Shown here in pieces: positions 1 to 64,000 of a stretch of 64,000 nucleotides of DNA; the stretch's first letter is position 1; each line of letters opens with the position of its first letter. This DNA comes from Convolutriloba macropyga (Eukaryota). The notes below the pieces were generated by a model that saw nothing but the letters and a program-made list of their open reading frames with translations, was not told the origin of the DNA and made no database searches. Location of the stretch: contig NC_134468.1 of the NCBI RefSeq assembly GCF_964194025.1, positions 71,548,001 to 71,612,000 of the forward strand, written 5' to 3'. The position numbers and the translations under genes were made by a program.

Positions 1-1034
1 CTTCTTTCTTTGCAGAAATGAATTGTGAATAGAATTGTGTAAATGAATTGTGTATACAGAATTCATTTCTGCAAATAAAGAACGGCGAGAAGTTTCTAGC
101 AGCTTTTCTATAGTCAACATGAAGTGCTATGAAGAATCCTTGATCATTCTTCTTCTTCTTGCAAAGATAAACAGCATCTTGTCTGCAGATGATACTTCCA
201 AGATCATTGCTAGATAATTGCCAGCTGTTGACTTGTATAGCACGCTATAGAGAAACTTTCGAAACCGTATAACTCTTCATTAAGCCGACAAAAACGTTCA
301 TTTTCCTCGAGTAAATCTCTAGACACTTCTCTTACTAAAACCGGATAACAAAGTGTCAATTAGACCTAAATGATTGGTAGAAAACCTAATTAATAAATAA
401 TCATGTTACTAATTAAGAATTAGTAAGACAATTTGTGAAAGACAAAGAACTAATTAGCATTAATCGATAAATTGGATAATGAAAAATTTGGTTTCAAAAT
501 TGGACCTTAGGGGAGAAGTAATATAAATCGAAGAAAAAAGTTGTAGGTAATTGAATCTGTTGTCACTGAAGTATAAACCCCAAAATGAACGTTCTGCTTC
601 AAAGGAGTAATTTTTTAATGTTTTTCCAAAATTATCATATTTGCATGGCATACAATCATCTTAACGTTGTCAAAGATGCTACGAATTTTCACAAACTCGG
701 TAGATACCATCATATTTTACACAAAAGTAATTCTTATCAGATGTTAAACACTAAGAGTGAACAATGGAGTTAAAATTTCTAAGTTTATTTTAATTGCAGC
801 TATTAATTTTGAACTGCTTTTGTTATACTAAATTGGTAAATGAAGAGATTGATTTTCAATCAAATTGCAACTGAATGGTTGTTTGTGGTCTTTAAGTCGT
901 AACCTAGACGTAGTAACTAGTGCCTTAAAATAGTGCCTTAATGGCGAAATTTCGCGATCGTAAAAACACATATAAGTACTAATTAGTGTACAGGTTAAAA
1001 TTGAAAGAAAAAAGAAGCAAAAGATAGTGGAAGC

Positions 1035-1575
1035 ACCACAACCACAAACTTCACGACCACCACCACTACCACTACCACCACCACCACAAACAGCAACACC
1101 ACCACCTGCACAGGGTTGACGCCACCAGCAACGTCACCACCGTCACCACCACCCTCACCAACACCACCATCACCGCCGCTAACGCCATGGGCGCCTCCGC
1201 CGCTGCTATCACAACCACCTTCACCACCACCATTATCACCAACGCCGCCACCACCACCACGACCACCTTCACCAAGACCACCACCACTGCCACCACCACC
1301 ACCTCCTCCACCACCACCAACACGACCACCTTCACCACCACCACCAACGCTGCCACCACCGCCACAACCAGAACTTCCACCGCCACCACCACCACCTTCA
1401 CAACCACCACAACCATCTTGACCACCACTACCGCCACCGTCGCCGCAACGACCTCCCCCCTCACCACCGCCACCACTATCATCTCCACCACCACCACCCT
1501 CACCTTCACCACCACCACCGCCACCACCACTACCACCACCACCATCACTACCGCCACCACCAAATTACGCCACCC
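1035..1575. repeat. Degenerate (CCA/ACC)n trinucleotide low-complexity tract
   Basis: About 540 bp dominated by CCA/CAC/ACC triplets; produces poly-Pro, poly-Thr and poly-Val ORFs in three frames. Confidence 0.85.
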
Positions 1576-2063
1576 CACTTACCTCAAAATGGGAGTGTTT
1601 TAGGGAGTTCTTTCGAAAACTCTGTCACCCGCGAAACCACTCTTCAAGTAGCTATTCAAGTTCTCTGAATAATGTTTGTTGATTTTCGTTTGGGTAACTT
1701 TTCAATTTTTTAGGTTACAAGTTTTCAGGAAACCAGTTATTTAAATGTTTCGCACAACCAAAATTTGCCACCAAAACAAACAATGAATCAAAGCATTGAA
1801 TCAAGAAAGCAAATTTCTTTAAAATCAATATCAATATTTAGCTAGTTGCGTCTTAATCAGGGGGCTAGAAGGCATGAAACGTTTCTAAGATTGCTTCTAT
1901 TGTGAGTTACAAATTATAAGCGAGCATTCAAACTCCAATTTTACAGCAACTACGTCAAAGTTTTATCAACTAAATAATTTTTTTGCTGTTCAGTTCTGCA
2001 TCTGTTTTTGAACAACTTTGTACTTGTTCAAGTCATGTCAATTTTGTGTTGTGTTTCATTTAT

Positions 2064-5000
2064 TCACAGTTTGTCCTCAAGTGACCATGCCTCATGTTCC
2101 TTATTATGGAGAGGAGGAATTGGGCTTTCCGGGGGTGCAAAGGCACCAGCATAGTATGGCGGTGGGCTGATTTGGGCAACTTTGTCAGACAACTTCTGAC
2201 TAGGCACTTCATCTGTCGGCTTCACTCGTTTACCTGAAAAATTATGAGTATCTTGAACTATTTGTTTCTACTTTGTGTCGACTTCAAAATCACACGAAAC
2301 AACGGCGATCAATAATGAGGGAGAAACAGGGAGGATTTTAAAATTAGAAAATAAATTTCATTTTCTTGTGGTTCGGATGAATTTCAGCAATAATCTTGTA
2401 AAGGTTAAATATAATGAAGGGCATTTGTTTACTAGAGAGTGTGAACCTTTCTGTACGACCTTCCAAGATTAATTCTGACAAGATCTTCCAAAATAACTAT
2501 GACTCACAAGACGTAACAAGATTACTACCGTCTTGCAAAATTTGATAAGAAAATCTCCACCATGCATAATCTTCAGATATTTGCTACGATTTGATTGTCT
2601 ACAACAAGATTGGCTACTTCCTAAATGATGGCTACGTTTTTTCAAGACTTTCAAAGTTATCTCTAGGAAATATCTTTCATGATTAACTTCGTCTTGCAAG
2701 ATTTACGCAAAAATGTTTCCTTCCTTAAAAAATCTCACTGGAAGAAATCCTCTTTTTTAATAATGTTTTTTTTAAATAAAGCCACCTTGCGAGCTATCAA
2801 AGAATACTTCCATCTTTCTGGATATTACTGGAAAAACTTAGCCCTGCTAGATATATCAAGAACGATACCACAAGTTATTACTGGATTAACTTGATAACGC
2901 AAAAACTTAGTAGAGCGATGTCGTGTTCGAATTGTCCAATATTAGGTTGCTCTTTCATGAAATTACGAGACCAGTGCCATCTTTGAAGATCTTTAAATGT
3001 CACCTCTGCCCTGCGAAATCCATTACGCCGGAAAACTTACACAAAAACAAGCAAATTTGCTTAATTTTGTCGGGGTTTTGTCACTGCCCATGTTTTAAAA
3101 TCAGAGTTTAAAGTGAACGTGATGGGTAGTGGCAGTAAAGTGGTTTTAGATCAAATTTGCAAAAAATAGGAAATATGCGTCACATTTGTCCACGGTGAGA
3201 GTTTTTGGAGCTATAGTCGTACAAATAATGCTAACAAAGTGCCAATTAAGCAGACACCAAAGAAGGCCTAATTGATTTTTTTTCAGACAATAGTATTTTT
3301 CATTTTGATAACTGAGTATTAAAGAGGCAAATACTTGATTTTAACGTACTCATAATATGGTAATTAACAAAATTTAGTTTCTGAATTAGGTCTTATATCA
3401 TCATCAATAAAATTGAAAACTCAAGGTTTAGGCTAATTGAATGCAAAAAAGACGGGAGAAAATCGTGACATAAATAGTGGACAAAGGTGACGAGGTATTT
3501 TTCACATATGTCCACGATCTGGTCAAATCGGCTGAAAAGGGCCAGATGTACGTTTTGAGGCGTAATGTCATTAAATATTTACTTTGTCTAACAGTCTTAA
3601 GATTTTTTAAACCAGAACGTTCTACAAGATATTCCATATTTTACCCGGTCTTGTAAAATTTTTCCATAATAATTTTCGTTAAGTAGTTTCTTTCAAGAAT
3701 TTCCTCGTCTTCTAATTCTTTCTTAGATCAACTCCAGCTTCGGAAGATCTTCCATGATGTTAAAACTTGTGACAAGGTGTTATAAAGTTAAGTTTAGTTG
3801 CGAATAAATGTATTAAGAAATAGTAGGCACGTTGAAATGAATTTGAACCAGAGAAGGAAGATGCTCAAAGCAATCTCATCAAGAGATAGTTAATTTTTAA
3901 AATAATGAGGTTTTTGTTAGTGCTGTCATTACAGATTATTTTCATTCAAGCTTGAAATGTTTCGATGAGATCCTGATAAAACTTTTGGTATGAAAATTTG
4001 TATATGCACAAATTTGCTTGATCTTTGCTTGAATTTTAGGAAATTAAGAAATCACACGCAATCTTATGGAGGCTCGTACAGATTTATGAATAATTAGCTT
4101 GACAAAATGTTACTACAGCATCAGTGAAAGCACGAAAATGTGGCCATTTCAAGATCCCTGTCATTTAAGACCTCAAAAATTATATGTCATCAGCAAAACA
4201 ATAAGATCTTTAAAGGCCTGCCTTTTTTCTCAAATTGTTGGGCATTTGAAATTTGTACGTGTTTGCCAGATTTGTGCAAATGTTAAACAAGTTAACGCAG
4301 AAACGTTAAAATTGTGTCTGGTTCAGCACTTAGAGCGAGTGCGTTATTAGAGACAGACCAGTTTTGGTGACAACATAGCAGATGAGCATTCCAGCGATAA
4401 TGGCTGTTCCAAAGCACGCGGCAGCAACACACCACATTGCTATCATCATCAGCACCCTGAAAAATAATGGAAAACTATGGGGCATCCAGAAAGTTATACG
4501 GGAGAAAAAATATAAAGAAAAAATAAGGGAAGTTAAAAAGTTAAGGTACAAAAGTCCGAATTGTACCAAATTAAGGAACGCAGTTTTTGGCATGAAATAC
4601 ATTTTTTATTCAACAATTCACGGAAAAATTTAAAATAAATTGAAAATGATCTGAAACATTATGATTTCATCGATACTGCTGATAACAGCTCGCGGGAAAA
4701 TTATCAAAGCCTGAGTCCTTAAATAAATTTCCATCTGCGTAGGCGGTTCTTTAATTGGACCCTTGTGACCCCCCCCCCCCCAGCTAATTGGTTGATTATT
4801 AATTGCAACCCCCAGCGCACGTGCAATATTATCACGTAGTGGTTTACTATGGAATGGCATGTTTTCGATAACTGGTGGGTGACATAACATACTGGGGGGT
4901 ATAAACCAAAAGATCCCTTTAATCATCGGTGTTAGCGTTTAAGAAGTTGGAATTAAAATAGGAAGCTACTGTCAATGAAATTTACCCGTCACAAGATTCG

Positions 5001-7537
5001 CCGCACTTTCCATCACAGCATATGACTTCGTCGAGGTTCAAAAGAGCGGATCTGTACTGGCACTTATTATCGGATTCGCAATTTGAACTCAGGTCAAACC
5101 AGTCAAATGGGATCCAATCGTCATCGAACTTGATGCCATTGTCGGGCAAAATGTCTGGTTTAGATGGGTCGGGCTGGACGGGTTCATAAGAAGAGTGTGG
5201 ATAACTAGGACTATGTGAAGAGGGGTAGCTGGATCCGTACGAAGAGTATGGATAGCTGGATCCGTACGAAGAGTATGGATAGCTGGATCCGTACGAAGAG
5301 TATGGATAGCTGGATCCGTACGAAGAGTATGGATAGCTGGATCCGTACGAAGAGTATGGATAGCTGGATCCGTACGAAGAGTATGGATAGCTGGATCCGT
5401 ACGAAGAGTATGGATAGCTGGATCCGTACGAAGAGTATGGATAGCTGGATCCGTACGAAGAGTATGGATAGCTGGATCCGTACGAAGAGTATGGATAGCT
5501 GGATCCATAGTAATACCATGGGTAGCTGGAATCATAGGAGTAATGATAGCTCGACCCATAATAATAGTACGAATTGCTTGAATAGTAAGAATTCCCGCCA
5601 TCACTGTAGTAGCTTCCATAGTAGAAGTATTGTAGGAATGGCCAATACCAGTCAGGCCACAAAGTTGAGTCCTCATACAGTGGACAGTCGCCTTTGGGAC
5701 CAACGGACATTCCTCCTGCACAGGGGTCGAAAGATGGGTAGCTGTTGTATGAATCTGGATATTGGTCCGTATTATCACCGGCATCGTTATCAGGATCGGA
5801 ATTTTGGTTGTTGTTATTATTTTCGGAATCTGTGTTATCATTATCATCATCGTTGCCATCACCGCCATTATCATCGTCGTTGTCATCATCATTAGCATCA
5901 TCGTTGTCATCGTCATTATCATCATCGTTCTCATCATCATTAGCATCATCGTTGTCATTGTCATTATCATCATCGTTCTCATCGTCATTATCATCATCGT
6001 TGTCATCGTCATTATCATCATCGTTGTCATCGTCATTATCATCATCGGTGTCATCGTCATTATCATCATCGTTGTCATCGTCATTATCATCATCGTTGTC
6101 ATCGTCATTATCTTCATCGTTCTCATCGTCATTATCATCACCATCGTTGTCATCGTCATTATCATCATCGTTGTCATCGTCCTTATCATCATCGTTTTCA
6201 TCGTCATTATCATCATCGTTGTCATCGTCATTATCATCATCGTTGTCATCGTCATTATCATCATCGTTGTCATCGTCATTATCATCGTCGTTGTCATCGT
6301 CATCATCAAAGAGATCATCCAAGTATTCCTCATAGATTTCGTACCAATCACCGAAAAAGTCTTCCCAGTTATACCAGGGATCAGAAGAATCGAAGTAGCT
6401 CTCAAGCCAAGTCTGCCAACTGTCGTCTGGTGCCCAGAACCACTCATAGTGATCTGTGTCTGGGTTTGCAAAATGCCAATGACCCACTGGATTCTCGCGA
6501 TCATGGCCTCGACCTCCTCCACCGCCTCTATTGCCAGCATTGCGACCTCCACCTCTATTTCTTCCACCACCACGGTTTCCTCCACCCTCTCCATTTCTAT
6601 CTTCGCTTCTTCCACCATCCCGGTTTCTTCCACCGTTTCTATCTCTTCTTCCACCGCCTCCGCCTCGGTATAACTCTCCAAGGTCAATTATTAGTGCGAA
6701 AACCACGACTGAAAAAGTGACTTCCTTTGAAAACGTTATGCACAAAAAAGCAACCAAAAGTAAAAATTAACTGCATTATTTTTTTTGAAGCGAGTGCTGT
6801 ATTGAGTTGCATTATCATACCGGGTTGCCGGTCAAACACAAATCCCAGTCAAATCATACAAGGTCGTATATGAATCCCGGTATTTATAAAGGTTTGAGCA
6901 TGATTTGTATGATTTCCAGGGAATCGTAAAATTCGTTGTAAAATTTGAACTGACGTAGTTTAGATGTGGGTGTCGGGTCTTATTATCCCTAGTTCGATAT
7001 CACACTATCCGAGTATTTGTACAAGGTCATAACTGATTATATGATTTCCTGGTATCTGTATGAGGTTCGAACAAAGAAATAGCATATGAATTGTATGACA
7101 CCATATCTTTTTAATATTACTAAAAAATGGCAGCCCGGTGTGTAATGGTTGCAGCAATAAATTCGCTCACTTTATGGCCAGATTGTGTTCTAATATCTTT
7201 TCTGTTCATCTCTTTTTTGTTCATGTACAGATTTTCCCTTAAATTACCTGAGCTGGAACTAAAATGAACAATGTATATATTTTTGATAATTTTTTTTCTT
7301 TTCTTTTTGCATATCTTTCAAAACAATGTTATTGATTATAACTTAGATAAAAAGCTTGCAGGAAGTATGTATAGAAATTATCCAGTAGCATATAGGTGTT
7401 TATTTTGTTTACCACAATTTCAATGAAGCAAACAGTCTGATTAACGGAAAAAAATCTCATCTTAATTTTTTTTAGTTTCTAGTTTTTTGTTTTAGGAAAG
7501 TTTTTTTTTTACCTGCCAGAAGAAATTTTCCTCCCAT
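2064..7537 (-). CDS. Shisa/WBP1-like type I membrane protein, paralog A (about 671 aa, 4 exons: 7537-7513, 6708-4986, 4456-4359, 2233-2064)
   Basis: Manual splicing with GT..AG introns of phase 1,2,1 gives an open frame: signal peptide MGGKFLLAVVVFALIIDLG; G/R-rich, W-rich, D/N-repeat and YGSSYPYSS-repeat segments; Cys module CESDNKCQYRSALL..CCDGKCGESC; TM exon VLMMIAMWCVAAACFGTAIIAGMLICYVV; tail with SPPPY. AATAAA overlaps the TGA stop. The apparent stop of track ORF 4982..6757 lies in the donor GG|GTAAAT. Confidence 0.8.
5226..5506 (-). repeat. Perfect 27-bp coding tandem repeat (about 10.4 units) encoding YGSSYPYSS
   Basis: Unit TAGCTGGATCCGTACGAAGAGTATGGA; 11 GGATCC sites at 27-bp spacing from 5231 to 5501; no spacers. 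Confidence 0.95.
5835..6308 (-). repeat. 12/24-bp coding repeat encoding (DDDN)n acidic tract
   Basis: Repeated TCATCGTTGTCATCGTCATTATCA on the + strand; about 155 codons almost entirely Asp/Asn in exon 2 of paralog A. Confidence 0.9.
6818..7140. mobile_element. Small MITE-like element in intron 1 of paralog A
   Basis: Imperfect terminal inverted repeats TACCGGGTTGCC (6818) and GGCAGCCCGGTG (ending 7140); non-coding interior. Confidence 0.5.
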
Positions 7538-8669
7538 CACGTCTGTTGTCTAATTTTAGAAAACAATTTACTATCTTCTGCTCTCGTGACTTGAAAACTT
7601 TGATAAAATTATAAACACAATTTGAAAACCGCTCTAAAGTTGGCTCGTTAACCAAATCTTTGACGTAAGCTTTTTGTTCAAAAGCAATTAATTTTACTTC
7701 TAGCTAATGAACAATTTGATGTTTCTTGTTTAACCAAATTGGACTTTTTTGAATAAAATTTTTGTTTGAAAGATCAAATTTTTGAGCAATTTTTAACTGC
7801 AGAATTTTGCATGCGTAAAAAGCAAAGGAGAGTTTAATCTAGTTCGAATGCTGTCAACTTAAACGATATTATCGAGAGGCCAATTTAAAGACCATCATTT
7901 AAAGAAACTCGAAGGGTAGAACAATGCTGAATTTTCGTAGCTTTCAATGAATCGAGACGATAAGGCGCTGTCTTCAGAGCATGTACGCAGTCATGTTAGA
8001 ACCCTCCTCCAAGAGAGTTATAAAAGTAGACAAAGGCTGGCAACATTTCGTAATCAAAAGTCAAAAGAATTTGAGCTTGCATACTTATTTTTTGACACTT
8101 ACTTTTTGTTTATAATACATGGCTTAGCTCTGTTTGGTTGAGCAACTTTTGTTGCCTACTTGAATTTTCTTGCGCCGTTGATAAATTGAAATGTTAACGT
8201 TTAGTAAAAACTTAAATTACACCGATTTGAAAAACTTTTTCTCTCGTGAAACTTTGGTAAAATTTCGGATCAAAAACTCTAAAGTAACTATATCACAAGA
8301 AAATGAATAAAAATTAGAAGTATTCAAGCAGACATTTTTAGAGTTTTAGACAACGAATTTTCCATGCGAGTAGCCATTTTTCTAATCTGAAAGTCAAATT
8401 TACGCCTAACGAATTTCGGGTTGTACGCAAAGAGAGTCTCCGGGAAGCTAGGAAAAGCTAAATGAAAAGATATTGCAACAAGGATGCCCTTTATATATAT
8501 ATTGCAACTCGGAAGCGTTGTATAGAGCATAGATGACATTGGAAAAAATTAACAATTAGTTACTTGGAATGCGAAGCCTGATTGGTCCCAAAAAGTGCAA
8601 ATGAGTGTAATTTTCTTGTAACAAGTTTTGATAATGAGAGGATGTACATTAAATTTAAGAAAAACAAGG

Positions 8670-11510
8670 AGGCTCGGTAATGTGAGTACGCACATAATGT
8701 TCCGACCCCGCTCATCCTTGACTAAATTGGCTACCAAATGAAAGCGAAAAATTTAAAAAACATACATATTGATCAATAAACCACAAACGGGATACATTAA
8801 AGCTACGCTATAGGGCCGATTGCACCTGTTGTTAAAAGGACTACAAGAAAATGCAGTAATGAAATTCAAATAACAAACATTAATTACGATCAAAACTCGA
8901 TGTCTCTATTAAAAAAATAACAAAATCAAAATCGCATCAGTTAAAACCCGATACAAAACAAAATAGGCTATAATTCATTAGAAAAGTTTTTGGAACTGTC
9001 CTCAATGCGACTTGGTAACAGATCGCCGAAAAATATCAAAAAGCTGCGAAGTTCAAAAATACGTTTCCATATTTAAAAACAATTTTTTCCAAATCCAATG
9101 GGACCTACCATTAACGTCACAATTACAATTTAAAAAGTAAACAAAAACACTTTGAAATGTACAAATATAAAAAAATCTCAAATATTTTATAAAATTTCTT
9201 AATAAGAGTAGTAACAATGCCACGAAAAAAAGGATTTAAACTAAAATTGTTATAAAGAAGGAAATATAACTTAATGGAAACGCGTTATTACCTGTCTTTA
9301 CAGAAACTAAGCTGCAAATGGACCGAAAAATTATTTAAAAAATGGCGAAGATAAAAAATCCAAATATGTCTTTGAAAACATTTTCGAAAGCCGTGAAAAA
9401 GATAGGATTTCAAAAAGTTTATCAATTAGATTGCAACACCTCAGGAAGCACATTGCGCTGTTTACTAATGAGACTAAGTCACAAGACTACAAAAGAAAAA
9501 CAAATACATGCGGAAGCCCAATTTTCACATACAATTTTACGACATCAGTGTTAATTTTGTTTGTTATCAGGGTTGTTATCTGCAAGAACTTTAAATTGTT
9601 ACTTACTTCTAATCTTAACATCAACGGGTCTTCTTCATGAAAGGACTATGTAGACATCACAACAAAAAAAGACCCAAAGTTTGCTCAGTAGAGAAATCTC
9701 AAAAGTTTTTTTGAAACTAAATAGTCGAAGCCATCACTCAAAACATCTAACCAAGCTCAAAAATAATCTTTGAAAAGACAAAACAAGTTGAGACTCCTTA
9801 TTAGTGAGTTTGAATACATGATGACAAAAAAGCAGAAAAGTACATTGAAAACAATTTTAAAAAAAAAGTCTAATTTGAAAGTCATTGACACAAATAGCTA
9901 TAATCTGAAGTCTTTGAAATGTTTCAATTATACCGCCTGGAGATGCAATTGAGACCTATCATTATCAGTATATGTCGTACAGCAACAACACGAAAGACAA
10001 ACATAGGCAAAGATTGAAAACTCAACTAACTTTTGGGAGAGAACTGCGTCTCAGCCAAAAAGCATAAAAAATTCAACAAAAACAATAAAAATTTTCAGAT
10101 ACGCCTTTCTGAGCGCTTCTGTAGTGTTCTCAATTATTTTTTATTTCAGTTGAACCTGTCAATAATGAGATAATTCGACAAAGAAACAAAATGAACTTAT
10201 AAAATGGTCAATTATGCTCAAAAAACAATAAAAAAATGAAAACTCGTAGTATCAAAACAAATAAACATTCAGTTATTTCTAAAACAAATAAAAACAATAG
10301 TTCATTACTCAGAACAAATGAGTTCTTTCCGTTTTCACTTAGACTACACCTTAAGTTGAGAAAAATAAGAAAAATTAGTTCAAAAGTTCTAAAAAGAACA
10401 GTTACTTTCTTAAAACAGATGATTTCACGGTCATAAGAGGCATTAGATAAGAAGTGAAAACAATGTCCAGGTTCTCATTTTTCTTTCTAAAAAATAAATT
10501 TGATCTTTGTTTGGGGAGGCTAAGTCATTTCACCACAAAAAGCATAACAAATGAAAGCGAAGCATAAGAAATCCTTAAAATTTTACGAAAACAATTTGTC
10601 AGCCATAAAAACCATGAGCTCAATAATGGAAAAATGGGGCCTCTGTCATTGGGGCTTCTTTTTCGTAAACGGTATCTATCAGCAATTGAGTCCTGATTTG
10701 ATATGCTGGTCAGTAGTTTACATAAAAAACTATAAATGCAGAAAACTTTTTTTAAGAAAGGCAGCTCCCCAAAAAATAAACTGAAAATTTTTTAAATTTA
10801 CGGATCCATGCTGAGATCAAGATCAACCCTGATTTTGCTGACTGGCTGAAAATACCCTCATTTGTAAGAAAAAAGGTTGCGAAAAAGATCTTTTTTAAAA
10901 ACACAATTTTTCTGTATATCGAAATAATAATGAATTTTGTTTATTTTATCGAGTTTAAAATTATCAGAAACTTATAATTTCATAATTCGAGAAGAATCTT
11001 AAGACTGGCGGGAGTAGAAATAGCTCTTTTTGAGCTTACAGAGGATATGAGCGCAATTTCAAGTGTCCACATTCAGCACATTTGAAGAAGGTGGGCTAAA
11101 AAGCGTAATTGCTCCCAATTTTAACGAAAAAGTCTTGATTTTTGAAGAAATGTAACATTAATTCAGGTCAAAAACAAGAAGCGAACAATTGAGCAAGCCT
11201 GCCATATCTTTGAAGATGAAATAAAACACTGGCGCCAACACTTTTAATATGTTTTTAATCCAGAATTTAACGAAAATTTAACGAAAAATGGAAAAAATAC
11301 GGAGAATGTGAATTAAATCAAGGTAATATCGTCTGCTCTTCACAAAATTTCAAACCTCAATAACTCCTTTTAAAAATCGAAAATCAAAAAATCTTTTTAA
11401 TTCCAAACTCTACGCTGGACGGGATTTCTAATGATACCACTCACAACTCTCTACGACGGTTATATCGATCGGTCAAAATTGCCTGAACATTTGAGTATAT
11501 AGTTCCTCCC
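8670..11510 (+). repeat. Old interspersed repeat, copy 1 (probable non-autonomous DNA transposon or composite)
   Basis: Starts GGCTCGGTAATGTG..GCACATAA.GTTCCGACCCCGCTC like 13329 and 63145. Its distal part (GCTGGACGG..ATCGATCGGTCAAAATTG..CATTTGAGTATATAGTTCC) matches about 15835-15935. Boundaries approximate. Confidence 0.55.
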
Positions 11511-12372
11511 CCACCAAAATGGGTCGGACCAAAAATGAAATCCAGGCCGAAAATGTTAAAGATAAAATTTTCAGCGTAAATGTATTTTGATTCAAAGTTT
11601 TTCCAGTTTATAAAAGCAAAACATTCAAAAGGGGTTTGCAATCCAAAATTGTTTGAATGGAAAGAATTTTTTTTCACGATATTTGAATGAAAAATAACAA
11701 CCTAACAAAACAGAGAAAAGATTAAATAATTTTGCTAAGTCACTGCTTCTCCCTAATACTTTTTTTTGTTTTTTTTGTTGACATTCAATCATTAAGAAAC
11801 TTGAATAACAGAGGATTTGGAAAAGCATAGTGCATGAATTGAAAACAATTTAGTACCACCCATGCAAAAAATCAAAAACATTTCAAGTGCAAATTGGTTT
11901 GATGATGAACTGCGAAAGACTCTGGTTTAAAATATTTGTCAATAGTTTTGTTTGAACAAAATGCTTAATCAAAATGAAAGCTCTCATAATTATGAAATCT
12001 TATGTGAAACATGAACATTATTTGTGGAAAATTGGGAAAAGTTAACTGAATTTAGAATTGTCAAAAATCAACATTGTCAAAATGGAGCAAAAAAGAGGTA
12101 TTTTGTGGCAAAATTCTGTACAATTGTAGTCCCCTTTGTCTTTTTTATAAGAAAACAAAAAAATTGAAACGATTTGACCAGTTTTTGCAAAATAGATGGC
12201 ATTCAAAAATAGTTTTCAGCTAAATTAAGCAATGCGCATCCTTATTAATAGCATTAGCGTTGTTTGTTTTAGTTTAATCAATAGTAAAATAAATTGAAGA
12301 CACTATCAACCAAAAATATAGAGGTAGACAGAATTGTTTTATTGACAAAATACAAATTTGTAACTTTTGTTC

Positions 12373-12712
12373 AGTGAAATAGCCGAGAGGTAAGGTGTGT
12401 GTGGTTCACATGACAATGATTGGGAGTTCAATCCCCTACCTCCGTGAAGTTGTCTGTGTGAGGATGAGCTCTTACTTAACCATGGCTTCAGGTTGACCAT
12501 AGCCTGACCAATGTTGGCTGCAATGATGGTACCACGTGAAAGTTTCAGACGCAAAAAAGTGGCTATAGTCACCAAAAAAGAGCAATGCTGCTCATAAAAA
12601 GAGTAGTCTGAAATGTGGGGAATAACCAAAAAAGGGCAGCTGAAAACAGGCTACTGTAGGCCTAATGCTGTTCCGCTGCGAGTACGCAGAAACCACAACT
12701 ATTATTATTATT
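12373..12712 (+). mobile_element. tRNA-derived SINE
   Basis: A-box-like TAGCCGAGAGG at about 12380, B-box-like GAGTTCAATCCC at about 12424, about 270-bp body, (ATT)n tail at about 12699-12712. Confidence 0.6.
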
Positions 12713-13328
12713 AAATCAATAAAAATCGAAATCAGTAGCCAAATGACCAAAAACAAACGCAAGTAATTTATAGGCCATTTATTGTTTTCAAAACTTACAA
12801 TCCTTGATTTCAGAGCAGTTCTAATATCACATCAAAAAGCAGTGGAGGAGATAATCAATTTATTTACCCGAAATTTTCTTTCTGTAATAATACAAAAATT
12901 TTGTTTTGAAAGTAATGAACTAAAAATAATCGCCTGTTGTGCCAAGCGTAATTTTTGGCTTATGTATAGACGCGCAAGCGCAAATTACCACATTTTCAAA
13001 CATAATTATTAATTATAAATGTTAATTTTACAGATTGGTAAGTTTTCTAATGTTTCATTTCATCGAGAAACCTTAGGGATTTCATATGCTTTCAAATCAA
13101 TATAGGACCAGTCCATAACAAGGCTTATAACTTATGTTATATCTTTACGCTGCCATTTGTGTTATTTTTAGGCTCCTTGACCTATTTATACTCATTTGGA
13201 AAATCAGTGTTTTTTTTGCATTTTTTCCTCAAAATTCCTTCAATGATAGCTTTGCGCTTAACGAATTTATCTATGTTTCTTCTGCGGCTGATTAGAAAAC
13301 AGATCGCAAAATTGTTTGTCAACAAAGA

Positions 13329-15935
13329 GGCGCGGTAATGTGCAATCGCACATAAGGTTCCGACCCCGCTCGTCCTCAATTTTCGTATAATTGTCTACCA
13401 AATGAGGAACCAATAGAAAACCCCCAAAAATTCAATTTTTTTTTTCCAAAAAAATGGTGTATGAACAAAAAGGTAGCCTCCAAAGCATATAAATCAATAG
13501 AATATAATTTGACGCATTAGATTGATGAGATCTGCAATTATTAAGAAAGCAAGTTTAGACGAACCGCAAAAGCAAAGAATAACAACAAACATTAATTAGA
13601 CCCAAAACTTTATATCCATTTTGAAAAAAAGCTTAGTAAAAAAGTCAAATTGGCGTCAGATAAAACTCAAAATGAACAAAATAACTTGTACTTCACTAGA
13701 AAAGGCTGAGGACCAGTCTGTAGCAAGGCTCATTGACAATTAGACAAAAAAGAACAAAAACATTAGAGTTAGAAATTTTGATTATACATTTTAAATCAAT
13801 TAATTTCAAAGTAAGGAAAACCAAAAGAAATCAACTGAAGACATCCCATAGGTTTATGATTACATATGTTTTTATAGGAGAGAAATAAGACCTGCTATTA
13901 TTCAGTTTTTTTCTGCGGTCACAAAAAGATCAACAATTTAGACGATCAACAAAATTCCAATTAAAACTTGCCAGAAAACGTTGTCAAAGCCATTAGGATT
14001 TTTGCCCGTTAAAATATGTTCAATTTCGCCTTTGTTCAGAAACCAAAATGCGGTAAGATGAACTTTTCTTTTATGAGACTAGGTAACGAGTAGACAAAAA
14101 GGAAAAAAGGTCCAAATTAATAATATTTTTTGTATTTTTAGAAAAAAAAACTATTTCCATGGTCATGAAAGCCGTTAGCTACAACAAGAAATAATTAAAT
14201 AGGTTTGCTAATTTGTCCAAAAAAAAGTCCCTTGGACCATTAGCTATTAAGGATCTGTCTTAAGTCTAGAAAAAGAACTTCAAATGTGACAAAAACAAAA
14301 AAAAACTTAATTTTTTTTGTGTGAAAAACCTGTGTCGAAGCTATTAAAGTCATAACGAATTCGTTAAAAACTTTAGATATTGTGACAACAATCCCTTGTG
14401 ACACTTTCCCTGGACACCAATAATGTCATATATGAGCTGCGATTAACCAATCTAGGTAACAATTAGACAACAAAATGAAAAAATTGCGAAGTTCGAATGC
14501 GTTGTTTTTTTAAACCAATTGTTTTCAAAGTCAAGAAAATCAGCAGCTATCTAGTAAAGTCAGAATATCGGGTCATCTATTCTACCATTAAAAGCCCGTG
14601 AAACCTGTAATTATACAGGAAATTCAATACTACTTAAAATACATCGTAAAAACGACAGTTAAAGACATTTTAAAAATTTCAATTAAATTCTTCGAGAAAG
14701 TGGTGTCGAAGCCGTTAACACCATAATTCATATCCCAGTTTTTGATATGGTTAATTGTGCTTTGTGTTGAAAGCCAATAGCGAACTGTAAATAATGTGAT
14801 AATGTGACTAAACGAGAAAACGTGAAAAATGGGCAACTGCCTAAAAATCAAAACAAAATTGTGAAATCTAGTAGTATCAAAGCCAGAAAACCATGACTTG
14901 CGGCTTGAAACCGCAATGAAGGTTAAAGTTTCCTCGAGCAGAAAGAAAAACCTTTTTTTGTCTGCTGACACTAAGCTGTATGCTAACCGAATGAAAAAAA
15001 AGTAGAGGCAAAGTTCAAAAAGCCTTTATTTATATGAAAACCAACTCTTTTAAAAAACGAAAGGACTAAAAGTTTTCACGTAAAATTTTAGATACAGTAA
15101 TTTGGAGCTGCCTATGAAGTCAATTGGACATATCGTCAGTGCGCTTTGATGTGAAATGTTCTTTTTTTAAATTTATATTAAAAAGATCGATTTTTTGAAA
15201 AAGACCGACTGATTACAATCGGAAGTATTTTCGGATTTTCACAGGTCAAGTTTAGTCGAGAACTAGCCCTGCTAGTGCTATTCATCCTTTATGGACTAAT
15301 TTTTTCAAAATTATAGATATAGATAATTTGTTATTTAAAAAATCAAAAACAAATGCTACGTTTTTGGTAATCAACGAGTAAAGTTAGCAAATAACGGCAA
15401 AATTGCAATTACCGAGCACTCTCGATAAAAGTGGAAGTTAGACTCGCCTTCCTTTTGAGTTTACAAAGATGGTTTTAGTTGTTTCTGTGCGTTTATTTCC
15501 GGAAAATTCAATCAAATTGGACTAAAGACACCTATTTCGTGCTAATTTTGATGAGAAAGGCTGAATTTTGTAATATTTAGCCGCGATTTTTGCCAAAAAA
15601 ATTAATTCAAAGCAGTCAAGAAAACTTTTTCCATCTTTAAAAATGAAATCAACATCACTGTGTTTAAAAAATTTAACAAATTTTTTGTCAAAGTTGACGA
15701 AAGTTTAGGCAAAAACTCCGGAAAATGTTAATAGAAATAGCGCAATTTGGTCTAATATTCACAAAAATTAGCACATCGATAACTCGTTCTGGAAAATGAA
15801 ACTCAGGAAAACCTTTTTAATTCCATATTCTAAGCTGGACGGACTTTTTAATGATAACACAACTGTCTACGATGAATGTATCGATCGGTCAAAATTGTCA
15901 GCACGAAAAAACCCATTTGAGTATATAGTTCCCCC
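13329..15935 (+). repeat. Old interspersed repeat, copy 2
   Basis: Same 5' signature as 8670 and 63145. ATTACCGAGC near 15409 is the reverse complement of the 5' GCTCGGTAAT and may be a TIR end. Boundaries approximate. Confidence 0.55.
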
Positions 15936-16968
15936 GCCCCCTAAAGAGGGGTGGGAACAAAAATCCAAATGAGTTTAGTTTCTCAATACTAAACTAGTCG
16001 AAATTTTGATTTTGCTACCTTATTTTTTTCGTTTGCTATGTTTTAATAACGTTTTTGATTACATTTTCTTTGTTCAGATATAAAGGATATCATTGCTTGA
16101 ACATTATTATTCTGCTGTAACCATATAAGTTCTGCTGAAACCATCTATAATTTTCAGACTATTAATTGGCGAAAATGTCGACAGAGCTAAGAAAAGCAAA
16201 TCCATCAAATTAAAAGTAAACTGAAATTGTTAATGGTGGGACGCGATCTTTATAATATTTTTGTATAAAAAATTGTTTATTACGCATTTCTTTTTGTTTC
16301 CTTTTAAGTAATCGCAATCGGAGAAAAAATTCTCAACAAATAAGCACTCAATTTCGCGATCTGACTTTTGCGAGAAAGATTGACGTAGTTCACACGTAGT
16401 GGAAGTAGTAAAACTCTTTATTCTATGTTTAATTACAGTTTGGTGTTTTCAAGTTTTAATTCAATACACTTTTTTGATTTTTTGAAACTTTAGGCGATAT
16501 TGCACAAAACAATATTTTCATATCCTCAGAGTTTTTAAGATCTCATCAGAAAGAGTATTGGTCTTGTAAGATTCCACATCAATGCGGTAAACTTATAAAC
16601 AAGTTTTTTGCAAGTTAATACTGATATGAGTTCCTACACGACCAAGATTCGTCCTCCTGAGGCCTTTAACGAAAAAGTCCTGTGCAGCGAAATTTTATGC
16701 GCGATATATCTTCTAAATCCTCAAAATCTGGTTGATAACTGGAAAAGATGCCAGTATTAAATTGAGTCTAACTTACAAGACAAAACACAAAAGAGGAAGC
16801 AATTATAATTGCTCAGCGCTATACAGCTAGAGATCTCACCTTGGCCAACTGAAAGCAAATACAAAACTCGGAATATTTTTATTTGCGCTAATTTGCATCA
16901 CCTTATCACCTTTCCAATGAATCTCATTTTCTTTACTCTGTTGACGTAACAGCAATAGGTTTCCAGTA

Positions 16969-18311
16969 CCCGTACTTAACGCCAAGTCAATACCAGTACT
17001 GGGAAAGTCTAATTCCAAGTCTAAGTATCAGTACTGATCATAACACATTTAAGACTTGTCAGACTTGGCCAAGACTTGGCAAGTCTTAATCCAATTCTTG
17101 GCCAAGACTTGGCAAGTCTTAATCCAAGTCTTGGCCAAGACTTGCCAAGTCTTAATCCAAGTAATGGCCAAGACCTGCCAAGTCTTAATCCAAGTTTCAA
17201 TAGCCGAAAAAAACGTCAAAAAGAGCAAAAAAACGTCAAAATTGGCAAAAAAAAATCAAAAATAGGCAAAAAAGGCCAGCGAGCTGTGGGTCTCAAGACA
17301 CTAGGACCTATCAGGTACCTCATGCTCGTTCGCTACTAACTTTTTTGTAATCGGAATCAAATTTTGAGTATTAACGCATTGATTAGCACACATGAATAAG
17401 CTAACTCATATTAAAAATGAGCTTCCTAGGTGCACTCAAAAAAAGTTATTAGAGAACGAGCACCAGGCATACCTCATTTTTCGGAAATACAGTACTTGAA
17501 ATCCAGAATTCTGACCAAAGTATAAATTGGATCGGGACGGGCCGTAGCTCATTCAATTGCCCGGAAAATGAGCTTACAATTCATAACTCATTTCCGATTA
17601 TAAACCATATTTATACCGTTATAGCCGGGTTATAAACAGTGTTATAAACAGTGATATAAACAGTTCTAGCTGGTTAGTTGTAACTAGTTTTACTAGCACT
17701 AACAGATGGCAAGATTGGCTCATGAGCAAGTTCATATTGAGAGACATCTCTCGGCGCTTGTGCGGGCTGATTTGTAGTACTTTGCACTAAAATAGGGTCC
17801 ACTTGGTGCTGAAAAATGGGACCTCGGGCTATCATGGGGGCCCTCACAGTAGCACCCTTTTTGACATTTTTGCCTCGACTCAAGTTCGACATTTGGTTTA
17901 TCTTAAAAGTACATAAATTGGGTAATTTAGGCTATTTTAGGGGCTGAAACGGCTGAAAAATGGCTGAAAACGGCCCAGAACACCTGAAATACCCTCAAAT
18001 GACCCTCCCGGGAAGCTAATAAAAACCTAATAAACAATTTGGTATGCTCCCGGCATTGTTTTTTTAAGCACCACCCCGGGAAAGTGCTCAAAAATTAATG
18101 CCGAAATCGTGGCACGTTGCAAAATTTTCACTCGAATTTTTTTGAAAAGTTGATTTTTACTTGGAAATCAACTTGAAAGTGTTACGCAAGTCTTTGCAAG
18201 ACTTGTCAGACTTGTGAGACTTTTTTTGAGACTTGCCCAGTTTTAGAAAATGGAATAAGACTTGGATTTAGACTTGCCTAGTACTGATATAGACTTGGAG
18301 TTCGGTACGGG
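16969..18311. mobile_element. Non-autonomous DNA transposon (MITE-like) with about 54-bp imperfect TIRs and TA target duplication
   Basis: TA|CCCGTACTTAACGCCAAGTCAATACCAGTACT... versus ...AGTACTGATATAGACTTGGAGTTCGGTACGGG|TA; no transposase ORF. Confidence 0.8.
17065..17195. repeat. 33-bp subterminal tandem repeat (about 4 units) inside the MITE
   Basis: TTGGCCAAGACTTGGCAAGTCTTAATCCAAGTC repeated; explains ORFs 17056 and 17076. Confidence 0.85.
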
Positions 18312-19844
18312 TAGTCTTTTATAGTCAAATAAAAACAGAAATTCGTTACTGATAGGTCTATAGGTCATTGTTTTTTCTTGTGAAATGAAAAATTTTCAGA
18401 GCAAGAAGTGTGCCCTGTAAACTCTCATTATTTCTGTTTAATTCTGATTATTGATTTTCAAGATATTTTCATAACTATGAATCGGAAAAAGTTATAATAT
18501 CATCCTTTAAAAAACCTCAGGCAGCAAATAGTCAGATTGTCTATCCTAAAAATTCAATTAAAGCGGATTGCATATCCAGTAAATGCTGAGAGAATCTCAC
18601 TTGTTAAAAAAATAGAAAAAAATTGTCAAATTTTTATCACATCATAAAAGAAAAAATTAGTAGAACATTCCTCTCGGTTGAAATATACAATTTTCATTAT
18701 TGCAATTATAAACTCAATTTACAAATATATTCTTGATTAAACATCTACGTCAAGATAAACTGGATGATGTTATTAACACCGTTGGAAAGTTATTTGAACC
18801 GAAATGTGTATTTGCTGATTCATCGGTATGAAACAAACAGCGCGTCCTGAGATTTCAAAAAGAAAGGAACATCAATTTACAACTACTTTCTATCTAAAAC
18901 AAATTCCATTTGTTCCACGTCAACATAAGTGTTTGTACATGCACACAAAAGGTTAAAATATGCCCGCTGGAGGTTGAAAGGACAGAATTGAGCAGACGTT
19001 ACTTAAGTGCATATTCTAAGTCTCTAAGTCCTTCAAGTTTTTTTTTACAATGATGGAGTTTTCGAACTCAATTGCTCCTCTTTCGTCCCCCGCTAAATAT
19101 TGTCACGCATCAGGAGAAATATTGTCACCAAATATTGTCATATTGCCACCAAATATCATCAGGATTCGTATCGGGTAAAAATTATAAGGGTTATCATAAG
19201 TCACGATGAGGTGTCATAGATGAGACTTTAAGGGTGTTACATTTACCCAAAAATCTAAAACTGTAGGGGAAATGAGTCTAAGTATTATCCCTTTTAAAAA
19301 AATCAAAATCTATAAAATTAAGGTTGCTGTAATTATCCGTTCCGCTTTTTCTTTCTTCACAGTTTTTCATAAACGAGCGTGAAACAATTCATATAAGTTT
19401 TTTTTTAAAAAAATAATTAATAACGGTTTTTACTTCTTGATGCAATTTTTAGCCTATTAAATGTAACAGTAGGAGCCCCTACCTTTAACTAATATTGAGC
19501 TAATTTGCGACAAAGGGAAAAGACTTTGTATAATTAGCACCTAGTATAACCGTTCCTTGGTCATCATACCCCACACTGTTCGCCCCTCTTTACATGTGAT
19601 AAGGTTAGTTTTGTGGGACTTGAACTAGAGGCCAATGAACCAAATGGTTCACTTTATTTGGTAGGGGCGCTGGCTCGTAATGTACAGATATGAGTATGAG
19701 TACAATAGTGGTAAAATAACATACATATCGATAGTTTTTTTTCAAATGCCGCGGACTGCTGGATAGTGTTAGGGGTGGATCAATTTAGCATGCTGAAAAG
19801 ATTGCCATTTAAGAGTTCAAGTTTATTGAAGAGAATTGATCCAA

Positions 19845-22800
19845 TCATTTTTGAGTGATTGTGGCTATCTGCACATCAGAGTACGCAGGGAGAGTGTTCT
19901 GGTGTGAGTAGGTGCTGTACGCAGGAGGGGCAGCTGCCGGTTGGTTGAAAAAACCAGTGGAGGGAGGAGGGTTCATCGTTGGATTCTGCTGGTAGGTCAC
20001 AGTTGGGTCAGAATGCCTCACTTGGGCACCTGTAATTGTGGAAACATAATTTCTAAATTTTGTATTATCAAAAAATAGTACTTAAAAAATCATGAATCAT
20101 GAAAAGTTATTAAAAAGTATAAAAATATTCTAGATTTTTAAGGGTCATGATGTCAAGTTGAGAACACCAATATTGGTCGATGAGTGTTGTCTTTTTCTCA
20201 TTCTTTTTAATATTTTACTTTTTCCTAGATGAAAAAAGCCATTATTTTGTGATGTGTAATGTGATGGAAAATATTGCTGAAAAAGATCCACGATAATTCC
20301 TGACCAAATTTTGTTTCTTGTGCAGCAATGCAGACGATATATCGTTACACGGCAGAAAATTATCACCTGTATTCTATGCAAAGTTATGCGGCAAAGGTCA
20401 GGCGAGGAAAAGGGAAACAGTGGTTTTAAAATAGTTAAGTCTCTGGAAAACATATAAATATTGAAAATGTAAACTGAATAAAATGCGATGAGTGATAATG
20501 AATAGAAACGGAAAATAATTTTTGTTTTCTTGAACACAATTCACTTCATTACTACATTTGCTTATGTATATGTAGTGAGTAGCAACATAATCGGATGTCA
20601 GAACCAAGCGTGAGAAGAATATCTGCTAATCAAGAAGAAGTCAGAAGATATCAAAACATTTGAAAAGTAAAACAATTCGTTTTTTTAAATCATGCAAGAT
20701 GAAACAAAATTGAAAATAATTTAATGTTTTCGTGATATGTTGATGCAATGCTTTTGCTATTGTGTATCAAGTTTTCACTTTTTTATTGATACCAAATATA
20801 TTTGTAGAATAATATCTTTTTTGAGACATTTTTATGTTTTTTTTCTACTAGTTAGGTAGAATTTTTATCGTACAATATTTTAGAAAAAAATCAAACGAAT
20901 ATCTTGTAAGTTGAAAGGATGGATACCTTGCCAATTTTTTCACATTCAAATGATCAAGTTGAATGAACTGGCAATTTTGCGGAAGAAAAATATGCAAATG
21001 AGAAGTCGCTGCATCAGTTTCTGCAACTACTTGAAATTTAGTTAAAGAAACTGGCCCCAAAATTGTATTTTCAGTTGTGAAAGGAGATTTGTAGTTTTAT
21101 ACACATCAAAAAACTTAGCACAGCGCCGAATAAGGCCTTATTAAATTCTTCAAGGCACATTCTTCAAACTTTTTTCTGGTAGACATTTTTACTTAGTTGT
21201 CGTTGTTGTGTAATACATGTAAATATAATCTACTCACTGGCTGACTTTGCAGCACAGTAGGTGACAAGTCCGATTCCCAGGAAACACATTCCACAGCACA
21301 GCAGTCCCAGGATTATTGTGAAGATCATACCTGCCCTAAACATAAATAATTGTTCAATTCGTCAATGAAGAACCAGCGAATCGACGCGCTTTGACAGAAA
21401 GCGTCAGAACCAAGAGCGTTTCAGAATATTTATAAATTTCTAAAAATTGCCTTTCTCTTTCCATGTTTCCCTATGGTGGTCGTTTTCCATATAATCGCTA
21501 CCCTTCTTCACCGCTTTCTGAAAAACGATGTCACCATATGTGAAGCAACACTATCAATTTTGTGTTTAATTTGTGTTAAAGGAAATAAATAATCCAAGGA
21601 CGCAGTCCTCGGCCCACAACATGTGTGGAACATTAGGAGTTCGACAGCGGACAGGGGTCGACTTCGAAGAGGCCGAAAGTCAGGCATGGGCCAGACCTAA
21701 CAAAATTTGACAGTCCAATCCCAAAATATACAGACTTTGATCACTTTGGCCAGAATGATCAGATGAGGACCCTGGCCGAGATTGCACAGACTCAAAAACA
21801 GACCCGGGGCCAATGATATATCCAGATCTTGCGCCAGACCGAACAGACCCAGACTATGAGCTAAATCGAAGAAGCCCAAGTCAGGTCCGACTTAAACATT
21901 TTATTGACTATATTTAAATATATCTTTCAAAGAGACAAAGATTCTCTCTAGGAATATCCAATTTGTAGACGTAAAACGTTTGTGTTTGCTTTGATCAATC
22001 TATAAAATTTGTTTGGACGCTGTTTAGAGGAAACCATCTTGACATAATGCCTACAGAGATACTCGAACCGAGCTTATTAAGTAAGCAAAAGCACTCAAGG
22101 GCAAGTTAAACGATAAATTTAGAGTAGTATGACAACCTAATATTAAAGCTACTTTTTAATCAAAGCCCGAGTGATTCAAATTTGTCTACATTCTTAGTTA
22201 GATACGTCAATTAAATTATTAGTACGTGAATATCATAGATGAAACTCAAAAATGCACTACCTCACTGTCACCAAATCAGTATTGCGACGTATGTACTGCT
22301 TACAAAAATAACTACAATTTGGCATGAGATTCTTTATGTTTGGTTTGCTACGAATTCGGTAATTGTTATAGAATGTTCAACAAAAGTTCTATATGTTTAA
22401 CATATCTCCACAGACATGAAATTTACACAAAAAAAGACCCCAAGGAAATCTCATCAAAATTCTCTGAGAAAATTCACTGTGAAATGTAAAACCACGTGAG
22501 TAGCAGTACAAGTAGAGGATGAATAACTACCAAAATCAGTTGAAATTTGCAAAATTTTCTTAATAACCAGACACAGAGTGTGTATTTGAAGCACATTTAT
22601 CTGAGCTTAATTTACTTGTTACTGTCTATTTTTATTAACAGTTCTATTGTAACCTAGTATAGTTTCACTAAATAAATGTTTTGTGTAATTAAGTTAACGA
22701 AAAAACGCACAAAACGCAGTTGTTGCAGTTTATAATTGTTAATTTTATTTTTGGGCAGGAACGCGCCAAAATATTAAAACATCGGAGAAATCAGTAATTT

Positions 22801-25800
22801 ATAGTATAGCGTACAAGAAGTTAAGAGCAAACGTAACTAGTGGACACATTTGAAACCAGGAAACCAAACTGGGTTATGTAAATGTTTAATTGTCATTGAT
22901 AAGAGAGGAGATGTTACAACAGATGTTGTAAAACTACATTTTTTTCACGAATAGCTAACCAATAAAGTAAGAATGAACCAAGACAAAAAGGTCAATATAT
23001 AAATATGCATCAGACAAATCTCCAAAATTGGATAGGCACCAAGCCGAATAGACTGAAACACGGGTACGGAACATCAAATGGATGTCTGGACTATGAACTC
23101 GGTTGCAGTGCTCAGTTTGGCCAAGGCTTGGTTCTTTTCGCTGCGGCAGAGATTGCCAAAATTATTTTTTGTCTAGCACGCAATCAAAATCTTTGCAGAC
23201 TGTGCTCGCACAGTCAGCTGGGACATACTTGTCTAGAGTCGTTGACTTCCTGATTCATGTAGGAATAATCCCTTTTCAGATCATCGCTGAATTTTGAATC
23301 GTTGTTGTGGAAGATGTTGTTTATCAACAAAGTATGTTGCCTTCAACTGACATCAAAACTGAATTGTACGATAAATTTTAAGCTGAAAAAAACAAAAACA
23401 AAAAAATATTGAGTAGTGGTGTTTTTTGGTTTCTGCTATCCATTAAACGAAGAATGGCACCAAATTTGATTGGTAGAAAGAACTTATATCTTCAATTTTG
23501 ATCTATACTCAAATCAACAGAATAAGTATTGTAAAGAACCTAGTTTTATATTCGACTTGCAAAATCACACTTCTGAGCACAAAAAATTCGAAATGATGTT
23601 TCTTAGATTCCTATTTTTGTCTTAACTCTCCTAAAAAAATTGTATGGTCATCCTTTTTTTTGAAAATTGAGAACTAATTCATTCAGGATCAAGTTAGATT
23701 CCGCCTTTATTCTACCTGTGTACAAAAGATTTTCTGAAAGAAATTCAGGGAAGAAAGAAATGAGCACGAGGAGGCATGCGATGCTGACTGGATACACTTA
23801 AAAAGAGTTTTCAAATGAATCTCCCGAAAAAGTTTTAAAAAGGGTTTCTTGTATCTAGCTCTGACCACATTATATTATTGACCTAAAACACAATTCAAAT
23901 CTTTGCAATTCGATGAGACCCCAACTCCAAAGCAGCTAAGAGTGTAAGAAAGGAAGTTGAAGTTTTAACTTTAATTTTAGTAACCACCTAGAGTTCTCGT
24001 AAACTATTTGCTACTCCTCCTCATAATAGGGATCTGCTTTTCTCAAACAAAGTTTCAAGCGGCAGTCTTTTGAGCTCTGTTGGCTCAATTATTTAACAAA
24101 CACTAGACCTCAGCGATACCATGTCTCCTTTTCCTATAGGAAAGAAATTAACACACAAAATCAACTGACTCTTGCTATTTTATCCTGACCTCACAAAACA
24201 GTAATGACGATCAGAGTTTTATCTGTGGAAACAAAAATTGATCTGGAACGAAATTCTTAGTACGAAACAAATAAACAAAACGACGAACAATTAATTGGCT
24301 CAGCCAGCAGTAGATGCCATAAAATGGACAAAAAGACAAAAGTCGAATTTTTGTTTAAAAGCAAATCGGTATTTAGAATCAAATTCAATATCTGCAGCTA
24401 AAATACAAACTTCTGCGACTGTCATTCATTTGTCATCAGATTTTTTTCTAACAGTTGGTGGTATTAAATAATATTTGACTCAAATAATTCAATAGTTAAT
24501 TGCTTTTTGGTGATGTTTTCACGAAATATGCATGGGTTTTGGAACAGTGGATGTCCTAAGTTGCTTGCGATAATGAGTGGATGTGATCTGGAAAATGTTT
24601 GTCAACAAACACTTTCCAGCGTTGAAAGCCGGGAAGAAACCAACAAAACTGGAATCATAACATGAAGTGGTGGACATTGATTGGATACTTGGACTCTGAG
24701 AGGAATTCGGCATATGTGACGTGTTATAAAGCCGTGCAGTAGTACCCCAAAAATTTACTGGCGCTGTTTATTTGTTTGTTAGTTTTTGTCATTATAGTCG
24801 TTTTTTTTCATGTTTGAATCATAAACTCACAAAAATAAAATTAAGGAGTACGATTGCGTGACCAATTTGGTTGATTAATTGAAATTAATGAAATTACATG
24901 TTTCAAAGGACACCACACGTAAAGAGAGATAAATTGATGCCCCAATTCTGGGTAATTAAATGGCTGTAATGAGAACAAAAAATTTCGAGAATTGAATTTA
25001 CTACCTATTGGCAAAAGCTGCCTTAATAATAGAAATCCAGAATTATTTACCAGAAATGGTACANNNNNNNNNNNNNNNNNNNNNNNNNNNNNNNNNNNNN
25101 NNNNNNNNNNNNNNNNNNNNNNNNNNNNNNNNNNNNNNNNNNNNNNNNNNNNNNNNNNNNNNNNNNNNNNNNNNNNNNNNNNNNNNNNNNNNNNNNNNNN
25201 NNNNNNNNNNNNNNNNNNNNNNNNNNNNNNNNNNNNNNNNNNNNNNNNNNNNNNNNNNNNNNNNNNNNNNNATACATACACAGTGAGACATCCCTCCCGA
25301 CACTTTCCATCGCAGCAGACATTCTTCTCTTCCCCCCTCAAAATTGATCTCCATCTACACTCGTAGTCCTCCTTACATTCGCCAATAACCTCCGTTGGCT
25401 CGTCCCATTCAATGTATTCGTCTTCATCATAGCCTCCCTTGTAGCCTTTGCGACCATGGTGATCATCATCAGCTTCATCATCGTCATCACGATCGCGTTG
25501 TCGACGTTCGGCGAGGGCGCCCGAAACCAGAAGAATCAGGGCAAGGTTTACAACTGAAAGACGCAACAGCTCACAGAGTTAATCTATTATGAGTTATTAG
25601 CCGCAACGTTGACTACCATTGTACGTTGTACGTTGTTGATATGTTTTTTTCGGATCTTTTTCCGGTCGGTCAACACTAGTACACTCTCCACCTCCCAGTT
25701 ATAGAACACGTTCTATTTTAGTATACACATGAGCAAATAATATGCACCCAATAAGATGGGGGAGGGGGCGGATGTTTTCCTAGCGCCAAACATTTAAAGA

Positions 25801-27074
25801 TATAACGATATTTGCGCGTGCTCCAAGAACTGAAGTCTTTACACTTTCATCAAAAAGATTATATGGATAACCATAGATTTATAACAACATATTGGCTGCG
25901 AGAAATCATGCTAAGAGTTGTACTGTCTTGCAAAATAATTTTTCCAAAAACTGCGCGAGTACATAGACTTTTAAACTTTTAAATATTTTCTCAATGAGTG
26001 CGCTAGAAAAATTGCGCTAATTCACTTCATAAATTGCTGACAAAAAGCTGCGCGTAAAGTTCGTTTAACTTCATTATTGTCAGTACTCTGAATAAGAACA
26101 TCAGAGCTCTTTTAGCTATAGACTCACATTGTAAGTTTGAACCAATTATATCCATTAGTCACAACAAATTTACTATAATTGCGAAGTTACCAGGGTACCT
26201 CCATTCTGGTACGCCACGTGACCTAGTTGTGTAGATTACTACAAGTATATGATTTGATATGATTTCACACTCTTGACCGTACTCGATTTCTTAGTACGAT
26301 CCTACCATGAAAGCAAAGAAGTCATACATGATCCTCGCATGAAATCCAATTTTTATATATGACCCCAGTATTAGGTCAACCCAGTGAAACAAAACTTGAT
26401 ACAACTTGCCATGTCATGCAAGGGCTTGAAAACTCTTGCAAAACTTAGCAGTTTTTTTAAGCGACTTTTTTTAAGCGAAAATTTTCCGACAGTTGTTGCA
26501 TAATCTTATTACTTCTTGTTTTCAAATCCCTAAAACTTGACAAATCTTGCTAAGACCTTTCTTGCTAAGATTCTTTTTTGTTTATCTTATCAAGATATTA
26601 TTTCTTGAATCTCTTGCAAAGGTCTTGCACGACCGTACATACCTTGAAGTTTTCTTACTAAGAACCTTACCAAGATCTTATCAAGATTTGTCAAGTTTTA
26701 ATAAGCTTCTTATCAAGATGTTTCAAGTTTCATTTCACCGGGGAAGAACTCATTGACGAGCGGACTATTCACGAAACGCATTCGTATATGACTAAGATTA
26801 CTAAGAATCATATATGACCGAGTATGACTACTAAGACTACATACATATGATGGTCGACCCGGGAATTGATTTACCTCAATTTGGCAATTAGCAGTTTCAA
26901 AATTTCCAGAAGTCAAAAATTTTATTGGACCAGACATTGAGACATATACTTGAGTTTGATCCACAAAAAAGCCTTCATTAAAACTTCTGAAGTGTAGACA
27001 TCTGTAAACAATTAAATACAAACACAGAAAAAAACGAAAAACAATAACTTACCAAGTGTGTTTTTGTAGTTCAT
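19845..27074 (-). CDS. Shisa/WBP1-like type I membrane protein, paralog B (about 192 aa, 4 exons: 27074-27053, 25553-25280, 21335-21238, 20029-19845)
   Basis: Donors GTAAGT/GTATGT/GTGAGT and acceptors TTTCAG/TTTAG/TACAG give phases 1,2,1. Product: MNYKNTLVVNLALILLVSGALA signal; CKEDYECRWRSIL..CCDGKCREGC module; 98-nt TM exon (same length as in paralog A); tail with PPAY and LPAY. AATAAA lies about 18 nt after the stop. Intron 2 spans the assembly gap. Confidence 0.85.
25064..25271. other. Assembly gap (208 N)
   Basis: Run of n characters. Confidence 1.
26380..26742. mobile_element. MITE with 20-bp imperfect TIRs in intron 1 of paralog B
   Basis: CCCAGTGAAACAAAACTTGA ... TCAAGTTTCATTTCACCGGG. 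The interior is rich in TCTTGCAAG-type motifs, also seen at about 2470-2890, 49070-49270 and 54290-54470. Confidence 0.6.
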
Positions 27075-28184
27075 TTTTTTATACTGGTATAAAAAGTAGA
27101 GTAACGGCGGCGAAAATGGACAAAACTGAAACACTGAAACGTGTTAGAGCAAGCTTACAAGTTTTGCTGCAAATCGATATAGTTTAAATCGATTCTCAAA
27201 TATGCTATGCGTATGAATGAATTATAGAACTATTGTATCTAGCTCGATTTTACTTTTCAATTGATACAAGCTCAGCTTTAACACACTCGACAAGGAAATA
27301 AAAAACTAATTTTATTTGTGCACAGTACATTTAGCAAAGTGCCTTTTTCCTCATTTCTCAAGTGCCTCTTATATTATATTGTGCTACAACAAAAATGGAC
27401 AAATAAATATAAAAACGCACGGCTTCCTTTTTCATTCTGGTTTTTTAAAATGTTTTCTAGGCTAACATTTTTTCATAATCATAAGTCAAATAAGTCACTA
27501 AAAGGAGGTATATTCTAAACTGAGAATATCCTCAAAATATAATACCCATAAACTGTCAGAAATAACATTTTTAAAATGAAGATGAGTGCAAACATAAAAA
27601 CCAGGAAGCAAGTATGAAACTTGTACAAAGTTTAATAAGATCAGCAAAAGACACGCTTTGCTTCCCTACGAGGATAAACTACTTGAAGCCGCGACATTTA
27701 AGTTGAAACTGAAATTGTTCACAGTTGATTAATTGTCAACAAAATGTTGAAAGTCAACTAATTCACAAAATAAAACTGATGACGTGGGTTCGGCTCCACT
27801 AAGCTGAAAAATAATTTGCTCTCTTTTCAATTTCCATATTTGGTCTGGATTAGAAAATTTTTGTATTTGTGTGTTCAATCTTTAATTGAAGCTTCTCAAA
27901 AAGGAAAAAATGCTTTTTTTGTGTTGAAAAAAAGCTGATTAAAAAATTGCTGAGCAGCATTTTGGACAGATGATATAAATCATTATAAATGACAGCAGGA
28001 AAAAACCTTCACTGTTAATTGTCCCACGGTTGGAAGGGAGAAGTTTCTAAGCAGCCGTGAGTTGTGCACGTCGAAACTCTTTTTGGGTTGTTAATACCTG
28101 GAGTATAGCCTCATGGTAATGTACTGAGTCAGTGCATTCCAATAGTAAAATCAATTTGCAGTATTGATTAATTATAAACCAAGT

Positions 28185-29292
28185 AGTATCAAATTTGGCT
28201 GGGCTGCTACAGATCACACAATACGGGATCTCTTTATGTATGCCAGTCAAACTTGACAAAAGATATAACAAATCGAAGGCAAAGATATATGCCTAAGACC
28301 TGTCTGTGCTATAAGTCTCAATTTAAAATAGTTGGGGGGCTGAAAGTATTAAATTTATAAAAGAGTAAATATAAAATTACAGCTTACTAATTACCAGTTG
28401 TGTAGTGGTGAATTGGAGGTGAGCTGTTGGGCGATCGTTCACTTGGGTGTTTCTTCAGTTATGTTATTTGTCGAAAAAGAAAGTTATAAAATCAAATCTG
28501 GAATTATTTGTCTAAGTTATTAAACAATTTTGTTCGACTATTTTATTGTTAAAGTGAAGTTAAATTTTGAGAAAAAATGAAAGCAGTTGTCTGCTGCTTG
28601 TTTCTGGGTGTGATTTCTGTCTCTCTAATTTTATTCCGTCCCACTTCGCTGAGAGAAACAATTAATTCCTCTCAGCTCCGTTTGGGCCGATAGGGAGCGA
28701 ATCACAAACTCACGTTCATAGTGAGGTGCTTCTTAATTTTCCTATTGGCCGAGAAGGCAAGAGAATTAACTCTTTTTTATCTCACGGAAAAATTATTGAA
28801 ACTCCAAAAAATAATAAAAATCTAAAAAGCTGAGAGCATCAATTATTGATTTCGTAGGCGCCTGTTTTCTGCTTTTCCCCTCTTCTAAAACCGCAACAAT
28901 TATGGTTTTCTTGGGGGCTTTTTATGAGACTCTATTGTCTTTCCCCTGAAGCAATCTGCTTCATCTTTATTGAACTTGGGGGGAAAGATCTGCATTGCAA
29001 CTGTCAAAAGCAGAAGTAATTTAAATCAAAAGAAACTGTGGTTTTACAGGCCGCCTACGTTCAACAACGTACATTTTCTATCCTGGATATAAGCGAGGAG
29101 ATCCAGGCCTAAAGTTGTGTTATTTAAATAAGTCGAACTGAGTTGTTTAAATACTTGTGTACTGGTAGTCTTAATAAGCGTTAGTTTGTTTAGCGCGCGG
29201 CGAAAGAATGGTTAATTAGCGCCTAAATACGTTCGCTCTAATGCGGGATTAATTATCCGCTCATTTGTAACAGCTCTCGTAATACTACAGCT
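28185..29292 (-). repeat. 3' LTR of giant gypsy element (1108 bp)
   Basis: Matches 47088-48197 with about 5 differences seen by eye (3 substitutions, 2 one-base indels). Confidence 0.95.
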
Positions 29293-29305
29293 CACCCCGA
29301 TTTTT
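29293..29305 (-). promoter_or_regulatory. Short, imperfect polypurine tract before the 3' LTR
   Basis: Element strand reads AAAAATCGGGGTG immediately before the LTR start AGCTGTAG. Confidence 0.45.
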
Positions 29306-29479
29306 AAGATAAAAAAGAAAATGATTAAAAAAAGAAATATATTGCATCGTATATAATTTTATTGCGATTGAGACATATAAATGAGTTACTACAAGTTTAG
29401 AAAGTTATGAAATTAATCGCAAAGGGCAACAATGGTATGCTATAAAATAAATCGCAAAGGGCGATAATGTTGTGCTGTA

Positions 29480-30655
29480 TTATTCAAAAAATTCTGGGGG
29501 CAAAATGACTGGGCTTGACATCGGACTGTTACCATCGTCTTCGATCAAAAGAACCTCTTGTATATCGTCCTCAGTTGGTTTGTCCTTATCCATTGATTGT
29601 CGCTTTTTGTGCTTTTTAGCTCTCCTTTTGAGCTCGGAAATTTTGTTTCTTTGTTCTTCGTTTTCCTTCATTAATTGTGTTATTTTCTTTCCTAGCTCCA
29701 GATTCTTTTCTCCAAGTTTTTTGTTGGCGTTTGTTATTTCCAGATGTTTCAAGGAGAACGTTTTTAGCATAGTTTGTGCATTCGATTCGCTGGTTTTTTG
29801 GAGTTGATGGGCAACGACATATTGGCGCCGCCAATAGTCGTTAAGTAGTTGCTTTTCCTCAGGTGGTTTCTGTGATTCCATTTTCAGTTGTTCAAATTTC
29901 AGTTGCAATTCTTGCAACTCTGTTTCCTTTTGAAACAGTTCCTGCCTGAATGTGGTGTTTTCCTCTATTAAACTACTAGTATTGATGTTTGATAGTTCTG
30001 GCATCTCAACAGGAAAAGCGGAAATTGCGTCGTAAGGGACTTCAATATATGCGTCGAGCATATTATTCCTAAGGGTATAAGTGCCCTTCATAGGGTCGCG
30101 ATTTTTAATTCTCCACTTGTTGTTTTCTGTGGGGAGCGAGAAGGTTTTCAGAACTGGAAGCTTTTCGCTGTTGACTAGTATCTGTTGATGTCCATTTGAC
30201 TGGATGATGTTTATTTTACTAGCAACCTCAAACTTGTTGTAGTTTGGTTTCAGGAAATAGAGGAGGGTATTAACGTACCTCGGGTTTTCTTTGTTCATAT
30301 TTTCCTCTCGCGGTTTCTGTAATTTCAAACATTCTGAGGGTATCTTCCTGATAGCGTCGGGAACGAGATCTTCAATGTTGTTCATCTTAATAATTTTGTT
30401 TTTGTGATTGCTAATTTGTTGGATTGGGAATTGTCTCTTTCTGCTAATTTGCCAGTTGTTTTCGGGATCATATTGACTGGAAGTTGATGGAGATGCAATA
30501 GTTGTAGTAACTTGTTGTGTGTTCTGAGGTTTAAATGGAGGCTTTGAGAAAATAGGAGGCTGGGAAGAATGGGTTTGTGTTTGTTCTTGTTGTGTTGTCA
30601 CTTGTTGATGTTGACTGGGGATTATTACGCTTGCGAGTGTGGGTCTGGTAGTCAT
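29480..30655 (-). CDS. Accessory ORF, 391 aa: Q/T/P-rich N-terminus, globular middle, coiled coil, basic NLS-like and SIM-like motifs
   Basis: ATG start. Heptad-rich ELFQKETELQELQLKFEQLK and KKLGEKNLELGKKITQL; KRRAKKHKKR; IQEVLLIEDD. AATAAA follows at about 29360. Confidence 0.8.
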   Translation of the reverse strand: MTTRPTLASVIIPSQHQQVTTQQEQTQTHSSQPPIFSKPPFKPQNTQQVTTTIASPSTSSQYDPENNWQISRKRQFPIQQISNHKNKIIKMNNIEDLVPDAIRKIPSECLKLQKPREENMNKENPRYVNTLLYFLKPNYNKFEVASKINIIQSNGHQQILVNSEKLPVLKTFSLPTENNKWRIKNRDPMKGTYTLRNNMLDAYIEVPYDAISAFPVEMPELSNINTSSLIEENTTFRQELFQKETELQELQLKFEQLKMESQKPPEEKQLLNDYWRRQYVVAHQLQKTSESNAQTMLKTFSLKHLEITNANKKLGEKNLELGKKITQLMKENEEQRNKISELKRRAKKHKKRQSMDKDKPTEDDIQEVLLIEDDGNSPMSSPVILPPEFFE

Positions 30656-30950
30656 TGTTAGTGTTTCCTTGTGGATGATCTAAAATTATTTGATTTTGGT
30701 TAGCCTGTGTCATCAATATCACACATTATGGCTTCTTTTCAAGTTTGCAATTGTATTGCTAATATAAAAAAAAGTATTCTATTGTAAAAATGTTTTTGTA
30801 AGGTTTTGTTGCTAACTGCTTTACTTAAAAATTATAATGCTAAATGCATTTGTTATTAGAGTTTGGTATAAAAGTTTTTGTTTTGCTAAATGCAAAGTTA
30901 ATTTTAATAAAGGGAGGGGGGGTCATAAATTAAAAAATTTTTATACTTAT

Positions 30951-31075
30951 GCCAGGCGGGCAGCCCTGGCACAAGTACGTCTTTCTCCGCTGCCCGGAGG
31001 TGTGAGTCTTGGGGCGTGCGTCACACTAACACGGCTGCAACGACCCGTGCTGCTGGGGAGACAACCTTGCTGAGC
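30951..31075. ncRNA. GC-rich multi-stem structured element (candidate cis-acting RNA)
   Basis: Stems GCCAGG/CCTGGC, CTCCG/CGGAG, GTGTGA/TCACAC and CACGG/CCGTG, plus 8-nt complementarity CGGGCAGC/GCTGCCCG between two hairpins. Confidence 0.5.
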
Positions 31076-31249
31076 TGAAAGAAAAATTTTTCGGGTCGTT
31101 TTTGAAAATTTCAGTTATCGTGTTAGTGTTCTGAATTATTTAGGTTCAAAAGCCAGGGGGGCAGGCTGGAGAAAGCTGAGGTAACCCCTTCCCGAGGAAA
31201 AGTTAAAAGGAAAAAAAAGATCGTTTGGACTTGAGTTGTTTTTGGTTTA

Positions 31250-31642
31250 TCAGACAACGTCGTCTAAAAAATTTTTGCAAATGGGACATTTTTTCTGCTT
31301 ATTTGTACATACTCGACAGAATCGATGTTCGTCATGTTGGGAAAAATGTGGGTGTTTTGTTACTCCTAATTCTGTTTTCATTTTTTTGCATAAATTGCAT
31401 CGGAAGTAGGATGTGATCAGGACGGGAAGACAAGGTCGAAGACAGATGGGACATTTAGGGTTTGGGTATCTCTTAAAAAGTGCTTTTCTGCAAGGAATAC
31501 ATACATAGTGGGGATTTTCTTTGGGGAATTGCTTGTGTAGTTTTTCTACAATAACGGTTTTCCGTGAACATATAGGGCAGATAATGTCCTTATGGGGATA
31601 GAACCAACGGAAACCGTCGAATAGGGATTGTGAAAGACCCAT
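31250..31642 (-). CDS. Double RING-like zinc finger protein 3 (130 aa), N-myristoylation motif MGLSQS
   Basis: C-x2-C-x10-H-x8-H-x2-C-x2-C-x12-C-x2-C, then x14 and a second CxxC-x23(H-rich)-CxxC-x6-CPxC. Confidence 0.85.
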   Translation of the reverse strand: MGLSQSLFDGFRWFYPHKDIICPICSRKTVIVEKLHKQFPKENPHYVCIPCRKALFKRYPNPKCPICLRPCLPVLITSYFRCNLCKKMKTELGVTKHPHFSQHDEHRFCRVCTNKQKKCPICKNFLDDVV

Positions 31643-31666
31643 CGAGTGACTGTTCTCTTATTTTCC

Positions 31667-31789
31667 TTAGATAGAAACAGGAAAACCTTTGAGAAACTGC
31701 AGTAGGATGAGATTAATGAGGAACGATATGGCAAGCAAGGTAATTAGGATTAGGATAAATATTTTTGTGGATAGGTCTAGATTGGTCAT
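31667..31789 (-). CDS. Hydrophobic micropeptide 3 (40 aa), not in ORF track
   Basis: Hand translation: MTNLDLSTKIFILILITLLAISFLINLILLQFLKGFPVSI*. Confidence 0.65.
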   Translation of the reverse strand: MTNLDLSTKIFILILITLLAISFLINLILLQFLKGFPVSI

Positions 31790-31791
31790 TT

Positions 31792-31908
31792 TTAGTATCT
31801 GGAGAAAATTTGGCGAATTGCGGAAAGGAGGTAGTTATTAATAAAAAGGGATATTGTCAATGCGCATAAGAGAACAAATAGAAGAATAGACAATGTTATG
31901 GGTTGCAT
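31792..31908 (-). CDS. Hydrophobic micropeptide 2 (38 aa), not in ORF track
   Basis: Hand translation: MQPITLSILLFVLLCALTISLFINNYLLSAIRQIFSRY*. Confidence 0.65.
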   Translation of the reverse strand: MQPITLSILLFVLLCALTISLFINNYLLSAIRQIFSRY

Positions 31909-31912
31909 TTTG

Positions 31913-32050
31913 TCAATTCAATGAGTAGTGTAGAACTAGGGTGAAGGAGGTGATTTGCTCCTGGTAAAAACTGAGTTGAATTAGGGATATCGATTGGATT
32001 AAAAATAAAATTAGGGAAAGAAGTAAAATTTTGGATGTTCTTGGACTCAT
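31913..32050 (-). CDS. Hydrophobic micropeptide 1 (45 aa), not in ORF track
   Basis: Hand translation: MSPRTSKILLLSLILFLIQSISLIQLSFYQEQITSFTLVLHYSLN*. Confidence 0.6.
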   Translation of the reverse strand: MSPRTSKILLLSLILFLIQSISLIQLSFYQEQITSFTLVLHYSLN

Positions 32051-32056
32051 TTTAGA

Positions 32057-32434
32057 TTATGTGGTTGTTTTTTCGCAACGAGGGCATAATTTATAATCTT
32101 CTACGCAAAATTTACAAAAGTTGACGGGCTTATGATCACTGTGATGAAACGTTTTTGCAACAGAGTATTGAAATCTTGTTTGTTTGCAAATATCACATTG
32201 AAACCAGTTAAAGATTGAAAAGATAACATTAAATTTAGAGCATTTAGGACAAAAATCGTAGCCCATATCTTTTATAACATATTGGTAACAGAGCAGACAC
32301 ATTACGTGGGGTAGTTCGTCAGGGGGGTTCTCGTGTAATTTCTTGAAGACAATTGTTTCACGTCTGCAGCATAAACAAATTAATGAGACCGGTTTGGATT
32401 CTATAGTATTGGTTTCTTTGTCAGTTGTATTCAT
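32057..32434 (-). CDS. Double RING-like zinc finger protein 2 (125 aa)
   Basis: Same Cys/His spacing and KLH..PH, F-x-C motifs as 31250 and 32703. Confidence 0.85.
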   Translation of the reverse strand: MNTTDKETNTIESKPVSLICLCCRRETIVFKKLHENPPDELPHVMCLLCYQYVIKDMGYDFCPKCSKFNVIFSIFNWFQCDICKQTRFQYSVAKTFHHSDHKPVNFCKFCVEDYKLCPRCEKTTT

Positions 32435-32460
32435 TTTTGGAAGATTGTTATTGGAGGGGA

Positions 32461-32664
32461 TTATGGGACTGGTATGGTTGGAGGATTTGGTTGTTGATTA
32501 TTTTGGGATTTTATTGCTTGGTCTATTACTAATATAACTACTAACATCAAAAAATTGAAAGGAATACTTACAACAACGAGGAAAACGGTTAAAATGAAGG
32601 AGAAGGCTGCTGCAATAATCATGAGGGCCATTAATAAAAAATCAAGTACTTTGGGGATAAACAT
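32461..32664 (-). CDS. Small membrane protein (67 aa from first ATG; track ORF starts at GTG 32709)
   Basis: MFIPKVLD followed by about 39 uncharged, mostly hydrophobic residues (one long TM or a hairpin) and a Q/N/P tail. Confidence 0.65.
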   Translation of the reverse strand: MFIPKVLDFLLMALMIIAAAFSFILTVFLVVVSIPFNFLMLVVILVIDQAIKSQNNQQPNPPTIPVP

Positions 32665-32702
32665 TTTGGATAATTTGTGAAGGTAGTTTTGAATCAAGGA
32701 TT

Positions 32703-33101
32703 TTACCACGGGTTGTTTGGGTCAATTGTTTGTTTGCATAAGGGGCATTTAGTAGTGGTGAAGGTCATACACTGCAAACAAATTGATTTTTCAGGGTGTA
32801 GGCTTTTGAAGTGGCTGTGGCAAGTGGATAACTTTTTGATTTCTTGACAAGAATCACACTGGAAATAATGGCAATGACTGATTGTATAAATGGGAGTTAC
32901 GCAAATGGGGCATTTAGGTTGGTTCCAATATTTAAATAATTCGTTTCTACAAGGAATGCAAGCAAAATGGGGGGGCTGACCATTTGGGTTTTTGTGCAAT
33001 TTTTTGAATTGACGGCAAGGGAGATAACAAACAGGGCATTCAACTTTAGGGGTTGTATCAATTTGAGGTTGCTGAGACGATATCTTCAGAATGTTTCCCA
33101 T
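32703..33101 (-). CDS. Double RING-like zinc finger protein 1 (132 aa), begins MG
   Basis: CPVC-x10-H-x8-H-x2-CIPC-x12-CPIC-x14-CDSC..CLQC-x7-CPLC; the ATG overlaps the upstream stop (TAATG). Confidence 0.85.
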   Translation of the reverse strand: MGNILKISSQQPQIDTTPKVECPVCYLPCRQFKKLHKNPNGQPPHFACIPCRNELFKYWNQPKCPICVTPIYTISHCHYFQCDSCQEIKKLSTCHSHFKSLHPEKSICLQCMTFTTTKCPLCKQTIDPNNPW

Positions 33102-33367
33102 TATAAGGAGAAATTAGAAAGATCCGGGTATACGAGTTCTAATCCATGGTGTTCAAGTTCGTTGGGGATAGTTACATTTAAATCTGCAATAGCAAAAAAG
33201 AAATTCCAGTGTTTTTCGTTTGGATAAATATAATAATGATTAATGGTACCTGTGCTTAAGAACATATAAGTTATTTTGATACATGCTTTATATTGTGTAA
33301 AACAGATATTGAACCATCTTTCTACTTTAAGAATTTTAATTTTTTCCTTACCAATAAACAAAATCAT
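33101..33367 (-). CDS. Small accessory protein family A, member 5 (88 aa)
   Basis: MILF..ERWF..CIKITY..PNEKHWNFF; aligns by eye with 33507, 33737, 33979 and 34502. Confidence 0.75.
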   Translation of the reverse strand: MILFIGKEKIKILKVERWFNICFTQYKACIKITYMFLSTGTINHYYIYPNEKHWNFFFAIADLNVTIPNELEHHGLELVYPDLSNFSL

Positions 33368-33506
33368 TTTAGTTTTAACAATTTGGAAAGAAATGAAGGG
33401 AAGAGAACAAATTGATCAGAAAAAAAAGGATAGAAAAAAATGAAGAAGAGGAAAGGAGAGAAAAAAAAAAATTTTGTGGAGAGCAAGTTATGTAAAACAA
33501 ATTACT

Positions 33507-33737
33507 TTACTGAAGAGCGCCCAAGTTGAATGGGAAGTGCTCTTCGATATCGATGAGTGCGAGAAAGAATTCCCAGTGCATCATTCCCATTGTTACTCGA
33601 GTAGAACCCTCACATCCACGCTCGTAGTCTGTATAGTGTATAATTATACAGGGTTTAATCTCTGCTGTGGAAGTTTCAATGAAAGATCTCTCGAGGGATT
33701 CTACTTTGACTAGGCGCTCACCAAAGTGGAACAGCAT
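33507..33737 (-). CDS. Small accessory protein family A, member 4 (76 aa)
   Basis: MLF..ERSF..PCIIIHY..HWEFF..PFNL; TAATG overlap with the upstream ORF. Confidence 0.75.
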   Translation of the reverse strand: MLFHFGERLVKVESLERSFIETSTAEIKPCIIIHYTDYERGCEGSTRVTMGMMHWEFFLALIDIEEHFPFNLGALQ

Positions 33738-33970
33738 TATAGAAGATCTAAATTAAAAGGGATTTTAGAACCATTTAAAGCTTGGGATATATTTATAAAG
33801 AATGTCCAATAGGGGGAAGATGGTGTTAAGGTAATGGTTCCATCAGTCCAAGTGTTTAAATATTCAAAATGGAGTATTAATTGTGGGATTACTCTGTTGC
33901 TTTTTGTCGTGACAAATGATTTTTCAAAAAATTGTATTTGTATAAGGCAGTTTTGGTATGAGAATATCAT
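33737..33970 (-). CDS. Small accessory protein family A, member 3 (77 aa)
   Basis: MIF..EKSF..PQLILHF..LTPSSPYWTFF..PFNL. Confidence 0.75.
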   Translation of the reverse strand: MIFSYQNCLIQIQFFEKSFVTTKSNRVIPQLILHFEYLNTWTDGTITLTPSSPYWTFFINISQALNGSKIPFNLDLL

Positions 33971-33978
33971 TGCTGCTT

Positions 33979-34263
33979 TTAATTGTTAATAGTTTCCAAT
34001 TCTTTAGTAATGAAATCGTTTTGAGAACAATCACTTTTCGGCAATTCAAAATAAAGATTGTGAGGTACACAGTTTGGGTTTTCTAGAATAAAGAGGAAGA
34101 ATTTCCAATGAACTGAAAGAGGATTAATACTTATTAAACAAATTTTTTCACTTTGGATTTCTTTGAGCGTTACTAGCATAGTAGGTACAGGAGTTGGGTA
34201 TGCATCAAAAGATCGTTGAATTTTTTGTAACTCTACAAATTTATTGTTAACTGCAAATATCAT
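33979..34263 (-). CDS. Small accessory protein family A, member 2 (94 aa)
   Basis: MIF..QRSF..PTMLVTL..PLSVHWKFF..PHNL. Confidence 0.75.
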   Translation of the reverse strand: MIFAVNNKFVELQKIQRSFDAYPTPVPTMLVTLKEIQSEKICLISINPLSVHWKFFLFILENPNCVPHNLYFELPKSDCSQNDFITKELETINN

Positions 34264-34278
34264 AGTTTAGAATGATAC

Positions 34279-34518
34279 CTAAGCAATGTAGATTGGATGT
34301 TGTACTTGAAATACCGAGTTCTCTTTGAATGCTAGAAAAATGGTGAATTCGGCAAACTGAGGATGAGTAATGAAAATAGTTAAAAGTCTGTAAATATTTG
34401 TCATGGGTTTTTTTGCGAAAGTCATTATACTTATAGCGGAAACATAGTATACGGCTAATAGCTCAAAATTTTGGTTTCCGATTCTGATTTGTAAGTTTCT
34501 ATTAGTTAAATGAATCAT
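34279..34518 (-). CDS. Small accessory protein, family B-like (79 aa)
   Basis: C-terminal THPQFAEFTIFLAFKENSVFQV resembles PNF..LL..L...NSVIE of 44838 and 45344. Confidence 0.6.
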   Translation of the reverse strand: MIHLTNRNLQIRIGNQNFELLAVYYVSAISIMTFAKKPMTNIYRLLTIFITHPQFAEFTIFLAFKENSVFQVQHPIYIA

Positions 34519-34744
34519 GTTGCTGATCTAGCTCGTTTGGCAAACTATTAGGGTCGAATTGTGCTAAATACACGAAATAATTCCAATACAACGAATGAGG
34601 GGTTAAAATCACAGTATCGTATTCCCAAGTGTCCCAAAACTCAAAATTTATAATGATTTGAGGGAAAATGTCTCCGTGATTTTCTTCAAAAGTTTTCTTT
34701 ATTTGATAAATTGTAACGAGTCTATCTTGAAACAAAAAGTACAT
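34502..34744 (-). CDS. Small accessory protein family A, member 1 (80 aa)
   Basis: MYF..KKTF..PQIIINF..LTPHSLYWNYF..PNEL; closest by eye to 33737. Confidence 0.75.
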   Translation of the reverse strand: MYFLFQDRLVTIYQIKKTFEENHGDIFPQIIINFEFWDTWEYDTVILTPHSLYWNYFVYLAQFDPNSLPNELDQQHDSFN

Positions 34745-35046
34745 TAATGGAAGCGTTTTAGTTGTTAATTAACTTATTGTTCTTCATTTCAAAACTATGT
34801 ATAAAAGTATGTAAATGTAAAAAAAAGGATAAAAAAAGGGTGTGTCAATTATTTCTGAAAAGAGGATTATTGACAACGATTGATATTTATAGATAATATA
34901 TCAATCGGATTCACTGAGGCAAAATCGGAGTATGGGAAGAGTGCAGGCAATAGCTAGATAGACATAGTTGCGATTACATAGTTGAAAATGGATTATAAGA
35001 AATAAAAAGCAAGGAAGGAATCCACACATGTCTCTTACAGGAAAAG

Positions 35047-35331
35047 TCAAAGTCTAATAATATTTTTCTTCAGATGCTTTGAAACAATTTTGTATTCGAC
35101 TCCAATGTTTACAAAAGTAATTGTGTCATCAATCAGGGCTCTTAACAATGAGAAGTATTGAAAATTTGAATGCGGTACGTCCAAGTCTATAATGTCACTG
35201 AAGTAGAAAGATGCAACTCTAATAGTTACAGTAGTTTTTAAATCGGAAAGACTTGAGGATAATATCTGTCCGGTGTATTGTCCAAATCGAATGAATAAAG
35301 CGTTAGGCTGTTTTATGAATTTGGGTTGCAT
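35047..35331 (-). CDS. Small accessory protein (94 aa), unknown function
   Basis: ATG start, co-oriented, first ORF after env; weak resemblance (IRFG, HSNFQYF) to 34279. Confidence 0.6.
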   Translation of the reverse strand: MQPKFIKQPNALFIRFGQYTGQILSSSLSDLKTTVTIRVASFYFSDIIDLDVPHSNFQYFSLLRALIDDTITFVNIGVEYKIVSKHLKKNIIRL

Positions 35332-35458
35332 AGCATAGCATCCTTGAGGTGTATCTAAACAAGATATTAATTAACTTATAGAGTCTAATACAAATAATCT
35401 TTTTTATTTTTGAGACAAATTATTTTTTTATGAAAAAGATGATTTTTTTTAACAGCTT

Positions 35459-37807
35459 TTAAGGAGGTGCCACCACACTTCGAATGGTTGCATCATTTTG
35501 TGGTTGTGGTTGATGTGACGCCAGATTTGGGTATTCTCCTTTATTATTTTCTGTATGACAATGCTCATCAATTTTATTTTCTCTTGGTTGATCCTCAACG
35601 CATTTGTAAGTTTTTTCTATTGTGCTGTAAGGTTGATAATTACTAAGCGGTAAAAAATGATTGTTGTTCTGCGGGGCCGACGGTTTGGTTTCGTTAGAGA
35701 ATACCGGTGTAAAGAACGATAAGATACAGAGATTATATGTTGCTCCTAATAGAATTTTCCAAAAACCCATTGTTTTGTTGGATATTTTGTGGATTTCGAA
35801 CGCTCTTATGATTGTTACGATTACATCAGTTAAGAATTTTGTGCACAAGAAACAAGCAAAATAAACTCCAATTTTTTCCAGATAAAAAGTGATGATTCCA
35901 AAAGTGCCTTTGAACTGGTCTGTAAAAAATGTAGGTGAAAGAAGAGAATCTAGATAAATTTGTCTGTTAATTCCCATTGCTGACGCATAGATATCTTTTT
36001 GAGAATAGTCTATGCTTCTTCCTTCTAGAACTTCTCTTGAAATTTTTGTCAAAACAGATTTTGAAGCTTCCGAATGCAAGATATTGTCCCAAAAAGATTT
36101 AAGTTGATTTGGTGTGTAAATTCCGGCACGTTGCGATTCGTAACCGGTAAATTTTGGAATAGAACTAATAACTCTTGAAGAGAATATTTTTGGCGGTTGT
36201 AAAGGAACAGGTGCTGGCATCAAATGGTACCATGAATTTTCATTATCAATATCTAATTGGTAGGCATTTTTGTAGCCTCCAACACAATCTACTTCGTTTG
36301 CAAAAGGGTAGGTTTGTCGAGTAATTGGGTCGACGAACATTGTCCTACCATCATAATGAATAGGAATCCTATCATAACACTGTTCAAGAACCTGAAGTGG
36401 TGAGTTTCGTTTTGGACAGTGGTACAGCCAACCTATGCTACCATCTGTGTCTAAGAACATCGAGCGGTTGCCGGTTAACATATATCCAGCTAAACGATTG
36501 TTTTGGATAGCCTGCATTAGTATCATTTGTTTTTGAGTTCGGTCAAGTTCGCATTGTTCTATGACCAAACCTTTCCATGCTTGTTTTATTTGCATGTAAT
36601 TATGATATATGACAAAATCCATTTTTACCGCAAGGTTAAGATCATAGTCTAACTTGTCTTTGTCTAAGTGTTCCCATGCAACAAAACCATTGTCGGATGT
36701 TCGGATCTGTTCATCTGAAGGCTTCCTATTAAACCCATTTACACTTAGGCTATTGTCAGGTTCAACACGAAGTTTATGAAAAAATTGTTGAGTTTTTGTT
36801 TTATAAGGTTTGCCAGTCTTCATATTAAATCCGCCTTTATAAGAAACATATAAAGAATCTAAATTTGTTCTGTAAATAAATTCTGGTTTTCCACACACCT
36901 TTCCTTTTTCATCAATTACTCTAATTTTTATGTCCATTTCAGCAGGAGAATACGTTCCTGGTCCTTCATAGGGCGTCTCCGGTTTTTCATCACTCACTAT
37001 GAAATACTGTACGTTACCAAGTTCGTTTTCATGTTTTAGCATTTTTGCGTTTTGTGAAAATCTTTTAGTAACTATACAATTTTCCGGTGCCTCCCAATTG
37101 TATGCAAAGGGGTCGAGTGATGTCGAATGACAACCTCCTTCTGAGAGGGCATAAGGAAGTTTTAGTCCTTGACTGTTATAGACAGTTCTGTCATTAAGAT
37201 CAATATCGAGTACAGTTTCTTGCATCAAGGTTTCAAAAGAGAAGTGTTTAATTTGACCACGATTATCACAAGATGTTGATGATTCACCTTCAAGATCAAC
37301 TCCCTGGTTTTTATAGGAGACAGTTTTTATTCCATGTTTTATGTCTATTTCCTTGTCATCATCGTCAAATTCGGTAACAGTAATTTTTCCAGTTTTATTA
37401 GCATTTAGGCATTGTTCGGGTGAAACAATAATATCGTATGTTATTATTGGAGCGTTGTGTACAATTGATGAATGGGAAAACATACCACAATTATAACGAA
37501 TGAGCATTGCAGTGACTTTGCACATAAGAGCTTTAACAAAGGTCCGATAAGACCGTTGATAAAGTGTTACATGTGTATCAACCATTTGAATGTTTTCGGG
37601 TGTAATTTTGCAAGGAGAAACTTGTGTTAAAGCATACATTTTATTTTCTTTCATTTTAGAACAGTCATAATGAATGACCCTAAGTTTGTTAGATACGTCA
37701 TTAATATCCTCAGTAGCGTTAATAACTATAGAAAGAGTACAAAAGTAGAAAAGACTTATAAGTAAATAAGAAAAATAGAGTTTTTCAAAACAAGGATATC
37801 TTTTCAT
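35459..37807 (-). CDS. env: Envelope glycoprotein, chuvirus-G/herpes-gB-like (class III fusogen-like), 782 aa from first ATG
   Basis: Signal-like FSYLLISLFYFCTLSIVINA; Cys-rich ectodomain with HYDCS, CELDR, WLYHC..CYDRIPIHYDGRTMFVDPITR..VDC and GIYT; C-terminal hydrophobic segments; located after pol. The frame is open from 37867. Confidence 0.8.
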   Translation of the reverse strand: MKRYPCFEKLYFSYLLISLFYFCTLSIVINATEDINDVSNKLRVIHYDCSKMKENKMYALTQVSPCKITPENIQMVDTHVTLYQRSYRTFVKALMCKVTAMLIRYNCGMFSHSSIVHNAPIITYDIIVSPEQCLNANKTGKITVTEFDDDDKEIDIKHGIKTVSYKNQGVDLEGESSTSCDNRGQIKHFSFETLMQETVLDIDLNDRTVYNSQGLKLPYALSEGGCHSTSLDPFAYNWEAPENCIVTKRFSQNAKMLKHENELGNVQYFIVSDEKPETPYEGPGTYSPAEMDIKIRVIDEKGKVCGKPEFIYRTNLDSLYVSYKGGFNMKTGKPYKTKTQQFFHKLRVEPDNSLSVNGFNRKPSDEQIRTSDNGFVAWEHLDKDKLDYDLNLAVKMDFVIYHNYMQIKQAWKGLVIEQCELDRTQKQMILMQAIQNNRLAGYMLTGNRSMFLDTDGSIGWLYHCPKRNSPLQVLEQCYDRIPIHYDGRTMFVDPITRQTYPFANEVDCVGGYKNAYQLDIDNENSWYHLMPAPVPLQPPKIFSSRVISSIPKFTGYESQRAGIYTPNQLKSFWDNILHSEASKSVLTKISREVLEGRSIDYSQKDIYASAMGINRQIYLDSLLSPTFFTDQFKGTFGIITFYLEKIGVYFACFLCTKFLTDVIVTIIRAFEIHKISNKTMGFWKILLGATYNLCILSFFTPVFSNETKPSAPQNNNHFLPLSNYQPYSTIEKTYKCVEDQPRENKIDEHCHTENNKGEYPNLASHQPQPQNDATIRSVVAPP

Positions 37808-37910
37808 CCTGTTCTTTTTTAGCGCTTCAAGTCGGGAATTAAGGCTATAAGTTGTAGTAATAGGCACTGCCAGTAAATGTTGACTGGATTTATTGCTACC
37901 TAAAACAAAG

Positions 37911-40900
37911 TTAAGTAAATCCGGCTTGATAGCGTGATGGCGGCTTGGCCGAGCGACTAGAAGTTCGCCTATTATTATTATTATTTTCTAAAGTTTGTAA
38001 ATTAGAAGGTCCTTGTTCCGATGTATTAGGGCGGAGAGGACTTAAATTAGGGTCTAGAGGTATTCTAGAATTGTGCTGTGGGCAAGGAGTTGAACTTCTT
38101 GTTCGACTACCGCTAGGTAAGTGTGTTTGGACTGGAGGTGGGTCATTACGACCACCTGAACTTGCTTCGTTGAATCCAGAATCGAAATTGGTAGGTGTTC
38201 GGTCAGGGTCGAAGTTCTGCACAGGGGAGTCTCTTCGTATGAAATTATCCACGGGGAAATATTCGGTGTTAGTGGGGCTTTGGAAGGAGAATTTAGTCAA
38301 AGGACTATTGAGTTTATTCATCTGACTTGTCATTAGATTATTATAAAATGTGTCACAATTATTTTTATCTATACCATACTCTAGAGTTAACTCTGGTATA
38401 GTTTCAGTAGCTGGGTAGTACTCGACTAGGTGATTTCTATGAGCGACCTTCCTGGTGGCCGGGTTGCTATCTAAAGTTAATTCATAGTTAACATTGGTTA
38501 GTTTTTTTTCTACAGTATAAGGACCTGATCTTAGTTCGTGTAGTTTTTTTGACTTTCCTAACTCAATTTGATGGTTTTCCATTAGAACTTTTTGTCCAAC
38601 CTCAAGTGGCTTGCCTAATTTGTGTTTGTTTCTATGTTTATGTGCGCGGTTATTGTTTTCTAAGCTCTTTTTATAAGCGTTATTGTATATTTGTTTGAAT
38701 TGGTTTTCTCGCATAAGCAACGAATTGTTAATAGTCGGTTTTAGAAGTTTGTCAATTTCGGTGTTTTTTGAAGTTTGCAAGGTATGCCTGTGAAGAGGCA
38801 GGTCTTTGCAAAACTCGGAAGAGCATGTGAGTTGTGAATTTCGTAGGAGTCCTAACTTAAGTGACAGAGGTATCTGTGGTTTTTGTCCGAACACAATTTC
38901 ATAAGGTGAGATTCCAGTACTAGCATTTGGAACCGTGTTATGAGAAAAAGCAAATTTTGGTGCCAGTTCGTCCCATTTACCTCGAGCTTGTTCTAGAAAA
39001 ATTCGGAAATGTGCTCCTAGATGTTTGTTTTGGATCTCGACTTTACCATTAGTCCAAGGCGCATAAGCAGTTCGAGGTGCGGGTGTTATACCTAATTCAT
39101 GAATGTAACTCGCAAAATCTTGGTTCATGAATGCCGAACCCTTATCATAAACAAGTTTTTGTGGTATTCCAAAAGACAAGATGAACTTTTCTAAAGCTTT
39201 TATGGTGTCTACTGCGTCTGTGGAACGTACAGGGTATACTTGAATGAAACGCGAAAATGAATCGACAATAACTAAACAATGGTGTTTACCGTTTGATGGA
39301 GGATTTAAAGGTCCTTTGTGATCAATGTGGACCGTATGAAAGGGGAATGGGACTGTATCAGTCCACTTTTCGAGAGGTGCTTCGTGGATGTCTCTCCGTT
39401 TTCGTTTATTTTTTTGGCATTCAAGGCAATCAGCAATTAGGTTTTCAATCCATTTATACATTCCGGGCCAATAAAAAAATCGTTTTACATTAGCAAGTGT
39501 TTTATCTAAACCGACATGACCTGACAGTTCACAATGAGCTAGCTGAAAAACTTTAAAGAACAATGACAGTGGTACACAAATTTTTAAGAATTCAATATCT
39601 GGTTCGTCTGTTTGATGTTGAATACATAAGATGTTGCCTACAAAACTCAGTTTTTCAAAGTTATTAATGTATGACATTATGGCTTTAGATTGTCGGAATT
39701 CAATTTTCTTTTCATCTTTGTTATTGTTCGTCCTTAATTGGCGAATTTGTTGTATCACTGGGTCTTTTAATTGTTCTTGACAAATTACCGATGTATTTAA
39801 ATCAACTTCTTTAGAGAAGATTGTCAGTTTATCGATGAGTTCTCTTGCATCTTGTATTTTTGTATTTTCGGGAAATTTTTTTGCTAATTCGGTTTTGTCT
39901 ATACAAGTGCTATTTTTCACGAGAAAAACTTTATCGTATTCTAGAGGGAATCTGTACTCCGAGTCTGTGGTATTAGTTTGATCAATGTAGAGTTTGTCAA
40001 AATCTAATTCCGGTGACTGGTTCTCATTGAACAATTCAAATTCCGAAATTGGGTCAAAATTTTGTTCGGTTATCCCTTCATCAGGGTAGGAATCAATTTC
40101 TGTATAATGATCAGACGTTTCGCCTTCCTCCTGTTCTGATACAGGGGTTATTTCATGTTTGCGGTGACGCCTATAGTGGTTAATTGATGAACCATACGAG
40201 AAATCTTCCGAAATATTGTTTATTGAGCAAAGTCTGTTTTGATTATTGTCGTACTTTTGCTTTACCATTTTGTCATTTTTGAAAATGAATTTGTCGATAC
40301 CCGTTATGCTTTGTTTTAGGATTGGAAAAAAGTCATCTGCTGGTCCCTTTTCATTATCACGCAAAATGAAGTATTTTTCCTCGTTACCATGCTCGTCGTA
40401 AAAACTAATGTCTTTTGGTATCTTTTTGTGTTTAAGTTGATACTTGTCCAGATCTTTAATTTTTACATTGCGACTTAGGATGTCGGGAAAAGCTAAGTTT
40501 TTTCCTTCAGTCCAAATAATTTTCAAGTTCTGAAATTGAGATATTACTAACTGGTATCTAAAAAACCTGTGAGAGAGTTTTCCTCTTCTACCCCATAGAT
40601 ACATTAAAGGTTTATGGTCTGTGTACACGTATACAGGATGGGGAGAACCAATTAGGTAATGCTCATGAGTTTGTAATGCCGATATTACACCGCAAAGTTC
40701 GCGTGCTGTGGTACTCATTTTTTGTTCCTCTTTAGTGTAAATTCTAGAGTTAAAAGACACTATTCGTTTCCCTTCTGGAAATTCTTGAACGAGAATTGAG
40801 CCTACTCCTATAGAAGAAGCGTCTACATGCACGTGGAAAGGGTATTTAGTATCCGGTATTGCTAAGATAGTATCTTCGCTAATTCTGTTTTTAATGTCGT

Positions 40901-43007
40901 TAAACAGTTTTTCGTGTTCCATTGTCCAAACAAATTTAGTTTCTGTGCGGGTTAAGTCATAGAATGGTTTGCAGTCAACATGCAAATTTTTGATGTACAT
41001 GCTGTAGAATCCTAAGCAGCCTAGAACTTTCATGACATCACGTTTGTTTTCAGGCGACTTAAGTGCTTTTAAATCTGCTACTCGCTTCTTGACTGGTTGT
41101 ATTCCATCTTTACCTACTACATGTCCCAAGAACTGTACTTTCCTAAGGAAAAATTTAGTCTTTTCAGGTTGAGCTTTCAATCCTGATTTCCTTAAAAGTT
41201 CATGGTACTTGTCAATTATTTCAAACATTTCGGTTTCATCTTGCGCTTGCATGATGGTGTCATCAATGTAGGTTATAGCTTGTTTTTTTCTAATTAATGG
41301 TGCAAAATGGATAGTCATTATACGACTAAAGAAATTAGGTAGACCGCATAGGCCGTAAAATCCGCGTTCAAATGTGTATTGCTTTGGACCAATTACAAAA
41401 CTTACCAGCTGTTTGGTTTCCTCAGTTAGAGGGACTTGGTTATAGGCTGAACAAAGATCACTGGTTGTGAAGAAATTACCTTTTAATCTAGTTAATAGAC
41501 TTCCGATTGGTTCGAGTGGCCATGAATATCGACTAAGGTCTGTTATTGAATTCAGATATCGGGCATCTATAACCAGTTTTACTGTGTTCCCCTTGGGTAG
41601 GATTATGATTGGATTAATAAATTCTGATCCCATTTCTTTATCATTACCCATTTCCCGGATTATACCTGTTTTACACAGTTGTTCCAATAGGTTTTCTAGT
41701 TTTTCCTGATAATGTAATGGTACTTTGGATGGTCTTTGTTTTGTCAAAGTTGAATTAGGTAAAAGTTTAACATGAAACTTTTGTTTTATCTTTCCAACAT
41801 CGTATTTGTGTTGAGAGTAAACGTCTTTATTTTTAGTTAAAGTCCTCAGTAACTTGTCTAAGTTTTCGTCATTGATATCAGCTTGACTGAAATCAAATTT
41901 TTTGAGAAACGCTTGATCGGTTTTGTCAAACCTGTTAAGTTTTTCTTTGGGAAGTTCAACGGGTCTGATGTTCTCATCAGTTGTTTCTAATTGTGGCTTA
42001 AGATCCTTGAGGTCGTCGCTAAAGTCTGTTTCTAATTCGTAGTTGTTGGTAAAATCTTGTTGCCTTTTTCGCTTTTCTGTTTTCTTTTGTTTTTCAGGAG
42101 TTTTGCTTGCAAAGAAATTTTGAATTTTTGAAATTTTTGGACCTTGTTTTTCACTAACATGGAATATTTGATCCCAATTAGTGTCACTATTCATTAGGTG
42201 GTTTATGAATGCAACGTTGTCAACTACAGAAAATTCTGGGTCTTGTCTAATTTCAATGTCTTCTAAAGTGTGTCCAATAGGACCCTTTTGGATGACAACC
42301 TTGTTGTTTTGAGGATTGTTTAGCATTATTGGTAATTCCTTTTCTTTTCTAAAACACTGAACGTTGTAAGTATAAATTCCTTGAGCTTGCAGTTCACTTC
42401 CAATTACGAAGGAGGTTCCCTTTCTGAAGAATTCATTTGGTGGTCTAATTGATATTACTCGAGTTGATTTTGGTGCTAATGGTAGTTGCTGGTCAAGAGT
42501 TACAACTTTGTAAGAGCTAATGTATGGATAGCTTTTCGTTTGGTATCTAGATAGTGTGACGGCTACTTCAGGGTAAGTTTTTAAATCAATTTTTGGAGTG
42601 GTTAGGTCAATAGATTTTACTGTAGATTCAAGGAAATCCATTCCCAACAGATTTGGCTTGCAACCATCTTTTGCTGAAACCCATGTGGTAACTTCCACTT
42701 GATACTTTCCTTCAATGTCGAAAGAAGTTTTGAAAGTAATTTGACCTAGAAGTTTTAGTTTCTCACCATTAACCGCTAAAGTATGATTTTTTGAAGCTTT
42801 CATCTCAATGTGTTGTAATTTACATAGTTCAAGATAAGTGTGGTAATTAATTATAGAGCTTGATGCTCCTGTGTCCAATAAAAACTGTGTTTCTAAGCCG
42901 TTATTTTTATTTTTGTCTCCGACGGATTGGTATAAATTAATATAGATATGTGAGTAACTTGCTTTGTTATCATTAGTGTTTATGAACGGAGACCTGTCTA
43001 GTTTAAA
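37911..43007 (-). CDS. pol: Pol (protease, dUTPase-like relic, RT, RNase H, integrase), expressed by -1 frameshift from gag
   Basis: FLLDTGAS; YIDD (41259-41270); VDAS..ELCG..TDHKPL..DILSR; H-x5-H..CxxC; IDHKGP..YDKG..KVE; GPY motif. The frame is open from the slippery site at 43007 to the stop at 37911. Confidence 0.95.
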   Translation of the reverse strand, partial: FKLDRSPFINTNDNKASYSHIYINLYQSVGDKNKNNGLETQFLLDTGASSSIINYHTYLELCKLQHIEMKASKNHTLAVNGEKLKLLGQITFKTSFDIEGKYQVEVTTWVSAKDGCKPNLLGMDFLESTVKSIDLTTPKIDLKTYPEVAVTLSRYQTKSYPYISSYKVVTLDQQLPLAPKSTRVISIRPPNEFFRKGTSFVIGSELQAQGIYTYNVQCFRKEKELPIMLNNPQNNKVVIQKGPIGHTLEDIEIRQDPEFSVVDNVAFINHLMNSDTNWDQIFHVSEKQGPKISKIQNFFASKTPEKQKKTEKRKRQQDFTNNYELETDFSDDLKDLKPQLETTDENIRPVELPKEKLNRFDKTDQAFLKKFDFSQADINDENLDKLLRTLTKNKDVYSQHKYDVGKIKQKFHVKLLPNSTLTKQRPSKVPLHYQEKLENLLEQLCKTGIIREMGNDKEMGSEFINPIIILPKGNTVKLVIDARYLNSITDLSRYSWPLEPIGSLLTRLKGNFFTTSDLCSAYNQVPLTEETKQLVSFVIGPKQYTFERGFYGLCGLPNFFSRIMTIHFAPLIRKKQAITYIDDTIMQAQDETEMFEIIDKYHELLRKSGLKAQPEKTKFFLRKVQFLGHVVGKDGIQPVKKRVADLKALKSPENKRDVMKVLGCLGFYSMYIKNLHVDCKPFYDLTRTETKFVWTMEHEKLFNDIKNRISEDTILAIPDTKYPFHVHVDASSIGVGSILVQEFPEGKRIVSFNSRIYTKEEQKMSTTARELCGVISALQTHEHYLIGSPHPVYVYTDHKPLMYLWGRRGKLSHRFFRYQLVISQFQNLKIIWTEGKNLAFPDILSRNVKIKDLDKYQLKHKKIPKDISFYDEHGNEEKYFILRDNEKGPADDFFPILKQSITGIDKFIFKNDKMVKQKYDNNQNRLCSINNISEDFSYGSSINHYRRHRKHEITPVSEQEEGETSDHYTEIDSYPDEGITEQNFDPISEFELFNENQSPELDFDKLYIDQTNTTDSEYRFPLEYDKVFLVKNSTCIDKTELAKKFPENTKIQDARELIDKLTIFSKEVDLNTSVICQEQLKDPVIQQIRQLRTNNNKDEKKIEFRQSKAIMSYINNFEKLSFVGNILCIQHQTDEPDIEFLKICVPLSLFFKVFQLAHCELSGHVGLDKTLANVKRFFYWPGMYKWIENLIADCLECQKNKRKRRDIHEAPLEKWTDTVPFPFHTVHIDHKGPLNPPSNGKHHCLVIVDSFSRFIQVYPVRSTDAVDTIKALEKFILSFGIPQKLVYDKGSAFMNQDFASYIHELGITPAPRTAYAPWTNGKVEIQNKHLGAHFRIFLEQARGKWDELAPKFAFSHNTVPNASTGISPYEIVFGQKPQIPLSLKLGLLRNSQLTCSSEFCKDLPLHRHTLQTSKNTEIDKLLKPTINNSLLMRENQFKQIYNNAYKKSLENNNRAHKHRNKHKLGKPLEVGQKVLMENHQIELGKSKKLHELRSGPYTVEKKLTNVNYELTLDSNPATRKVAHRNHLVEYYPATETIPELTLEYGIDKNNCDTFYNNLMTSQMNKLNSPLTKFSFQSPTNTEYFPVDNFIRRDSPVQNFDPDRTPTNFDSGFNEASSGGRNDPPPVQTHLPSGSRTRSSTPCPQHNSRIPLDPNLSPLRPNTSEQGPSNLQTLENNNNNRRTSSRSAKPPSRYQAGFT
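42915..43007 (-). promoter_or_regulatory. -1 ribosomal frameshift signal: U UUA AAC plus downstream stem
   Basis: T TTA AAC (43007-43001) directly before the gag TAG. After a 7-nt spacer, GTCTCCG (42993-42987) is complementary to CGGAGAC (42921-42915). The -1 frame is the pol frame. Confidence 0.8.
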
Positions 43008-44332
43008 TACTCGTCGTTGTGATTCTCATTATTGTAATAGTTTCTGGAAGTTTCACTGGTAAAGTGAACTCGAGGGCTTCGCCCTTCACTGTTATCTCTT
43101 GAATGAGTATTATTGTTTTGTCTAGTAGGTGTCCTATCCCGGTCATGGTCTCTACTCCTATCACGATATCGATTATCTGATCTTGGAGGACCGTTGCTTT
43201 GTCTATCCCTACTATTTTGCCTATTGTTATCTCTGTAAAAGTTGTTTCGATAGTTATTTTGTCGTTCCTGTGATCGGTTATCGTAAGAAGATGATCGATA
43301 ATTGTTTGAAGAGTTTGATGGGTACGGTGATCGATGTCGGTAGTCTGATCTAGAGTTGTTTTGATAATTGGATTGATTTTGGTTATAACTATTTCTCTGT
43401 CTGTCCCTAGAATTTCGATTGTCATAATTGTTTGATTTGTAATTTTGTTGACCTGGTGAATGGCACCTACTACGTTTATAATTATCTGTGAACTTTTCTC
43501 GTTGTTGAGGTGGGTTTCGGTTTTCGTTTTTAAAGTCCTTGTACTTAAAGCAGAAAGCTATTGTGTGACCTGAACGTTTGCAAAACTTGCAGAATCTAGT
43601 CTGGTTTTGTTTGAATCTGGGGTTGTCGTTGTTGTATGTGGCGTTTATTTTATGATCTTTCATTAAATTTGCAATTTCTGTGAGTTGGTTTTTTAACCCT
43701 TCTATTTCTATTTTATTGTCGATACTACTTGAGGCAGTACCCGTGAATTCACTGCTAACAGAAAAACTTAAGTCTTTAGTTGCTACATGATCCTGTAATT
43801 GTTGCCAAGTTGTAGCTGGGTTTTCTATTAACCGCTGATGTGCCTTTTGCTTGAGTGTAGGTGGCGTTAATCCTCTTACAAAGTACTCCATACACTTAGC
43901 GTTACGCTGGTCGTTGTTAAAATCTGGATCTGGCCATCCTTTTTCAACTGCTTTTGTTACTCGGTGTGTATAGCTTTTTATCAATTCATCTGGTTGCCTT
44001 TTAATACTCTCGACTTCAATTCTTTTCCTATACTTGTCTTTTGCATCAGTAAAGCGGGTAATGAACTGATTTCTAACTTCGTTCCATGCTAAACCTGGTG
44101 CTAAGGTTTCAAACCATTGGGCTGCGGGCCCACGCAAAACCGAACCAAACAATGCTTTTTGTCTAGCGTCGTATGCTGCTTGTAAATCAGCATCCGCAGG
44201 ATCTCTTGTTCCTAGTGAGAATTGGATTTTTCTTTGTATTAAACTAAAGAATTCCTGGGCATCTTCAGATGGATCTAAACCTGTAAATTTCTCTAACGCT
44301 ATGTCGGGGTACGCAACAACGTTCGCTGCCAT
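42998..44332 (-). CDS. gag: Gag (444 aa) with CCHC knuckle and long R/S/N/D-rich tail
   Basis: AAACATGG start context; capsid-like LRGPAAQWF..WNEVRNQFITRF..QPDELIKSYTHR; CKFCKRSGHTIAFC (CX2CX4HX4C). Confidence 0.92.
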   Translation of the reverse strand: MAANVVAYPDIALEKFTGLDPSEDAQEFFSLIQRKIQFSLGTRDPADADLQAAYDARQKALFGSVLRGPAAQWFETLAPGLAWNEVRNQFITRFTDAKDKYRKRIEVESIKRQPDELIKSYTHRVTKAVEKGWPDPDFNNDQRNAKCMEYFVRGLTPPTLKQKAHQRLIENPATTWQQLQDHVATKDLSFSVSSEFTGTASSSIDNKIEIEGLKNQLTEIANLMKDHKINATYNNDNPRFKQNQTRFCKFCKRSGHTIAFCFKYKDFKNENRNPPQQREKFTDNYKRSRCHSPGQQNYKSNNYDNRNSRDRQRNSYNQNQSNYQNNSRSDYRHRSPYPSNSSNNYRSSSYDNRSQERQNNYRNNFYRDNNRQNSRDRQSNGPPRSDNRYRDRSRDHDRDRTPTRQNNNTHSRDNSEGRSPRVHFTSETSRNYYNNENHNDEYLN

Positions 44333-44441
44333 GTTTTGTTTTAGTATATGAAAAGAATATTTTATACGAAGGTACTATTAGTTTGGGTAATTAGTGTAGA
44401 AAATATTTTTGTTATGACAATTAAGTAATAAAACACTAATA

Positions 44442-44816
44442 CTAAAGTAGAAAGTTGAATTGTTTGTTTTGTGTTATGAATTTTATTTGTTTAGGCCCGT
44501 TTAATGATTGTATTTTAAATTCAAAGTTTTTGCCGTTATCAGTGCTAAAGATTTCAACCCAAGAGTAAATATCAGTTTGCTCGACGGTAAAATTTAATAA
44601 CCAAGGATACGTATTTTCAGAGTGTTTAAATTCAACAGAGTATTGGTGAAATCTGTTTATTTTTGAAAATCTAATTTGTGTGACAAATTCTGTTTTTATA
44701 AGTAATTTAACTCTATCTGGTAAACTCGGATCGTCAGGAGAAACGTTGATGTATTTGGGTTTAATGATTTTTAAAATTTGTAAACCAAACGGGGAAGTTA
44801 TATTTTGGTGGCTCAT
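44442..44816 (-). CDS. Accessory ORF upstream of gag (124 aa from first ATG), unknown function
   Basis: Co-oriented, non-repetitive, beta-strand-like composition; the track start 44822 is GTG. Confidence 0.6.
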   Translation of the reverse strand: MSHQNITSPFGLQILKIIKPKYINVSPDDPSLPDRVKLLIKTEFVTQIRFSKINRFHQYSVEFKHSENTYPWLLNFTVEQTDIYSWVEIFSTDNGKNFEFKIQSLNGPKQIKFITQNKQFNFLL

Positions 44817-44837
44817 CCACACGCTAGATGATAACGT

Positions 44838-45074
44838 TTAGGCTAATTCTATTACACTGTTTCGATTTCTTAGAGCAACCAAAAGTTCATTAAAGTTTGG
44901 GTTAGTCCACTTATAAGTAATGTAGATTTCGGTCTGTGTTTCGTTAGGACAATGATGGTAAATGCATAAGAAGTTTCTGTTCTGATCAGTTAAATAATAT
45001 GAAACTTTGCCTATTTTGTTCTGTACTTTAATACTTATGTTTAAATTCTGAACATTTACTTTAATATATGACAT
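44838..45074 (-). CDS. Small accessory protein family B (78 aa from first ATG), upstream of gag
   Basis: IYITYKWTNPNFNELLVALRNRNSVIEL matches the ORF at 45344. Confidence 0.7.
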   Translation of the reverse strand: MSYIKVNVQNLNISIKVQNKIGKVSYYLTDQNRNFLCIYHHCPNETQTEIYITYKWTNPNFNELLVALRNRNSVIELA

Positions 45075-45343
45075 ATAAATAACATAGAACAATTGTTTTT
45101 TTTCTGTTTTATTATTGTATTTTTGTATGAAATTACACAGAGGACAGTATAAAAACGTTTAATACGGGTTGTTTAGTACATCAGTAGTAGTATTTTAGTA
45201 GTTATTATTATGTAGAAATGTGTATGTATAATGTTTCTAAAGTGATTGAGTCTGTTAATGACCGTATTTTAGCATGAAACAACAACTTTTCTATGATAAA
45301 TTTGTGTACAAAGCGGGTTAAAAAGGCTAATTTACGCTTTAAA

Positions 45344-45601
45344 TTAATTATTGGCTAAATTTTCTGCAGGAATCTCGATCACACTGTTTTTAGTTTTTAA
45401 CAAAGTTAGTAAATTCTGAAAATTAGGGCTCTCAGATGCATAGGTTATATAAAAATTAGCTGGGGAATTATGCTCAAACACGTAGAAAATAGCTACAAAG
45501 GTAATTCCGTCAGTAATAAATCGTGTTATTTTACCCCTTCTAGTGTTTTCTATTGCTGTTAGATTAAGATGTTCTACAATAACTATTCCAGTTTGGTCCA
45601 T
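45344..45601 (-). CDS. Small accessory protein family B (85 aa), upstream of gag
   Basis: FYITYASESPNFQNLLTLLKTKNSVIEI matches the ORF at 44838. Confidence 0.7.
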   Translation of the reverse strand: MDQTGIVIVEHLNLTAIENTRRGKITRFITDGITFVAIFYVFEHNSPANFYITYASESPNFQNLLTLLKTKNSVIEIPAENLANN

Positions 45602-46099
45602 GCACTGTTTAAAACCTCTATTGGTGAAATTGTACTTGTGAAACCGGTTAAAATTGGGGAATTCTCATCAATTTATGTTATTTTCAGGCTAAAAATCTAT
45701 GTTGGGGGGATAAAATTTAGTTTAAAACCCGTTATTCTTTGTTAAATTTGAGCCTTATTGAGATTTATGTGGTCAAAACTTGGTTAATATTTACTAATTT
45801 TGTGTAAAAATGACGTTAATATGGCTATTTTCTTGAGTAATATTGGTTAAAATTGGATAAGAATGATGTTTTTAAGGCTTAAATGCGATTAGTATCCGTT
45901 AAATTATGATAAAAGTGACGTTAATTTTGTTAAAATCTGGTTAATATTTGAGAATTTAGGTCAAAATGATGTTTATTTGGTTAAAATTTGATTAATATTA
46001 CCCCACCCGGGTCAAGGAATTGATAAAACAGAGTGAATATTCAATTAAGGAAGGCTTAAATTTAAACAAAATTGGGTTAGTTAATGTGAAAATGCAACA

Positions 46100-46860
46100 A
46101 CGTGTGCTTAAATGTGTAGAAAATTAGATATAAATTACACTAAACACGTATTGGGGGGATGAATTCTGGTTAAATTTACGTTAAATTGTTTGAAAATGCT
46201 ATATTTTGGTCAAAAATTCAGTAAAAATTAGACATATGTTACTCTAAATATGATTTGGGGGGATGATTTCTGGTTAAAAATCGGCTATTTAGTGTGAAAA
46301 TGCTAAAATTCTGCTGTGAATTTGGTGAAAATCGGCTAAAATTTAGTTTAATTAGATGTTGAGGCGATGAAATTTGGATAATTTTTGGTTATTTGGAGTG
46401 CATATGCTAAAATTTAACCATAAATTTGGTCCAAATCGGGTCAGAAATAGTCTAAACAAGGTTTGGGGGGATAAATTCTGTATAAATTTCGATTATTTAG
46501 TGTGAAAATACTAAAATTTAACCATAAATTTGGTCAAAATCGGGTTAGAAATAGACTAAACAGGTTATGGGGGGATGAATTTTGTATAACTTTCAATTAT
46601 TTAGAGTGAAAATACTAAAATTCAACCATAAATTTGGTGAAAATTGGGTTAAAATCAAATTATATATGTTTTGGGGGGATAGAATCTGGTTGAATTTCGG
46701 TTATTTAAGGTGTAAATACTAAAATTTAACCATAAATTTGATGAAAATTGGGTGAAAATTAGGCTAAATAGGTTTTGGGGGGATGATTTTTGGTTAAATT
46801 TCGACTATAAAGTGTGAATTTACTTCAATTGTTATATAAATAAACTAAAAATCGGACATA
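46100..46860. repeat. 104-bp degenerate tandem array (about 7 units) in the 5' leader
   Basis: GGGGGGAT anchors at 46153, 46257, (46361 degenerate), 46465, 46569, 46673 and 46777; related decayed sequence extends to about 45700. Confidence 0.9.
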
Positions 46861-47070
46861 GATTACCCCCACCCGGGTCAGAACAATTTTACAAGAGCAA
46901 AGAATCAGTTGCCTGTTACTATTTTAATGTAAATTTACTGTATTTCGGCCGTAAATTTGATATAAATTACTCTATTTGTTTGTCTATTAGTGTGCTTTCA
47001 CTTCTGTGGTAGTGGTTATTTTACTATTTTAATCCGATCGGATAGAAAAACAAAAATTCAGGCGTGATTC

Positions 47071-47088
47071 TTTCCTCTGGGCGCACCA
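47071..47088 (-). promoter_or_regulatory. Primer-binding site TGGTGCGCCCAGAGGAAA, overlapping the last LTR base
   Basis: TGG-initiated sequence abutting the 5' LTR end (...GATAACT); cognate tRNA not recognised. Confidence 0.7.
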
Positions 47089-48197
47089 GTTATCAAATTT
47101 GGCTGGGCTGCTACAGATCACACAATACGGGATCTCTTTATGTATGCCAGTCAAACTTGACAAAAGATATAACAAATCGAAGGCAAAGATATATGCCTAA
47201 CACCTGTCTGTGCTATAAGTCTCAATTTAAAATAGTTGGGGGGCTGAAAGTATTAAATTTATAAAAGAGTAAATATAAAATTACAGCTTACTAATTACCA
47301 GTTGTGTAGTGGTGAATTGGAGGTGAGCTGTTGGGCGATCGTTCACTTGGGTGTTTCTTCAGTTATGTTATTTGTCGAAAAAGAAAGTTATAAAATCAAA
47401 TCTGGAATTATTTGTCTAAGTTATTAAACAATTTTGTTCGACTATTTTATTGTTAAAGTGAAGTTAAATTTTGAGAAAAAATGAAAGCAGTTGTCTGCTG
47501 CTTGTTTCTGGGTGTGATTTCTGTCTCTCTAATTTTATTCCGTCCCACTTCGCTGAGAGAAACAATTAATTCCTCTCAGCTCCGTTTGGGCCGATAGGGA
47601 GCGAATCACAAACTCACGTTCATAGTGAGGTGCTTCTTAATTTTTCTATTGGCCGAGAAGGCAAGAGAATTAACTCTTTTTTATCTCACGGAAAAATTAT
47701 TGAAACTCCAAAAAATAATAAAAATCTAAAAAGCTGAGAGCATCAATTATTGATTTCGTAGGCGCCTGTTTTCTGCTTTTCCCCTCTTCTAAAACCGCAA
47801 CAATTATGGTTTTTTTGGGGGCTTTTTATGAGACTCTATTGTCTTTTCCCCTGAAGCAATCTGCTTCATCTTTATTGAACTTGGGGGGAAAGATCTGCAT
47901 TGCAACTGTCAAAAGCAGAAGTAATTTAAATCAAAAGAAACTGTGGTTTTACAGGCCGCCTACGTTCAACAACGTACATTTTCTATCCTGGATATAAGCG
48001 AGGAGATCCAGGCCTAAAGTTGTGTTATTTAAATAAGTCGAACTGAGTTGTTTAAATACTTGTGTACTGGTAGTCTTAATAAGCGTTAGTTTGTTTAGCG
48101 CGCGGCGAAAGAATGGTTAATTAGCGCCTAAATACGTTCGCTCTAATGCGGGATTAATTATCCGCTCATTTGTAACAGCTCTCGTAATACTACAGCT
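47088..48197 (-). repeat. 5' LTR of giant gypsy element (1110 bp), termini 5'-AGCT...AACT-3'
   Basis: Direct repeat of 28185-29292; followed on the element strand by the PBS. Confidence 0.95.
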
Positions 48198-49689
48198 GTT
48201 TCTTCAAAAAAATTCTCTGTCAAGAGAAAATTCATGATATTTTTGAAATTTTCGAAAATCTGACATGTTTGGTCCGAAATGTTGAAAAAACAAGTTACGT
48301 GCCCCTACTAACTCTGTGAACGACACCTTATTATTTTTGTGGTTTAATTACGGAGAATGAAGGAGCATTTGTTTGTCCTTCGTTGTACCCCGCAAGTATC
48401 CCACCGAAATTAAACGGCCAGTACCACCCTAGTGTCCTACCAGCATACCACCTAAGCGCCGGTATCCCTCCAAAAGTACCTGCTAATTGCAGCTCTGTGC
48501 GACAGCTACAACAACATTTTGTAATTTAATGGCGTTTGGCAAAACTCGCCATCCCACAGGCACAAACACCTCCCACATCAGCCCCTACCCCTCACTTCTA
48601 CCCCTCACTCATGATTCAGTGCTGGTTTACTCTGGGACTTGACTCCGGGTAATTTGAAAAATATGTGCTACTGTTTCTAAAATGCTGCCAAGCACTTTCA
48701 AATTAAATTTTGTTTAATTTTACTTCATTTGATTTTTGTCTCTCATCTTAAAGAGCAAACTACTGAAATATTCAAACACGGAAGTTTGTTGCTATTCTTT
48801 CTGATCTATTAGTGATGCTAAAAATTGGTTGAAAGTCTGATGTCACCTCTCTTACATATAGGTTTAGCACTTCGTGCATCACCTCTGCTTTTCTGATCTT
48901 CTTTATAGTTATGTAAATTTTCAATTTATGTTTTAGTTAATTGCCCATATTGAATTGCCATAACAATCGACCGGAAAAATACTAAACAACCAGACAAAAA
49001 AAAGAAAACAAGAAAACTGTTAGCGAAATAAAAACACCAAACAGATCTTTTTTCTCCTTTTGCGTCAAAAGACGTTGTTAAATCTTAGATTTTTACAAGG
49101 TTCTTGCATTATCTTACAAGATTAACCTCTTCTTATTAAGGTTATTACAAATTTTTCACAAGGTTAACTTTTTTACGAGAATAGTTTTTTCCCCCGCAAG
49201 AATTTCAGATGATTAAGCTATTCTTCCAAGATCTTTTAGGATTAATTTTTTGAAAAAAGACCCGTTAACTAGGTAAAAACCACCAAACAAAAGACGAAAG
49301 CTAAACATGCAATGTTGTAGGACACACGAATAACAAAAGGACGGCAAAAACAAAATCCAGCAAAACAACACCTAAGACCTGTCGGAAATAATTAAATGAG
49401 ACGAGAGAAAACAAGCGCAAAACGGCTATATCATAAAGTGGCGCATTCAAAAAATGGGTAAAAAAATATCGTTCTATTTTCTCTAGAATTGATTGTTTCA
49501 ACAAACGCATCAAATTTTTCTATATATGAAGACCATTTATCTTCCAAATATTTTGTAGATTATATTTTTCAAAGAGAGAATTTTTCTGTCCTCAAAAGCA
49601 GACATTTTCTCACTGAACGTACAGTATAAACGGATTCCGCGTCCAGTTCATGGGGCTTTGAACGCACCGAGGGACTCTGTACAATCATC

Positions 49690-49960
49690 AACCCCAATTT
49701 TTTCAGGTTGTTTATGCCTGATCATCTTTTGAAGGCCTCTGCTGTCTCTTTGACATAGTTTGTTTTCAGTGGCTCATCCCTGAGATACCTTGACAAACAG
49801 TCAACAGCGACAAGCAGAAATTTTACAACATGGTTGTATTTTGCAACTTTATCAACATATGCTAGATCTACGGACCAGATCTCATCTATATCATTAACAA
49901 CCACTTTGAGCTTTGGAAACCCGAGGAGACGAAAACGCTATTTAGTGAAAGATTGTTACG
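49690..49960 (-). pseudogene. Polinton-type retroviral-like integrase fragment
   Basis: VVNDIDEIWSVDLAYVDKVAKYN..KFLLVAVDCLSRY..PLK..ETAEAF, then a stop; truncated. Confidence 0.8.
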
Positions 49961-51059
49961 TTTCCAGATACATTTTCTTTTTCTTCATTGTTTATTGCTC
50001 AAATTTTGCAATATCCTTGCGCTTGCAAACGACGACAGGCCGTGCAAATAGAACTTGTCAAGTTTCCGCACATCATCAATAGAAATCCCAGTCTTTTCTA
50101 CGCACCTCTTCTGCTGTCTTATCTCTACTTTCATCGACTCTTGGCATTTGGCTTTGCGTTTCTTTCCTTTGGTTCAGATCGTCCTCCTTCTGGCTGTTTT
50201 TTTTGCTTCGGTTGTTTTGATACGATTGCCTTTTCATCTTCACAATAAAAGTGATCGAAATTTTTTTTGCGTGGGTATTATAACCCAAGTCGACTGATAT
50301 ATCAAGTTCAATCAAGATTTTGGAATACCGTGAGATGTCATTTTTTTGTAGGTTCTTGTAAAATGTACACAAATCTTGTTACCTCTACTCATTGAGGCTC
50401 ATCGTCAATGTGGAGAATGTTAGTCTCCTAACTAATAGAAACAAGATTTGAATTGAAAATTTAATAAAGGAAAATTGCAGCTCTTTTGTTTTGTTTTCAT
50501 CCACCAATTTCAGTTCTGACAATGTTGAGTCAAATGCTGAAGTCTTCCAAGTTTTCACTATTGGCTCTATTTCACTGCCATCACTAAAAAACAATTCAGG
50601 TTTCACATAGTCTGCATCACTTGCTGCATCGCCGCTACTCGTTCTTCTCTTGATCGATCTATCTGTGTTAGTGTCTGCATCTTGTACTGAGTTGTTTTTT
50701 TTGCTGGTAAATTGGATTTTCATTTATTTCCTGCCTGGCTGGGTTTTTTGAAGTGAATATTTGTGGGGATCAAAACAAAACCTTCTACATGCATTATCGA
50801 CCTTTAAGTAAATATAGCACGACAATTCGTACTCTCGAATGAGTTCTGTTTTTTTGCTTAAAACATTTCGAACTGTTTTTCTTCAAATCTGTTTCCCTTG
50901 ATGATAATTGTTGAAATGAATTCTCTTGACTTTTAAGTAACTGCTTGTTTACTGGAATATTGCCATTGATCACATTCAGCAAACGCTTACAGAGAAAGTT
51001 TATAAAATTGTTTGGTGCTAGTTTGAGAAACTTTCTGAAATTGCTCTCGGACAGCTCCT

Positions 51060-51700
51060 CGTCTGTCAAAGTAATGATAACAACTTTGGAGGAAGGTAGA
51101 TGAAAAATTATTGGACTTGGCTGTACAATAAATGAGCAATAACGCAAGAAGTATGACGATTTTGGATCAAAGTCAATGAAGAAAAGTTCAAAAGGTTTTT
51201 CTGTTGCAAGATCTTAGCTTTCCTTCAATAAATGGGTATTTTTCAACATAGTTTATCTGCTATATGTCTCTAGCTGGCTGATTCAAACAAATTCATGTAG
51301 GTTGTGTTGAGATCAATTGTTTGCGACGATTTGTTCTGATGAAATAAGTTTTGCTTAACGTAAACTACACTAAAGTTTCTATGGCGTCAAGCACTTGCAA
51401 GTTTTGAAAATTCTTTGTCATTGAGAATTTTTTCACACGAATTGTCAAACACAAGCAGACAATTTTCCAGCGGAGAAAGGAATTCAAATCTAGAAAACAG
51501 TGAAAAAAATGTTGACTGTACGCTCTAATGTCCTGAGCTTTGGCTGCTCGTGTTGATAGAAGTAGTAAATAGAACTAACGTTCGAATAGAACTAACGTCG
51601 TTTCTCAATAACAATTGGAATATAAATTCTGTTTTTTCACAACAAGATGGACCACAAACATCATAAAAAGCTTTTCGCTAGTGGATTTTATATTGTTCAT
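51060..51700 (-). pseudogene. A32/FtsK-like packaging ATPase remnant
   Basis: Hand translation shows a degenerate Walker A GPSCCEKT (51653-51630), Walker B LLVFDN and A*RHRNFSVVYVKQNLFHQ..TIDLNTTY; frameshifts and stops present. Confidence 0.75.
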
Positions 51701-52589
51701 AGCTTTGGATTTGGAAGAGCGTAGCCAACTGTGGAGGAAAGCAATGAAAAATAAAATGTTGATTCTTCTTAATCAAGTTTGGAAAGACAAACTTGGTTAA
51801 AGACATTATAATACGAAAAAGCGTTATTAAAATTTGAGTTAAAAAAGGACTTGGGAACGTGTAGCCGAGAATTAAAAAGTTTCCACGAACTCCTCTCTTG
51901 ATTTTCCTCATCAAAAATTCACGCATTCAAACCCTCTCCATTAGCGGAGTCTATCTGGTGTTCTCTAACACTCAATTGAAATTAAATTTTTTGCAAAAAT
52001 GAATTAAAACTCATATTTTTAGATTGTATTGCTTCTTTGTTAGTCTGTCTTTCAATCCAAAAGAATTCGTAAATAGTATATCCCGGGTTTTGTCGTCTTT
52101 TTTGCAAGTCTTTTTAAAGTTTGCCTGCATGCCTTAACCTCTTCCATAGTAGACAATAGACTCTGCGTTGCGTTCACTGGCCAACATTTTAATTTAATTA
52201 GAAAGATTTGCATCTTTCAGAGGCACGTGAACTGGTGCTGACCCATTTGGCGTAGATAAAGGGGTCAGTTTCAGTTTTCTCGTTTTCTGTTGTAACGACA
52301 CGGTACATTTGAATACACTTATGTCATTTTTCAAAATTTTTCCTTAGCCTTCAACGTCTCAATTGCCTTAGTGTTGCAGAGAATCTGTTGTTTTCGCAGA
52401 ATATTCTGTCCCCGTGATTCTATTTTCTGTTCTTTTGATAAGGTCAATTTCAACTACTTATCATTCGTTATTCAACTGCATACTGTCAAACCTGGAGATG
52501 AATTTACTCAAAATATTGACAGAGCTGCGTTCTCCACTCGACGGCTCCTTGGATGGCAGGGCGATCGAATAGAAATACAACTTTGCTTT

Positions 52590-53036
52590 TCCTTTAACAA
52601 AATTTTTCCTCCTTTGCTTTTTGGGCAGCTAGAATGAGTGCAGAGCGCAGGTAATATTATCAATTGGCGATATAAAATCTTCAACTTTTGGACATAGAAG
52701 TGCTTCCAAATCTATGAACTCTTTCTGCAAGAGAGTTTGAAGTGATTCTGTTTTCCCTTTCTCTTTGGCATAAAATTCCCTTAATGGAAACCGAAATTTA
52801 ATAGCGACAAAAATTTGTGAGAGAAACCAGTAGGGATAGGTGCCGCTGTTCTAAGACAAATCATGTAAAAATTCAGTAACCTTCCTATGAGATCTCCAGT
52901 CACTAGTGCAAAGTGAGTTGTAGGAAGCTGGCTGAGTGATAAGAAATGTGTCAAAATAATTAATTGAACAAATCAATATTTTTCTCATTATAAAACCAGA
53001 TTTCTTGTAACGAAAACCTTCAAAGTCTAATATCAC
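52590..53036 (-). pseudogene. DEDD-like nuclease-fold remnant in the Polinton fragment
   Basis: ILDFEGF..FI..HDLS*..GTYPY..IDLEALLCP pattern with internal stops. Confidence 0.45.
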
Positions 53037-55058
53037 TGTTTTTTGTTACAGCAAAAAGTGAACAAATTGTTTTTAAAAGTTTTCACAAAAAAAACAGCCC
53101 GATCCCGTGATATGACCAAAATACTCGTTCGTAATTGGACAAGGTAACACATAGGAGGATCCAGGGCCTTTACGATTGTACTCTGCTTGAAAACCCGATG
53201 TTTCGTGGAGTATTGCATGAAGTCGAAGTATTTTGAACGATTTGAAGTAGTTGTCCAGTGACGAATTATCAATTCCAATTAGATCGCCATACGGTCTCAG
53301 CTTCAGTGTTGTCTCCAAATCAAAATCAAGATCAATGTATGGACTAGCAGCTATAAAATACAGAAACCTTAGACCGTAATTTGGATAATTGTACTTCATC
53401 TGCAGGTAAATTTCATGAATATTTGTTAGATTAATGTTTGCTTTGGTTTTGGCCATTCTTTTTGCCAAATATAATTCTGACAAAATGAATCCTAATCTTA
53501 ACTCCTAGGATAACCTCCCCACTTGAGTTTCCAACCACTTTATATTCCGACAATCAGCAAGCCACATGTAGCGAAAACACCACTCTTTCAACATAAAGGG
53601 TCTACCATCTCTCACAAACTAGACTATCACAAAATATATATACCAACAATAACCTGCCAGACAAATTCATGTAGCGCAATTACCACGTTCCTAACGTAAA
53701 AGATCTCCCCTAGAGGACAAGGGATCCCCCTCTGCCAAAAGGATCTCGAAGGATCTCTCTCCCCCAGATCTTCCTGCATATATACGATACTACTAATGCA
53801 AGTTTGTTGGCCACTTACAGTTCGAAACCCCTATCATAGGATTTCCGCTTATTAAGTACGTCAGTATACATTGCTATTCTAGCACTAAACACTAGAACAA
53901 ATGAGTTTGATTGACACTTTGTATTGAAAATGAAGAGTACACAAAGATGATATTTAGCTTGTAAAGTTTTTTTCCAATGAAAGTTGACAAAATTGATTTT
54001 TTAAGTCTGGTTCGTTTTGTGTGACAGGATTCCTTAGCTTATGCTATCCATAGGATAGGAAAAAATAAGGAAAATTCATCGATCAATTATCACAAATCAG
54101 CGTTCAGTTAGCTTGCTTGACACTGGAAGGACTCAAAAGCATAGGGAACGTTTTTTTTTTACAAAGAACAAAGAAATAAAAATAATTGCGTGTTCACTTA
54201 AAAATTTGTAAAAACTTGTGAAGAGCACATACTGCTAAGAAAAAATGGAAAATACTTCGAGTATCAGCATCTGACGGTTTCAACCGCAAGTTCAAGATTC
54301 TTCCAAAAGAAGTTATTCTTGCGAGATTCTTATAACAGTCCTATGAAATTATTTTTGTCTTGCAAGATGTTAAAAGAATAACTCTGTCTTATAAGATCTC
54401 AAAAGGTTCAGCTTTTTAGGCAAGAATATTGCCAGTTCTTAAAAGATGAACTTTCGTTTTGTGTCGGGTATCTATCGCGGATATAAAAGATCAAAACATT
54501 AAGGGTGAACAACAATGATCCAGATTCATAAATTTCATCACCAATTTTCCTAGACAACGTGGCCAATTTGATTTCTTTTTTTTTTGGGATAAAAAACAGT
54601 GTTCTCGATTTTGTTCGACCAGTACCAAGAAAATTTTTCGAAATTTTGGACTATAACTTGAGTCTATTTCAGAGACTTATTTCCTCGAGCTCTATAATCT
54701 AGGTTCATGCAAAACTGAAAATAACTGCCTTCCTTTACGCAACTAGTATTGCGAGGAACTTTTATTCATCTAATCATCTTTTAAGCCTTCTTTCATCTCT
54801 GGCACGTTTTTAACATTATGCAAATTACATAAGCGATTGACGAAAAGCTGTGGACAGCAGTGGCACTGAGCGTGGTTAGTGTGTAAATACCACAAATTGT
54901 TACCCTTGTTCAATTAAAAGCATCGTGGATAACCGTGATGGATACTTCCCATTTTAAAGCAGATTTGGACTGTGAAAGTGTTATTCTCTCCTTTTGATAG
55001 TTTGCTTCAATTTATACGGAAACAAACAAATTGCGTTAACAACGAGCCACACAGAAAC

Positions 55059-55407
55059 TGTACCAGGAGAGGCACGTGCTAAAAAAACTGTAACTTTGAA
55101 CACCAAGTCATAATGTTGATTATATAGATATAATTCAATGGTTAGGAAATTGATGACTTTTCACGGTAGCAAAAGAAGATTTGTGAAACAAATCTCACGA
55201 AAGTTATAACTGTTGAAAAGGAACAACAGTGGGCAAAGGGTAGCCCAGGCATATCGTGCCAAAGTAACTATAACTCAAGGGTCTTTTTTGAAACACCACC
55301 AACACTGGCGTCAGTGAAGCAAGCTGATTAGTTTGCTTCTCTGACGTCCGGCCGCAGCACCACCAACACTACACATTCAAAATTAACTGAAGGCGGAACA
55401 CCGCACA
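55059..55407 (+). repeat. 5' LTR of BEL/Pao element (TG...CA)
   Basis: Matches 62387-62736 with about 8 differences seen by eye. Confidence 0.95.
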
Positions 55408-55416
55408 GTTTTTTTC

Positions 55417-55427
55417 TGGTGACCCCG
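55417..55427 (+). promoter_or_regulatory. PBS complementary to the tRNA-Trp 3' end
   Basis: TGGTGACCCCG equals the first 11 nt of the known tRNA-Trp PBS (TGGTGACCCCGACGTGAT). Confidence 0.75.
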
Positions 55428-55605
55428 CTAACCTAGCTGGAACGCGCGACCTCAAGGCAGAGGCAAGGGCAAAGGCAAACACAAAGACCACGAATCATCC
55501 CCAAAGACCAAGACCCATCCCCCCACCGGACAGCAAAGACCCCCCAGCACAGTCAACATTTCAACAACACAATACACAAAGCAGAATACAAACCTCCTGA
55601 CAGCA

Positions 55606-58600
55606 ATGCCGAACAGAACCATGCAACCACCCGTTTTAAAAGCAAAAATCAGGGTGATGGGGGAGAAAATTGCGAAGAACCTGCAAACCATGAGCGAATT
55701 GATTGACAGTGGGAACATAAACGCAGCGAAGAATGTTCATGAAAAGACAGCGGAAACATTTTCGGAGTTCGAGGAAACCAGTTACGAGTTGATTTCACAG
55801 CTTGACGAAGATCAGCACGAGGAGTACATCGGAAAAATCACTGACACGTGGAACAACATCGACGACATGAAAATTAAAATTCAGAATCACCTTTCGCAAG
55901 AAAACACCACAACAAATTTCAACACACAAGACAACAACGAGACAACATTAACAGCCAACTCGACAGCGGATAACTAAGCAACCAACAACAACATCAACAC
56001 TAGAGCAATTGGACAACAGCAAACATCCGTTAACAGAAGTTTACACAACGAACAACCAGAAACTAGCAATTCCGCTCAACGTGACAACCTCAACAGCTTT
56101 TGGTATGATAGATTAGCTTACTCAAGCAGCCTAAACGACCAGCAGAACAGAGTTACTGGAATGGGGGACACACAGCAAACATTCAATCAGCCAACAGAAC
56201 AACCACAACAATTGTCAACAACGCTATTACAACCAATTCCATTCTATACGCCTTATGTGGAAGCTCTTCCAAAGATGGATCTTCAGAAGTTCAACGGTGA
56301 CCCGAGCAAATGGGCAGATTGGTACAGACGTTTCAGTTTCATGATTGGAGACACTCAGCTCAGTGATGGACAGAAGATCGCCTATCTACAGGGACTTGTA
56401 ATTGGAAAAGCCAAAACAGCAATTGAAGGATTTGCCTGCAACGGACACCTGTACAAAGATGCAATAAACGAGTTGAAACAGCGGTTTGGGAACCCAAACG
56501 TCATCATCAGCAACTTGTTGGAGAAACTCATCAACTACAGGCCACCAACGGCATCTCTTCCTTGGACAATTGTAAATTTTTCCACATTCATTAGCACCAT
56601 TACAAGGACACTACAAGAACTCAACTTCGAAGCCGATCTCAACAACACGACAATCTTGAAGCATGCAACCGACAAACTACCTTACAGCGAAGAATTCAAA
56701 TGGAATCAGTTTGTTTTATGACGAAGAATTCAGCAGCCGACACTTGCAGACTTCAACCAATGGATTAAAGAAATAGCAGAAGCACATGAACGTTCAACGC
56801 ATCAAGGACGAAGCAGTACTAGTCTCAGCACAAACAGTGATACACATCAACGAAATTTCAACTTAAATGGAAACCGACAATTTCATCAACAACCAACTCA
56901 TCCAAAAAGGGAACAACACCAACAACAACAACCAACACAGAACAAACAACTTTAGCAACAACAACAACAACAAGAACCAGTATAACCAGCGGAACACAAA
57001 TGTTTCAAGCAACAAGAGGAAGCAGCAGCAACAACCAGCCTCTGCCTTGTGTCTTCAACGACGGTAATCATCAGTTATTCCATTGCCCAACGTTTAAAGC
57101 AAAGACAGCAGACGAAAGACTACAAACAGTTTATCAGTTGAACCTTTGCAGAAATTGTCTGGGAGCAAACCATCGAGCCAACAACTGTCCTTCAATCTCT
57201 AATTGCAGGGAGCAAGGATGCGGACAACGACACAACACTATGTTACACGGTGCCAACAGTAGATACGGTCGAACACTGACATCAGTTGTTCTACCAAACT
57301 CTCAATCGAACAACTCGAGAGGAAATGGTAACTCATTTGCAGTCATCAGCAACAAAGATACAACCACAACAAAGGACACGACAGCAGCAACTAAAACAAC
57401 GAATCTTCTCTATGTCATGCCAGTTATTTTTTATAACAAGGAGAATAAAGTTCGCACATACGCCTTCATCGACCCAGGAAGCAGCTTGACAAGACTTCTT
57501 TCGAAGACAGCCGACGTACTACGCCTTCAGAAAGAAACCGGCAACAACTTGTCTTGGAGGGAGCCAACGGAACACACACAAAATCGTGTTACACAACGTC
57601 AACAGAAATTTCGAATTTGGAAGACGACGAACGCTACCACCTCAAACGTTGTCGAAAACGTCAATTTGCCAAAGCTGAGGGAGCACCCGGGAGACATTGC
57701 CAGAAAGTATGACCACCTTAGACATGTCAATATGCCAACTCTGGATAATCTCGAAGTCACAGTATTGATTGGACAGGACAACATTAACCTTATCTCACCA
57801 GTCAGAGTGGAACAAGGACCATCATCAGCACCAAGCGCAAGTCTTTTCAAACTTGGTTGGACTATTTCTGGACCTCATACAGTATTGGATGACAGCAAAA
57901 CACAACATTCAATGCATCATACTGCTTTGTTTTGCAGCAATTGCCTTGAACAAGACAATGACCTCAACGAAGAAGTTTCTCATTGGTGGAAAGCAGAGAC
58001 AATTCCATTGGAATCCAAAACCAAGTCTAATGATCCAGAAGTCTTGTTAGCCACCAAGATACTTAACACAACATGCGTGAGACAAGCAGATGGACGTTAT
58101 GAAACGAGACTTCTCTGGAAAGACGACAGCAGTTTACCAGACAGCCGGTCGCAAGCCTTGACTCATTTGAATCATCTTGTCAACAGACTACAGAAGAAAC
58201 CTGAACAGTACAAGAAATACAATGAGGGCATTCAAGCAGACCTGGAAAAAGGTTACATTGCAAAAGTACCTTTCCATAGACAGAAAGATACAGGATGGTA
58301 CATACCACACTATGGTCTTGTCAGCCCAAACAAACCCGACAAGATACGAAGAATCTGCAATGCCAAAGCACCACAAAGCGGAACAAGCCTCAATGACAAA
58401 CTCTTAGCTGGACCTGACCTCCCCGGGAATATGCTTGGAATTTTGCTACGATTCCGACAGGGAGCCATCGCCATCCAGGGAGACATCGAAGCGATGTTTA
58501 TGCAAATCGGAGTACGACAACAGGACCGACGTTATCTACGACTCATGTGGAGACAACCCAACAGCTCACAATTAGAGGTGTACGAATACCAACGACACAT

Positions 58601-61225
58601 CTTTGGAGCCAGGGACTCACCAGCTTGCGCAAATTTTGTTTTGCAGCAGACAGCCAAAGACGACATCGAAGATCACCCAAATTCTCTAGGGATCATTCAG
58701 CGGACATTCTATATGGATGACATGGTTGCATCTTTTAGCGACGCCATCACAGCTTTCACCACAGCCAGGGATGTCAAGGATACTCTGAAGAATGGTAAAT
58801 TCAATCTGACAAAATGGTGCAGCAACAGCCGTGAGTTTTGTGAGCAGATGCAAGATGATCTATGCAAACCAGTGGAGGAGCTCTTCAGTAAAGGTTTTAA
58901 TCAAAGAGTACTTGGAGTTTACTGGAGCTTAGACGAAGACAAAATAATGTTCAAAGCGAAAGACAGAAGGAACCTGGACAGGAAAACTTGGACCCAACGC
59001 AAGTTTCTCTCTTTGGTGTCAAGTTTCTACGTTCCTTTGGGAATCATATCGCCATTCCTCATCCGAGCAAGATTCTACTGCAAGAGCTGTGGAAACATGG
59101 ACGCGAATGGGACAAAGCTATCGGTGGAGACAATGGAAAGGCCATCAAAGATTGGTTACAGGAAACGGAACAGATAGGTACGGTAGGGGTAAACAGGTTG
59201 GTAGGTGGTACAGCACTTGGGGACACAATGGAACTTCATGTATTCTGCGACGCATCATTGGAAGCAACTGCAGCAGTAGCATACATCAAGACAACCAGGA
59301 ACCAAGAAAACCACAACTCGTTTTCTCATGGGAAAAACAAGAGTGGCACCCTTACGTCAAACAACAATTCCCAGACTAGAACTGCAAGCAGCAATTTACG
59401 CGGCAAGATTGAAGAAAACAATTGAGGATGAAATGGATCTCAAGTTTGACAAAATCTTTCTGTGGAGTGACAGCACGACCGTTCTCAGTTGGATAAAGAA
59501 CTTCAAATTGAAACACAAGATGTACATCGGAAACCGAATTGCCGAAATAAGGGATCTCACAAACACCAATCAGTGGAACTACGTCAACACCAAGGACAAC
59601 CCAGCAGATCAAGGAACGAGGGGACTAACAGCAACAGAAATGACAGAAAAATCTCTTTGGTTACAGGGACCACAGTTTCTTCTATCTTCTAGCGACAACT
59701 CGACAACAGAAGAACAACAACACGAAACTGTTTTCTTGAACAGCGCAGAACAGAAGTCAGCGAACACGACGACAGCCAATTGACAAAGACCTAATTGATG
59801 CCAACAGGTTTAGCCAGTGGTTGAAACTAAGAGCCGTCATCATCAAAATGAAAAACCTCCGAAATAAAACGAGAACACGGGACCAGCAGATCATAGATGC
59901 AGAGAACTTTCTTTTCCGTCTATCTCAGCAACAATCATTCGACGGGGACATAAATCGACTAGCACACAACAAGCCAATTCAAAAACGGAGTAGATTGATT
60001 CAGTTGACACCTTCAGTAGACCAAGATGGTATCCTTCGATCAAATAGCAGACTAGCCAACGCACCAGTTTCAACAGCAACAAAGAAGCCAATAATCTTAG
60101 ACGATAGGAACAGGATTATTCGTCTTTTTCTGGAACTGCAACACAAAATCAATGGTCATGTTGGAGTTGAACAGCAAACACACATCACTCAGTTAAACTT
60201 GTGGGTTCTTCAATGCAAAACAGTAATGAAGAAGATCTCGAACAGATGCTACGAATGCAGACGACAGAGACAACTCAACAGCCAGCCTCAGATGTCAAAT
60301 CTTCCGAGCTACCGATTCTCAGTCGAACCTGTAGCCTTCAAGGAAACCGGAGTAGACTTTTTTGGGCCATTCGAAATCTACAGCCAGATCAACACAGCCA
60401 TGAAAGTATACTGTTACTTATTCACCTGTCTGACGATACGAGCTGTTCATATCGAAGTGACCAAGAACTTGCAAAAAGAATCATGCATAATGGCATTCCA
60501 ACGATTCTTCAGCCCACGAGGACTACCGGAAAGAATTCACAGCGACAACGCTTTATATTTCACCAGTACAGCAAAGACCTTCGAAGAAAGCAGCTTCACA
60601 ACTACAGAGATACAGAAATATGCGGAATCGAAAAAGATTGCATGGAAATTTATTCCACCAGGAGCACCACATTTTGGCGGAACATGGGAACGCCTCATTG
60701 GGATGAGCAACCGCCTGTTCTTCAATATCGCCGGATCTAGGAAACTCCAGGAAGACAGTTTCTCAACACTCATTTGCCAAGTGGAAGCTCTACTCAACAG
60801 CAGACCTCTAACATCAGTCAGCAGTGACATTCGCGATGTGGAAAGTCTGACACCAGGACATTTTTTGACAGGAATGACATCAGGACTGCCATCAGACACT
60901 ACAATTAGCAGCAACGACAGAGGAGCAGGAAAACTATGGAACAATGTCAACAGTATCATGAACGAGTTTTGGACACGCCTTTTAAATGAATATCTCCCAA
61001 CACTCAGACAACGTCGAAAATGGCATTCAATGTTTGACGGAATAGAAGTAGGGGACATGGATACTAGAGAACAACACACCCAGGGGTATTTGGCCGGTAG
61101 GTAAGGTACAGAAGGTAAATAAAGGTAAGGATAATGTGGTAAGGTCTTGCATGGTTAAAACATCAAAAGGGGATTTTACTAAACCAGCTATTAAACTTAG
61201 TTTGATCAGCGACAAATCAACATAA
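55606..61225 (+). pseudogene. BEL/Pao gag-pol, broken by several stops and frameshifts
   Basis: LPKMDLQKFNGDPSKW (DUF1759-like), triple Cys/His knuckles, FIDPGS protease, FYMDD RT, HVFCDAS and TIPRLELQAA RNase H, GVDFFGP..HSDNA..WERLI integrase; split across at least six track ORFs. Confidence 0.9.
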
Positions 61226-62386
61226 AGGTTATCAATAGTAAATGGAGAACAATAATTTGAGCACAATCTGAAGCAAATTTGATATCAGTTTTGGGATTAG
61301 AGTAAAGTGAAAGATGAAATGTTTAAAATTCAATTCAATGAGTTAGCAATTCAAGGGGACTTTTAGGTATCATTCAGGTACAATTAGGGATTTCAATAAG
61401 TAACTCACAGGATACTCAAATTAGCAAAATTTAGCGTACATTAGAAAATACTTTCAAAGAGAAAAATTTAGGTAGGTAGGTTTAACATGAAGACAAATTC
61501 TGGATAGACATTAGGTAGGTTTTGGACTTGAAATGCACAAATCATTAGCTTATAGCAAAACAGCAGAGAGTTAAACTGACAGTATAACAGTATTTTGGAC
61601 TATTAGATGACACTAAACAGCTTAGGTAGGACCAGACATCAGTGGTAAAAAGTATTACAAAACATTTGGTATTCCGACAAAACTCTAATTAGGGAAAAAC
61701 AGAAAAAAGGTAGGCAATAGGTACAAGGTAGTGGTAGATTTAGGCACGTAGGGAACACGGGGAGCATCAATTTGTCCACCAGCATCTTTCAACGAGCAAA
61801 CAAGCAACAACAACATTTCCAGACATCGATCAGTTTTTTTGACATTCGCCAATCAGCCAATACAAAAGTTGATTCAGAACAAATAAATTGTAACAGTCAA
61901 ACGCAATCAGCACAAAAGCAATTCAACTTACCCGCGTACAATTTTTTCTTATAACACTACAAGCAGCACGTTGACAACCAACACACAGCAACAATCTACA
62001 GACAACACCGACGGAAGACATCAGCAGAAATTTCACAACAACAAACACTTCAGCAAGAATTACTTCAGAAGAAGCAACAGCATTTTTTGAACAGCAGTCA
62101 ACACATTCATCAACAGCAGACATTATCAAAGTCAGGACAGACATACTTGTAGATATGGACGAGTCCATAACTTCAAGACCAGCGTTTTATTGAGGACACA
62201 ACTCAATACAACATTTCAACGTCATCATCAGCAGATGAAGTAAGAAATACAGTTCAGCTACACAAAAGACACAACAGAGCAAAAGAGAACACAACGAGAC
62301 GACAAAGAGCAACTTAAAACAGACTTCAACAACAACAGATCGACCACAAACTTTCTGATTTTTGGTGCCCAAAAATGGGGGCCCAG

Positions 62387-62736
62387 TGTACCAGGAAAGG
62401 CACGTGTTAAAAAAACTGTAACTTTGAACACCAAGTCATAATGTTGATTATATAGATATAATTTAATGGTTAGGAAATGGATGACTTTTTCACGGTAGCA
62501 AAAGAAGATTTGTGAAGCAAATCTCAAGAAAGTTATAACTGTTGAAAAGGAACAACAGTGGGCAAAGGGTAGCCCAGGCATATCGTGCCAAAGTAACTAT
62601 AACTCAAGGGTCTTTTTTGAAACACCACCAACACTGGCGTCAGTGAAGCAAGCTGATTAGTTTGCTTCTCTGACGTCCGGCCGCAGCACCACCAACACTA
62701 CACATTCAAAATTAACTGAAGGCGGAACACCGCATA
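62387..62736 (+). repeat. 3' LTR of BEL/Pao element (terminal CA mutated to TA)
   Basis: Preceded by PPT-like AAAAATGGGGGCCCAG and followed by TSD GAAAC. Confidence 0.95.
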
Positions 62737-63144
62737 GAAACAAACAGAAGAAAGCTTCACCCTATCTTTACTTGATTTGTCGAAGCGTCGTTTTTGTCGA
62801 TTTTTGTCGATTTCGTCGGTTTTCTGTGTAGGAAATGTAGATCATTGTTGTTTTTGTCAGTATTGCCGTTATTTGATGTAAGAAAGGTCGATTATCGTCG
62901 ATTTTTGTCAGTATTACTTAGATCCAAATGTCAAATGAGTACAGGAAAACTAAGCGAGAGGTGGTACAGAGGAGCAAGGTGGCTAGTAATCTTGGGGTTG
63001 TAGGTTGGAATGATGACAAGGAATGTCCGCAATAAGAAACGCATTGAGAAACAATTTTGACTAAATAGTTCTTCCTCCCAGGAATACAAACAAAATATAT
63101 TAATTTTTTGATCGTGTTGATTTTGTATTGAATCAGAACAATGG

Positions 63145-64000
63145 GGCTCGGTAATGTGCGTTTGCACTAAAATTTGCGTCCCCGCTCTTCCAAGTTTTCG
63201 GCATAAATGTCTACCAAATGAACAACCGACAGTATTTCAGTAATTTTCAAAAACAATGTATGAACAAAAAGATCACCTCCAAAGCAAATGACTCAGTGGA
63301 ATAAAAAGGTTGCATTAGATTGACGAGATCAGCCATTATTAGGAAGGCAAGACAAGACGAACAACAAGATAAAAAACAACAAACATTAATTACATCAAAA
63401 ACTTACGTCTTTTTTTTAAAAAAAAAATAAGGGGTCAAAAATACGTCAGAAAAACTGAAAATGAACAAATTAACCTGTAGTTCAAAAGCAAAGATATGGG
63501 ACTACTCCATAATGAGGCTTGGTAACAATTAGACAAAAACGAACAAAAAAAATTAGAAAAAATTGGCTTAAATTTTTGAAAACAATTAATTTCAGAGTAA
63601 TGAAAACCATTAGATAGCAATTGAAAACGTCCATTATGATTATGATCTTATAAAACTTTATAGGAATGCGTTAAGACGTGTAATTATTCTTCTTTTTTAA
63701 TTAGTATCAAAATGAATAACAAATCAAGACAATAAACAAAAATTCAAGTAAAACTTACGAGAAAACGCTTCTGAAGACGCAAAGCCAAATTTTGCACCTC
63801 AAAAAAAGTTCAAGTGAGCCTTCGAACACCAATACTGTGGATGTGGTATGTGGCCTTTCATTAATGAGAATAGGTAACAAGTAGATAAAAAAGAGAAAAA
63901 AAGAGGCAAAATTCAGTAAGACTTTGTTATTTTCGAAGACAATTATTAAAAGTCATGAAAGTCATTAAATCGCAATTGAAAACATCCAACAAGCTAATGA
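63145..64000 (+). repeat. Old interspersed repeat, copy 3 (runs off the window)
   Basis: Colinear similarity to 13329 onward (GTCTACCAAATGA, GCATTAGATTGA.GAGATC.GC.ATTATT, CAATTAGACAAAAA). Confidence 0.6.

Follow-up and report, generated by a model that had tools for sequence, protein, structure and literature searches.

Does the 20-kb stretch at positions 28187-48197 of this 64,000-nucleotide window of the Convolutriloba macropyga genome (contig NC_134468.1, positions 71,548,001 to 71,612,000; hereafter "the window" denotes all 64,000 nucleotides) represent a single retrovirus-like element, and are the many small open reading frames that it carries besides gag, pol and env genuine genes of that element? 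The original prediction held that this is an intact, env-carrying gypsy element whose two LTRs differ at about 5 of 1110 positions, with uninterrupted gag, pol and env, three extra ORFs before gag and 15 after env, all ATG-initiated, tightly packed, on the element strand and falling into internal paralogue families. This observation is confirmed by our analysis, with minor corrections. Alignment of the two LTRs over 1107 positions shows 3 mismatches and 1 one-base gap (a divergence of 0.36%), and we find fourteen ATG ORFs of 40 aa or more after env; we could not support a fifteenth. The features of the element, all of which lie on the minus strand, are collected in Table 1.

Table 1. Features of the element, with positions in the window and the observations that support each. 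Omega values are from comparisons among genomic copies; L numbers denote other loci that carry copies or relatives of the element.
Feature	Position (strand)	Description	Observations
Whole LTR element	28187..48197 (-)	20,011 bp between BLAST bounds; the true 5' end is probably 3 nt further in	Nine other copies are collinear from pol to the 3' LTR
5' LTR	47091..48197 (-)		1107 nt aligned to the 3' LTR; 5' LTRs of other copies align from TGTAG
3' LTR	28187..29292 (-)		
Primer-binding-site-like sequence	47074..47088 (-)	Starts with TGG, 2 nt after the 5' LTR	Kept in L017-L020; L016 differs at one base; no tRNA gene found in the window or the loci for comparison
Polypurine-tract-like sequence (weak)	29293..29305 (-)	Short purine-rich tract next to the 3' LTR	Identical in all seven 3' LTR junctions examined
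Tandem repeat array	46132..46818 (-)	104-bp repeats (6.6 units) in the long 5' leader	The leader of L017 is one unit shorter
A1	45344..45601 (-)	85 aa, pre-gag accessory gene, paralogue of A2	Omega 0.22; 14 of the 15 listed members of its 90% cluster (137 members) are 85 aa; orthologues in L003 and L032
A2	44838..45074 (-)	78 aa from its ATG	Omega 0.13
A3	44442..44816 (-)	124 aa from its ATG, unrelated to A1/A2	Omega 0.18; orthologue in L032 at E 1.6e-16; no Pfam or PDB match
gag	42998..44332 (-)	444 aa, CCHC zinc knuckle, long low-complexity tail	Pfam Retrotrans_gag 1.9e-5; omega 0.30
pol	37911..43025 (-)	Open frame, -1 relative to gag, overlapping the gag end by about 28 nt, with a U UUA AAC heptamer just before the gag stop; PR (DTG), RT (YIDD), RNase H, integrase	Omega 0.14
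env	35459..37807 (-)	782 aa from its ATG; N-terminal signal-like segment, C-terminal membrane-spanning segments by hydropathy	Pfam PF24664 Monjiviricetes_fusion, 1.4e-38, 132.8 bits against a cut-off of 27; omega 0.19
B1	35047..35331 (-)	94 aa, divergent member of the B family	Orthologues in L003 and L032
B2	34502..34744 (-)	80 aa	Open in 9 of 9 copies
B3	34279..34518 (-)	79 aa, overlaps B2 by 17 nt	Orthologue in L032 at E 2.5e-21
B4	33979..34263 (-)	94 aa	
B5	33737..33970 (-)	77 aa; predicted structure of four strands and a C-terminal helix	AF2 pLDDT 90.2; no significant fold match
B6	33507..33737 (-)	76 aa	Start overlaps the B5 stop by one base (UAAUG)
B7	33101..33367 (-)	88 aa	
C1	32703..33101 (-)	132 aa, two RING-like zinc-finger modules, starts with MG	Start overlaps the B7 stop by one base; weak Pfam RING hits below the cut-off; AF2 pLDDT 79.9
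Small hydrophobic protein	32461..32664 (-)	67 aa from its ATG	Open in 9 of 9 copies; omega 0.25
C2	32057..32434 (-)	125 aa, double RING-like	Omega 0.18 together with C3
Small hydrophobic ORF	31913..32050 (-)	45 aa	Omega 0.51 from 16 changes; weakest evidence of any part
Small hydrophobic ORF	31667..31789 (-)	40 aa	Omega 0.25 from 12 changes
C3	31250..31642 (-)	130 aa, double RING-like, starts with MGxxxS	Omega 0.18 together with C2
D	29480..30655 (-)	391 aa; N-terminal part rich in Q, T, S and P; C-terminal part coiled-coil-like with a basic cluster and an acidic tail; hypervariable cassette	Omega 0.11 within its own type; no Pfam or PDB match

The gaps between accessory ORFs range from a 17-nt overlap to 139 nt, with one gap of 302 nt (B1-B2) and one of 594 nt (C3-D). 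The paralogue families are real: the C family shows 25 invariant columns, and the B and A genes align as families, which is far more than chance. The window copy has no clean target-site duplication, as its flanks read CAGC versus CTAC, or AAAC versus CTAC, but another copy for which both flanks are available has GAGG on each side.

The element belongs to a young, multi-copy family. The 90%-identity clusters hold 148 distinct env sequences, 137 distinct A1 sequences and 97 D members, and the exact C1 protein is indexed in 26 blocks of the sequence collection; 24 contigs carrying it were read. Nine independent copies are 97.4-98.1% identical to the window element over pol to the 3' LTR. That other copies might lack the accessory block, or show omega near 1, had been named in advance as grounds for rejection; instead, these copies keep the block, with accessory frames open in 6-9 of 9 copies compared with 6 of 9 for pol and 8 of 9 for env, and omega is far below 1. 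Among the window copy and the nine others, omega is 0.13 for B1-B7 (61 synonymous and 31 nonsynonymous changes), 0.18 for C2 and C3 together and 0.11 for D, similar to the values for pol and env, whereas the two other frames of B, C2+C3 and D give 1.1-3.4. For A1-A3 omega is 0.13-0.22, although the off-frame values for these genes (0.5-3.1) and for the three small hydrophobic ORFs (0.66-1.41) are noisier because they rest on few changes. Because the copies were retrieved by exact match to C1, C1 itself is uninformative for selection.

The accessory genes are also found in diverged sister families. In L003, a sister locus with 62% env identity, the genes are collinear with those of the window even though synonymous sites are saturated (pS 0.70-0.93), and pN is 0.30-0.49 for accessory genes and 0.23 for env; L003 also has one ORF with no counterpart in the window. 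A second sister family with 54% env identity, found in Tara Oceans plankton metagenomes (L032-L034), keeps A, A3, B1-B6 and C1 in the same order. A third, more distant family from another assembly (L021, env 43%) keeps B and C genes. Profiles of B and C find dozens of diverged small proteins of the same length, and homologues of B align from their own first Met, which supports independent cistrons.

What these proteins are is less certain. The B family has a confidently predicted new small fold. The C proteins contain two conserved Cys/His modules and the top fold hits for C1 are mostly RING domains, but this assignment is weak, as the Pfam scores fall below the cut-off and both Foldseek and a profile search of the PDB give E values of 0.18 or worse. 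D is exchanged as a cassette: copies that are 98% identical elsewhere carry D at 98%, 55% (L005 and L013) or 44.5% (L006) amino acid identity, and the cassette boundaries coincide with the D ORF. We found 41 homologues of D, all in ENA assemblies and none named. No informative homologue or fold match was recovered for B, A, A3 or D, and we found no relative of any of the families outside these elements; for B, C and D, a search of 1.84 billion cluster representatives and word-indexed searches returned no homologue outside small ORFs of these assemblies.

How does this element compare with known systems? The gag-pol-env backbone is not new, as env-carrying Ty3/gypsy elements are reported across metazoans. 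These "ancient errantiviruses" (Chary and Hayashi, eLife 2026, PMC13524379) have LTRs, the gag-pol-env order, a captured viral fusion glycoprotein and multiple near-identical copies in invertebrate genomes, but that survey defines elements by three ORFs and reports no accessory genes, whereas the element described here adds about 17 and reaches 20 kb. The giant Burro / GYPSM1 gypsy elements of planarians (PMC6431247) have many extra functions, including RING-type motifs and an env-like region that hits fusion glycoproteins of mononegaviruses, but their extra domains are fused into one polyprotein of about 4,900 aa with env between gag and pol; here the extras are separate small cistrons placed before gag and after env, and the B, A and D families have no recognizable domains. 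Complex retroviruses and accessory-rich fish foamy-like endogenous retroviruses (Retroviridae; PMC6431247) likewise have accessory genes beside gag-pol-env, a hypervariable host-facing gene and gag-pol by -1 frameshift. The present element belongs to a different family (its gypsy-type pol has a single RT-adjacent RNase H by Pfam) and has about three times as many accessory genes, arranged as tandem paralogue arrays with stop/start overlaps. Bdelloid rotifer LTR retrotransposons with additional ORFs (PMC5408684) and Cer1 of C. elegans with its CERV protein (PMC10309623) carry one to a few extra ORFs used by the element, some with recognizable enzymes, but, in the accounts consulted, no paralogue arrays and no comparable gene number. 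Anakin, a Bel/Pao element with a chuvirus glycoprotein, and the lokiretroviruses, whose env is similar to Mononegavirales fusion proteins (PMC12440569, PMC9040795), also have an env related to glycoproteins of negative-strand RNA viruses, but they have different pol lineages (Bel/Pao, and retrovirus-like with dual RNase H, respectively), and no accessory arrays are described in the texts consulted. The arenavirus Z protein is a small myristoylated RING protein, and C1 and C3 are similarly small, start with Met-Gly and carry RING-like zinc modules; however, the C proteins have two modules and no sequence or fold match to Z came back from any search, so this is an analogy only. In the literature we found no description of this gene load or of its operon-like packing, and the number of accessory genes is far more than in any described retrovirus or retrotransposon that we could find.

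Several alternatives were considered. It is possible, although unlikely, that the arrays are resolved into single-gene mRNAs by spliced-leader trans-splicing of a polycistronic precursor, rather than by re-initiation or cis-splicing. The very short intercistronic distances resemble those in operons of some trans-splicing animals, such as tunicates, and one sister family comes from zooplankton-size fractions, but no spliced-leader RNA or any other Rfam family was found in the window, and several junctions overlap or have no AG between stop and start. It is more doubtful that the accessory block is passively carried cargo, consisting of host genes or another mobile element trapped between the LTRs with no role in the element's own cycle. 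LTR retrotransposons are known to capture extra ORFs (PMC6431247, PMC5408684), relatives with 37-44% env identity (L002, L022) carry different post-env ORFs, and the cassette exchange of D and the unmatched ORF of L003 could be read in the same way. However, purifying selection among transposed copies can act only if the genes matter for propagation of the element, homologues of B, C and D were not found outside small ORFs of these assemblies in the searches described above, and orthologous order has been kept since families with 54% env identity split. A composite of a standard gag-pol-env element with unrelated nested or adjacent elements, for which the missing target-site duplication and the existence of deletion derivatives (L008, and L003 without pol) might speak, is very unlikely, because the nine copies at unrelated loci share the same continuous structure from pol through D to an identical LTR junction, five further 5' copies share the LTR-leader-A1-A3-gag layout, no internal LTR-like repeat or second integrase was found, and one copy has the 4-bp GAGG duplication. 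Equally unlikely are chance open frames in AT-rich, recently copied DNA: although an 80-codon frame would often survive by chance among copies that differ by only about 2%, this reading is refuted for A, B, C and D by the frame-specific selection signal and is opposed by the persistence of the ORFs in saturated sister families, in the same order where the locus is complete enough to judge (L003, L032), so that only the 40- and 45-aa ORFs, which rest on 12-16 changes each, leave it any room.

Based on these data, we propose with good confidence that this is a complete, recently inserted provirus-like copy of a young, abundant family of env-carrying Ty3/gypsy (Metaviridae) elements in a marine metazoan genome, whose lineage has built up about 17 accessory genes, partly by duplication, that the element needs for its own propagation. 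The interpretation given in the original prediction, of a recently active and possibly infectious lineage with a duplication-built set of host-interaction genes, is therefore supported only in part: the intact element, its young family and the selected, partly duplicated genes are borne out, whereas infectivity and action on the host remain inference. Our sequence comparisons establish the LTRs, the gag with its zinc knuckle, the PR-RT-RH-IN order of a pol that would be reached by a -1 frameshift at U UUA AAC, the relationship of env to fusion glycoproteins of negative-strand RNA viruses, purifying selection on the accessory ORFs (least securely on the 45-aa ORF) and their retention, each as its own cistron and in the same order, in the two closer sister families, whose synonymous sites are saturated, but transcript structure, translation and protein function are all inferred from sequence. 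Env and the accessory genes are probably expressed from subgenomic RNAs, either spliced or internally promoted, and within the tightly packed arrays ribosomes may re-initiate at stop/start overlaps (UAAUG, AUGA), although no calicivirus-type UGGGA motif lies upstream of any accessory start. The C proteins may act as RING-type ubiquitin-ligase-like adaptors, or as myristoylated membrane or matrix factors, and the small hydrophobic proteins may act at membranes. D may be a nuclear regulatory or host-binding factor that is swapped between lineages by recombination, and the B array may be a set of sub-functionalized small binding proteins. Taken together, these proteins would serve to manipulate the host cell or its defences.

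The element lies on the minus strand, and its two LTRs align over 1107 positions with 3 mismatches and one single-base gap. The same LTR occurs in 12 other copy ends, and comparison with these indicates that the LTR proper probably begins at TGTAG, 3 nt inside the BLAST boundary, and ends at ...TTTGATA, such that it starts with TG but ends with ...GATA. A conserved TGG-initiated 15-mer follows the 5′ LTR after 2 nt, and a short purine-rich tract precedes the 3′ LTR; no tRNA gene for matching was found in the window or in the loci compared, nor does the window contain any Rfam family. The window copy has no matching 4-bp flanks, whereas the one other copy for which both flanks could be compared has GAGG on each side. 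The leader is about 1.5 kb long and holds 6.6 units of a 104-bp tandem repeat, which is kept in all 5′ copies examined and is one unit shorter in one of them (L017). This array may serve as an enhancer, a packaging signal or a small-RNA target.

The gag protein (444 aa) matches Pfam Retrotrans_gag at 25.2 bits against a cut-off of 24.1, and a CX2CX4HX4C zinc knuckle is present in its translation. The pol frame is open in the -1 frame from about 28 nt before the gag stop, with a U UUA AAC heptamer directly before that stop. Pfam hits to pol fall in the order protease, RT, RNase H, integrase (residues 2-84, 466-587, 651-782, 1102-1159, 1182-1273 and 1439-1485), and DTG and YIDD are visible in the translation. 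This is the gypsy order, and the assignment to Ty3/gypsy (Metaviridae) rests on this Pfam domain architecture. Only the RT-adjacent RNase H (PF17917/PF17919) was detected, with no second RNase H hit at E 0.01 or better; the element thus resembles complex retroviruses (Retroviridae) in having accessory genes, but it is not a member. The third ORF, env (782 aa from its ATG), matches Pfam PF24664 (Monjiviricetes_fusion) at 1.4e-38, as do all 20 aligned relatives, and has a signal-like N-terminus and C-terminal membrane segments. Sequence and profile searches of the PDB with env returned nothing.

Three accessory ORFs precede gag, of which A1 and A2 are paralogues and A3 is unrelated to them. Fourteen follow env: B1-B7 (76-94 aa); C1-C3 (125-132 aa), each with two conserved Cys/His modules, C1 and C3 starting with MG; three small hydrophobic ORFs of 67, 45 and 40 aa interleaved with C; and D (391 aa). 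By summing the ORF lengths, we estimate that about 79% of the internal region is coding. Gaps inside the arrays are -17, 15, 8, -1, 139, -1, 38, 26, 6, 123 and 24 nt, and two junctions are UAAUG stop/start overlaps. The locations of these and other features for which coordinates were recorded are collected below.

Coordinates of features of the element, its relatives and the surrounding window
Sequence	Position	Strand	Feature
Window	28187-29292	-	LTR
Window	47091-48197	-	LTR
Window	46132-46818		104-bp tandem array in the 5′ leader
Window	29480-30655		Gene D
L005 (copy with a divergent D)	12440-13571		Gene D region compared with the window
L006 (copy with a divergent D)	12454-13569		Gene D region compared with the window
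L013 (copy with a divergent D)	12437-13568		Gene D region compared with the window
L005	18113-18634		86-aa and 80-aa ORFs about 3 kb downstream of the 3′ LTR, sizes typical of A-type and B-type genes; may belong to a neighbouring element
L003 (sister family, env 62%)	12685-13002		105-aa ORF between the B1-like and B2-like genes
L032 (sister family, env 54%)	1-14441		A / gag-pol-env / B / C layout; also in L033 and L034
L002 (more distant relative)	9741-13012		Post-env ORFs without similarity to A, B, C or D
L022 (more distant relative)	12351-12980		Post-env ORFs without similarity to A, B, C or D
L022	14558-15139		193-aa ORF, a gag-like fragment
Window	28187-54332		Same locus, flanks included, as L001, L010, L014 and L015 (ENA ERZ25071359 ctg37246)
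Window	56161-61104	+	Fragments of a Bel/Pao retrotransposon (DUF1759 gag-like, RT, Peptidase_A17, integrase, DUF5641), split over several ORFs
Window	4982-6757	-	ORF for an acidic, low-complexity, secreted-looking protein with DDDN and SSYGSSYPY repeats
Window	24841-25566	-	ORF for a second acidic, low-complexity, secreted-looking protein, with a signal-like start
Window	25064-25271		Run of 208 N inside the second acidic-protein ORF
Window	1072-1603		Simple-sequence region reading as V-, P- or T-rich ORFs in several frames; probably low-complexity DNA and not a gene

To ask whether the accessory ORFs are genes, we used an exact look-up of C1, which returned nine independent copies in one metagenome-labelled assembly (ENA ERZ25071359) in addition to the window's own locus; exact look-ups of env (from a GTG start) and of A1 returned nothing new. 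The own-locus contig is 99.91-99.96% identical to the window (about 9-13 differences), and C2 is called there as a shorter product, which may reflect another haplotype or an assembly difference. The nine copies are 97.4-98.1% identical to the window element from pol to the 3′ LTR, and all of them hold the accessory block. Intactness was scored as a single open frame covering at least 95% of the window protein, because counts based on raw BLAST HSPs are misled by the non-coding stretch upstream of the env ATG and by end-trimming of HSPs. Polymorphic codons were classified column by column across the window copy and the nine copies, without building a consensus sequence.

Open frames among the nine copies, and omega in the annotated frame across the window copy and the nine copies
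Gene or group	Open copies of 9	Omega
pol	6	0.14
env	8	0.19
B1	7	
B2	9	
B3	8	
B4-B7	9 each	
B1-B7		0.13 (61 synonymous, 31 nonsynonymous)
67-aa hydrophobic ORF	9	0.25
C2	8	
45-aa ORF	8	0.51
40-aa ORF	9	0.25
C3	9	
C2+C3		0.18
D (391-aa type)	6	0.11

In the two wrong frames the same statistic is 1.1-3.4 for pol, env, B, C2+C3 and D, and 0.66-1.41, from few changes, for the three small hydrophobic ORFs. Variants seen in a single copy also show low omega, and most differences therefore arose while the lineages were replicating, not after insertion. Six copies covering the 5′ end gave in-frame omega of 0.22, 0.13 and 0.18 for A1, A2 and A3, against off-frame values of 0.5-3.1. C1 was left out of the selection test because the copies were chosen for having an identical C1.

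The accessory genes are also conserved at greater depth. L003, a locus of the same assembly that lacks pol and whose env is 62% identical, has A1-like, B1-, B2-, B4-, B5-, B6-, C1-, C2- and D-like ORFs in the same order. Between the two families pS is 0.70-0.93, which is saturated, whereas pN is 0.23 for env and 0.30-0.49 for the accessory genes. The 105-aa ORF of L003 has no counterpart or remnant in the window, where a 302-nt gap sits instead, and the window's B3 and B7 have no partner in L003, so genes turn over within the array. A second sister family (env 54%; L032-L034) comes from three independent marine metagenome assemblies, two of them labelled Tara Oceans (ERR1726546 of PRJEB4352; TARA_SAMEA2611380_METAG); PRJEB4352 covers the 0.8-2000 µm eukaryote size fractions (PMC10746220). 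The three contigs are 99.6-99.7% identical to each other and carry three A1/A2-like ORFs, A3, gag, pol, env, orthologues of B1-B6 in the same order and a C1-like gene, with even tighter junctions of -8, -8, 12, -1, 2, -4 and 2 nt. The host is therefore likely a planktonic or otherwise widespread marine animal, and the Bel/Pao fragments in the window support a metazoan host. L021, from a further assembly (env 43%), keeps B and C genes. The B array therefore predates the split of these families, and each paralogue has been kept individually.

Gene content still turns over at longer range. Relatives with env at 37-44% identity (L022, and L002 from GCA_013332775.1) carry other post-env ORFs, of 73-338 aa, that show no similarity to A, B, C or D, and different branches of this env-carrying lineage seem to have acquired different accessory sets. 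A search of IMG/VR and a first JGI scan found no relatives, but env relatives at 32-43% identity occur on short contigs of JGI-held metagenomes (L027-L031, from Ga0126342, Ga0126343 and Ga0114947, and L024-L026, from JAAUXW and JAAUYE). Ga0126343 is a Cyphastrea coral metagenome (bioRxiv 10.1101/391565), which shows that distant cousins live in coral holobionts. A coral host, considered on the basis of these env relatives, was rejected because they are too distant (34-43% identity on fragments) and a closer family is found in the Tara plankton data. Elsewhere in the window, the two acidic-protein ORFs share a C-terminal CCDGKC-type cysteine motif and may be host genes; neither has a Pfam match.

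A profile search of 1.84 billion cluster representatives with the B family found 41 hits, all small proteins of 49-162 aa, most of which align from their own first Met. AlphaFold2 with this alignment gives a confident model (pLDDT 90.2) of four strands and a C-terminal helix. This predicted fold has no significant match in the PDB or BFVD; the best matches, EF-P domain I and COMM domain, had E 0.03-0.04. A and B are not detectably related (hhalign probability 0.1%), and a PDB search with A3 returned nothing. For the C family, the profile search found 34 hits, all unnamed ENA proteins. The best Pfam RING scores, 18-20 bits, are below the cut-off of 27. The best fold matches of the C model (pLDDT 79.9) are mostly RING domains (MDM2, TRIM69, TRAF5/6, TRIM21, MEX-3C, TRIM25), with a few ribosomal zinc-ribbon proteins among them, but at E 0.18-0.8 in Foldseek. 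C is therefore RING-like, and not proven to be RING.

D has no Pfam or PDB match. It has 41 homologues of 220-413 aa, which, one weaker partial hit apart, fall into identity bands of about 98%, 73-90%, 48-55% and 43-45%. Copies that are about 98% identical through pol, env, B and C carry D at 98%, 55% (L005, L013) or 44.5% (L006) amino-acid identity, so that D exists in at least three very different forms, and the divergent segment coincides with the D ORF. This indicates cassette exchange by recombination. The A region is also more divergent between copies (90-95% nucleotide identity) than is gag-pol-env (97.5-98.5%).

We regard two points as shown by the analysis, namely that gag-pol is expressed by a -1 frameshift, as read from the sequence, and that about 20 genes are under selection. 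The remainder of the mechanism is inferred. Env and the accessory genes would need subgenomic expression, for which precedents include spliced env RNAs and an internal env promoter in Oikopleura Tor elements (PMC4402516). Expression from multiply spliced mRNAs would likewise be inference, and only five strong donor-like sites lie on the element strand, two of them the same LTR site. Stop/start overlaps are conserved across families, which suggests coupled termination and re-initiation within the arrays, although no UGGGA motif that would support a calicivirus-type mechanism lies upstream of any accessory start. Trans-splicing of an operon-like precursor is a rival explanation. A host-manipulation role is inferred from the RING-like modules, the MG starts of C1 and C3, the small hydrophobic proteins and the hypervariable D; any E2 binding or ubiquitin transfer by the C proteins would also be inference.

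The backbone belongs with the env-carrying gypsy elements already reported across metazoans (PMC13524379), a study that does not describe accessory genes. Burro packs its extra domains into one giant polyprotein, with env between gag and pol; rotifer elements and Cer1 have one or a few extra ORFs; and complex retroviruses have fewer accessory genes and a different pol. We found no paper that describes the present organisation, in a comparison that did not extend to Repbase. The original prediction of an intact 20-kb gypsy element with env and a large set of accessory genes is confirmed as an observation. Its interpretation, a recently active and possibly infectious lineage with a duplication-built set of host-interaction genes, is supported only in part, being largely right on structure, recency and the reality of the genes but unproven on function and infectivity.

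A more far-reaching possibility, which we consider unlikely on present evidence but cannot exclude, is that this lineage would be the most gene-rich kind of reverse-transcribing virus-like element known, with about 20 genes against about 9-10 in complex retroviruses. In this view its arrays of small genes would be translated from polycistronic RNA by coupled termination and re-initiation at conserved stop/start overlaps, an operon-like logic inside an animal retroelement, and D would be exchanged between lineages as a host-facing specificity factor.

Reverse-transcribing elements are usually thought to be held to about 10 kb and a handful of genes. The element described here is a young, successful 20-kb gypsy lineage with about 17 selected accessory genes, including ancient tandem paralogue arrays, double RING-like proteins, small putative membrane proteins and a recombining hypervariable cassette. 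Its compact stop/start junctions make it a natural test case for how animal cells express polycistronic viral RNA. Because close relatives occur in Tara Oceans plankton metagenomes, and more distant env relatives in metagenome collections that include a stony-coral (Cyphastrea) sample, the lineage may be widespread in the sea. If this reading of the element holds, the retroelement lifestyle can support a host-manipulation gene set of the kind seen in large DNA viruses, and the lineage also provides four orphan protein families (A1/A2, A3, B and D), one of them (B) with a confidently predicted new fold.

Follow-up and report, generated by a model that had tools for sequence, protein, structure and literature searches.

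The stretch of DNA analysed here, 64,000 nucleotides of contig NC_134468.1 of Convolutriloba macropyga (the window), contains an LTR element of 20,008 bp that encodes, downstream of env, three small proteins with two RING-like modules each. The features are listed in the 5' to 3' order of the minus strand, on which all of them lie.

28187..48194, minus strand: whole LTR element carrying the RING genes, 20,008 bp
47091..48194, minus strand: 5' LTR, TGTAGTA...TTTGATA, with a primer-binding-site-like TGG tract 2 nt further on
42998..44332, minus strand: gag, 444 aa, PF03732, without N-terminal Gly
37911..42803, minus strand: pol, order RT-RNase H-integrase, 1,704-aa open frame
35459..37807, minus strand: env, 782 aa, PF24664 Monjiviricetes fusion glycoprotein (E 1.2e-38), PSAP in the C-terminal tail
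33101..35331, minus strand: small-ORF array separating env from the RING genes, with five clear paralogs of one 76-94-aa family and a distant sixth
32703..33101, minus strand: double-RING ORF3, 132 aa, N-terminus MGNILK, start codon overlapping the upstream stop (TAATG)
32057..32434, minus strand: double-RING ORF2, 125 aa, without Gly2, E2 surface the most altered (CLCC, CPKC)
31250..31642, minus strand: double-RING ORF1, 130 aa, N-terminus MGLSQS (G-x-x-x-S myristoylation pattern)
32461-32664, 31913-32050, 31792-31908 and 31667-31789, minus strand: four tiny ORFs among the RING genes, hydrophobic as judged from sequence
29480..30655, minus strand: 391-aa ORF, final gene of the cassette, C-terminal half likely coiled-coil, homologs in sister families
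28187..29289, minus strand: 3' LTR, with 3 substitutions and 1 indel relative to the 5' LTR over about 1,103 bp

The first-pass annotation of the locus had regarded the three double-RING ORFs as encoded by a retroelement, and they are indeed accessory genes of a high-copy gag-pol-env element. LTRs, a target-site duplication, gag-pol-env with RT-RNase H-integrase order and a gB/chuvirus-like Env were all found, as in gB-type env-carrying elements, and on domain order and Pfam hits the element would fall into Ty3/gypsy. The 4-bp target-site duplication is exact in eight of ten other copies and shows one mismatch in two; in the flanks of the window copy two of the four bases differ. About 19 separate small genes, among them two paralog arrays, flank gag-pol-env. 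The 76-94-aa array proteins gave no match in Pfam, PDB or Atlas, no Rfam family reached threshold within the element, and no tRNA genes are present in the 64-kb window.

Ligand pattern, copies and selection

Three paralogous ORFs of 125-132 aa with an exactly kept spacing in the first module and a 14-aa linker had been noted at the outset, and all of this holds. The proteins share 28-38% pairwise identity, synonymous sites being saturated, and in each of them RING1 reads C-x2-C-x10-H-x8-H-x2-C-x2-C-x12-C-P-x-C and is followed, after 14 residues, by RING2 with C-x2-C...C-x2-C-x6/7-C-P-x-C. Translated in six frames, the window contains the RING1 spacing three times, once in each of ORF1, ORF2 and ORF3, and 0 of 100,000 shuffled versions per ORF contain it. 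The eight Cys and His ligands follow a RING-like spacing with His instead of Cys at ligand 3. For the second module, a His-rich stretch between CxxC pairs had been described; its Cys pattern is present in all three proteins and can be refined to a full C2H2C4, because diverged homologs align two conserved His between the Cys pairs (in an alignment of 21 sequences, both His and the six Cys vary little or not at all). Single ligands are missing from a few decayed copies in the databases. The RING1-IBR-RING2 architecture of RBR proteins is absent, the two modules being separated by nothing but the linker, and a longer or fused form of the proteins was not seen among 1,483 candidates, a count that carries little weight.

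The host is an animal whose SMARCD protein is identical to one in RefSeq. In its genome (1.18 Gb searched), the best-scored 150 of 990 candidate matches to ORF1 are 68-100% identical, and the best 150 of 1,025 matches to ORF3 are 64-100% identical. As compared by hand, 27 of the 30 loci that match ORF1 best have an RT match on the same strand, lying some 10 kb upstream. Sister elements carry one to three RING paralogs at the same site, i.e. between the small-ORF array and the likely coiled-coil last ORF: family B, whose RT is 93% identical, has two copies, family C, with an RT identity of 89%, has one, and the decayed family D has the same three genes in the same order with 50-69% identity to the window proteins. 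The ORF3 type was found in all families examined. One family-B copy (L053) is devoid of RING genes, but the deletion appears in only one of 28 matches and therefore did not spread.

When 1.84 billion representatives were searched with a profile, 41 hits were obtained, and none of those looked up is named. Three of them (P0087, P0101 and P0102) look unrelated or composition-driven and were set aside. P0076 and P0086 match the host genome at 33-49% and 32-41% identity, respectively, and P0081 has no match there at E 1e-20, so that these three likely stem from other genomes. Relatives were found neither in viral contigs, searched with two single-protein queries, nor in phage records. A metagenome locus (L115) was dropped as a chance match inside a radical-SAM-like gene. 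Contigs of unrecorded kind from four runs of one study contain the stretch, which speaks for its presence and does not bear on expression. Two family alignments, one with 21 and another with 23 sequences, were used. Resolution in the protein tree is low (three of 13 branches supported), and the tree was left out of any order-of-events inference.

Selection was assessed on 42 loci, comprising the 30 best ORF1 matches and 12 loci picked by lower identity or with other queries; ORF1, ORF2 and ORF3 were readable in 42, 42 and 38 of these, four loci lacking ORF3. Variants shared by at least two copies were taken to have passed through replication and singletons to represent mostly decay after insertion. 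For shared variants pN/pS amounts to 0.17, 0.30 and 0.19 for ORF1, ORF2 and ORF3, as opposed to 0.82, 0.73 and 0.90 for singletons (Fisher p = 3e-7, 0.006 and 1e-6), bearing in mind that the choice of loci by ORF1 similarity biases the ORF1 value, and those for ORF2 and ORF3 less so. Purifying selection on the shared variants means that the proteins are maintained for the benefit of the element: all three ORFs are genuine accessory genes of an LTR element and are under selection. In a preliminary count, a hydrophobic ORF of 67 aa located between the RING genes gave a value of 0.60.

Predicted fold, E2 surface and putative membrane anchor

AlphaFold modelled ORF3, on the basis of the 21-sequence alignment, with a pLDDT of 79.9 (about 90 over residues 21-90) and a pTM of 0.66. 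When the model was compared with 48,161 chains, the 50 best rows (Z 4.8-7.1) consisted of RING and U-box chains or of large complexes aligned to that same stretch, which has the size of a RING. The first half found GID at Z 7.1 (rmsd 5.2, 69 aligned residues) and the RNF146 RING at Z 6.5 (rmsd 2.1, 55 aligned). For the second half of ORF1, modelled alone (pLDDT 82.0), the best rows are again U-box and RING proteins (Z 4.1, rmsd 2.0, 44 aligned; Z 4.6, rmsd 2.0, 46 aligned), and the two halves match each other in a profile comparison with a probability of 93%, a value biased by the shared Cys. RING or U-box folds are thus ranked best for both halves, albeit with weak scores (Z 5-7 for the first and up to 4.6 for the second): no structure match reached a Z of 8, no Foldseek match an E of 0.001, and no Pfam RING model the cut-off on the window proteins. 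Weak matches to Pfam RING models occur in 11 of 23 family members. The best RINGs retrieved with the family profile are those of RNF4, TRIM32 and RLIM (E 6e-4 to 0.013), and residues 18-82 of ORF3 alone retrieved no RING from PDB sequences. As all fold scores are low, the assignment to RINGs relies on how uniform the lists are, on the ligand pattern and on the weak Pfam matches, and on these grounds a RING fold is predicted for the first module and, more tentatively, for the second.

Low scores of this kind also leave some room for nucleic-acid- or protein-binding zinc modules other than RINGs, or for cargo that is not under selection. LIM, PHD and zinc-ribbon matches do occur, but far down lists dominated throughout by RING and U-box chains, and purifying selection excludes the cargo variant. 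We regard this alternative as very improbable.

The E2-binding surface was scored on 16 family rows, three of them near-duplicates and two of them decayed copies. In RING1, the position between Cys1 and Cys2 is occupied by I, V or L in 15 of the 16 rows, Cys6+4 is hydrophobic in all 16 (W in three) and Cys7+2 in 14; Pro65 is invariant in 21 of 21 aligned sequences. The same patch is poorly kept in RING2, with I or L in nine of 16 rows, a gap of just 6-7 residues between Cys6 and Cys7 and a short helix. Judging from these residues and from modelling, the RING1 surface appears E2-compatible. A predicted complex of ORF3 with a Ubc13-like E2 of the host scored 0.44 (best control 0.02), with contacts agreeing to at least 96% between runs and a partner pLDDT of at least 72. 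The tool grades this score as a weak pass: five of 78 solved complexes and all four passing mismatches lie at or below 0.60, a band in which a prediction is more often wrong than right, and the score may reflect memory of solved RING-E2 pairs. ORF2, with its altered surface, is possibly a non-catalytic partner.

A linchpin Arg after Cys8 is largely missing. The RING1 site holds Arg in one and Lys in another of the 16 rows (L, S and V in the window ORFs) and the RING2 site Lys in three and Arg in none, whereas 24 of the 26 host RING rows listed, three of which represent one gene, have Arg. This counts against a strong conventional E3. In RNF38, most of the non-Arg linchpin variants tested kept E2 binding and showed minimal activity, according to the available text of PMC12326332. 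A combination of retained E2 patch and absent linchpin is what would be expected from catalytically dead decoys or adaptors that bind E2s or RING ligases of the host and thereby block ubiquitin signalling directed against the element. The proteins are also tiny and carry no separate substrate-binding domain, which suits a decoy and speaks against the ligase or E2 adaptor reading that we prefer, and the linker aligns with the dimer tail of MDM2 (E 0.56), though not significantly. On the other hand, the linchpin Arg is described in the same source as common but not universal in RING E3s, the residue varies, and some active RINGs are without it; moreover, no host partner was identified. Decoys seem rather unlikely to us.

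The N-termini were compared with the myristoylation consensus, Gly2 with Ser or Thr at position 6. Two of the three ORFs, ORF1 and ORF3, begin with MG as stated in the annotation, and MGLSQS fits the consensus as a sequence pattern. Gly2 is present in eight of the 16 family rows, compared with 1.9% Gly overall, and six of these eight have Ser or Thr at position 6. It is kept in 41 of 42 ORF1 copies and in 38 of 38 ORF3 copies. At least one RING copy in each intact family examined (A, B and C) starts with MG, which none of the other ORFs in the three cassettes does. That ORF2 lacks Gly2 argues against myristoylation as a property of all three proteins.

The annotation had also pointed out that Gag has no N-terminal Gly and had proposed a membrane-targeting substitute for matrix. 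The first point proved right: Gag begins with MAANVV, its open frame has no upstream Met, and Gly2 is absent from Gag in families A and C. Together with the MG-starting RING copies this would agree with a role like that of arenavirus Z, in which myristoylated RING proteins join the capsid to the envelope at the budding membrane without acting as ligases. Arenavirus Z is a small viral protein with Gly2, a RING fold and a C-terminal late domain, as described in the accessible part of PMC3497041; the retroelement proteins resemble it in size, predicted fold and, for two of the three window ORFs, Gly2, and differ from it by having two modules instead of one and no late motif. Lassa Z was retrieved in the fold comparison (Z 5.1, rmsd 2.4, 50 aligned; 0.86 in the Atlas search, to be taken as a lead only), but it ties with dozens of other RINGs. 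Ten RING proteins were scanned for the motifs PTAP/PSAP, PPxY and YPxL, and all ten lack them, while a PSAP is present in Env of families A and B. Copy numbers of one to three and identities of 28-50% are more in keeping with accessory genes than with a structural protein, and many gag-pol-env elements have been described without such a gene, as far as the available text of PMC13524379 goes. The idea is thereby weakened, and we consider it unlikely.

Relation to MDM2 and MDM4

The modules had been assigned to the MDM2/MDM4 type of RING, and a part of this assignment stands. MDM2 and MDM4 have the same ligand order, C-C-H-H-C-C-C-C with CPxC, and the first gap, which we take to be x10 in MDM2 as well from the numbering of its Cys residues, agrees. 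An aromatic pair after Cys8 is also shared, at a distance of 12-13 residues in the retroelement proteins and 11-12 in MDM2. This C2H2C4 order is described as unique to Mdm2/Mdm4 in the portion of PMC6372010 available. The remaining spacing, the sequence similarity and the structural ranking did not bear the assignment out. His3 and Cys5 are 11 residues apart in the retroelement RING1 and eight in MDM2, and the gap between Cys6 and Cys7 comprises 12 as opposed to ten residues (for MDM2, His452 is given in the accessible text of PMC7010608 and the other positions were counted back from Phe490). In addition, the retroelement proteins differ from MDM2/MDM4 by their doubled domain, by the missing linchpin Arg and by the absence of p53-binding, acidic and zinc-finger domains.

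The notion that MDM2/MDM4 RINGs were captured and duplicated, and that the proteins mimic MDM2 and act on p53, draws on the shared ligand order, on the presence of two p53-family loci in the host and on the finding that MDM2 is the best RING match for residues 18-82 of ORF1, where it covers the helix, CPxC and the tail with an E of 0.56. The best sequence matches to MDM2 have E values of 0.42-0.56 and are not significant; the link to MDM2 that had been seen in CIPCRKALFKR..CPIC is not supported beyond the order of the ligands. MDM2 chains are among the Foldseek candidates but lie outside the 50 best rows for the full ORF3 model. Neither a C2H2C4 RING among the 30 best of 61 PF13920 matches in the host nor an MDM2-like SWIB domain among three SWIB matches was detected, and hence no donor gene was found. 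p53 as a target is not supported, and the His at ligand 3 is no less likely to have arisen by convergence than by capture from MDM2. Mimicry of MDM2 is in our view improbable.

Possible function and comparison with known systems

We favour the reading that the ORFs encode myristoylated, membrane-tethered RING-type E3 ligases or E2 adaptors of the element, and put its probability at roughly one half on the basis of sequence features and models. Myristoylation at Gly2 would tether the proteins to the membrane, and RING1 would recruit a host E2 and act as a weak or partner-dependent E3 ligase. With its short helix and poorly kept E2 patch, RING2 may serve as a module that binds targets or partners or may replace the second subunit in a RING dimer. 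Targets may have diversified among the paralogs, and ubiquitination at the membrane could remove host restriction factors or aid the release of particles. Were this the case, the targets of the RING proteins would reveal how an invertebrate restricts retroelements. We would tentatively go further, at less than even odds, and envisage a lineage of complex retrovirus-like elements of invertebrates with its own single-chain double-RING ubiquitin ligases, myristoylated, working without the linchpin Arg and forming a second C2H2C4 class apart from MDM2, encoded in a cassette that would be polycistronic and hold about 16 accessory genes. The ligases would then be a ubiquitin armament against the host, comparable to that of large DNA viruses. 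The family offers a natural test of the rules for RINGs, as it combines His at ligand 3 in a spacing other than that of MDM2, two RINGs per short chain and the lack of a linchpin Arg.

Of the PDB sequences, an engineered linear RING-RING fusion of RNF4 (4ap4) is matched best by the family profile, over both halves (E 6e-4). It has a 20-residue linker and C3HC4 modules, in contrast to the 14-residue linker and C2H2C4 of the retroelement proteins. Such RNF4 fusions are active without induced dimerisation, as stated in the available text of PMC3991395. Packing as in the RNF4 dimer was considered but is not shown by the full ORF3 model, whose 50 best rows do not include 4ap4. The viral fold list (best E 0.003, none significant) and also the Atlas list (0.84-0.89, leads only) are populated by RINGs of baculovirus CG30, PE38 and IE2, herpesvirus ICP0 and giant viruses. 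These viral proteins carry single canonical RINGs within larger chains. Among cellular ligases, ZNRF1/2, RNF11 and MGRN1 likewise combine a Gly2 anchor with a RING; each has a single RING plus other domains.

Errantiviruses, i.e. gB-type env-carrying Ty3/gypsy elements (PMC13524379), and the planarian Burro elements (PMC6431247) share gag-pol-env between LTRs and a chuvirus/gB-like Env with the window element, as far as the accessible text of both papers goes. In the main text and seven supplementary files of the errantivirus survey that were available, there is no match for RING, accessory or acoel names. Burro elements carry BIR, MATH/TRAF, ubiquitin-like and AIR1 domains; according to the parts available, these domains related to ubiquitin or apoptosis reside mostly inside one polyprotein, whereas the window element has separate small genes. 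A stand-alone RING family from an LTR retroelement was not found in the literature accessible to us, and subscription papers or Repbase may list such elements. As far as this literature goes, the family, which is real and under selection, represents both a new variant and a new setting for RING proteins. A 20-kb element with about 19 small extra genes, some of them in arrays, extends the coding capacity known for LTR elements with env. To engage the ubiquitin system, complex retroviruses use adaptors that hijack ligases of the host, and an LTR element equipped with an expanded RING family of its own would differ from them in strategy.

Organization and possible expression of the small-ORF cassette

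The interval between env and the RING genes of the window element holds an array of related small ORFs, and a GC-rich island lies further downstream in the cassette:

33101-35331, minus strand: array of 76-94-aa ORFs, five to six paralogs of one unknown family
30940-31080: GC-rich island that contains a 14-bp hairpin, shortly upstream of the coiled-coil ORF

The array proteins share conserved Phe and Pro residues and a W-x-F/Y-F motif, and searches of Pfam, PDB and Atlas with them returned no match. The array is retained in sister families B and C (loci L041 and L045). Intergenic gaps among the small ORFs mostly range from -17 to +38 nt (window 31250-35331; L045), and stop and start codons overlap as TAATG at 33737 and 33101 in the window and once more in family C. 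Such tight packing, together with the TAATG overlaps, suggests that the cassette may be expressed polycistronically, either via reinitiation or from dense subgenomic transcripts. The GC-rich island has a fold z of -2.0 and found no match in Rfam.

Variation among element copies

In L053, a family-B copy (G000:C3, about 65.02 Mb), a 1.2-kb deletion removes both RING genes; of 28 matches, one shows this deletion. In families A and B the tail of Env contains a PSAP motif (residue 709 of the window Env; L042, L044), which family C lacks. Most other copies are flanked by a matching target duplication; the one in the window is not, as two of four bases differ between its flanks (28183-28186 versus 48195-48198). 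Possibly, it is a recombinant of two insertions or an assembly join.

Further features in the window

44442-45601, minus strand: three more ORFs, of 85, 78 and 124 aa, that precede gag
46036-46855: 104-bp units repeated in tandem within the element's 5' untranslated region
55606-61104, plus strand: separate broken retroelement, ORFs judged by eye

Two of the three ORFs preceding gag resemble each other by eye. The ORFs of the broken element look, again by eye, like those of BEL/Pao.

Follow-up and report, generated by a model that had tools for sequence, protein, structure and literature searches.

Two adjacent open reading frames of 38 and 40 codons (TM38 and TM40) in an LTR retroelement of Convolutriloba macropyga are selected as proteins, as strongly between two subfamilies of that element as the RING-type genes that are their neighbours. 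They are very probably real genes, and form a tandem-duplicated pair encoding predicted single-pass membrane peptides. A third short ORF beside them (TM45) is kept as an ORF, with its start, frame and stop, but without measurable constraint on its amino acids. The account preferred here adds that ribosomes would pass from one of these ORFs to the next by reinitiation, and that the helices of TM38 and TM40 would pack against other membrane proteins. Taken as a whole, that account is evenly poised between being right and being wrong. The readings weighed below are not, of course, all mutually exclusive.

The window (the whole stretch analysed, 64,000 nucleotides) contains a 20-kb Ty3/gypsy element of the errantivirus type, with an env of the gB type. 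Table 1 lists its parts, together with other features of the window.

Table 1. Features of the LTR element, in the order of its coding strand, and of the DNA around it. Positions are those of the window; "intact" counts refer to 120 copies of the young subfamily.
Feature	Position	Strand	Remarks
LTR element	28187..48197	-	
5' LTR	47091..48197	-	99.6% identical to 3' LTR over 1107 nt
104-nt tandem repeat	46036..46855		in long 5' leader
124-aa ORF	44442..44816	-	upstream of gag
gag, 444 aa (Retrotrans_gag)	42998..44332	-	Pfam
pol, 1630 aa	37911..42803	-	RT, RNase H, integrase in Ty3/gypsy order, from domain matches
env, 782 aa	35459..37807	-	viral fusion glycoprotein (gB/chuvirus type), Pfam PF24664, E 1.2e-38
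94-aa accessory ORF	35047..35331	-	after env; relatives in sister families
Six accessory ORFs, 76-94 aa	33101..34744	-	five clear paralogues, one divergent; relatives in three sister families
RING1	32703..33101	-	tandem Cys2-His2-Cys4 RING-like, by ligand columns; starts Met-Gly
TM67, 67-aa membrane ORF	32461..32664	-	between RING1 and RING2; intact in 102/120
RING2	32057..32434	-	tandem Cys2-His2-Cys4 RING-like, by ligand columns; stop precedes TM45
TM45, 45-aa ORF	31913..32050	-	6 nt after RING2 stop; intact in 105/120
TM38, 38-aa predicted single-pass membrane peptide	31792..31908	-	4 nt after TM45 stop; intact in 98/120
TM40, 40-aa predicted single-pass membrane peptide	31667..31789	-	2 nt after TM38 stop; intact in 112/120
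RING3	31250..31642	-	tandem Cys2-His2-Cys4 RING-like, by ligand columns; starts Met-Gly-x-x-x-Ser
G+C-rich non-coding segment	30935..31080	-	14-bp hairpin, fold z -1.96
391-aa accessory ORF	29480..30655	-	before 3' LTR; relatives in all four sister families, RING-less one included
3' LTR	28187..29292	-	purine-rich tract just ahead of it
Second LTR element	55059..62737	+	near-identical terminal repeats, RT, integrase, DUF5641; presumably Bel/Pao-like
Long low-complexity ORFs	5089..6618 (-); 1019..1603		12-, 27- and 9-15-nt repeats

The element has all of the features of gB-type errantiviruses that were tested: the Pol order together with a gag, a separate env, LTRs, and near-identical copies. 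In this genome (G000), all 40 of the matches that were scored, among 245 candidates, are 92-100% identical, and a wider listing holds at least 150 copies among 634 candidates. Between env and the 3' LTR lie 15 ORFs on the same strand: one of 94 aa, six of 76-94 aa, three RING-like, four membrane, and one of 391 aa, whose C-terminal part appears coiled-coil-like.

Some of this region lies outside the argument. The 77-aa paralogue family of the array of six accessory ORFs gives a confident model (pLDDT 89) with a beta-meander and a helix, for which fold searches returned no clear match (best Z 5.4, an EF-P N-domain). The G+C-rich segment is 81% identical in the decayed family L115 and has a short motif in common with family L217; it has no Rfam match, and is possibly a promoter or an RNA element. 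Rfam gave only two chance-level matches over 30600-35500. The 509-aa low-complexity ORF has no Pfam match.

A preliminary description of this DNA reported three ORFs of 45, 38 and 40 aa, separated from the preceding stop by 6, 4 and 2 nt, in the gap between RING2 and RING3, and a 67-aa membrane ORF between RING1 and RING2. These coordinates are borne out; the gap itself, given as 415 bp, measures 414 nt. All three ORFs are intact together in 80 of the 120 copies. The same description argued that such tiling is not to be expected by chance from T-rich DNA. This is upheld, both by the selection on TM38 and TM40 described below and by simulation: none of 20,000 dinucleotide shuffles, and none of 1,236 windows of flanking DNA, contained a chain of three ORFs of at least 30 aa with gaps of at most 10 nt. 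Two hydrophobic ORFs arose in one shuffle of the 20,000, and three in none. Further, T is concentrated at the second codon position (0.48 in TM45, 0.51 in TM38 and 0.61 in TM40, against 0.28 in RING2 and RING3), a pattern that general T-richness would not produce.

The best 19-residue hydropathy is 2.44 for TM45, 2.69 for TM38 and 3.00 for TM40. By this measure TM38 and TM40 qualify as having a predicted transmembrane helix, while TM45 is marginal. The hydrophobic core of about 20 residues once ascribed to each of the three does not extend to TM45, whose unbroken apolar run is about 11 residues, its hydropathy value notwithstanding. That run follows a basic N-terminus and precedes a polar C-terminal half. 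By eye, TM45 looks like a signal peptide, with a basic n-region, a short h-region, and small residues at -3/-1. TM67 has about 40 apolar residues and a tail rich in Pro, Gln and Asn, and is probably a two-helix hairpin. In TM38 the helix is preceded by uncharged residues and followed by basic ones; in TM40 one Lys stands on each side. The basic residues after the helix number two in TM38, one in TM40 and none in TM45. Only 3-10 residues lie outside the helix on either side in TM38 and TM40. Pfam has no match for TM45, TM38, TM40 or TM67, and none above cut-off for three related peptides; the ESM Atlas offered no usable match for TM40.

A shared hydrophobic pattern had been seen in all three ORFs. 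It stands for TM38 and TM40, whose similarity is reached in only 23-32 of 2,000 shuffles at the protein level and 1 of 300 codon shuffles at the DNA level; with a TM38 copy of the old subfamily, the protein figure is 3 of 2,000. It does not stand for TM45, whose similarity to TM38 and TM40 is chance-like (551 and 270 of 2,000). TM38 and TM40 are tandem paralogues, and TM45 is unrelated to them.

Selection was examined across copies of the element. The young subfamily began as 148 loci, from which 7 duplicate or tandem loci were removed; 17 of the remaining 141 failed on span or identity, and one identical pair was collapsed, leaving 123. Moving three copies of the old subfamily out of this set gave the 120 used here. 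An older subfamily was sought because dN/dS within the young family alone is underpowered. It provides 15 loci, about 85% identical to the young copies, and differences fixed between the two sets were counted column by column.

Here, TM38 shows 6 non-synonymous and 10 synonymous differences (omega 0.21, p 0.0065), and TM40 shows 2 and 7 (omega 0.11, p 0.0056). These tests rest, of course, on 16 and 9 differences in a single pair of subfamilies. The RING genes, compared in the same way, give 0.13 (RING1), 0.24 (RING2) and 0.21 (RING3). TM45, with 10 non-synonymous and 4 synonymous differences, gives 1.17. The three micropeptides had been treated as alike; two are a pair of selected paralogues, and the third departs from them in its ancestry and in its omega alike. 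For TM67 (7 and 7 differences, omega 0.36, p 0.064), purifying selection is suggestive only.

The signal is specific to the frame and robust to the settings. None of the five other frames of TM38 and TM40 reaches p 0.05 (lowest 0.091 and 0.13). With singleton variants as the neutral base, p is 0.017 for TM38, 0.030 for TM40 and 0.75 for TM45, and 0.0013 for TM38 and TM40 pooled. Across 12 settings, in which three tandem or intermediate loci were dropped, majority thresholds raised, and the transition ratio varied, pN/pS ranges over 0.17-0.30 for TM38 (p 0.0004-0.053), 0.10-0.17 for TM40 (p 0.0016-0.02) and 0.52-1.84 for TM45 (p at least 0.29).

Within the young family, singleton variants are approximately neutral (omega 0.8-1.6). 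Variants common to at least three copies give omega 0.25-0.34 for the RING genes (p at most 1.3e-6), and 0.97, 0.58 and 0.57 for TM45, TM38 and TM40, pooled 0.69 and not significant (p 0.079). The preliminary description had named common frame-breaking indels as fatal to it, and no widespread allele breaks the reading frame of any of the three ORFs. Of 36 frameshift or stop events there, none is common to at least three of the 123 copies, whereas 42 of 128 synonymous variants are (p 6e-6); this contrast is inflated because indels recur less than substitutions. For stops alone, the counts are 0 of 12 here and 17 of 97 in other frames. The only widespread deletion in TM38 is of 12 nt, in frame, in 40 copies. 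TM38 lacks its ATG in 13 of 120 copies, one such allele being common to 10; therefore, some lineages have spread without the canonical start. The RING ORFs are intact in 75 (RING1), 92 (RING2) and 61 (RING3) of 120 copies, and the RING frameshifts that are shared fall in homopolymer runs.

What, then, is TM45? One reading holds that TM45 works in cis, as a ribosome relay that must be translated or as the carrier of an RNA signal, its product being irrelevant; TM38 might share this role in part. An omega of 1.17 in an ORF whose start, frame and stop both subfamilies retain is as this reading would have it. So are the absence of an internal ATG in TM45, the replacement of Leu by Pro (21 copies) and by Ser (30 copies) within its apolar run, and the 34 nt just before TM38 (31953-31920), in which the subfamilies do not differ. 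The omega is, however, an estimate from 14 differences only. Further, 6 of the 7 changes fixed at apolar residues of TM45 remain apolar, and T is still enriched at its second codon positions; hydrophobicity is thus kept, as would be expected of a signal peptide or a fast-evolving membrane protein. A relay with an irrelevant product is a serious candidate, if somewhat short of an even prospect.

The junctions bear on how any of these ORFs might be translated. In 36 of the 120 young copies RING2 and TM45 overlap as TAATG. TM38 and TM40 overlap as ATGA in 51 of 120 and are joined by a stop, 2 nt and an ATG in 65; in the old subfamily ATGA occurs at 13 of 15 loci. Across four families (the list for one mixes two loci), stop and start are no more than 30 nt apart at 28 of 44 accessory junctions. 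AAA stands ahead of 6 of 14 accessory starts, all three of the short ORFs here included, and ahead of 2 of 55 other ATGs. That the coupling of stop to start is kept through different junction forms (TAATG, ATGA) points to reinitiation. Read-through of stops, giving RING-peptide fusions, was considered and rejected: RING2 and TM45 share a frame in the window, but in the 36 copies with TAATG they do not, and the RING1/TM67 and L122 junctions are out of frame.

UGGGA, upstream of the junction, is the 18S-complementary motif of a TURBS. On the coding strand TGGGA is absent between 33099 and 29294, so none lies upstream of the three starts. The known stop-start cases (caliciviruses, influenza B, SART1) resemble the element in their UAAUG or AUGA overlaps, with stop and start within 20-30 nt; they differ in having a single junction with a TURBS or downstream structure (PMC10275272), whereas the element strings many junctions together and has no UGGGA close to the three starts. 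In caliciviruses, reinitiation is given as 3-20% per step (PMC10275272). At such rates, serial reinitiation over eight ORFs would be inefficient.

This is where an alternative enters, that the peptides are real but that each comes from its own spliced or internally initiated RNA. TM38 has an acceptor-like, pyrimidine-rich AG site 28 nt ahead of it and TM40 has one at 9 nt; the old subfamily retains both. The gaps of 127, 302, 139 and 594 nt in the accessory region could hold promoters or acceptors, and in Tor elements env expression is described as relying on splicing or on an internal promoter (PMC4402516). However, TM45 has no acceptor-like site before it. Of 36 accessory starts in three families, 12 have one, and the background rate is 17-26%; that count does not support splice acceptors as a general feature of accessory starts. 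Separate RNAs would also not require the recurrent stop-start overlaps. No splice-like joint is present among 15 listed of the 79 contigs that cover the element (three runs of one study, kind unrecorded), which is uninformative on expression. Individual RNAs for each peptide are, on balance, rather unlikely.

Four further env families in the genome were followed to their accessory regions; searches with three env proteins (P0016, P0018, P0026) gave no further new family in that genome. The first (L122/L125-136, env 62%) has two RINGs and two membrane ORFs, of 105 and 63 aa; the shorter of these stands 100 nt downstream of the second RING in L122 and recurs in 10 of 12 further loci. L133 of this family carries tandem partial env duplications (607-4066) that give two chimeric ORFs of 560 aa. 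In the second (L215-222, env 51%), a single RING is followed 3 nt later by a membrane ORF of 33-34 aa at 8 of 8 loci. Over 30 loci, overlapping these 8, the peptide has its ATG in 27 and shows only 3- and 6-nt indels; its replacements are mostly among Ile, Leu and Val, its length is 32-34 aa, and it has no tail. In the third (L113-124, env about 50%) neither of the two RINGs has a membrane ORF next to it; one of 30-37 aa follows the last long ORF. The fourth (L223-230, with a distant env) has no RING match and, by pattern, a membrane ORF of 40-42 aa in 7 of 8 loci. Homology of TM38 to this last peptide is not proposed: two young copies gave 10 and 31 of 5,000 shuffles, but an old copy gave 917. 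These elements thus generally carry short membrane ORFs, which vary in number and sequence; a RING often precedes such ORFs but is not required.

The RING proteins themselves carry Cys2-His2-Cys4 ligand columns in the MDM2 order, invariant or nearly so, twice per protein. The RING model (pLDDT 75) finds the MDM2 RING as its top Foldseek match, weakly (E 0.12, with none at E 0.001 or below). Several RING ORFs end in Asn-Pro-Trp or Ser-Pro-Phe-like motifs. A Met-Gly N-terminus is a myristoylation motif, and four of eight RING ORFs, across four families, start this way; Gly2 of RING1 and of RING3 is kept in 122 of 123 copies each, which suggests that these RINGs may be targeted to membranes by myristoylation. 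RING relatives from other sources (P0142, P0150, P0156) also start Met-Gly.

The preliminary description saw the peptides as membrane adaptors, perhaps partnering the RINGs. As a full hypothesis, they would be substrate adaptors or anchors in a split membrane ubiquitin ligase, one that would remove proteins of the host surface in the manner of the K3/K5-MARCH ligases. A short membrane ORF does follow a RING gene in three of the four RING-bearing families (that of the window, L122 and L215-222), and that much of the suggestion stands. The best PDB sequence match of the RINGs is MDM2 (E 1.3e-4), the Met-Gly starts suggest membrane targeting, and many copies of the L215-family peptide begin M-H-P-I like old TM38 copies (family pattern M-H/Q-P-I), although over 28 pairs its resemblance to TM38 is borderline (2-589 of 2,000 shuffles). 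What speaks for partnering itself is adjacency. All four sister families have short membrane ORFs of their own, and one of these families is without a RING; partnering with a RING is therefore not obligatory. The two RINGs of L113-124 have no such ORF beside them. The tails of the peptides are about 10 residues or fewer, that of the L215 family is missing, and myristoylated RINGs would need no anchor. One locus, L231 (G000:C16:33691800-33692330), reads a RING and a membrane ORF as a single frame of 177 aa (P0151); as evidence for pairing it was set aside, being 1 of 30 loci and a decayed copy. Adaptors or anchors for the RINGs thus seem quite improbable. The elaborated form, evolved by invertebrate errantiviruses, in which myristoylated tandem RINGs of the MDM2 type and swappable helices of 32-45 aa would be made in fixed ratio by a relay on one polycistronic RNA, is a long shot; were it true, the helices would pick out host membrane proteins for removal.

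Slightly further from credence still than plain adaptors is the proposal that TM38 and TM40 are class I viroporins, oligomeric pores that would aid particle release or trafficking. Their size and single helix fit that class as it is described (PMC11714672), their helices hold conserved Ser and Asn, and short membrane ORFs, one or more per family, occur in all of the env-bearing families examined. Those helices are otherwise almost wholly aliphatic, however, and the Ser and Asn are spread round them rather than forming one continuous face. In the peptides of the sister families the Ser/Asn pattern is missing or only weakly shared, and up to four different membrane ORFs per element would fit several targets better than one pore. 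That the ORFs are merely chance hydrophobic frames in T-rich spacer DNA, with no selected protein, is barely credible and for TM38 and TM40 largely refuted: to the non-significant signal within the young subfamily and the lack of a Pfam match are opposed the shuffles, the frame-specific purifying selection, the paralogy, and the in-frame indels of the L215-family peptide.

The preferred account, a selected TM38/TM40 pair beside an ORF kept only as such, is then as follows. A few subgenomic RNAs would start in the larger gaps, and each would be read by relay, ribosomes passing by stop-start reinitiation from RING2 to TM45, TM38, TM40 and RING3. TM45 would be an ORF resembling a signal peptide, for which being translated counts more than the sequence it encodes. 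The peptides would insert as single helices, and the charge pattern of TM38 suggests N-out. The helix of TM38 or TM40 would then pack against other membrane proteins, using a Ser/Asn face unchanged between subfamilies. An intramembrane partner is proposed because so few residues lie outside the helix and because the Ile-Ser-x-x-Ile-Asn face is kept; that partner would most likely be the Env of the element itself or a host surface protein. The peptides are accordingly read as swappable accessory modules, not as obligate cofactors of the RINGs.

Genes of 32-45 codons fall below every usual ORF cutoff, and yet TM38 and TM40 are selected as strongly as their RING neighbours. LTR retrotransposons are usually annotated as gag-pol(-env), whereas all five env-bearing families examined here have short membrane ORFs of their own. 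This accessory-gene content would put invertebrate errantiviruses near the complex viruses. The peptides may also serve as short, easily expressed probes for the host membrane processes that these elements manipulate, and the stop-start chain may offer a natural setting in which to test serial reinitiation in an animal.

Comparison with known systems places the element among the "ancient errantiviruses" with a gB-type Env of Chary and Hayashi, which it resembles in gag-pol-env, Ty3/gypsy Pol, a PF24664-like Env and near-identical copies, and from which it differs in its 15 extra ORFs between env and the 3' LTR (PMC13524379). The methods of that paper annotate gag, pol and env only, and its main text, as far as available, does not mention RING, zinc finger, accessory, or extra, additional or small ORFs. 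According to a review, LTR elements have now and then captured ORFs downstream of env (PMC6431247). Titles and the opening lines of abstracts, a coverage outside which most subscription papers fall, contain no description of such peptides or accessory arrays.

A second comparison is with the sORF2/FAST proteins of insect Ty3/gypsy elements (Voichek et al.), which likewise are small same-strand membrane ORFs, some of them downstream of pol (PMC11952523). Those were defined in env-less elements; they are 63-107 aa long, their ectodomain comprises about 30 residues, and they carry a polybasic patch and, in most cases, an N-myristoyl motif (PMC11952523). The peptides here have 38-45 aa, and their element has its own env. 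The helix is common to both. However, TM45, TM38, TM40 and TM67 have no MGxxxS/T (no Gly2), only 3-9 residues precede the helix, and no polybasic patch follows it; membership was therefore rejected.

The preliminary description also named Vpu, E5 and SH, which are like these peptides in size but are not related to them. In Vpu a host ligase is recruited by a folded cytoplasmic domain; the tails of TM38 and TM40, at about 10 residues, offer no such domain, and membership in that group was rejected too. The likeness to class I viroporins and Vpu is that of small single-helix proteins of enveloped elements (PMC11714672). The peptides here also resemble the E5 protein of BPV, though no sequence relation to it is expected. 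E5 has a C-terminal cysteine pair, which they lack. E5, at 44 aa, acts by helix-helix contact with one hydrogen-bonding residue, and shares with the peptides a length of about 40 aa, nearly all of it helix, and one polar residue within that helix (PMC4547410). In TM38 and TM40 the hydrogen-bonding residue would be Asn24 and Asn26, each within the long helix and identical between subfamilies. By analogy, BPV E5 may be the best functional model for the way in which TM38 and TM40 act.

What the first reader, a model, noticed from the sequence alone, without database searches (positions are those of the whole stretch)
33101..34744. Five-member novel small-protein family (family A) amplified in tandem
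Seen: ORFs 34502, 33979, 33737, 33507 and 33101 (76-94 aa) share M-x-F, (E/Q/K)-(R/K)-(S/T/W)-F, P-x-hydrophobic strand, (H/Y)W-x-(F/Y)F and a late P-x-(N/E)-L, despite low overall identity. I recognise no known domain. Inference: old, selected duplicates of one small beta-rich fold; such gene accordions are typical of virus-host arms races.
Basis: seen in the sequence. Interest (0 to 1): 0.75.

Follow-up and report, generated by a model that had tools for sequence, protein, structure and literature searches.

The report
Small accessory-gene family in endogenous retrovirus
The five small ORFs are a real, selectively maintained family of about 80-residue proteins with no known relatives, and they are accessory genes of a 20-kb retrovirus-like (Ty3/gypsy) element in a marine animal genome, an old fixed array, not a recently expanding one.

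Summary
The five ORFs (33101-34744, minus strand) are homologous: pairwise z = 4-21, 0 of 500 shuffles as good, and leave-one-out profile E = 1e-8 to 1e-16. They lie inside a 20,011-bp LTR element (28187-48197, minus strand; LTRs 99.6% identical) with the order gag, pol, env, Y, A1, X, A2, A3, A4, A5, three RING-like genes, ORF391.

Family A has no Pfam, PHROGs or PDB-sequence match. AlphaFold2 gives a confident model (pLDDT 92) of four strands then a helix, and Foldseek finds no significant match.

Relatives occur only in marine metagenome assemblies (Tara Oceans and long-read assemblies). They always sit downstream of a homologous env and directly upstream of the RING-like genes. A tree shows positional orthologues (A1-A4) across elements whose env is only 54-62% identical, so the duplications are old and the order is fixed. 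There is no DNA-level repeat. Selection is purifying: for A3-A5 against a sibling copy there are 36 synonymous and 13 non-synonymous changes (pN/pS 0.09, p = 2e-15).

"Old, selected duplicates of a beta-rich fold" is supported. "Gene accordion" is not.

The most likely role, which is inferred, is that of cytosolic protein-binding accessory factors working with the linked RING-like proteins against host factors. This is a new variant of a known kind. The host species was not identified.

The parts
34502..34744 (-). A1, family A member (80 aa, pI 4.2)
   Evidence: Groups with L007_a and L008_a in the tree.
33979..34263 (-). A2, family A member (94 aa, with a C-terminal extension)
   Evidence: Groups with L007_b, L008_b and L003_a.
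33737..33970 (-). A3, family A member (77 aa). This is the protein that was modelled.
   Evidence: AF2 model with pLDDT 92.3 and pTM 0.78: strands 2-5, 8-21, 27-37 and 43-48, then helix 55-65. omega 0.02 against L013.
33507..33737 (-). A4, family A member (76 aa). Its ATG overlaps the A3 stop codon (TAATG).
   Evidence: omega 0.06 against L013.
33101..33367 (-). A5, family A member (88 aa), a lineage-specific fifth copy. Its stop codon overlaps the ATG of RING-like B1 (TAATG).
   Evidence: omega 0.18 against L013.
34279..34518 (-). X, a conserved 79-aa ORF interleaved between A1 and A2. It has the same order of predicted secondary-structure elements as A, but homology is not shown.
   Evidence: Conserved in L001, L008 and L009 and in 16 database proteins. 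AF2 model with pLDDT 80.7: four strands, a helix, then two short strands. hhalign against A is not significant.
35047..35331 (-). Y, a conserved 94-aa ORF directly after env
   Evidence: Conserved in L001, L007, L008 and L009. hhalign against A is not significant. hhalign against family U gives E = 0.011 over 60 columns.
35459..37867 (-). env, a viral fusion glycoprotein
   Evidence: Pfam PF24664 Monjiviricetes_fusion, E = 1.4e-38. 77 homologues found.
37911..42878 (-). pol (protease, RT, RNase H, integrase), Ty3/gypsy type
   Evidence: Pfam RVT_1, RT_RNaseH, Integrase_H2C2 and rve
42998..44332 (-). gag
   Evidence: Pfam Retrotrans_gag
32703..33101 (-). B1, a RING-like double zinc-finger protein that directly follows the A array
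   Evidence: Weak zf-C3HC4_3 match, below the Pfam cut-off. Paralogue of B2 and B3 and found next to A in every A-bearing locus.
32057..32434 (-). B2, RING-like paralogue
31250..31642 (-). B3, RING-like paralogue
29480..30655 (-). ORF391, the last accessory gene (coiled-coil-looking C-terminal half, judged by eye), variable between copies
   Evidence: Homologues in L001 (52% aa), L007, L010 and L005. The nucleotide alignment to L001 breaks at window 29539-30532.
47091..48197 (-). 5' LTR of the element
   Evidence: 1107 bp, 99.6% identical to the other LTR
28187..29292 (-). 3' LTR of the element
44838..45092 (-). U1, a member of a second small-ORF family that lies upstream of gag
45344..45601 (-). 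U2, the second member of that family

Best explanation
Shown: family A is a set of five anciently duplicated accessory genes that are kept by purifying selection. They belong to a recently active, 20-kb, env-carrying Ty3/gypsy (errantivirus-like) endogenous retrovirus of a marine metazoan. Each gene encodes a separate protein of about 77-94 residues, acidic to neutral, with no signal peptide or membrane segment evident. The one modelled member (A3) has four beta strands followed by one helix and a short conserved C-terminal tail of the form hydrophobic-P-x-N/D/E-L-D/E. The genes are packed end to end, with overlaps or gaps of -17 to +15 nt and two TAATG stop/start overlaps. Wherever they occur they are immediately followed by RING-like zinc-finger genes. 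Inferred: the genes are read from a polycistronic subgenomic RNA, most simply by termination-reinitiation. The proteins act by protein-protein binding. The shared core (the E-R/K-S-F motif, the W-x-F-F helix and the tail motif) contacts a common partner, most plausibly the element's own RING-like proteins, while the variable strand 3-4 region gives each paralogue its own host target. The host targets would be restriction, silencing or innate-signalling factors. In logic this resembles lentiviral Vpr/Vpx/Vif, which hand host factors to an E3 ubiquitin ligase.
For: The element has two 1107-bp LTRs 99.6% identical to each other, plus gag, pol and env domains. The homology of the five members is significant. 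There are 43 representative relatives among 1.84 billion proteins. Every one of the 13 loci fetched comes from a marine metagenome or other public assembly, and every locus that includes upstream sequence has the A genes downstream of a homologous env. Positional orthology A1/a, A2/b, A3/c and A4/d holds across elements whose env is 54-62% identical. The A-bearing elements form one env clade with support 90/93. A and the RING-like B family are present together in 5 of 5 loci of that clade and absent together in 3 of 3 related elements outside it. Purifying selection: against sibling copy L013, A3+A4+A5 show 36 synonymous and 13 non-synonymous differences, pN/pS 0.09, p = 1.6e-15. Between lineages dS is saturated while the ORFs stay intact. 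The A3 model is confident. pI values are 4.2-6.9. Gene junctions were read directly. A related element carries a TRAF/MATH gene in the same position. Giant planarian gypsy elements are reported to carry RING, MATH/TRAF, BIR and BCL2-like modules (PMC6431247).
Against: No expression data of any kind were available. No binding partner, ubiquitin-ligase activity or host target was tested. The RING assignment for B rests on Cys/His spacing and on Pfam hits below the curated cut-off. The co-occurrence of A and B is explained by a single gain, so it is only one evolutionary event. Copy numbers of A and B do not track each other: 5:3, 4:2 and 2:3. A1+A2 have pN/pS 0.54, which is not distinguishable from neutral at this shallow divergence. 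ATG triplets are not depleted in the array, so leaky scanning is not supported. Reinitiation is assumed, not shown.
Confidence: 0.45

Rival explanations
1. The A paralogues (possibly with X, Y and the U proteins) are subunits of one hetero-oligomeric assembly, for example a particle-associated or scaffold complex. Each distinct subunit is needed, as with the paralogous COMMD ring or PUR repeats that pair to form one domain.
For: Each orthogroup is retained in a fixed order across diverged lineages. The proteins are rather hydrophobic for 77-residue soluble proteins, with GRAVY up to +0.5. The nearest, non-significant, structural analogues include obligate-oligomer modules: the COMM domain and the Pur-alpha repeat.
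Against: Member number varies between lineages: 5, 4, at least 2, and 2. The Foldseek matches are not significant, with E >= 0.08. No multimer modelling was possible.
Confidence: 0.2
2. The A proteins bind nucleic acid (a PUR/Whirly-like or KOW/SH3-like beta module) and help export, translate or package the long polycistronic RNA.
For: The order of elements, four strands then a helix, equals that of a PUR repeat. The best PDB alignments are to EF-P/eIF5A domain I, with TM 0.43-0.54 and RMSD 2.7-3.5 A over about 50 residues.
Against: Most members are acidic or neutral, pI 4.2-6.9 and net charge down to -9. No structural match is significant.
Confidence: 0.1
3. The A genes are passenger (cargo) genes captured from the host and play no part in the element's own life cycle.
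For: Related elements carry clearly host-derived cargo, a TRAF/MATH gene, in the same place.
Against: Every one of the 43 representative hits is a small protein or a fusion of two family members, and every locus inspected that includes upstream sequence places the A genes after a homologous env. Purifying selection acts within element lineages. The host genome itself could not be searched as such.
Confidence: 0.1
4. The ORFs are chance reading frames in non-coding spacer DNA of the element.
For: No expression evidence is available.
Against: Homology is significant. The ORFs stay intact and are protein-conserved while synonymous sites are saturated. pN/pS is 0.09. The structure model is confident.
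Confidence: 0.02

Closest known systems
Env-carrying Ty3/gypsy 'errantiviruses' of non-insect metazoans (Chary & Hayashi 2026, PMC13524379)
   Same: LTRs, the gag-pol-env order, a viral fusion glycoprotein as env, multiple near-identical genomic copies, and presence in marine invertebrate phyla.
   Different: A term search of that paper finds no 'accessory' and nothing relevant under 'additional ORF'. This element has at least 14 further ORFs in paralogous families and is 20 kb long.
Giant gypsy-like retrotransposons with accessory modules (planarian Burro/GYPSM1; Arkhipova & Yushenova 2019, PMC6431247)
   Same: A very large Ty3/gypsy element with a mononegavirus-like fusion glycoprotein and accessory RING and MATH/TRAF-type modules pointing to ubiquitination or innate signalling.
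   Different: In Burro the modules lie within a giant polyprotein and env lies between gag and pol. Here there are separate small cistrons after env, and family A has no counterpart there.
Accessory proteins of complex retroviruses, especially the Vpr/Vpx paralogue pair of primate lentiviruses (own knowledge)
   Same: Small (about 80-110 aa), non-enzymatic, cytosolic proteins encoded near env. A duplicated pair has diverged to different host targets, and they act through an E3 ubiquitin ligase.
   Different: There is no sequence or fold similarity: Vpr/Vpx are three-helix bundles, while A is four strands plus a helix. Here there are five to seven paralogues, the element seems to bring its own RING-like proteins, and the function is untested.
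Tightly packed polycistronic genomes of Caulimoviridae and the UAAUG/AUGA termination-reinitiation sites of influenza B M1/BM2 and caliciviruses (own knowledge)
   Same: Consecutive ORFs with overlapping stop and start codons (TAATG, ATGA) in a reverse-transcribing or RNA virus (L008 coordinates).
   Different: No transactivator and no 18S-complementary motif was sought or found. The mode of expression here is unknown.
Gene accordions and multigene families of large DNA viruses, such as poxvirus K3L amplification and ASFV MGF (own knowledge)
   Same: Tandem paralogous genes in a virus-like genome.
   Different: Accordions are recent, nearly identical, copy-number-variable amplifications. Here the copies are 22-35% identical, their order is fixed, and there is no DNA repeat.

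Membership tests
Ty3/gypsy (Metaviridae) env-carrying LTR retroelement (the context of the finding) | Two long terminal direct repeats flanking the coding region | tested here: met
   28187-29292 and 47091-48197, 1107 bp each, 99.6% identical
Ty3/gypsy (Metaviridae) env-carrying LTR retroelement (the context of the finding) | gag plus pol with the domain order protease, RT, RNase H, integrase | tested here: met
   Pfam hits in that order along the 1655-aa ORF, and Retrotrans_gag in the upstream ORF
Ty3/gypsy (Metaviridae) env-carrying LTR retroelement (the context of the finding) | A third ORF encoding a viral fusion glycoprotein | tested here: met
   PF24664, E = 1.4e-38
Ty3/gypsy (Metaviridae) env-carrying LTR retroelement (the context of the finding) | Primer-binding site, polypurine tract, TG..CA termini and a target-site duplication | tested here: inconclusive
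   A TGG-initiated PBS-like sequence lies 2 nt after the 5' LTR, and a purine-rich stretch lies before the 3' LTR. No clear target-site duplication or canonical termini were seen.
Retroviral / retroelement accessory genes (a functional class) | Encoded between the LTRs, outside gag-pol-env, and conserved among related elements | tested here: met
Retroviral / retroelement accessory genes (a functional class) | Expressed from the provirus and acting on host or viral processes | not testable with these tools
   No transcriptome or proteome data were available.
Gene accordion (recent adaptive tandem amplification) | Near-identical tandem copies, with copy number varying among close relatives | tested here: not met
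   22-35% amino-acid identity and no DNA repeat. The same five copies are present in sibling copies L001 and L013. Positional orthologues hold across lineages.
PUR repeat / Whirly-like fold | Significant structural similarity to a PUR repeat | tested here: not met
   5fgo_A gives E = 0.42, TM 0.30/0.35 and RMSD 8.4 A. Only the order of strands and helix agrees.
PUR repeat / Whirly-like fold | A basic nucleic-acid-binding surface | tested here: not met
   pI 4.2-6.9 for the window members
COMM domain | Sequence or significant structural match to the COMM domain | tested here: not met
   No Pfam hit. Foldseek gives E = 0.27-0.65 and TM about 0.4.
KOW / translation-protein SH3-like domain (EF-P / eIF5A domain I) | Significant structural match | tested here: inconclusive
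   This is the best PDB match: 5wxk_B, E = 0.08, TM 0.47/0.54, RMSD 2.7 A over 51 columns that cover only the strands. There is no sequence signal.
RING-type E3 ligase (the neighbouring B genes) | A cross-brace C3HC4-type Cys/His pattern recognised by a curated model | tested here: inconclusive
   zf-C3HC4_3 and zf-RING_5 score 18-20 bits, below the cut-off of 27-28. Conserved C-x2-C pairs are seen in the alignment. There is no PDB sequence hit.

The most novel reading that the evidence does not exclude
Family A may be only the recognisable core of a larger superfamily. Families U (two genes upstream of gag), Y, X and A1-A5 would then all be diverged copies of one module of four strands plus a helix. 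A single retroelement would encode nine or more paralogues, which assemble into a hetero-oligomer that works with the element's RING-like proteins. Such a multi-subunit, virus-encoded machine built by serial duplication has no precedent in reverse-transcribing elements. The hints are these. X has the same predicted order of elements as A. U against Y gives hhalign E = 0.011 over 60 columns, and U against X gives E = 0.005 over the N-terminus. The best sub-threshold hits of the U profile are mostly Y, A5, X and A4-type ORFs. None of these is significant on its own.
Probability: 0.15. Interest if true: 0.75.

Novelty: new variant of a known kind. Interest (0 to 1): 0.55.

Why it matters
Reverse-transcribing elements are usually thought to be limited to gag, pol, env and at most a few accessory genes. 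Tandem duplicates are also expected to be lost through template switching. This element keeps five (perhaps more) ancient paralogues of an unannotated small protein, three RING-like paralogues and further small-ORF families, in a polycistronic layout more like a compact virus or an operon than a eukaryotic gene region. It has more than 100 near-identical copies in at least one marine animal genome, and relatives are present in several ocean metagenome assemblies. It offers a tractable new protein fold family, and a natural system for asking how invertebrate retroviruses deal with host defences and how many cistrons are translated from one eukaryotic RNA.

Tried and rejected
1. Tests of whether X and Y belong to family A gave nothing: pairwise z < 1, no hit from the five-member profile, and hhalign probability below 1%. 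An AF2 model of X has the same order of elements. The two models could not be superposed, and Foldseek hits for X differ (kinase N-lobes, not significant). Membership is left open.

2. I tried to use the natural A3-A4 fusion protein P0099 as a stand-in for a heterodimer model. MAFFT placed every single-domain sequence on the second half, so the attempt was dropped.

3. A family alignment could not seed a search of viral contigs. A single-protein scan of IMG/VR found nothing.

4. Host identification failed. There are no tRNA or Rfam hits in the window. No paper mentions the assembly or sample accessions. The loci carry no organism labels. The only evidence is a BEL/Pao element in the window, a group I know only from metazoans, and Tara Oceans marine metagenomes as a source of relatives.

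5. Leaky scanning as the mode of translation is not supported, because ATG triplets are not depleted.

6. The pyrimidine-rich tract before A5 was read as a possible splice acceptor, but no AG lies between the tract and the ATG.

7. dN/dS between element lineages could not be used because dS is saturated. It was replaced by a comparison with sibling copy L013.

8. PDB sequence searches for B1 and ORFYes391 found nothing.
Full report
**1. The observation**

ORFs of 80, 94, 77, 76 and 88 residues lie on the minus strand at 34502-34744, 33979-34263, 33737-33970, 33507-33737 and 33101-33367. I call them A1 to A5.
The M-x-F motif is M-I-L in A5.
- For all ten pairs, none of 500 shuffles reached the real Smith-Waterman score (z = 4.1-21.2).
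- A profile built from any four members finds the fifth at E = 1e-8 to 1e-16 among 821 six-frame ORFs of the window. The best background hit is E = 0.03.
- The family is therefore real. There is no nucleotide-level repeat in 33000-34800, so the similarity survives only at the protein level.
- The array is interrupted once, by a 79-aa ORF (X, 34279-34518) that shows no significant similarity to A.

**2. The setting**

The ORFs are not host genes. Direct repeats of 1107 bp, 99.6% identical, lie at 28187-29292 and 47091-48197. They bound a 20,011-bp element on the minus strand.

Read 5' to 3', the element contains:
- a 104-bp tandem repeat block;
- two small ORFs, U2 and U1;
- a 126-aa ORF;
- gag (Retrotrans_gag);
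- pol (protease, RT, RNase H, integrase);
- an 802-aa env that matches Pfam Monjiviricetes_fusion at E = 1.4e-38;
- Y, A1, X, A2, A3, A4 and A5;
- three paralogous RING-like zinc-finger ORFs, B1-B3;
- a 391-aa ORF, then the 3' LTR.

This is an env-carrying Ty3/gypsy element of the errantivirus-like kind recently catalogued across metazoan phyla (PMC13524379). Its size and accessory content recall the giant gypsy elements of planarians, which carry RING, MATH/TRAF, BIR and BCL2-like modules (PMC6431247).

A second LTR element in the window (about 55059-62737, plus strand) is BEL/Pao. As far as I know that group is confined to metazoans, so the host is an animal. I could not name the species.

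**3. Distribution**

- A profile search of 5.8 billion clustered proteins gave 98 hits, all unnamed and all from ENA assemblies. Several clusters hold 114-147 member sequences, so the element has a high copy number.
- An exhaustive HMMER search of 1.84 billion representatives found only 43 proteins at E < 1e-3. All are small proteins or read-through fusions of two family members.
- The contigs that carry them come from Tara Oceans marine metagenomes (L003, L004, L008, L009) and from long-read metagenome assemblies (L001, L005, L007, L011, L013).
- In every locus that includes upstream sequence, the A genes follow a homologous env. In every A-bearing locus that reaches far enough downstream, a RING-like B gene follows them directly.
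- The counts of A genes are five (window, L001, L013), four (L007, L008/L009), two (L011) and at least two (L003).

**4. Age of the duplications**

A maximum-likelihood tree of 31 members groups them by position rather than by element:
- A1 groups with the first gene of L007 and L008.
- A2 groups with their second gene and with L003_a (support 95/86 for the inner set of six; L008_b joins at 90/83).
- A3 groups with their third gene.
- A4 and the fourth genes of L007 and L008 fall in one weakly supported group (86/85), which also holds the A5 clade.
- A5 forms its own clade (99/98) with L005_a and P0068.

The env proteins of these elements are only 54-62% identical to the window's. In an env tree the A-bearing elements form one clade (90/93). 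The related elements L010, L006 and L012 lie outside it and lack both A and B.

So a four-gene array arose once, before these lineages split, and has kept its order since. A5 is a later addition. This is the opposite of a gene accordion.

**5. Selection**

- Between lineages synonymous sites are saturated (dS > 1.5 or undefined), yet the ORFs stay intact. dN is 0.35-0.80 for A orthologues and 0.27-0.33 for env, so family A evolves faster than env.
- A sibling copy, L013, is 96.3% identical overall but mosaic. dS is about 0.03-0.04 in env, Y, X and A2, but 0.34, 0.36 and 0.21 in A3, A4 and A5. This suggests recombination between sublineages.
- Over that deeper stretch, A3+A4+A5 show 36 synonymous and 13 non-synonymous differences (pN/pS 0.09; binomial p = 1.6e-15). 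This is direct evidence of purifying selection.
- A1+A2 show pN/pS 0.54 from 20 differences, which cannot be told apart from neutral change.
- Positive selection was not demonstrated.

**6. The protein**

- None of the 37 aligned members matches Pfam. There is no meaningful PHROGs match either; the best is one member at E = 0.031. The family profile finds nothing significant among PDB sequences (best E = 0.9).
- AlphaFold2 with a 37-sequence alignment models A3 at mean pLDDT 92.3 and pTM 0.78. It has strands at 2-5, 8-21, 27-37 and 43-48, a helix at 55-65, and a less confident tail that carries the conserved P-x-N-L-D motif.
- Foldseek finds no significant match in the PDB. The best is EF-P domain I (E = 0.08, TM 0.47/0.54 over 51 columns). 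COMM domains and a Pur-alpha repeat appear at E = 0.3-0.6.
- Foldseek also finds nothing significant in BFVD (best E = 0.02).
- The window members have pI 4.2-6.9, and I saw no signal peptide or membrane segment in the sequences. The nearly invariant initiator Met followed at once by strand 1 argues that each ORF is translated on its own.

**7. Gene packing**

The junctions are as follows:

| Junction | Spacing |
|---|---|
| A1 / X | 17-nt overlap |
| X - A2 | 15-nt gap |
| A2 - A3 | 8-nt gap |
| A3 / A4 | TAATG overlap |
| A4 - A5 | 139-nt pyrimidine-rich gap |
| A5 / B1 | TAATG overlap |

- L008 is equally tight, with overlaps of 1 and 4 nt and gaps of 2 nt (coordinates).
- ATG triplets are not depleted (16 observed, 18.4 expected), so leaky scanning through the array is unlikely.
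- I infer translation by termination-reinitiation from one or a few subgenomic RNAs. This is known from caulimoviruses, influenza B and caliciviruses (own knowledge). Nothing here tests it.

**8. Mechanism**

What is shown:
- a conserved, selected, cytosolic-looking small fold;
- strict linkage to RING-like genes;
- the position of an accessory gene in a retrovirus-like element;
- a TRAF/MATH gene at the same position in a related element.

What I infer is that the A proteins are protein-binding accessory factors. Their conserved core and tail would contact a common partner, most plausibly the B proteins. Their variable strand 3-4 region would address different host proteins. In logic this resembles Vpr/Vpx/Vif with their E3 ligases.

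I put about 0.45 on this complete statement. That combines roughly 0.9 that family A is a selected accessory gene family of the element with roughly 0.3-0.4 for the adaptor mechanism.

The rivals are a hetero-oligomeric structural complex (0.2), nucleic-acid binding (0.1), passive host-derived cargo (0.1) and non-coding sequence (0.02).

**9. Novelty**

Accessory ORFs in LTR retroelements are known (PMC5408684, PMC6431247), and so are env-carrying gypsy elements in marine phyla (PMC13524379). What is new is:
- this protein family, which is unannotated and has no detectable relatives;
- its organisation as an ancient, order-conserved paralogue array in a compact polycistronic block next to paralogous RING-like genes.

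I rate it a new variant of a known kind, with interest 0.55.

**10. Limits**

- The host was not identified.
- There are no expression data.
- Only two structure jobs were available, so Y and U were not modelled.
- The models could not be superposed.
- The N run at 25064-25271 was left untouched.

Noticed in passing
window 44838-45092 (-) and 45344-45601 (-); L008 504-731, 742-981 and 1030-1266; L007 8547-8834: There is a second family of small (75-85 aa) paralogous ORFs, which I call U. It lies upstream of gag and is conserved across element lineages (profile E = 1e-25 to 1e-40). It shows weak profile-profile similarity to Y (E = 0.011 over 60 columns) and to the N-terminus of X (E = 0.005). 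The best sub-threshold hits of its profile are mostly Y, A5 and X.
   Followed up: partly
window 32703-33101, 32057-32434 and 31250-31642 (-): Three paralogous proteins of 125-132 aa each carry two RING-like Cys/His clusters (Pfam RING hits are below the cut-off). They directly follow the A array in every A-bearing locus and are absent wherever A is absent. B3 begins MGLSQS, a possible N-myristoylation site.
   Followed up: partly
window 32461-32709, 31913-32050 and 31667-31789 (-): Short, very hydrophobic ORFs that look like membrane peptides lie in the gaps after B1 and B2. L007 has a comparable hydrophobic 105-aa ORF at 12685-13002.
   Followed up: no
window 29480-30655 (-), especially 29539-30532: ORF391 has a C-terminal half that looks coiled-coil by eye and a PRYVN-x-L-x-Y motif. 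It is only 52% identical in copy L001, although the rest of that copy is 97.5% identical in DNA. It is therefore a hypervariable or recombinant accessory gene. Homologues in L006 occur as two paralogues.
   Followed up: partly
window 33101-33970 compared with L013 6776-7647: Divergence between sibling copies is mosaic. dS is 0.21-0.36 in A3-A5 (and 0.13-0.21 in B1 and B3) but about 0.03-0.04 in env, Y, X and A2. This indicates recombination between sublineages inside the accessory region.
   Followed up: partly
L012 12815-14137: A related element (env 36% identical) carries a 440-aa TRAF/MATH-domain gene after env in place of the A and B families.
   Followed up: partly
L011 12471-12710 and 12789-13064: Another element of the A-bearing clade has its own pair of small paralogous ORFs (79 and 91 aa) directly after env. 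They are unrelated in sequence to A, X or Y.
   Followed up: no
window 46036-46855: About 6.6 copies of a 104-bp tandem repeat lie between the 5' LTR and the first ORFs of the element.
   Followed up: no
window 33368-33506 and about 34800-34870 (-): Long pyrimidine-rich tracts precede A5 and A1. The one before A5 has no AG before the ATG, so it is not an obvious splice acceptor. Its role is unknown.
   Followed up: partly
window 55059-62737 (+): A second LTR retroelement of BEL/Pao type (DUF1759, Peptidase_A17, rve, DUF5641), with direct repeats 96-99% identical about 7.3 kb apart and a frameshifted pol.
   Followed up: partly
window 4985-6766 (-), 24844-25578 (-) and 998-1600 (-): These look like host secreted low-complexity proteins. 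One has long DDDN repeats followed by YGSSYPYSS repeats. It ends in a Cys motif (CCDGKC) shared with the ORF at 24844-25578, which is interrupted by the N run. A glycine-rich ORF lies at 998-1600.
   Followed up: no
window 8663-9042, 13321-13760 and 63137-63549: Three copies of an interspersed repeat, 61-76% identical, that looks like a short non-autonomous element.
   Followed up: no
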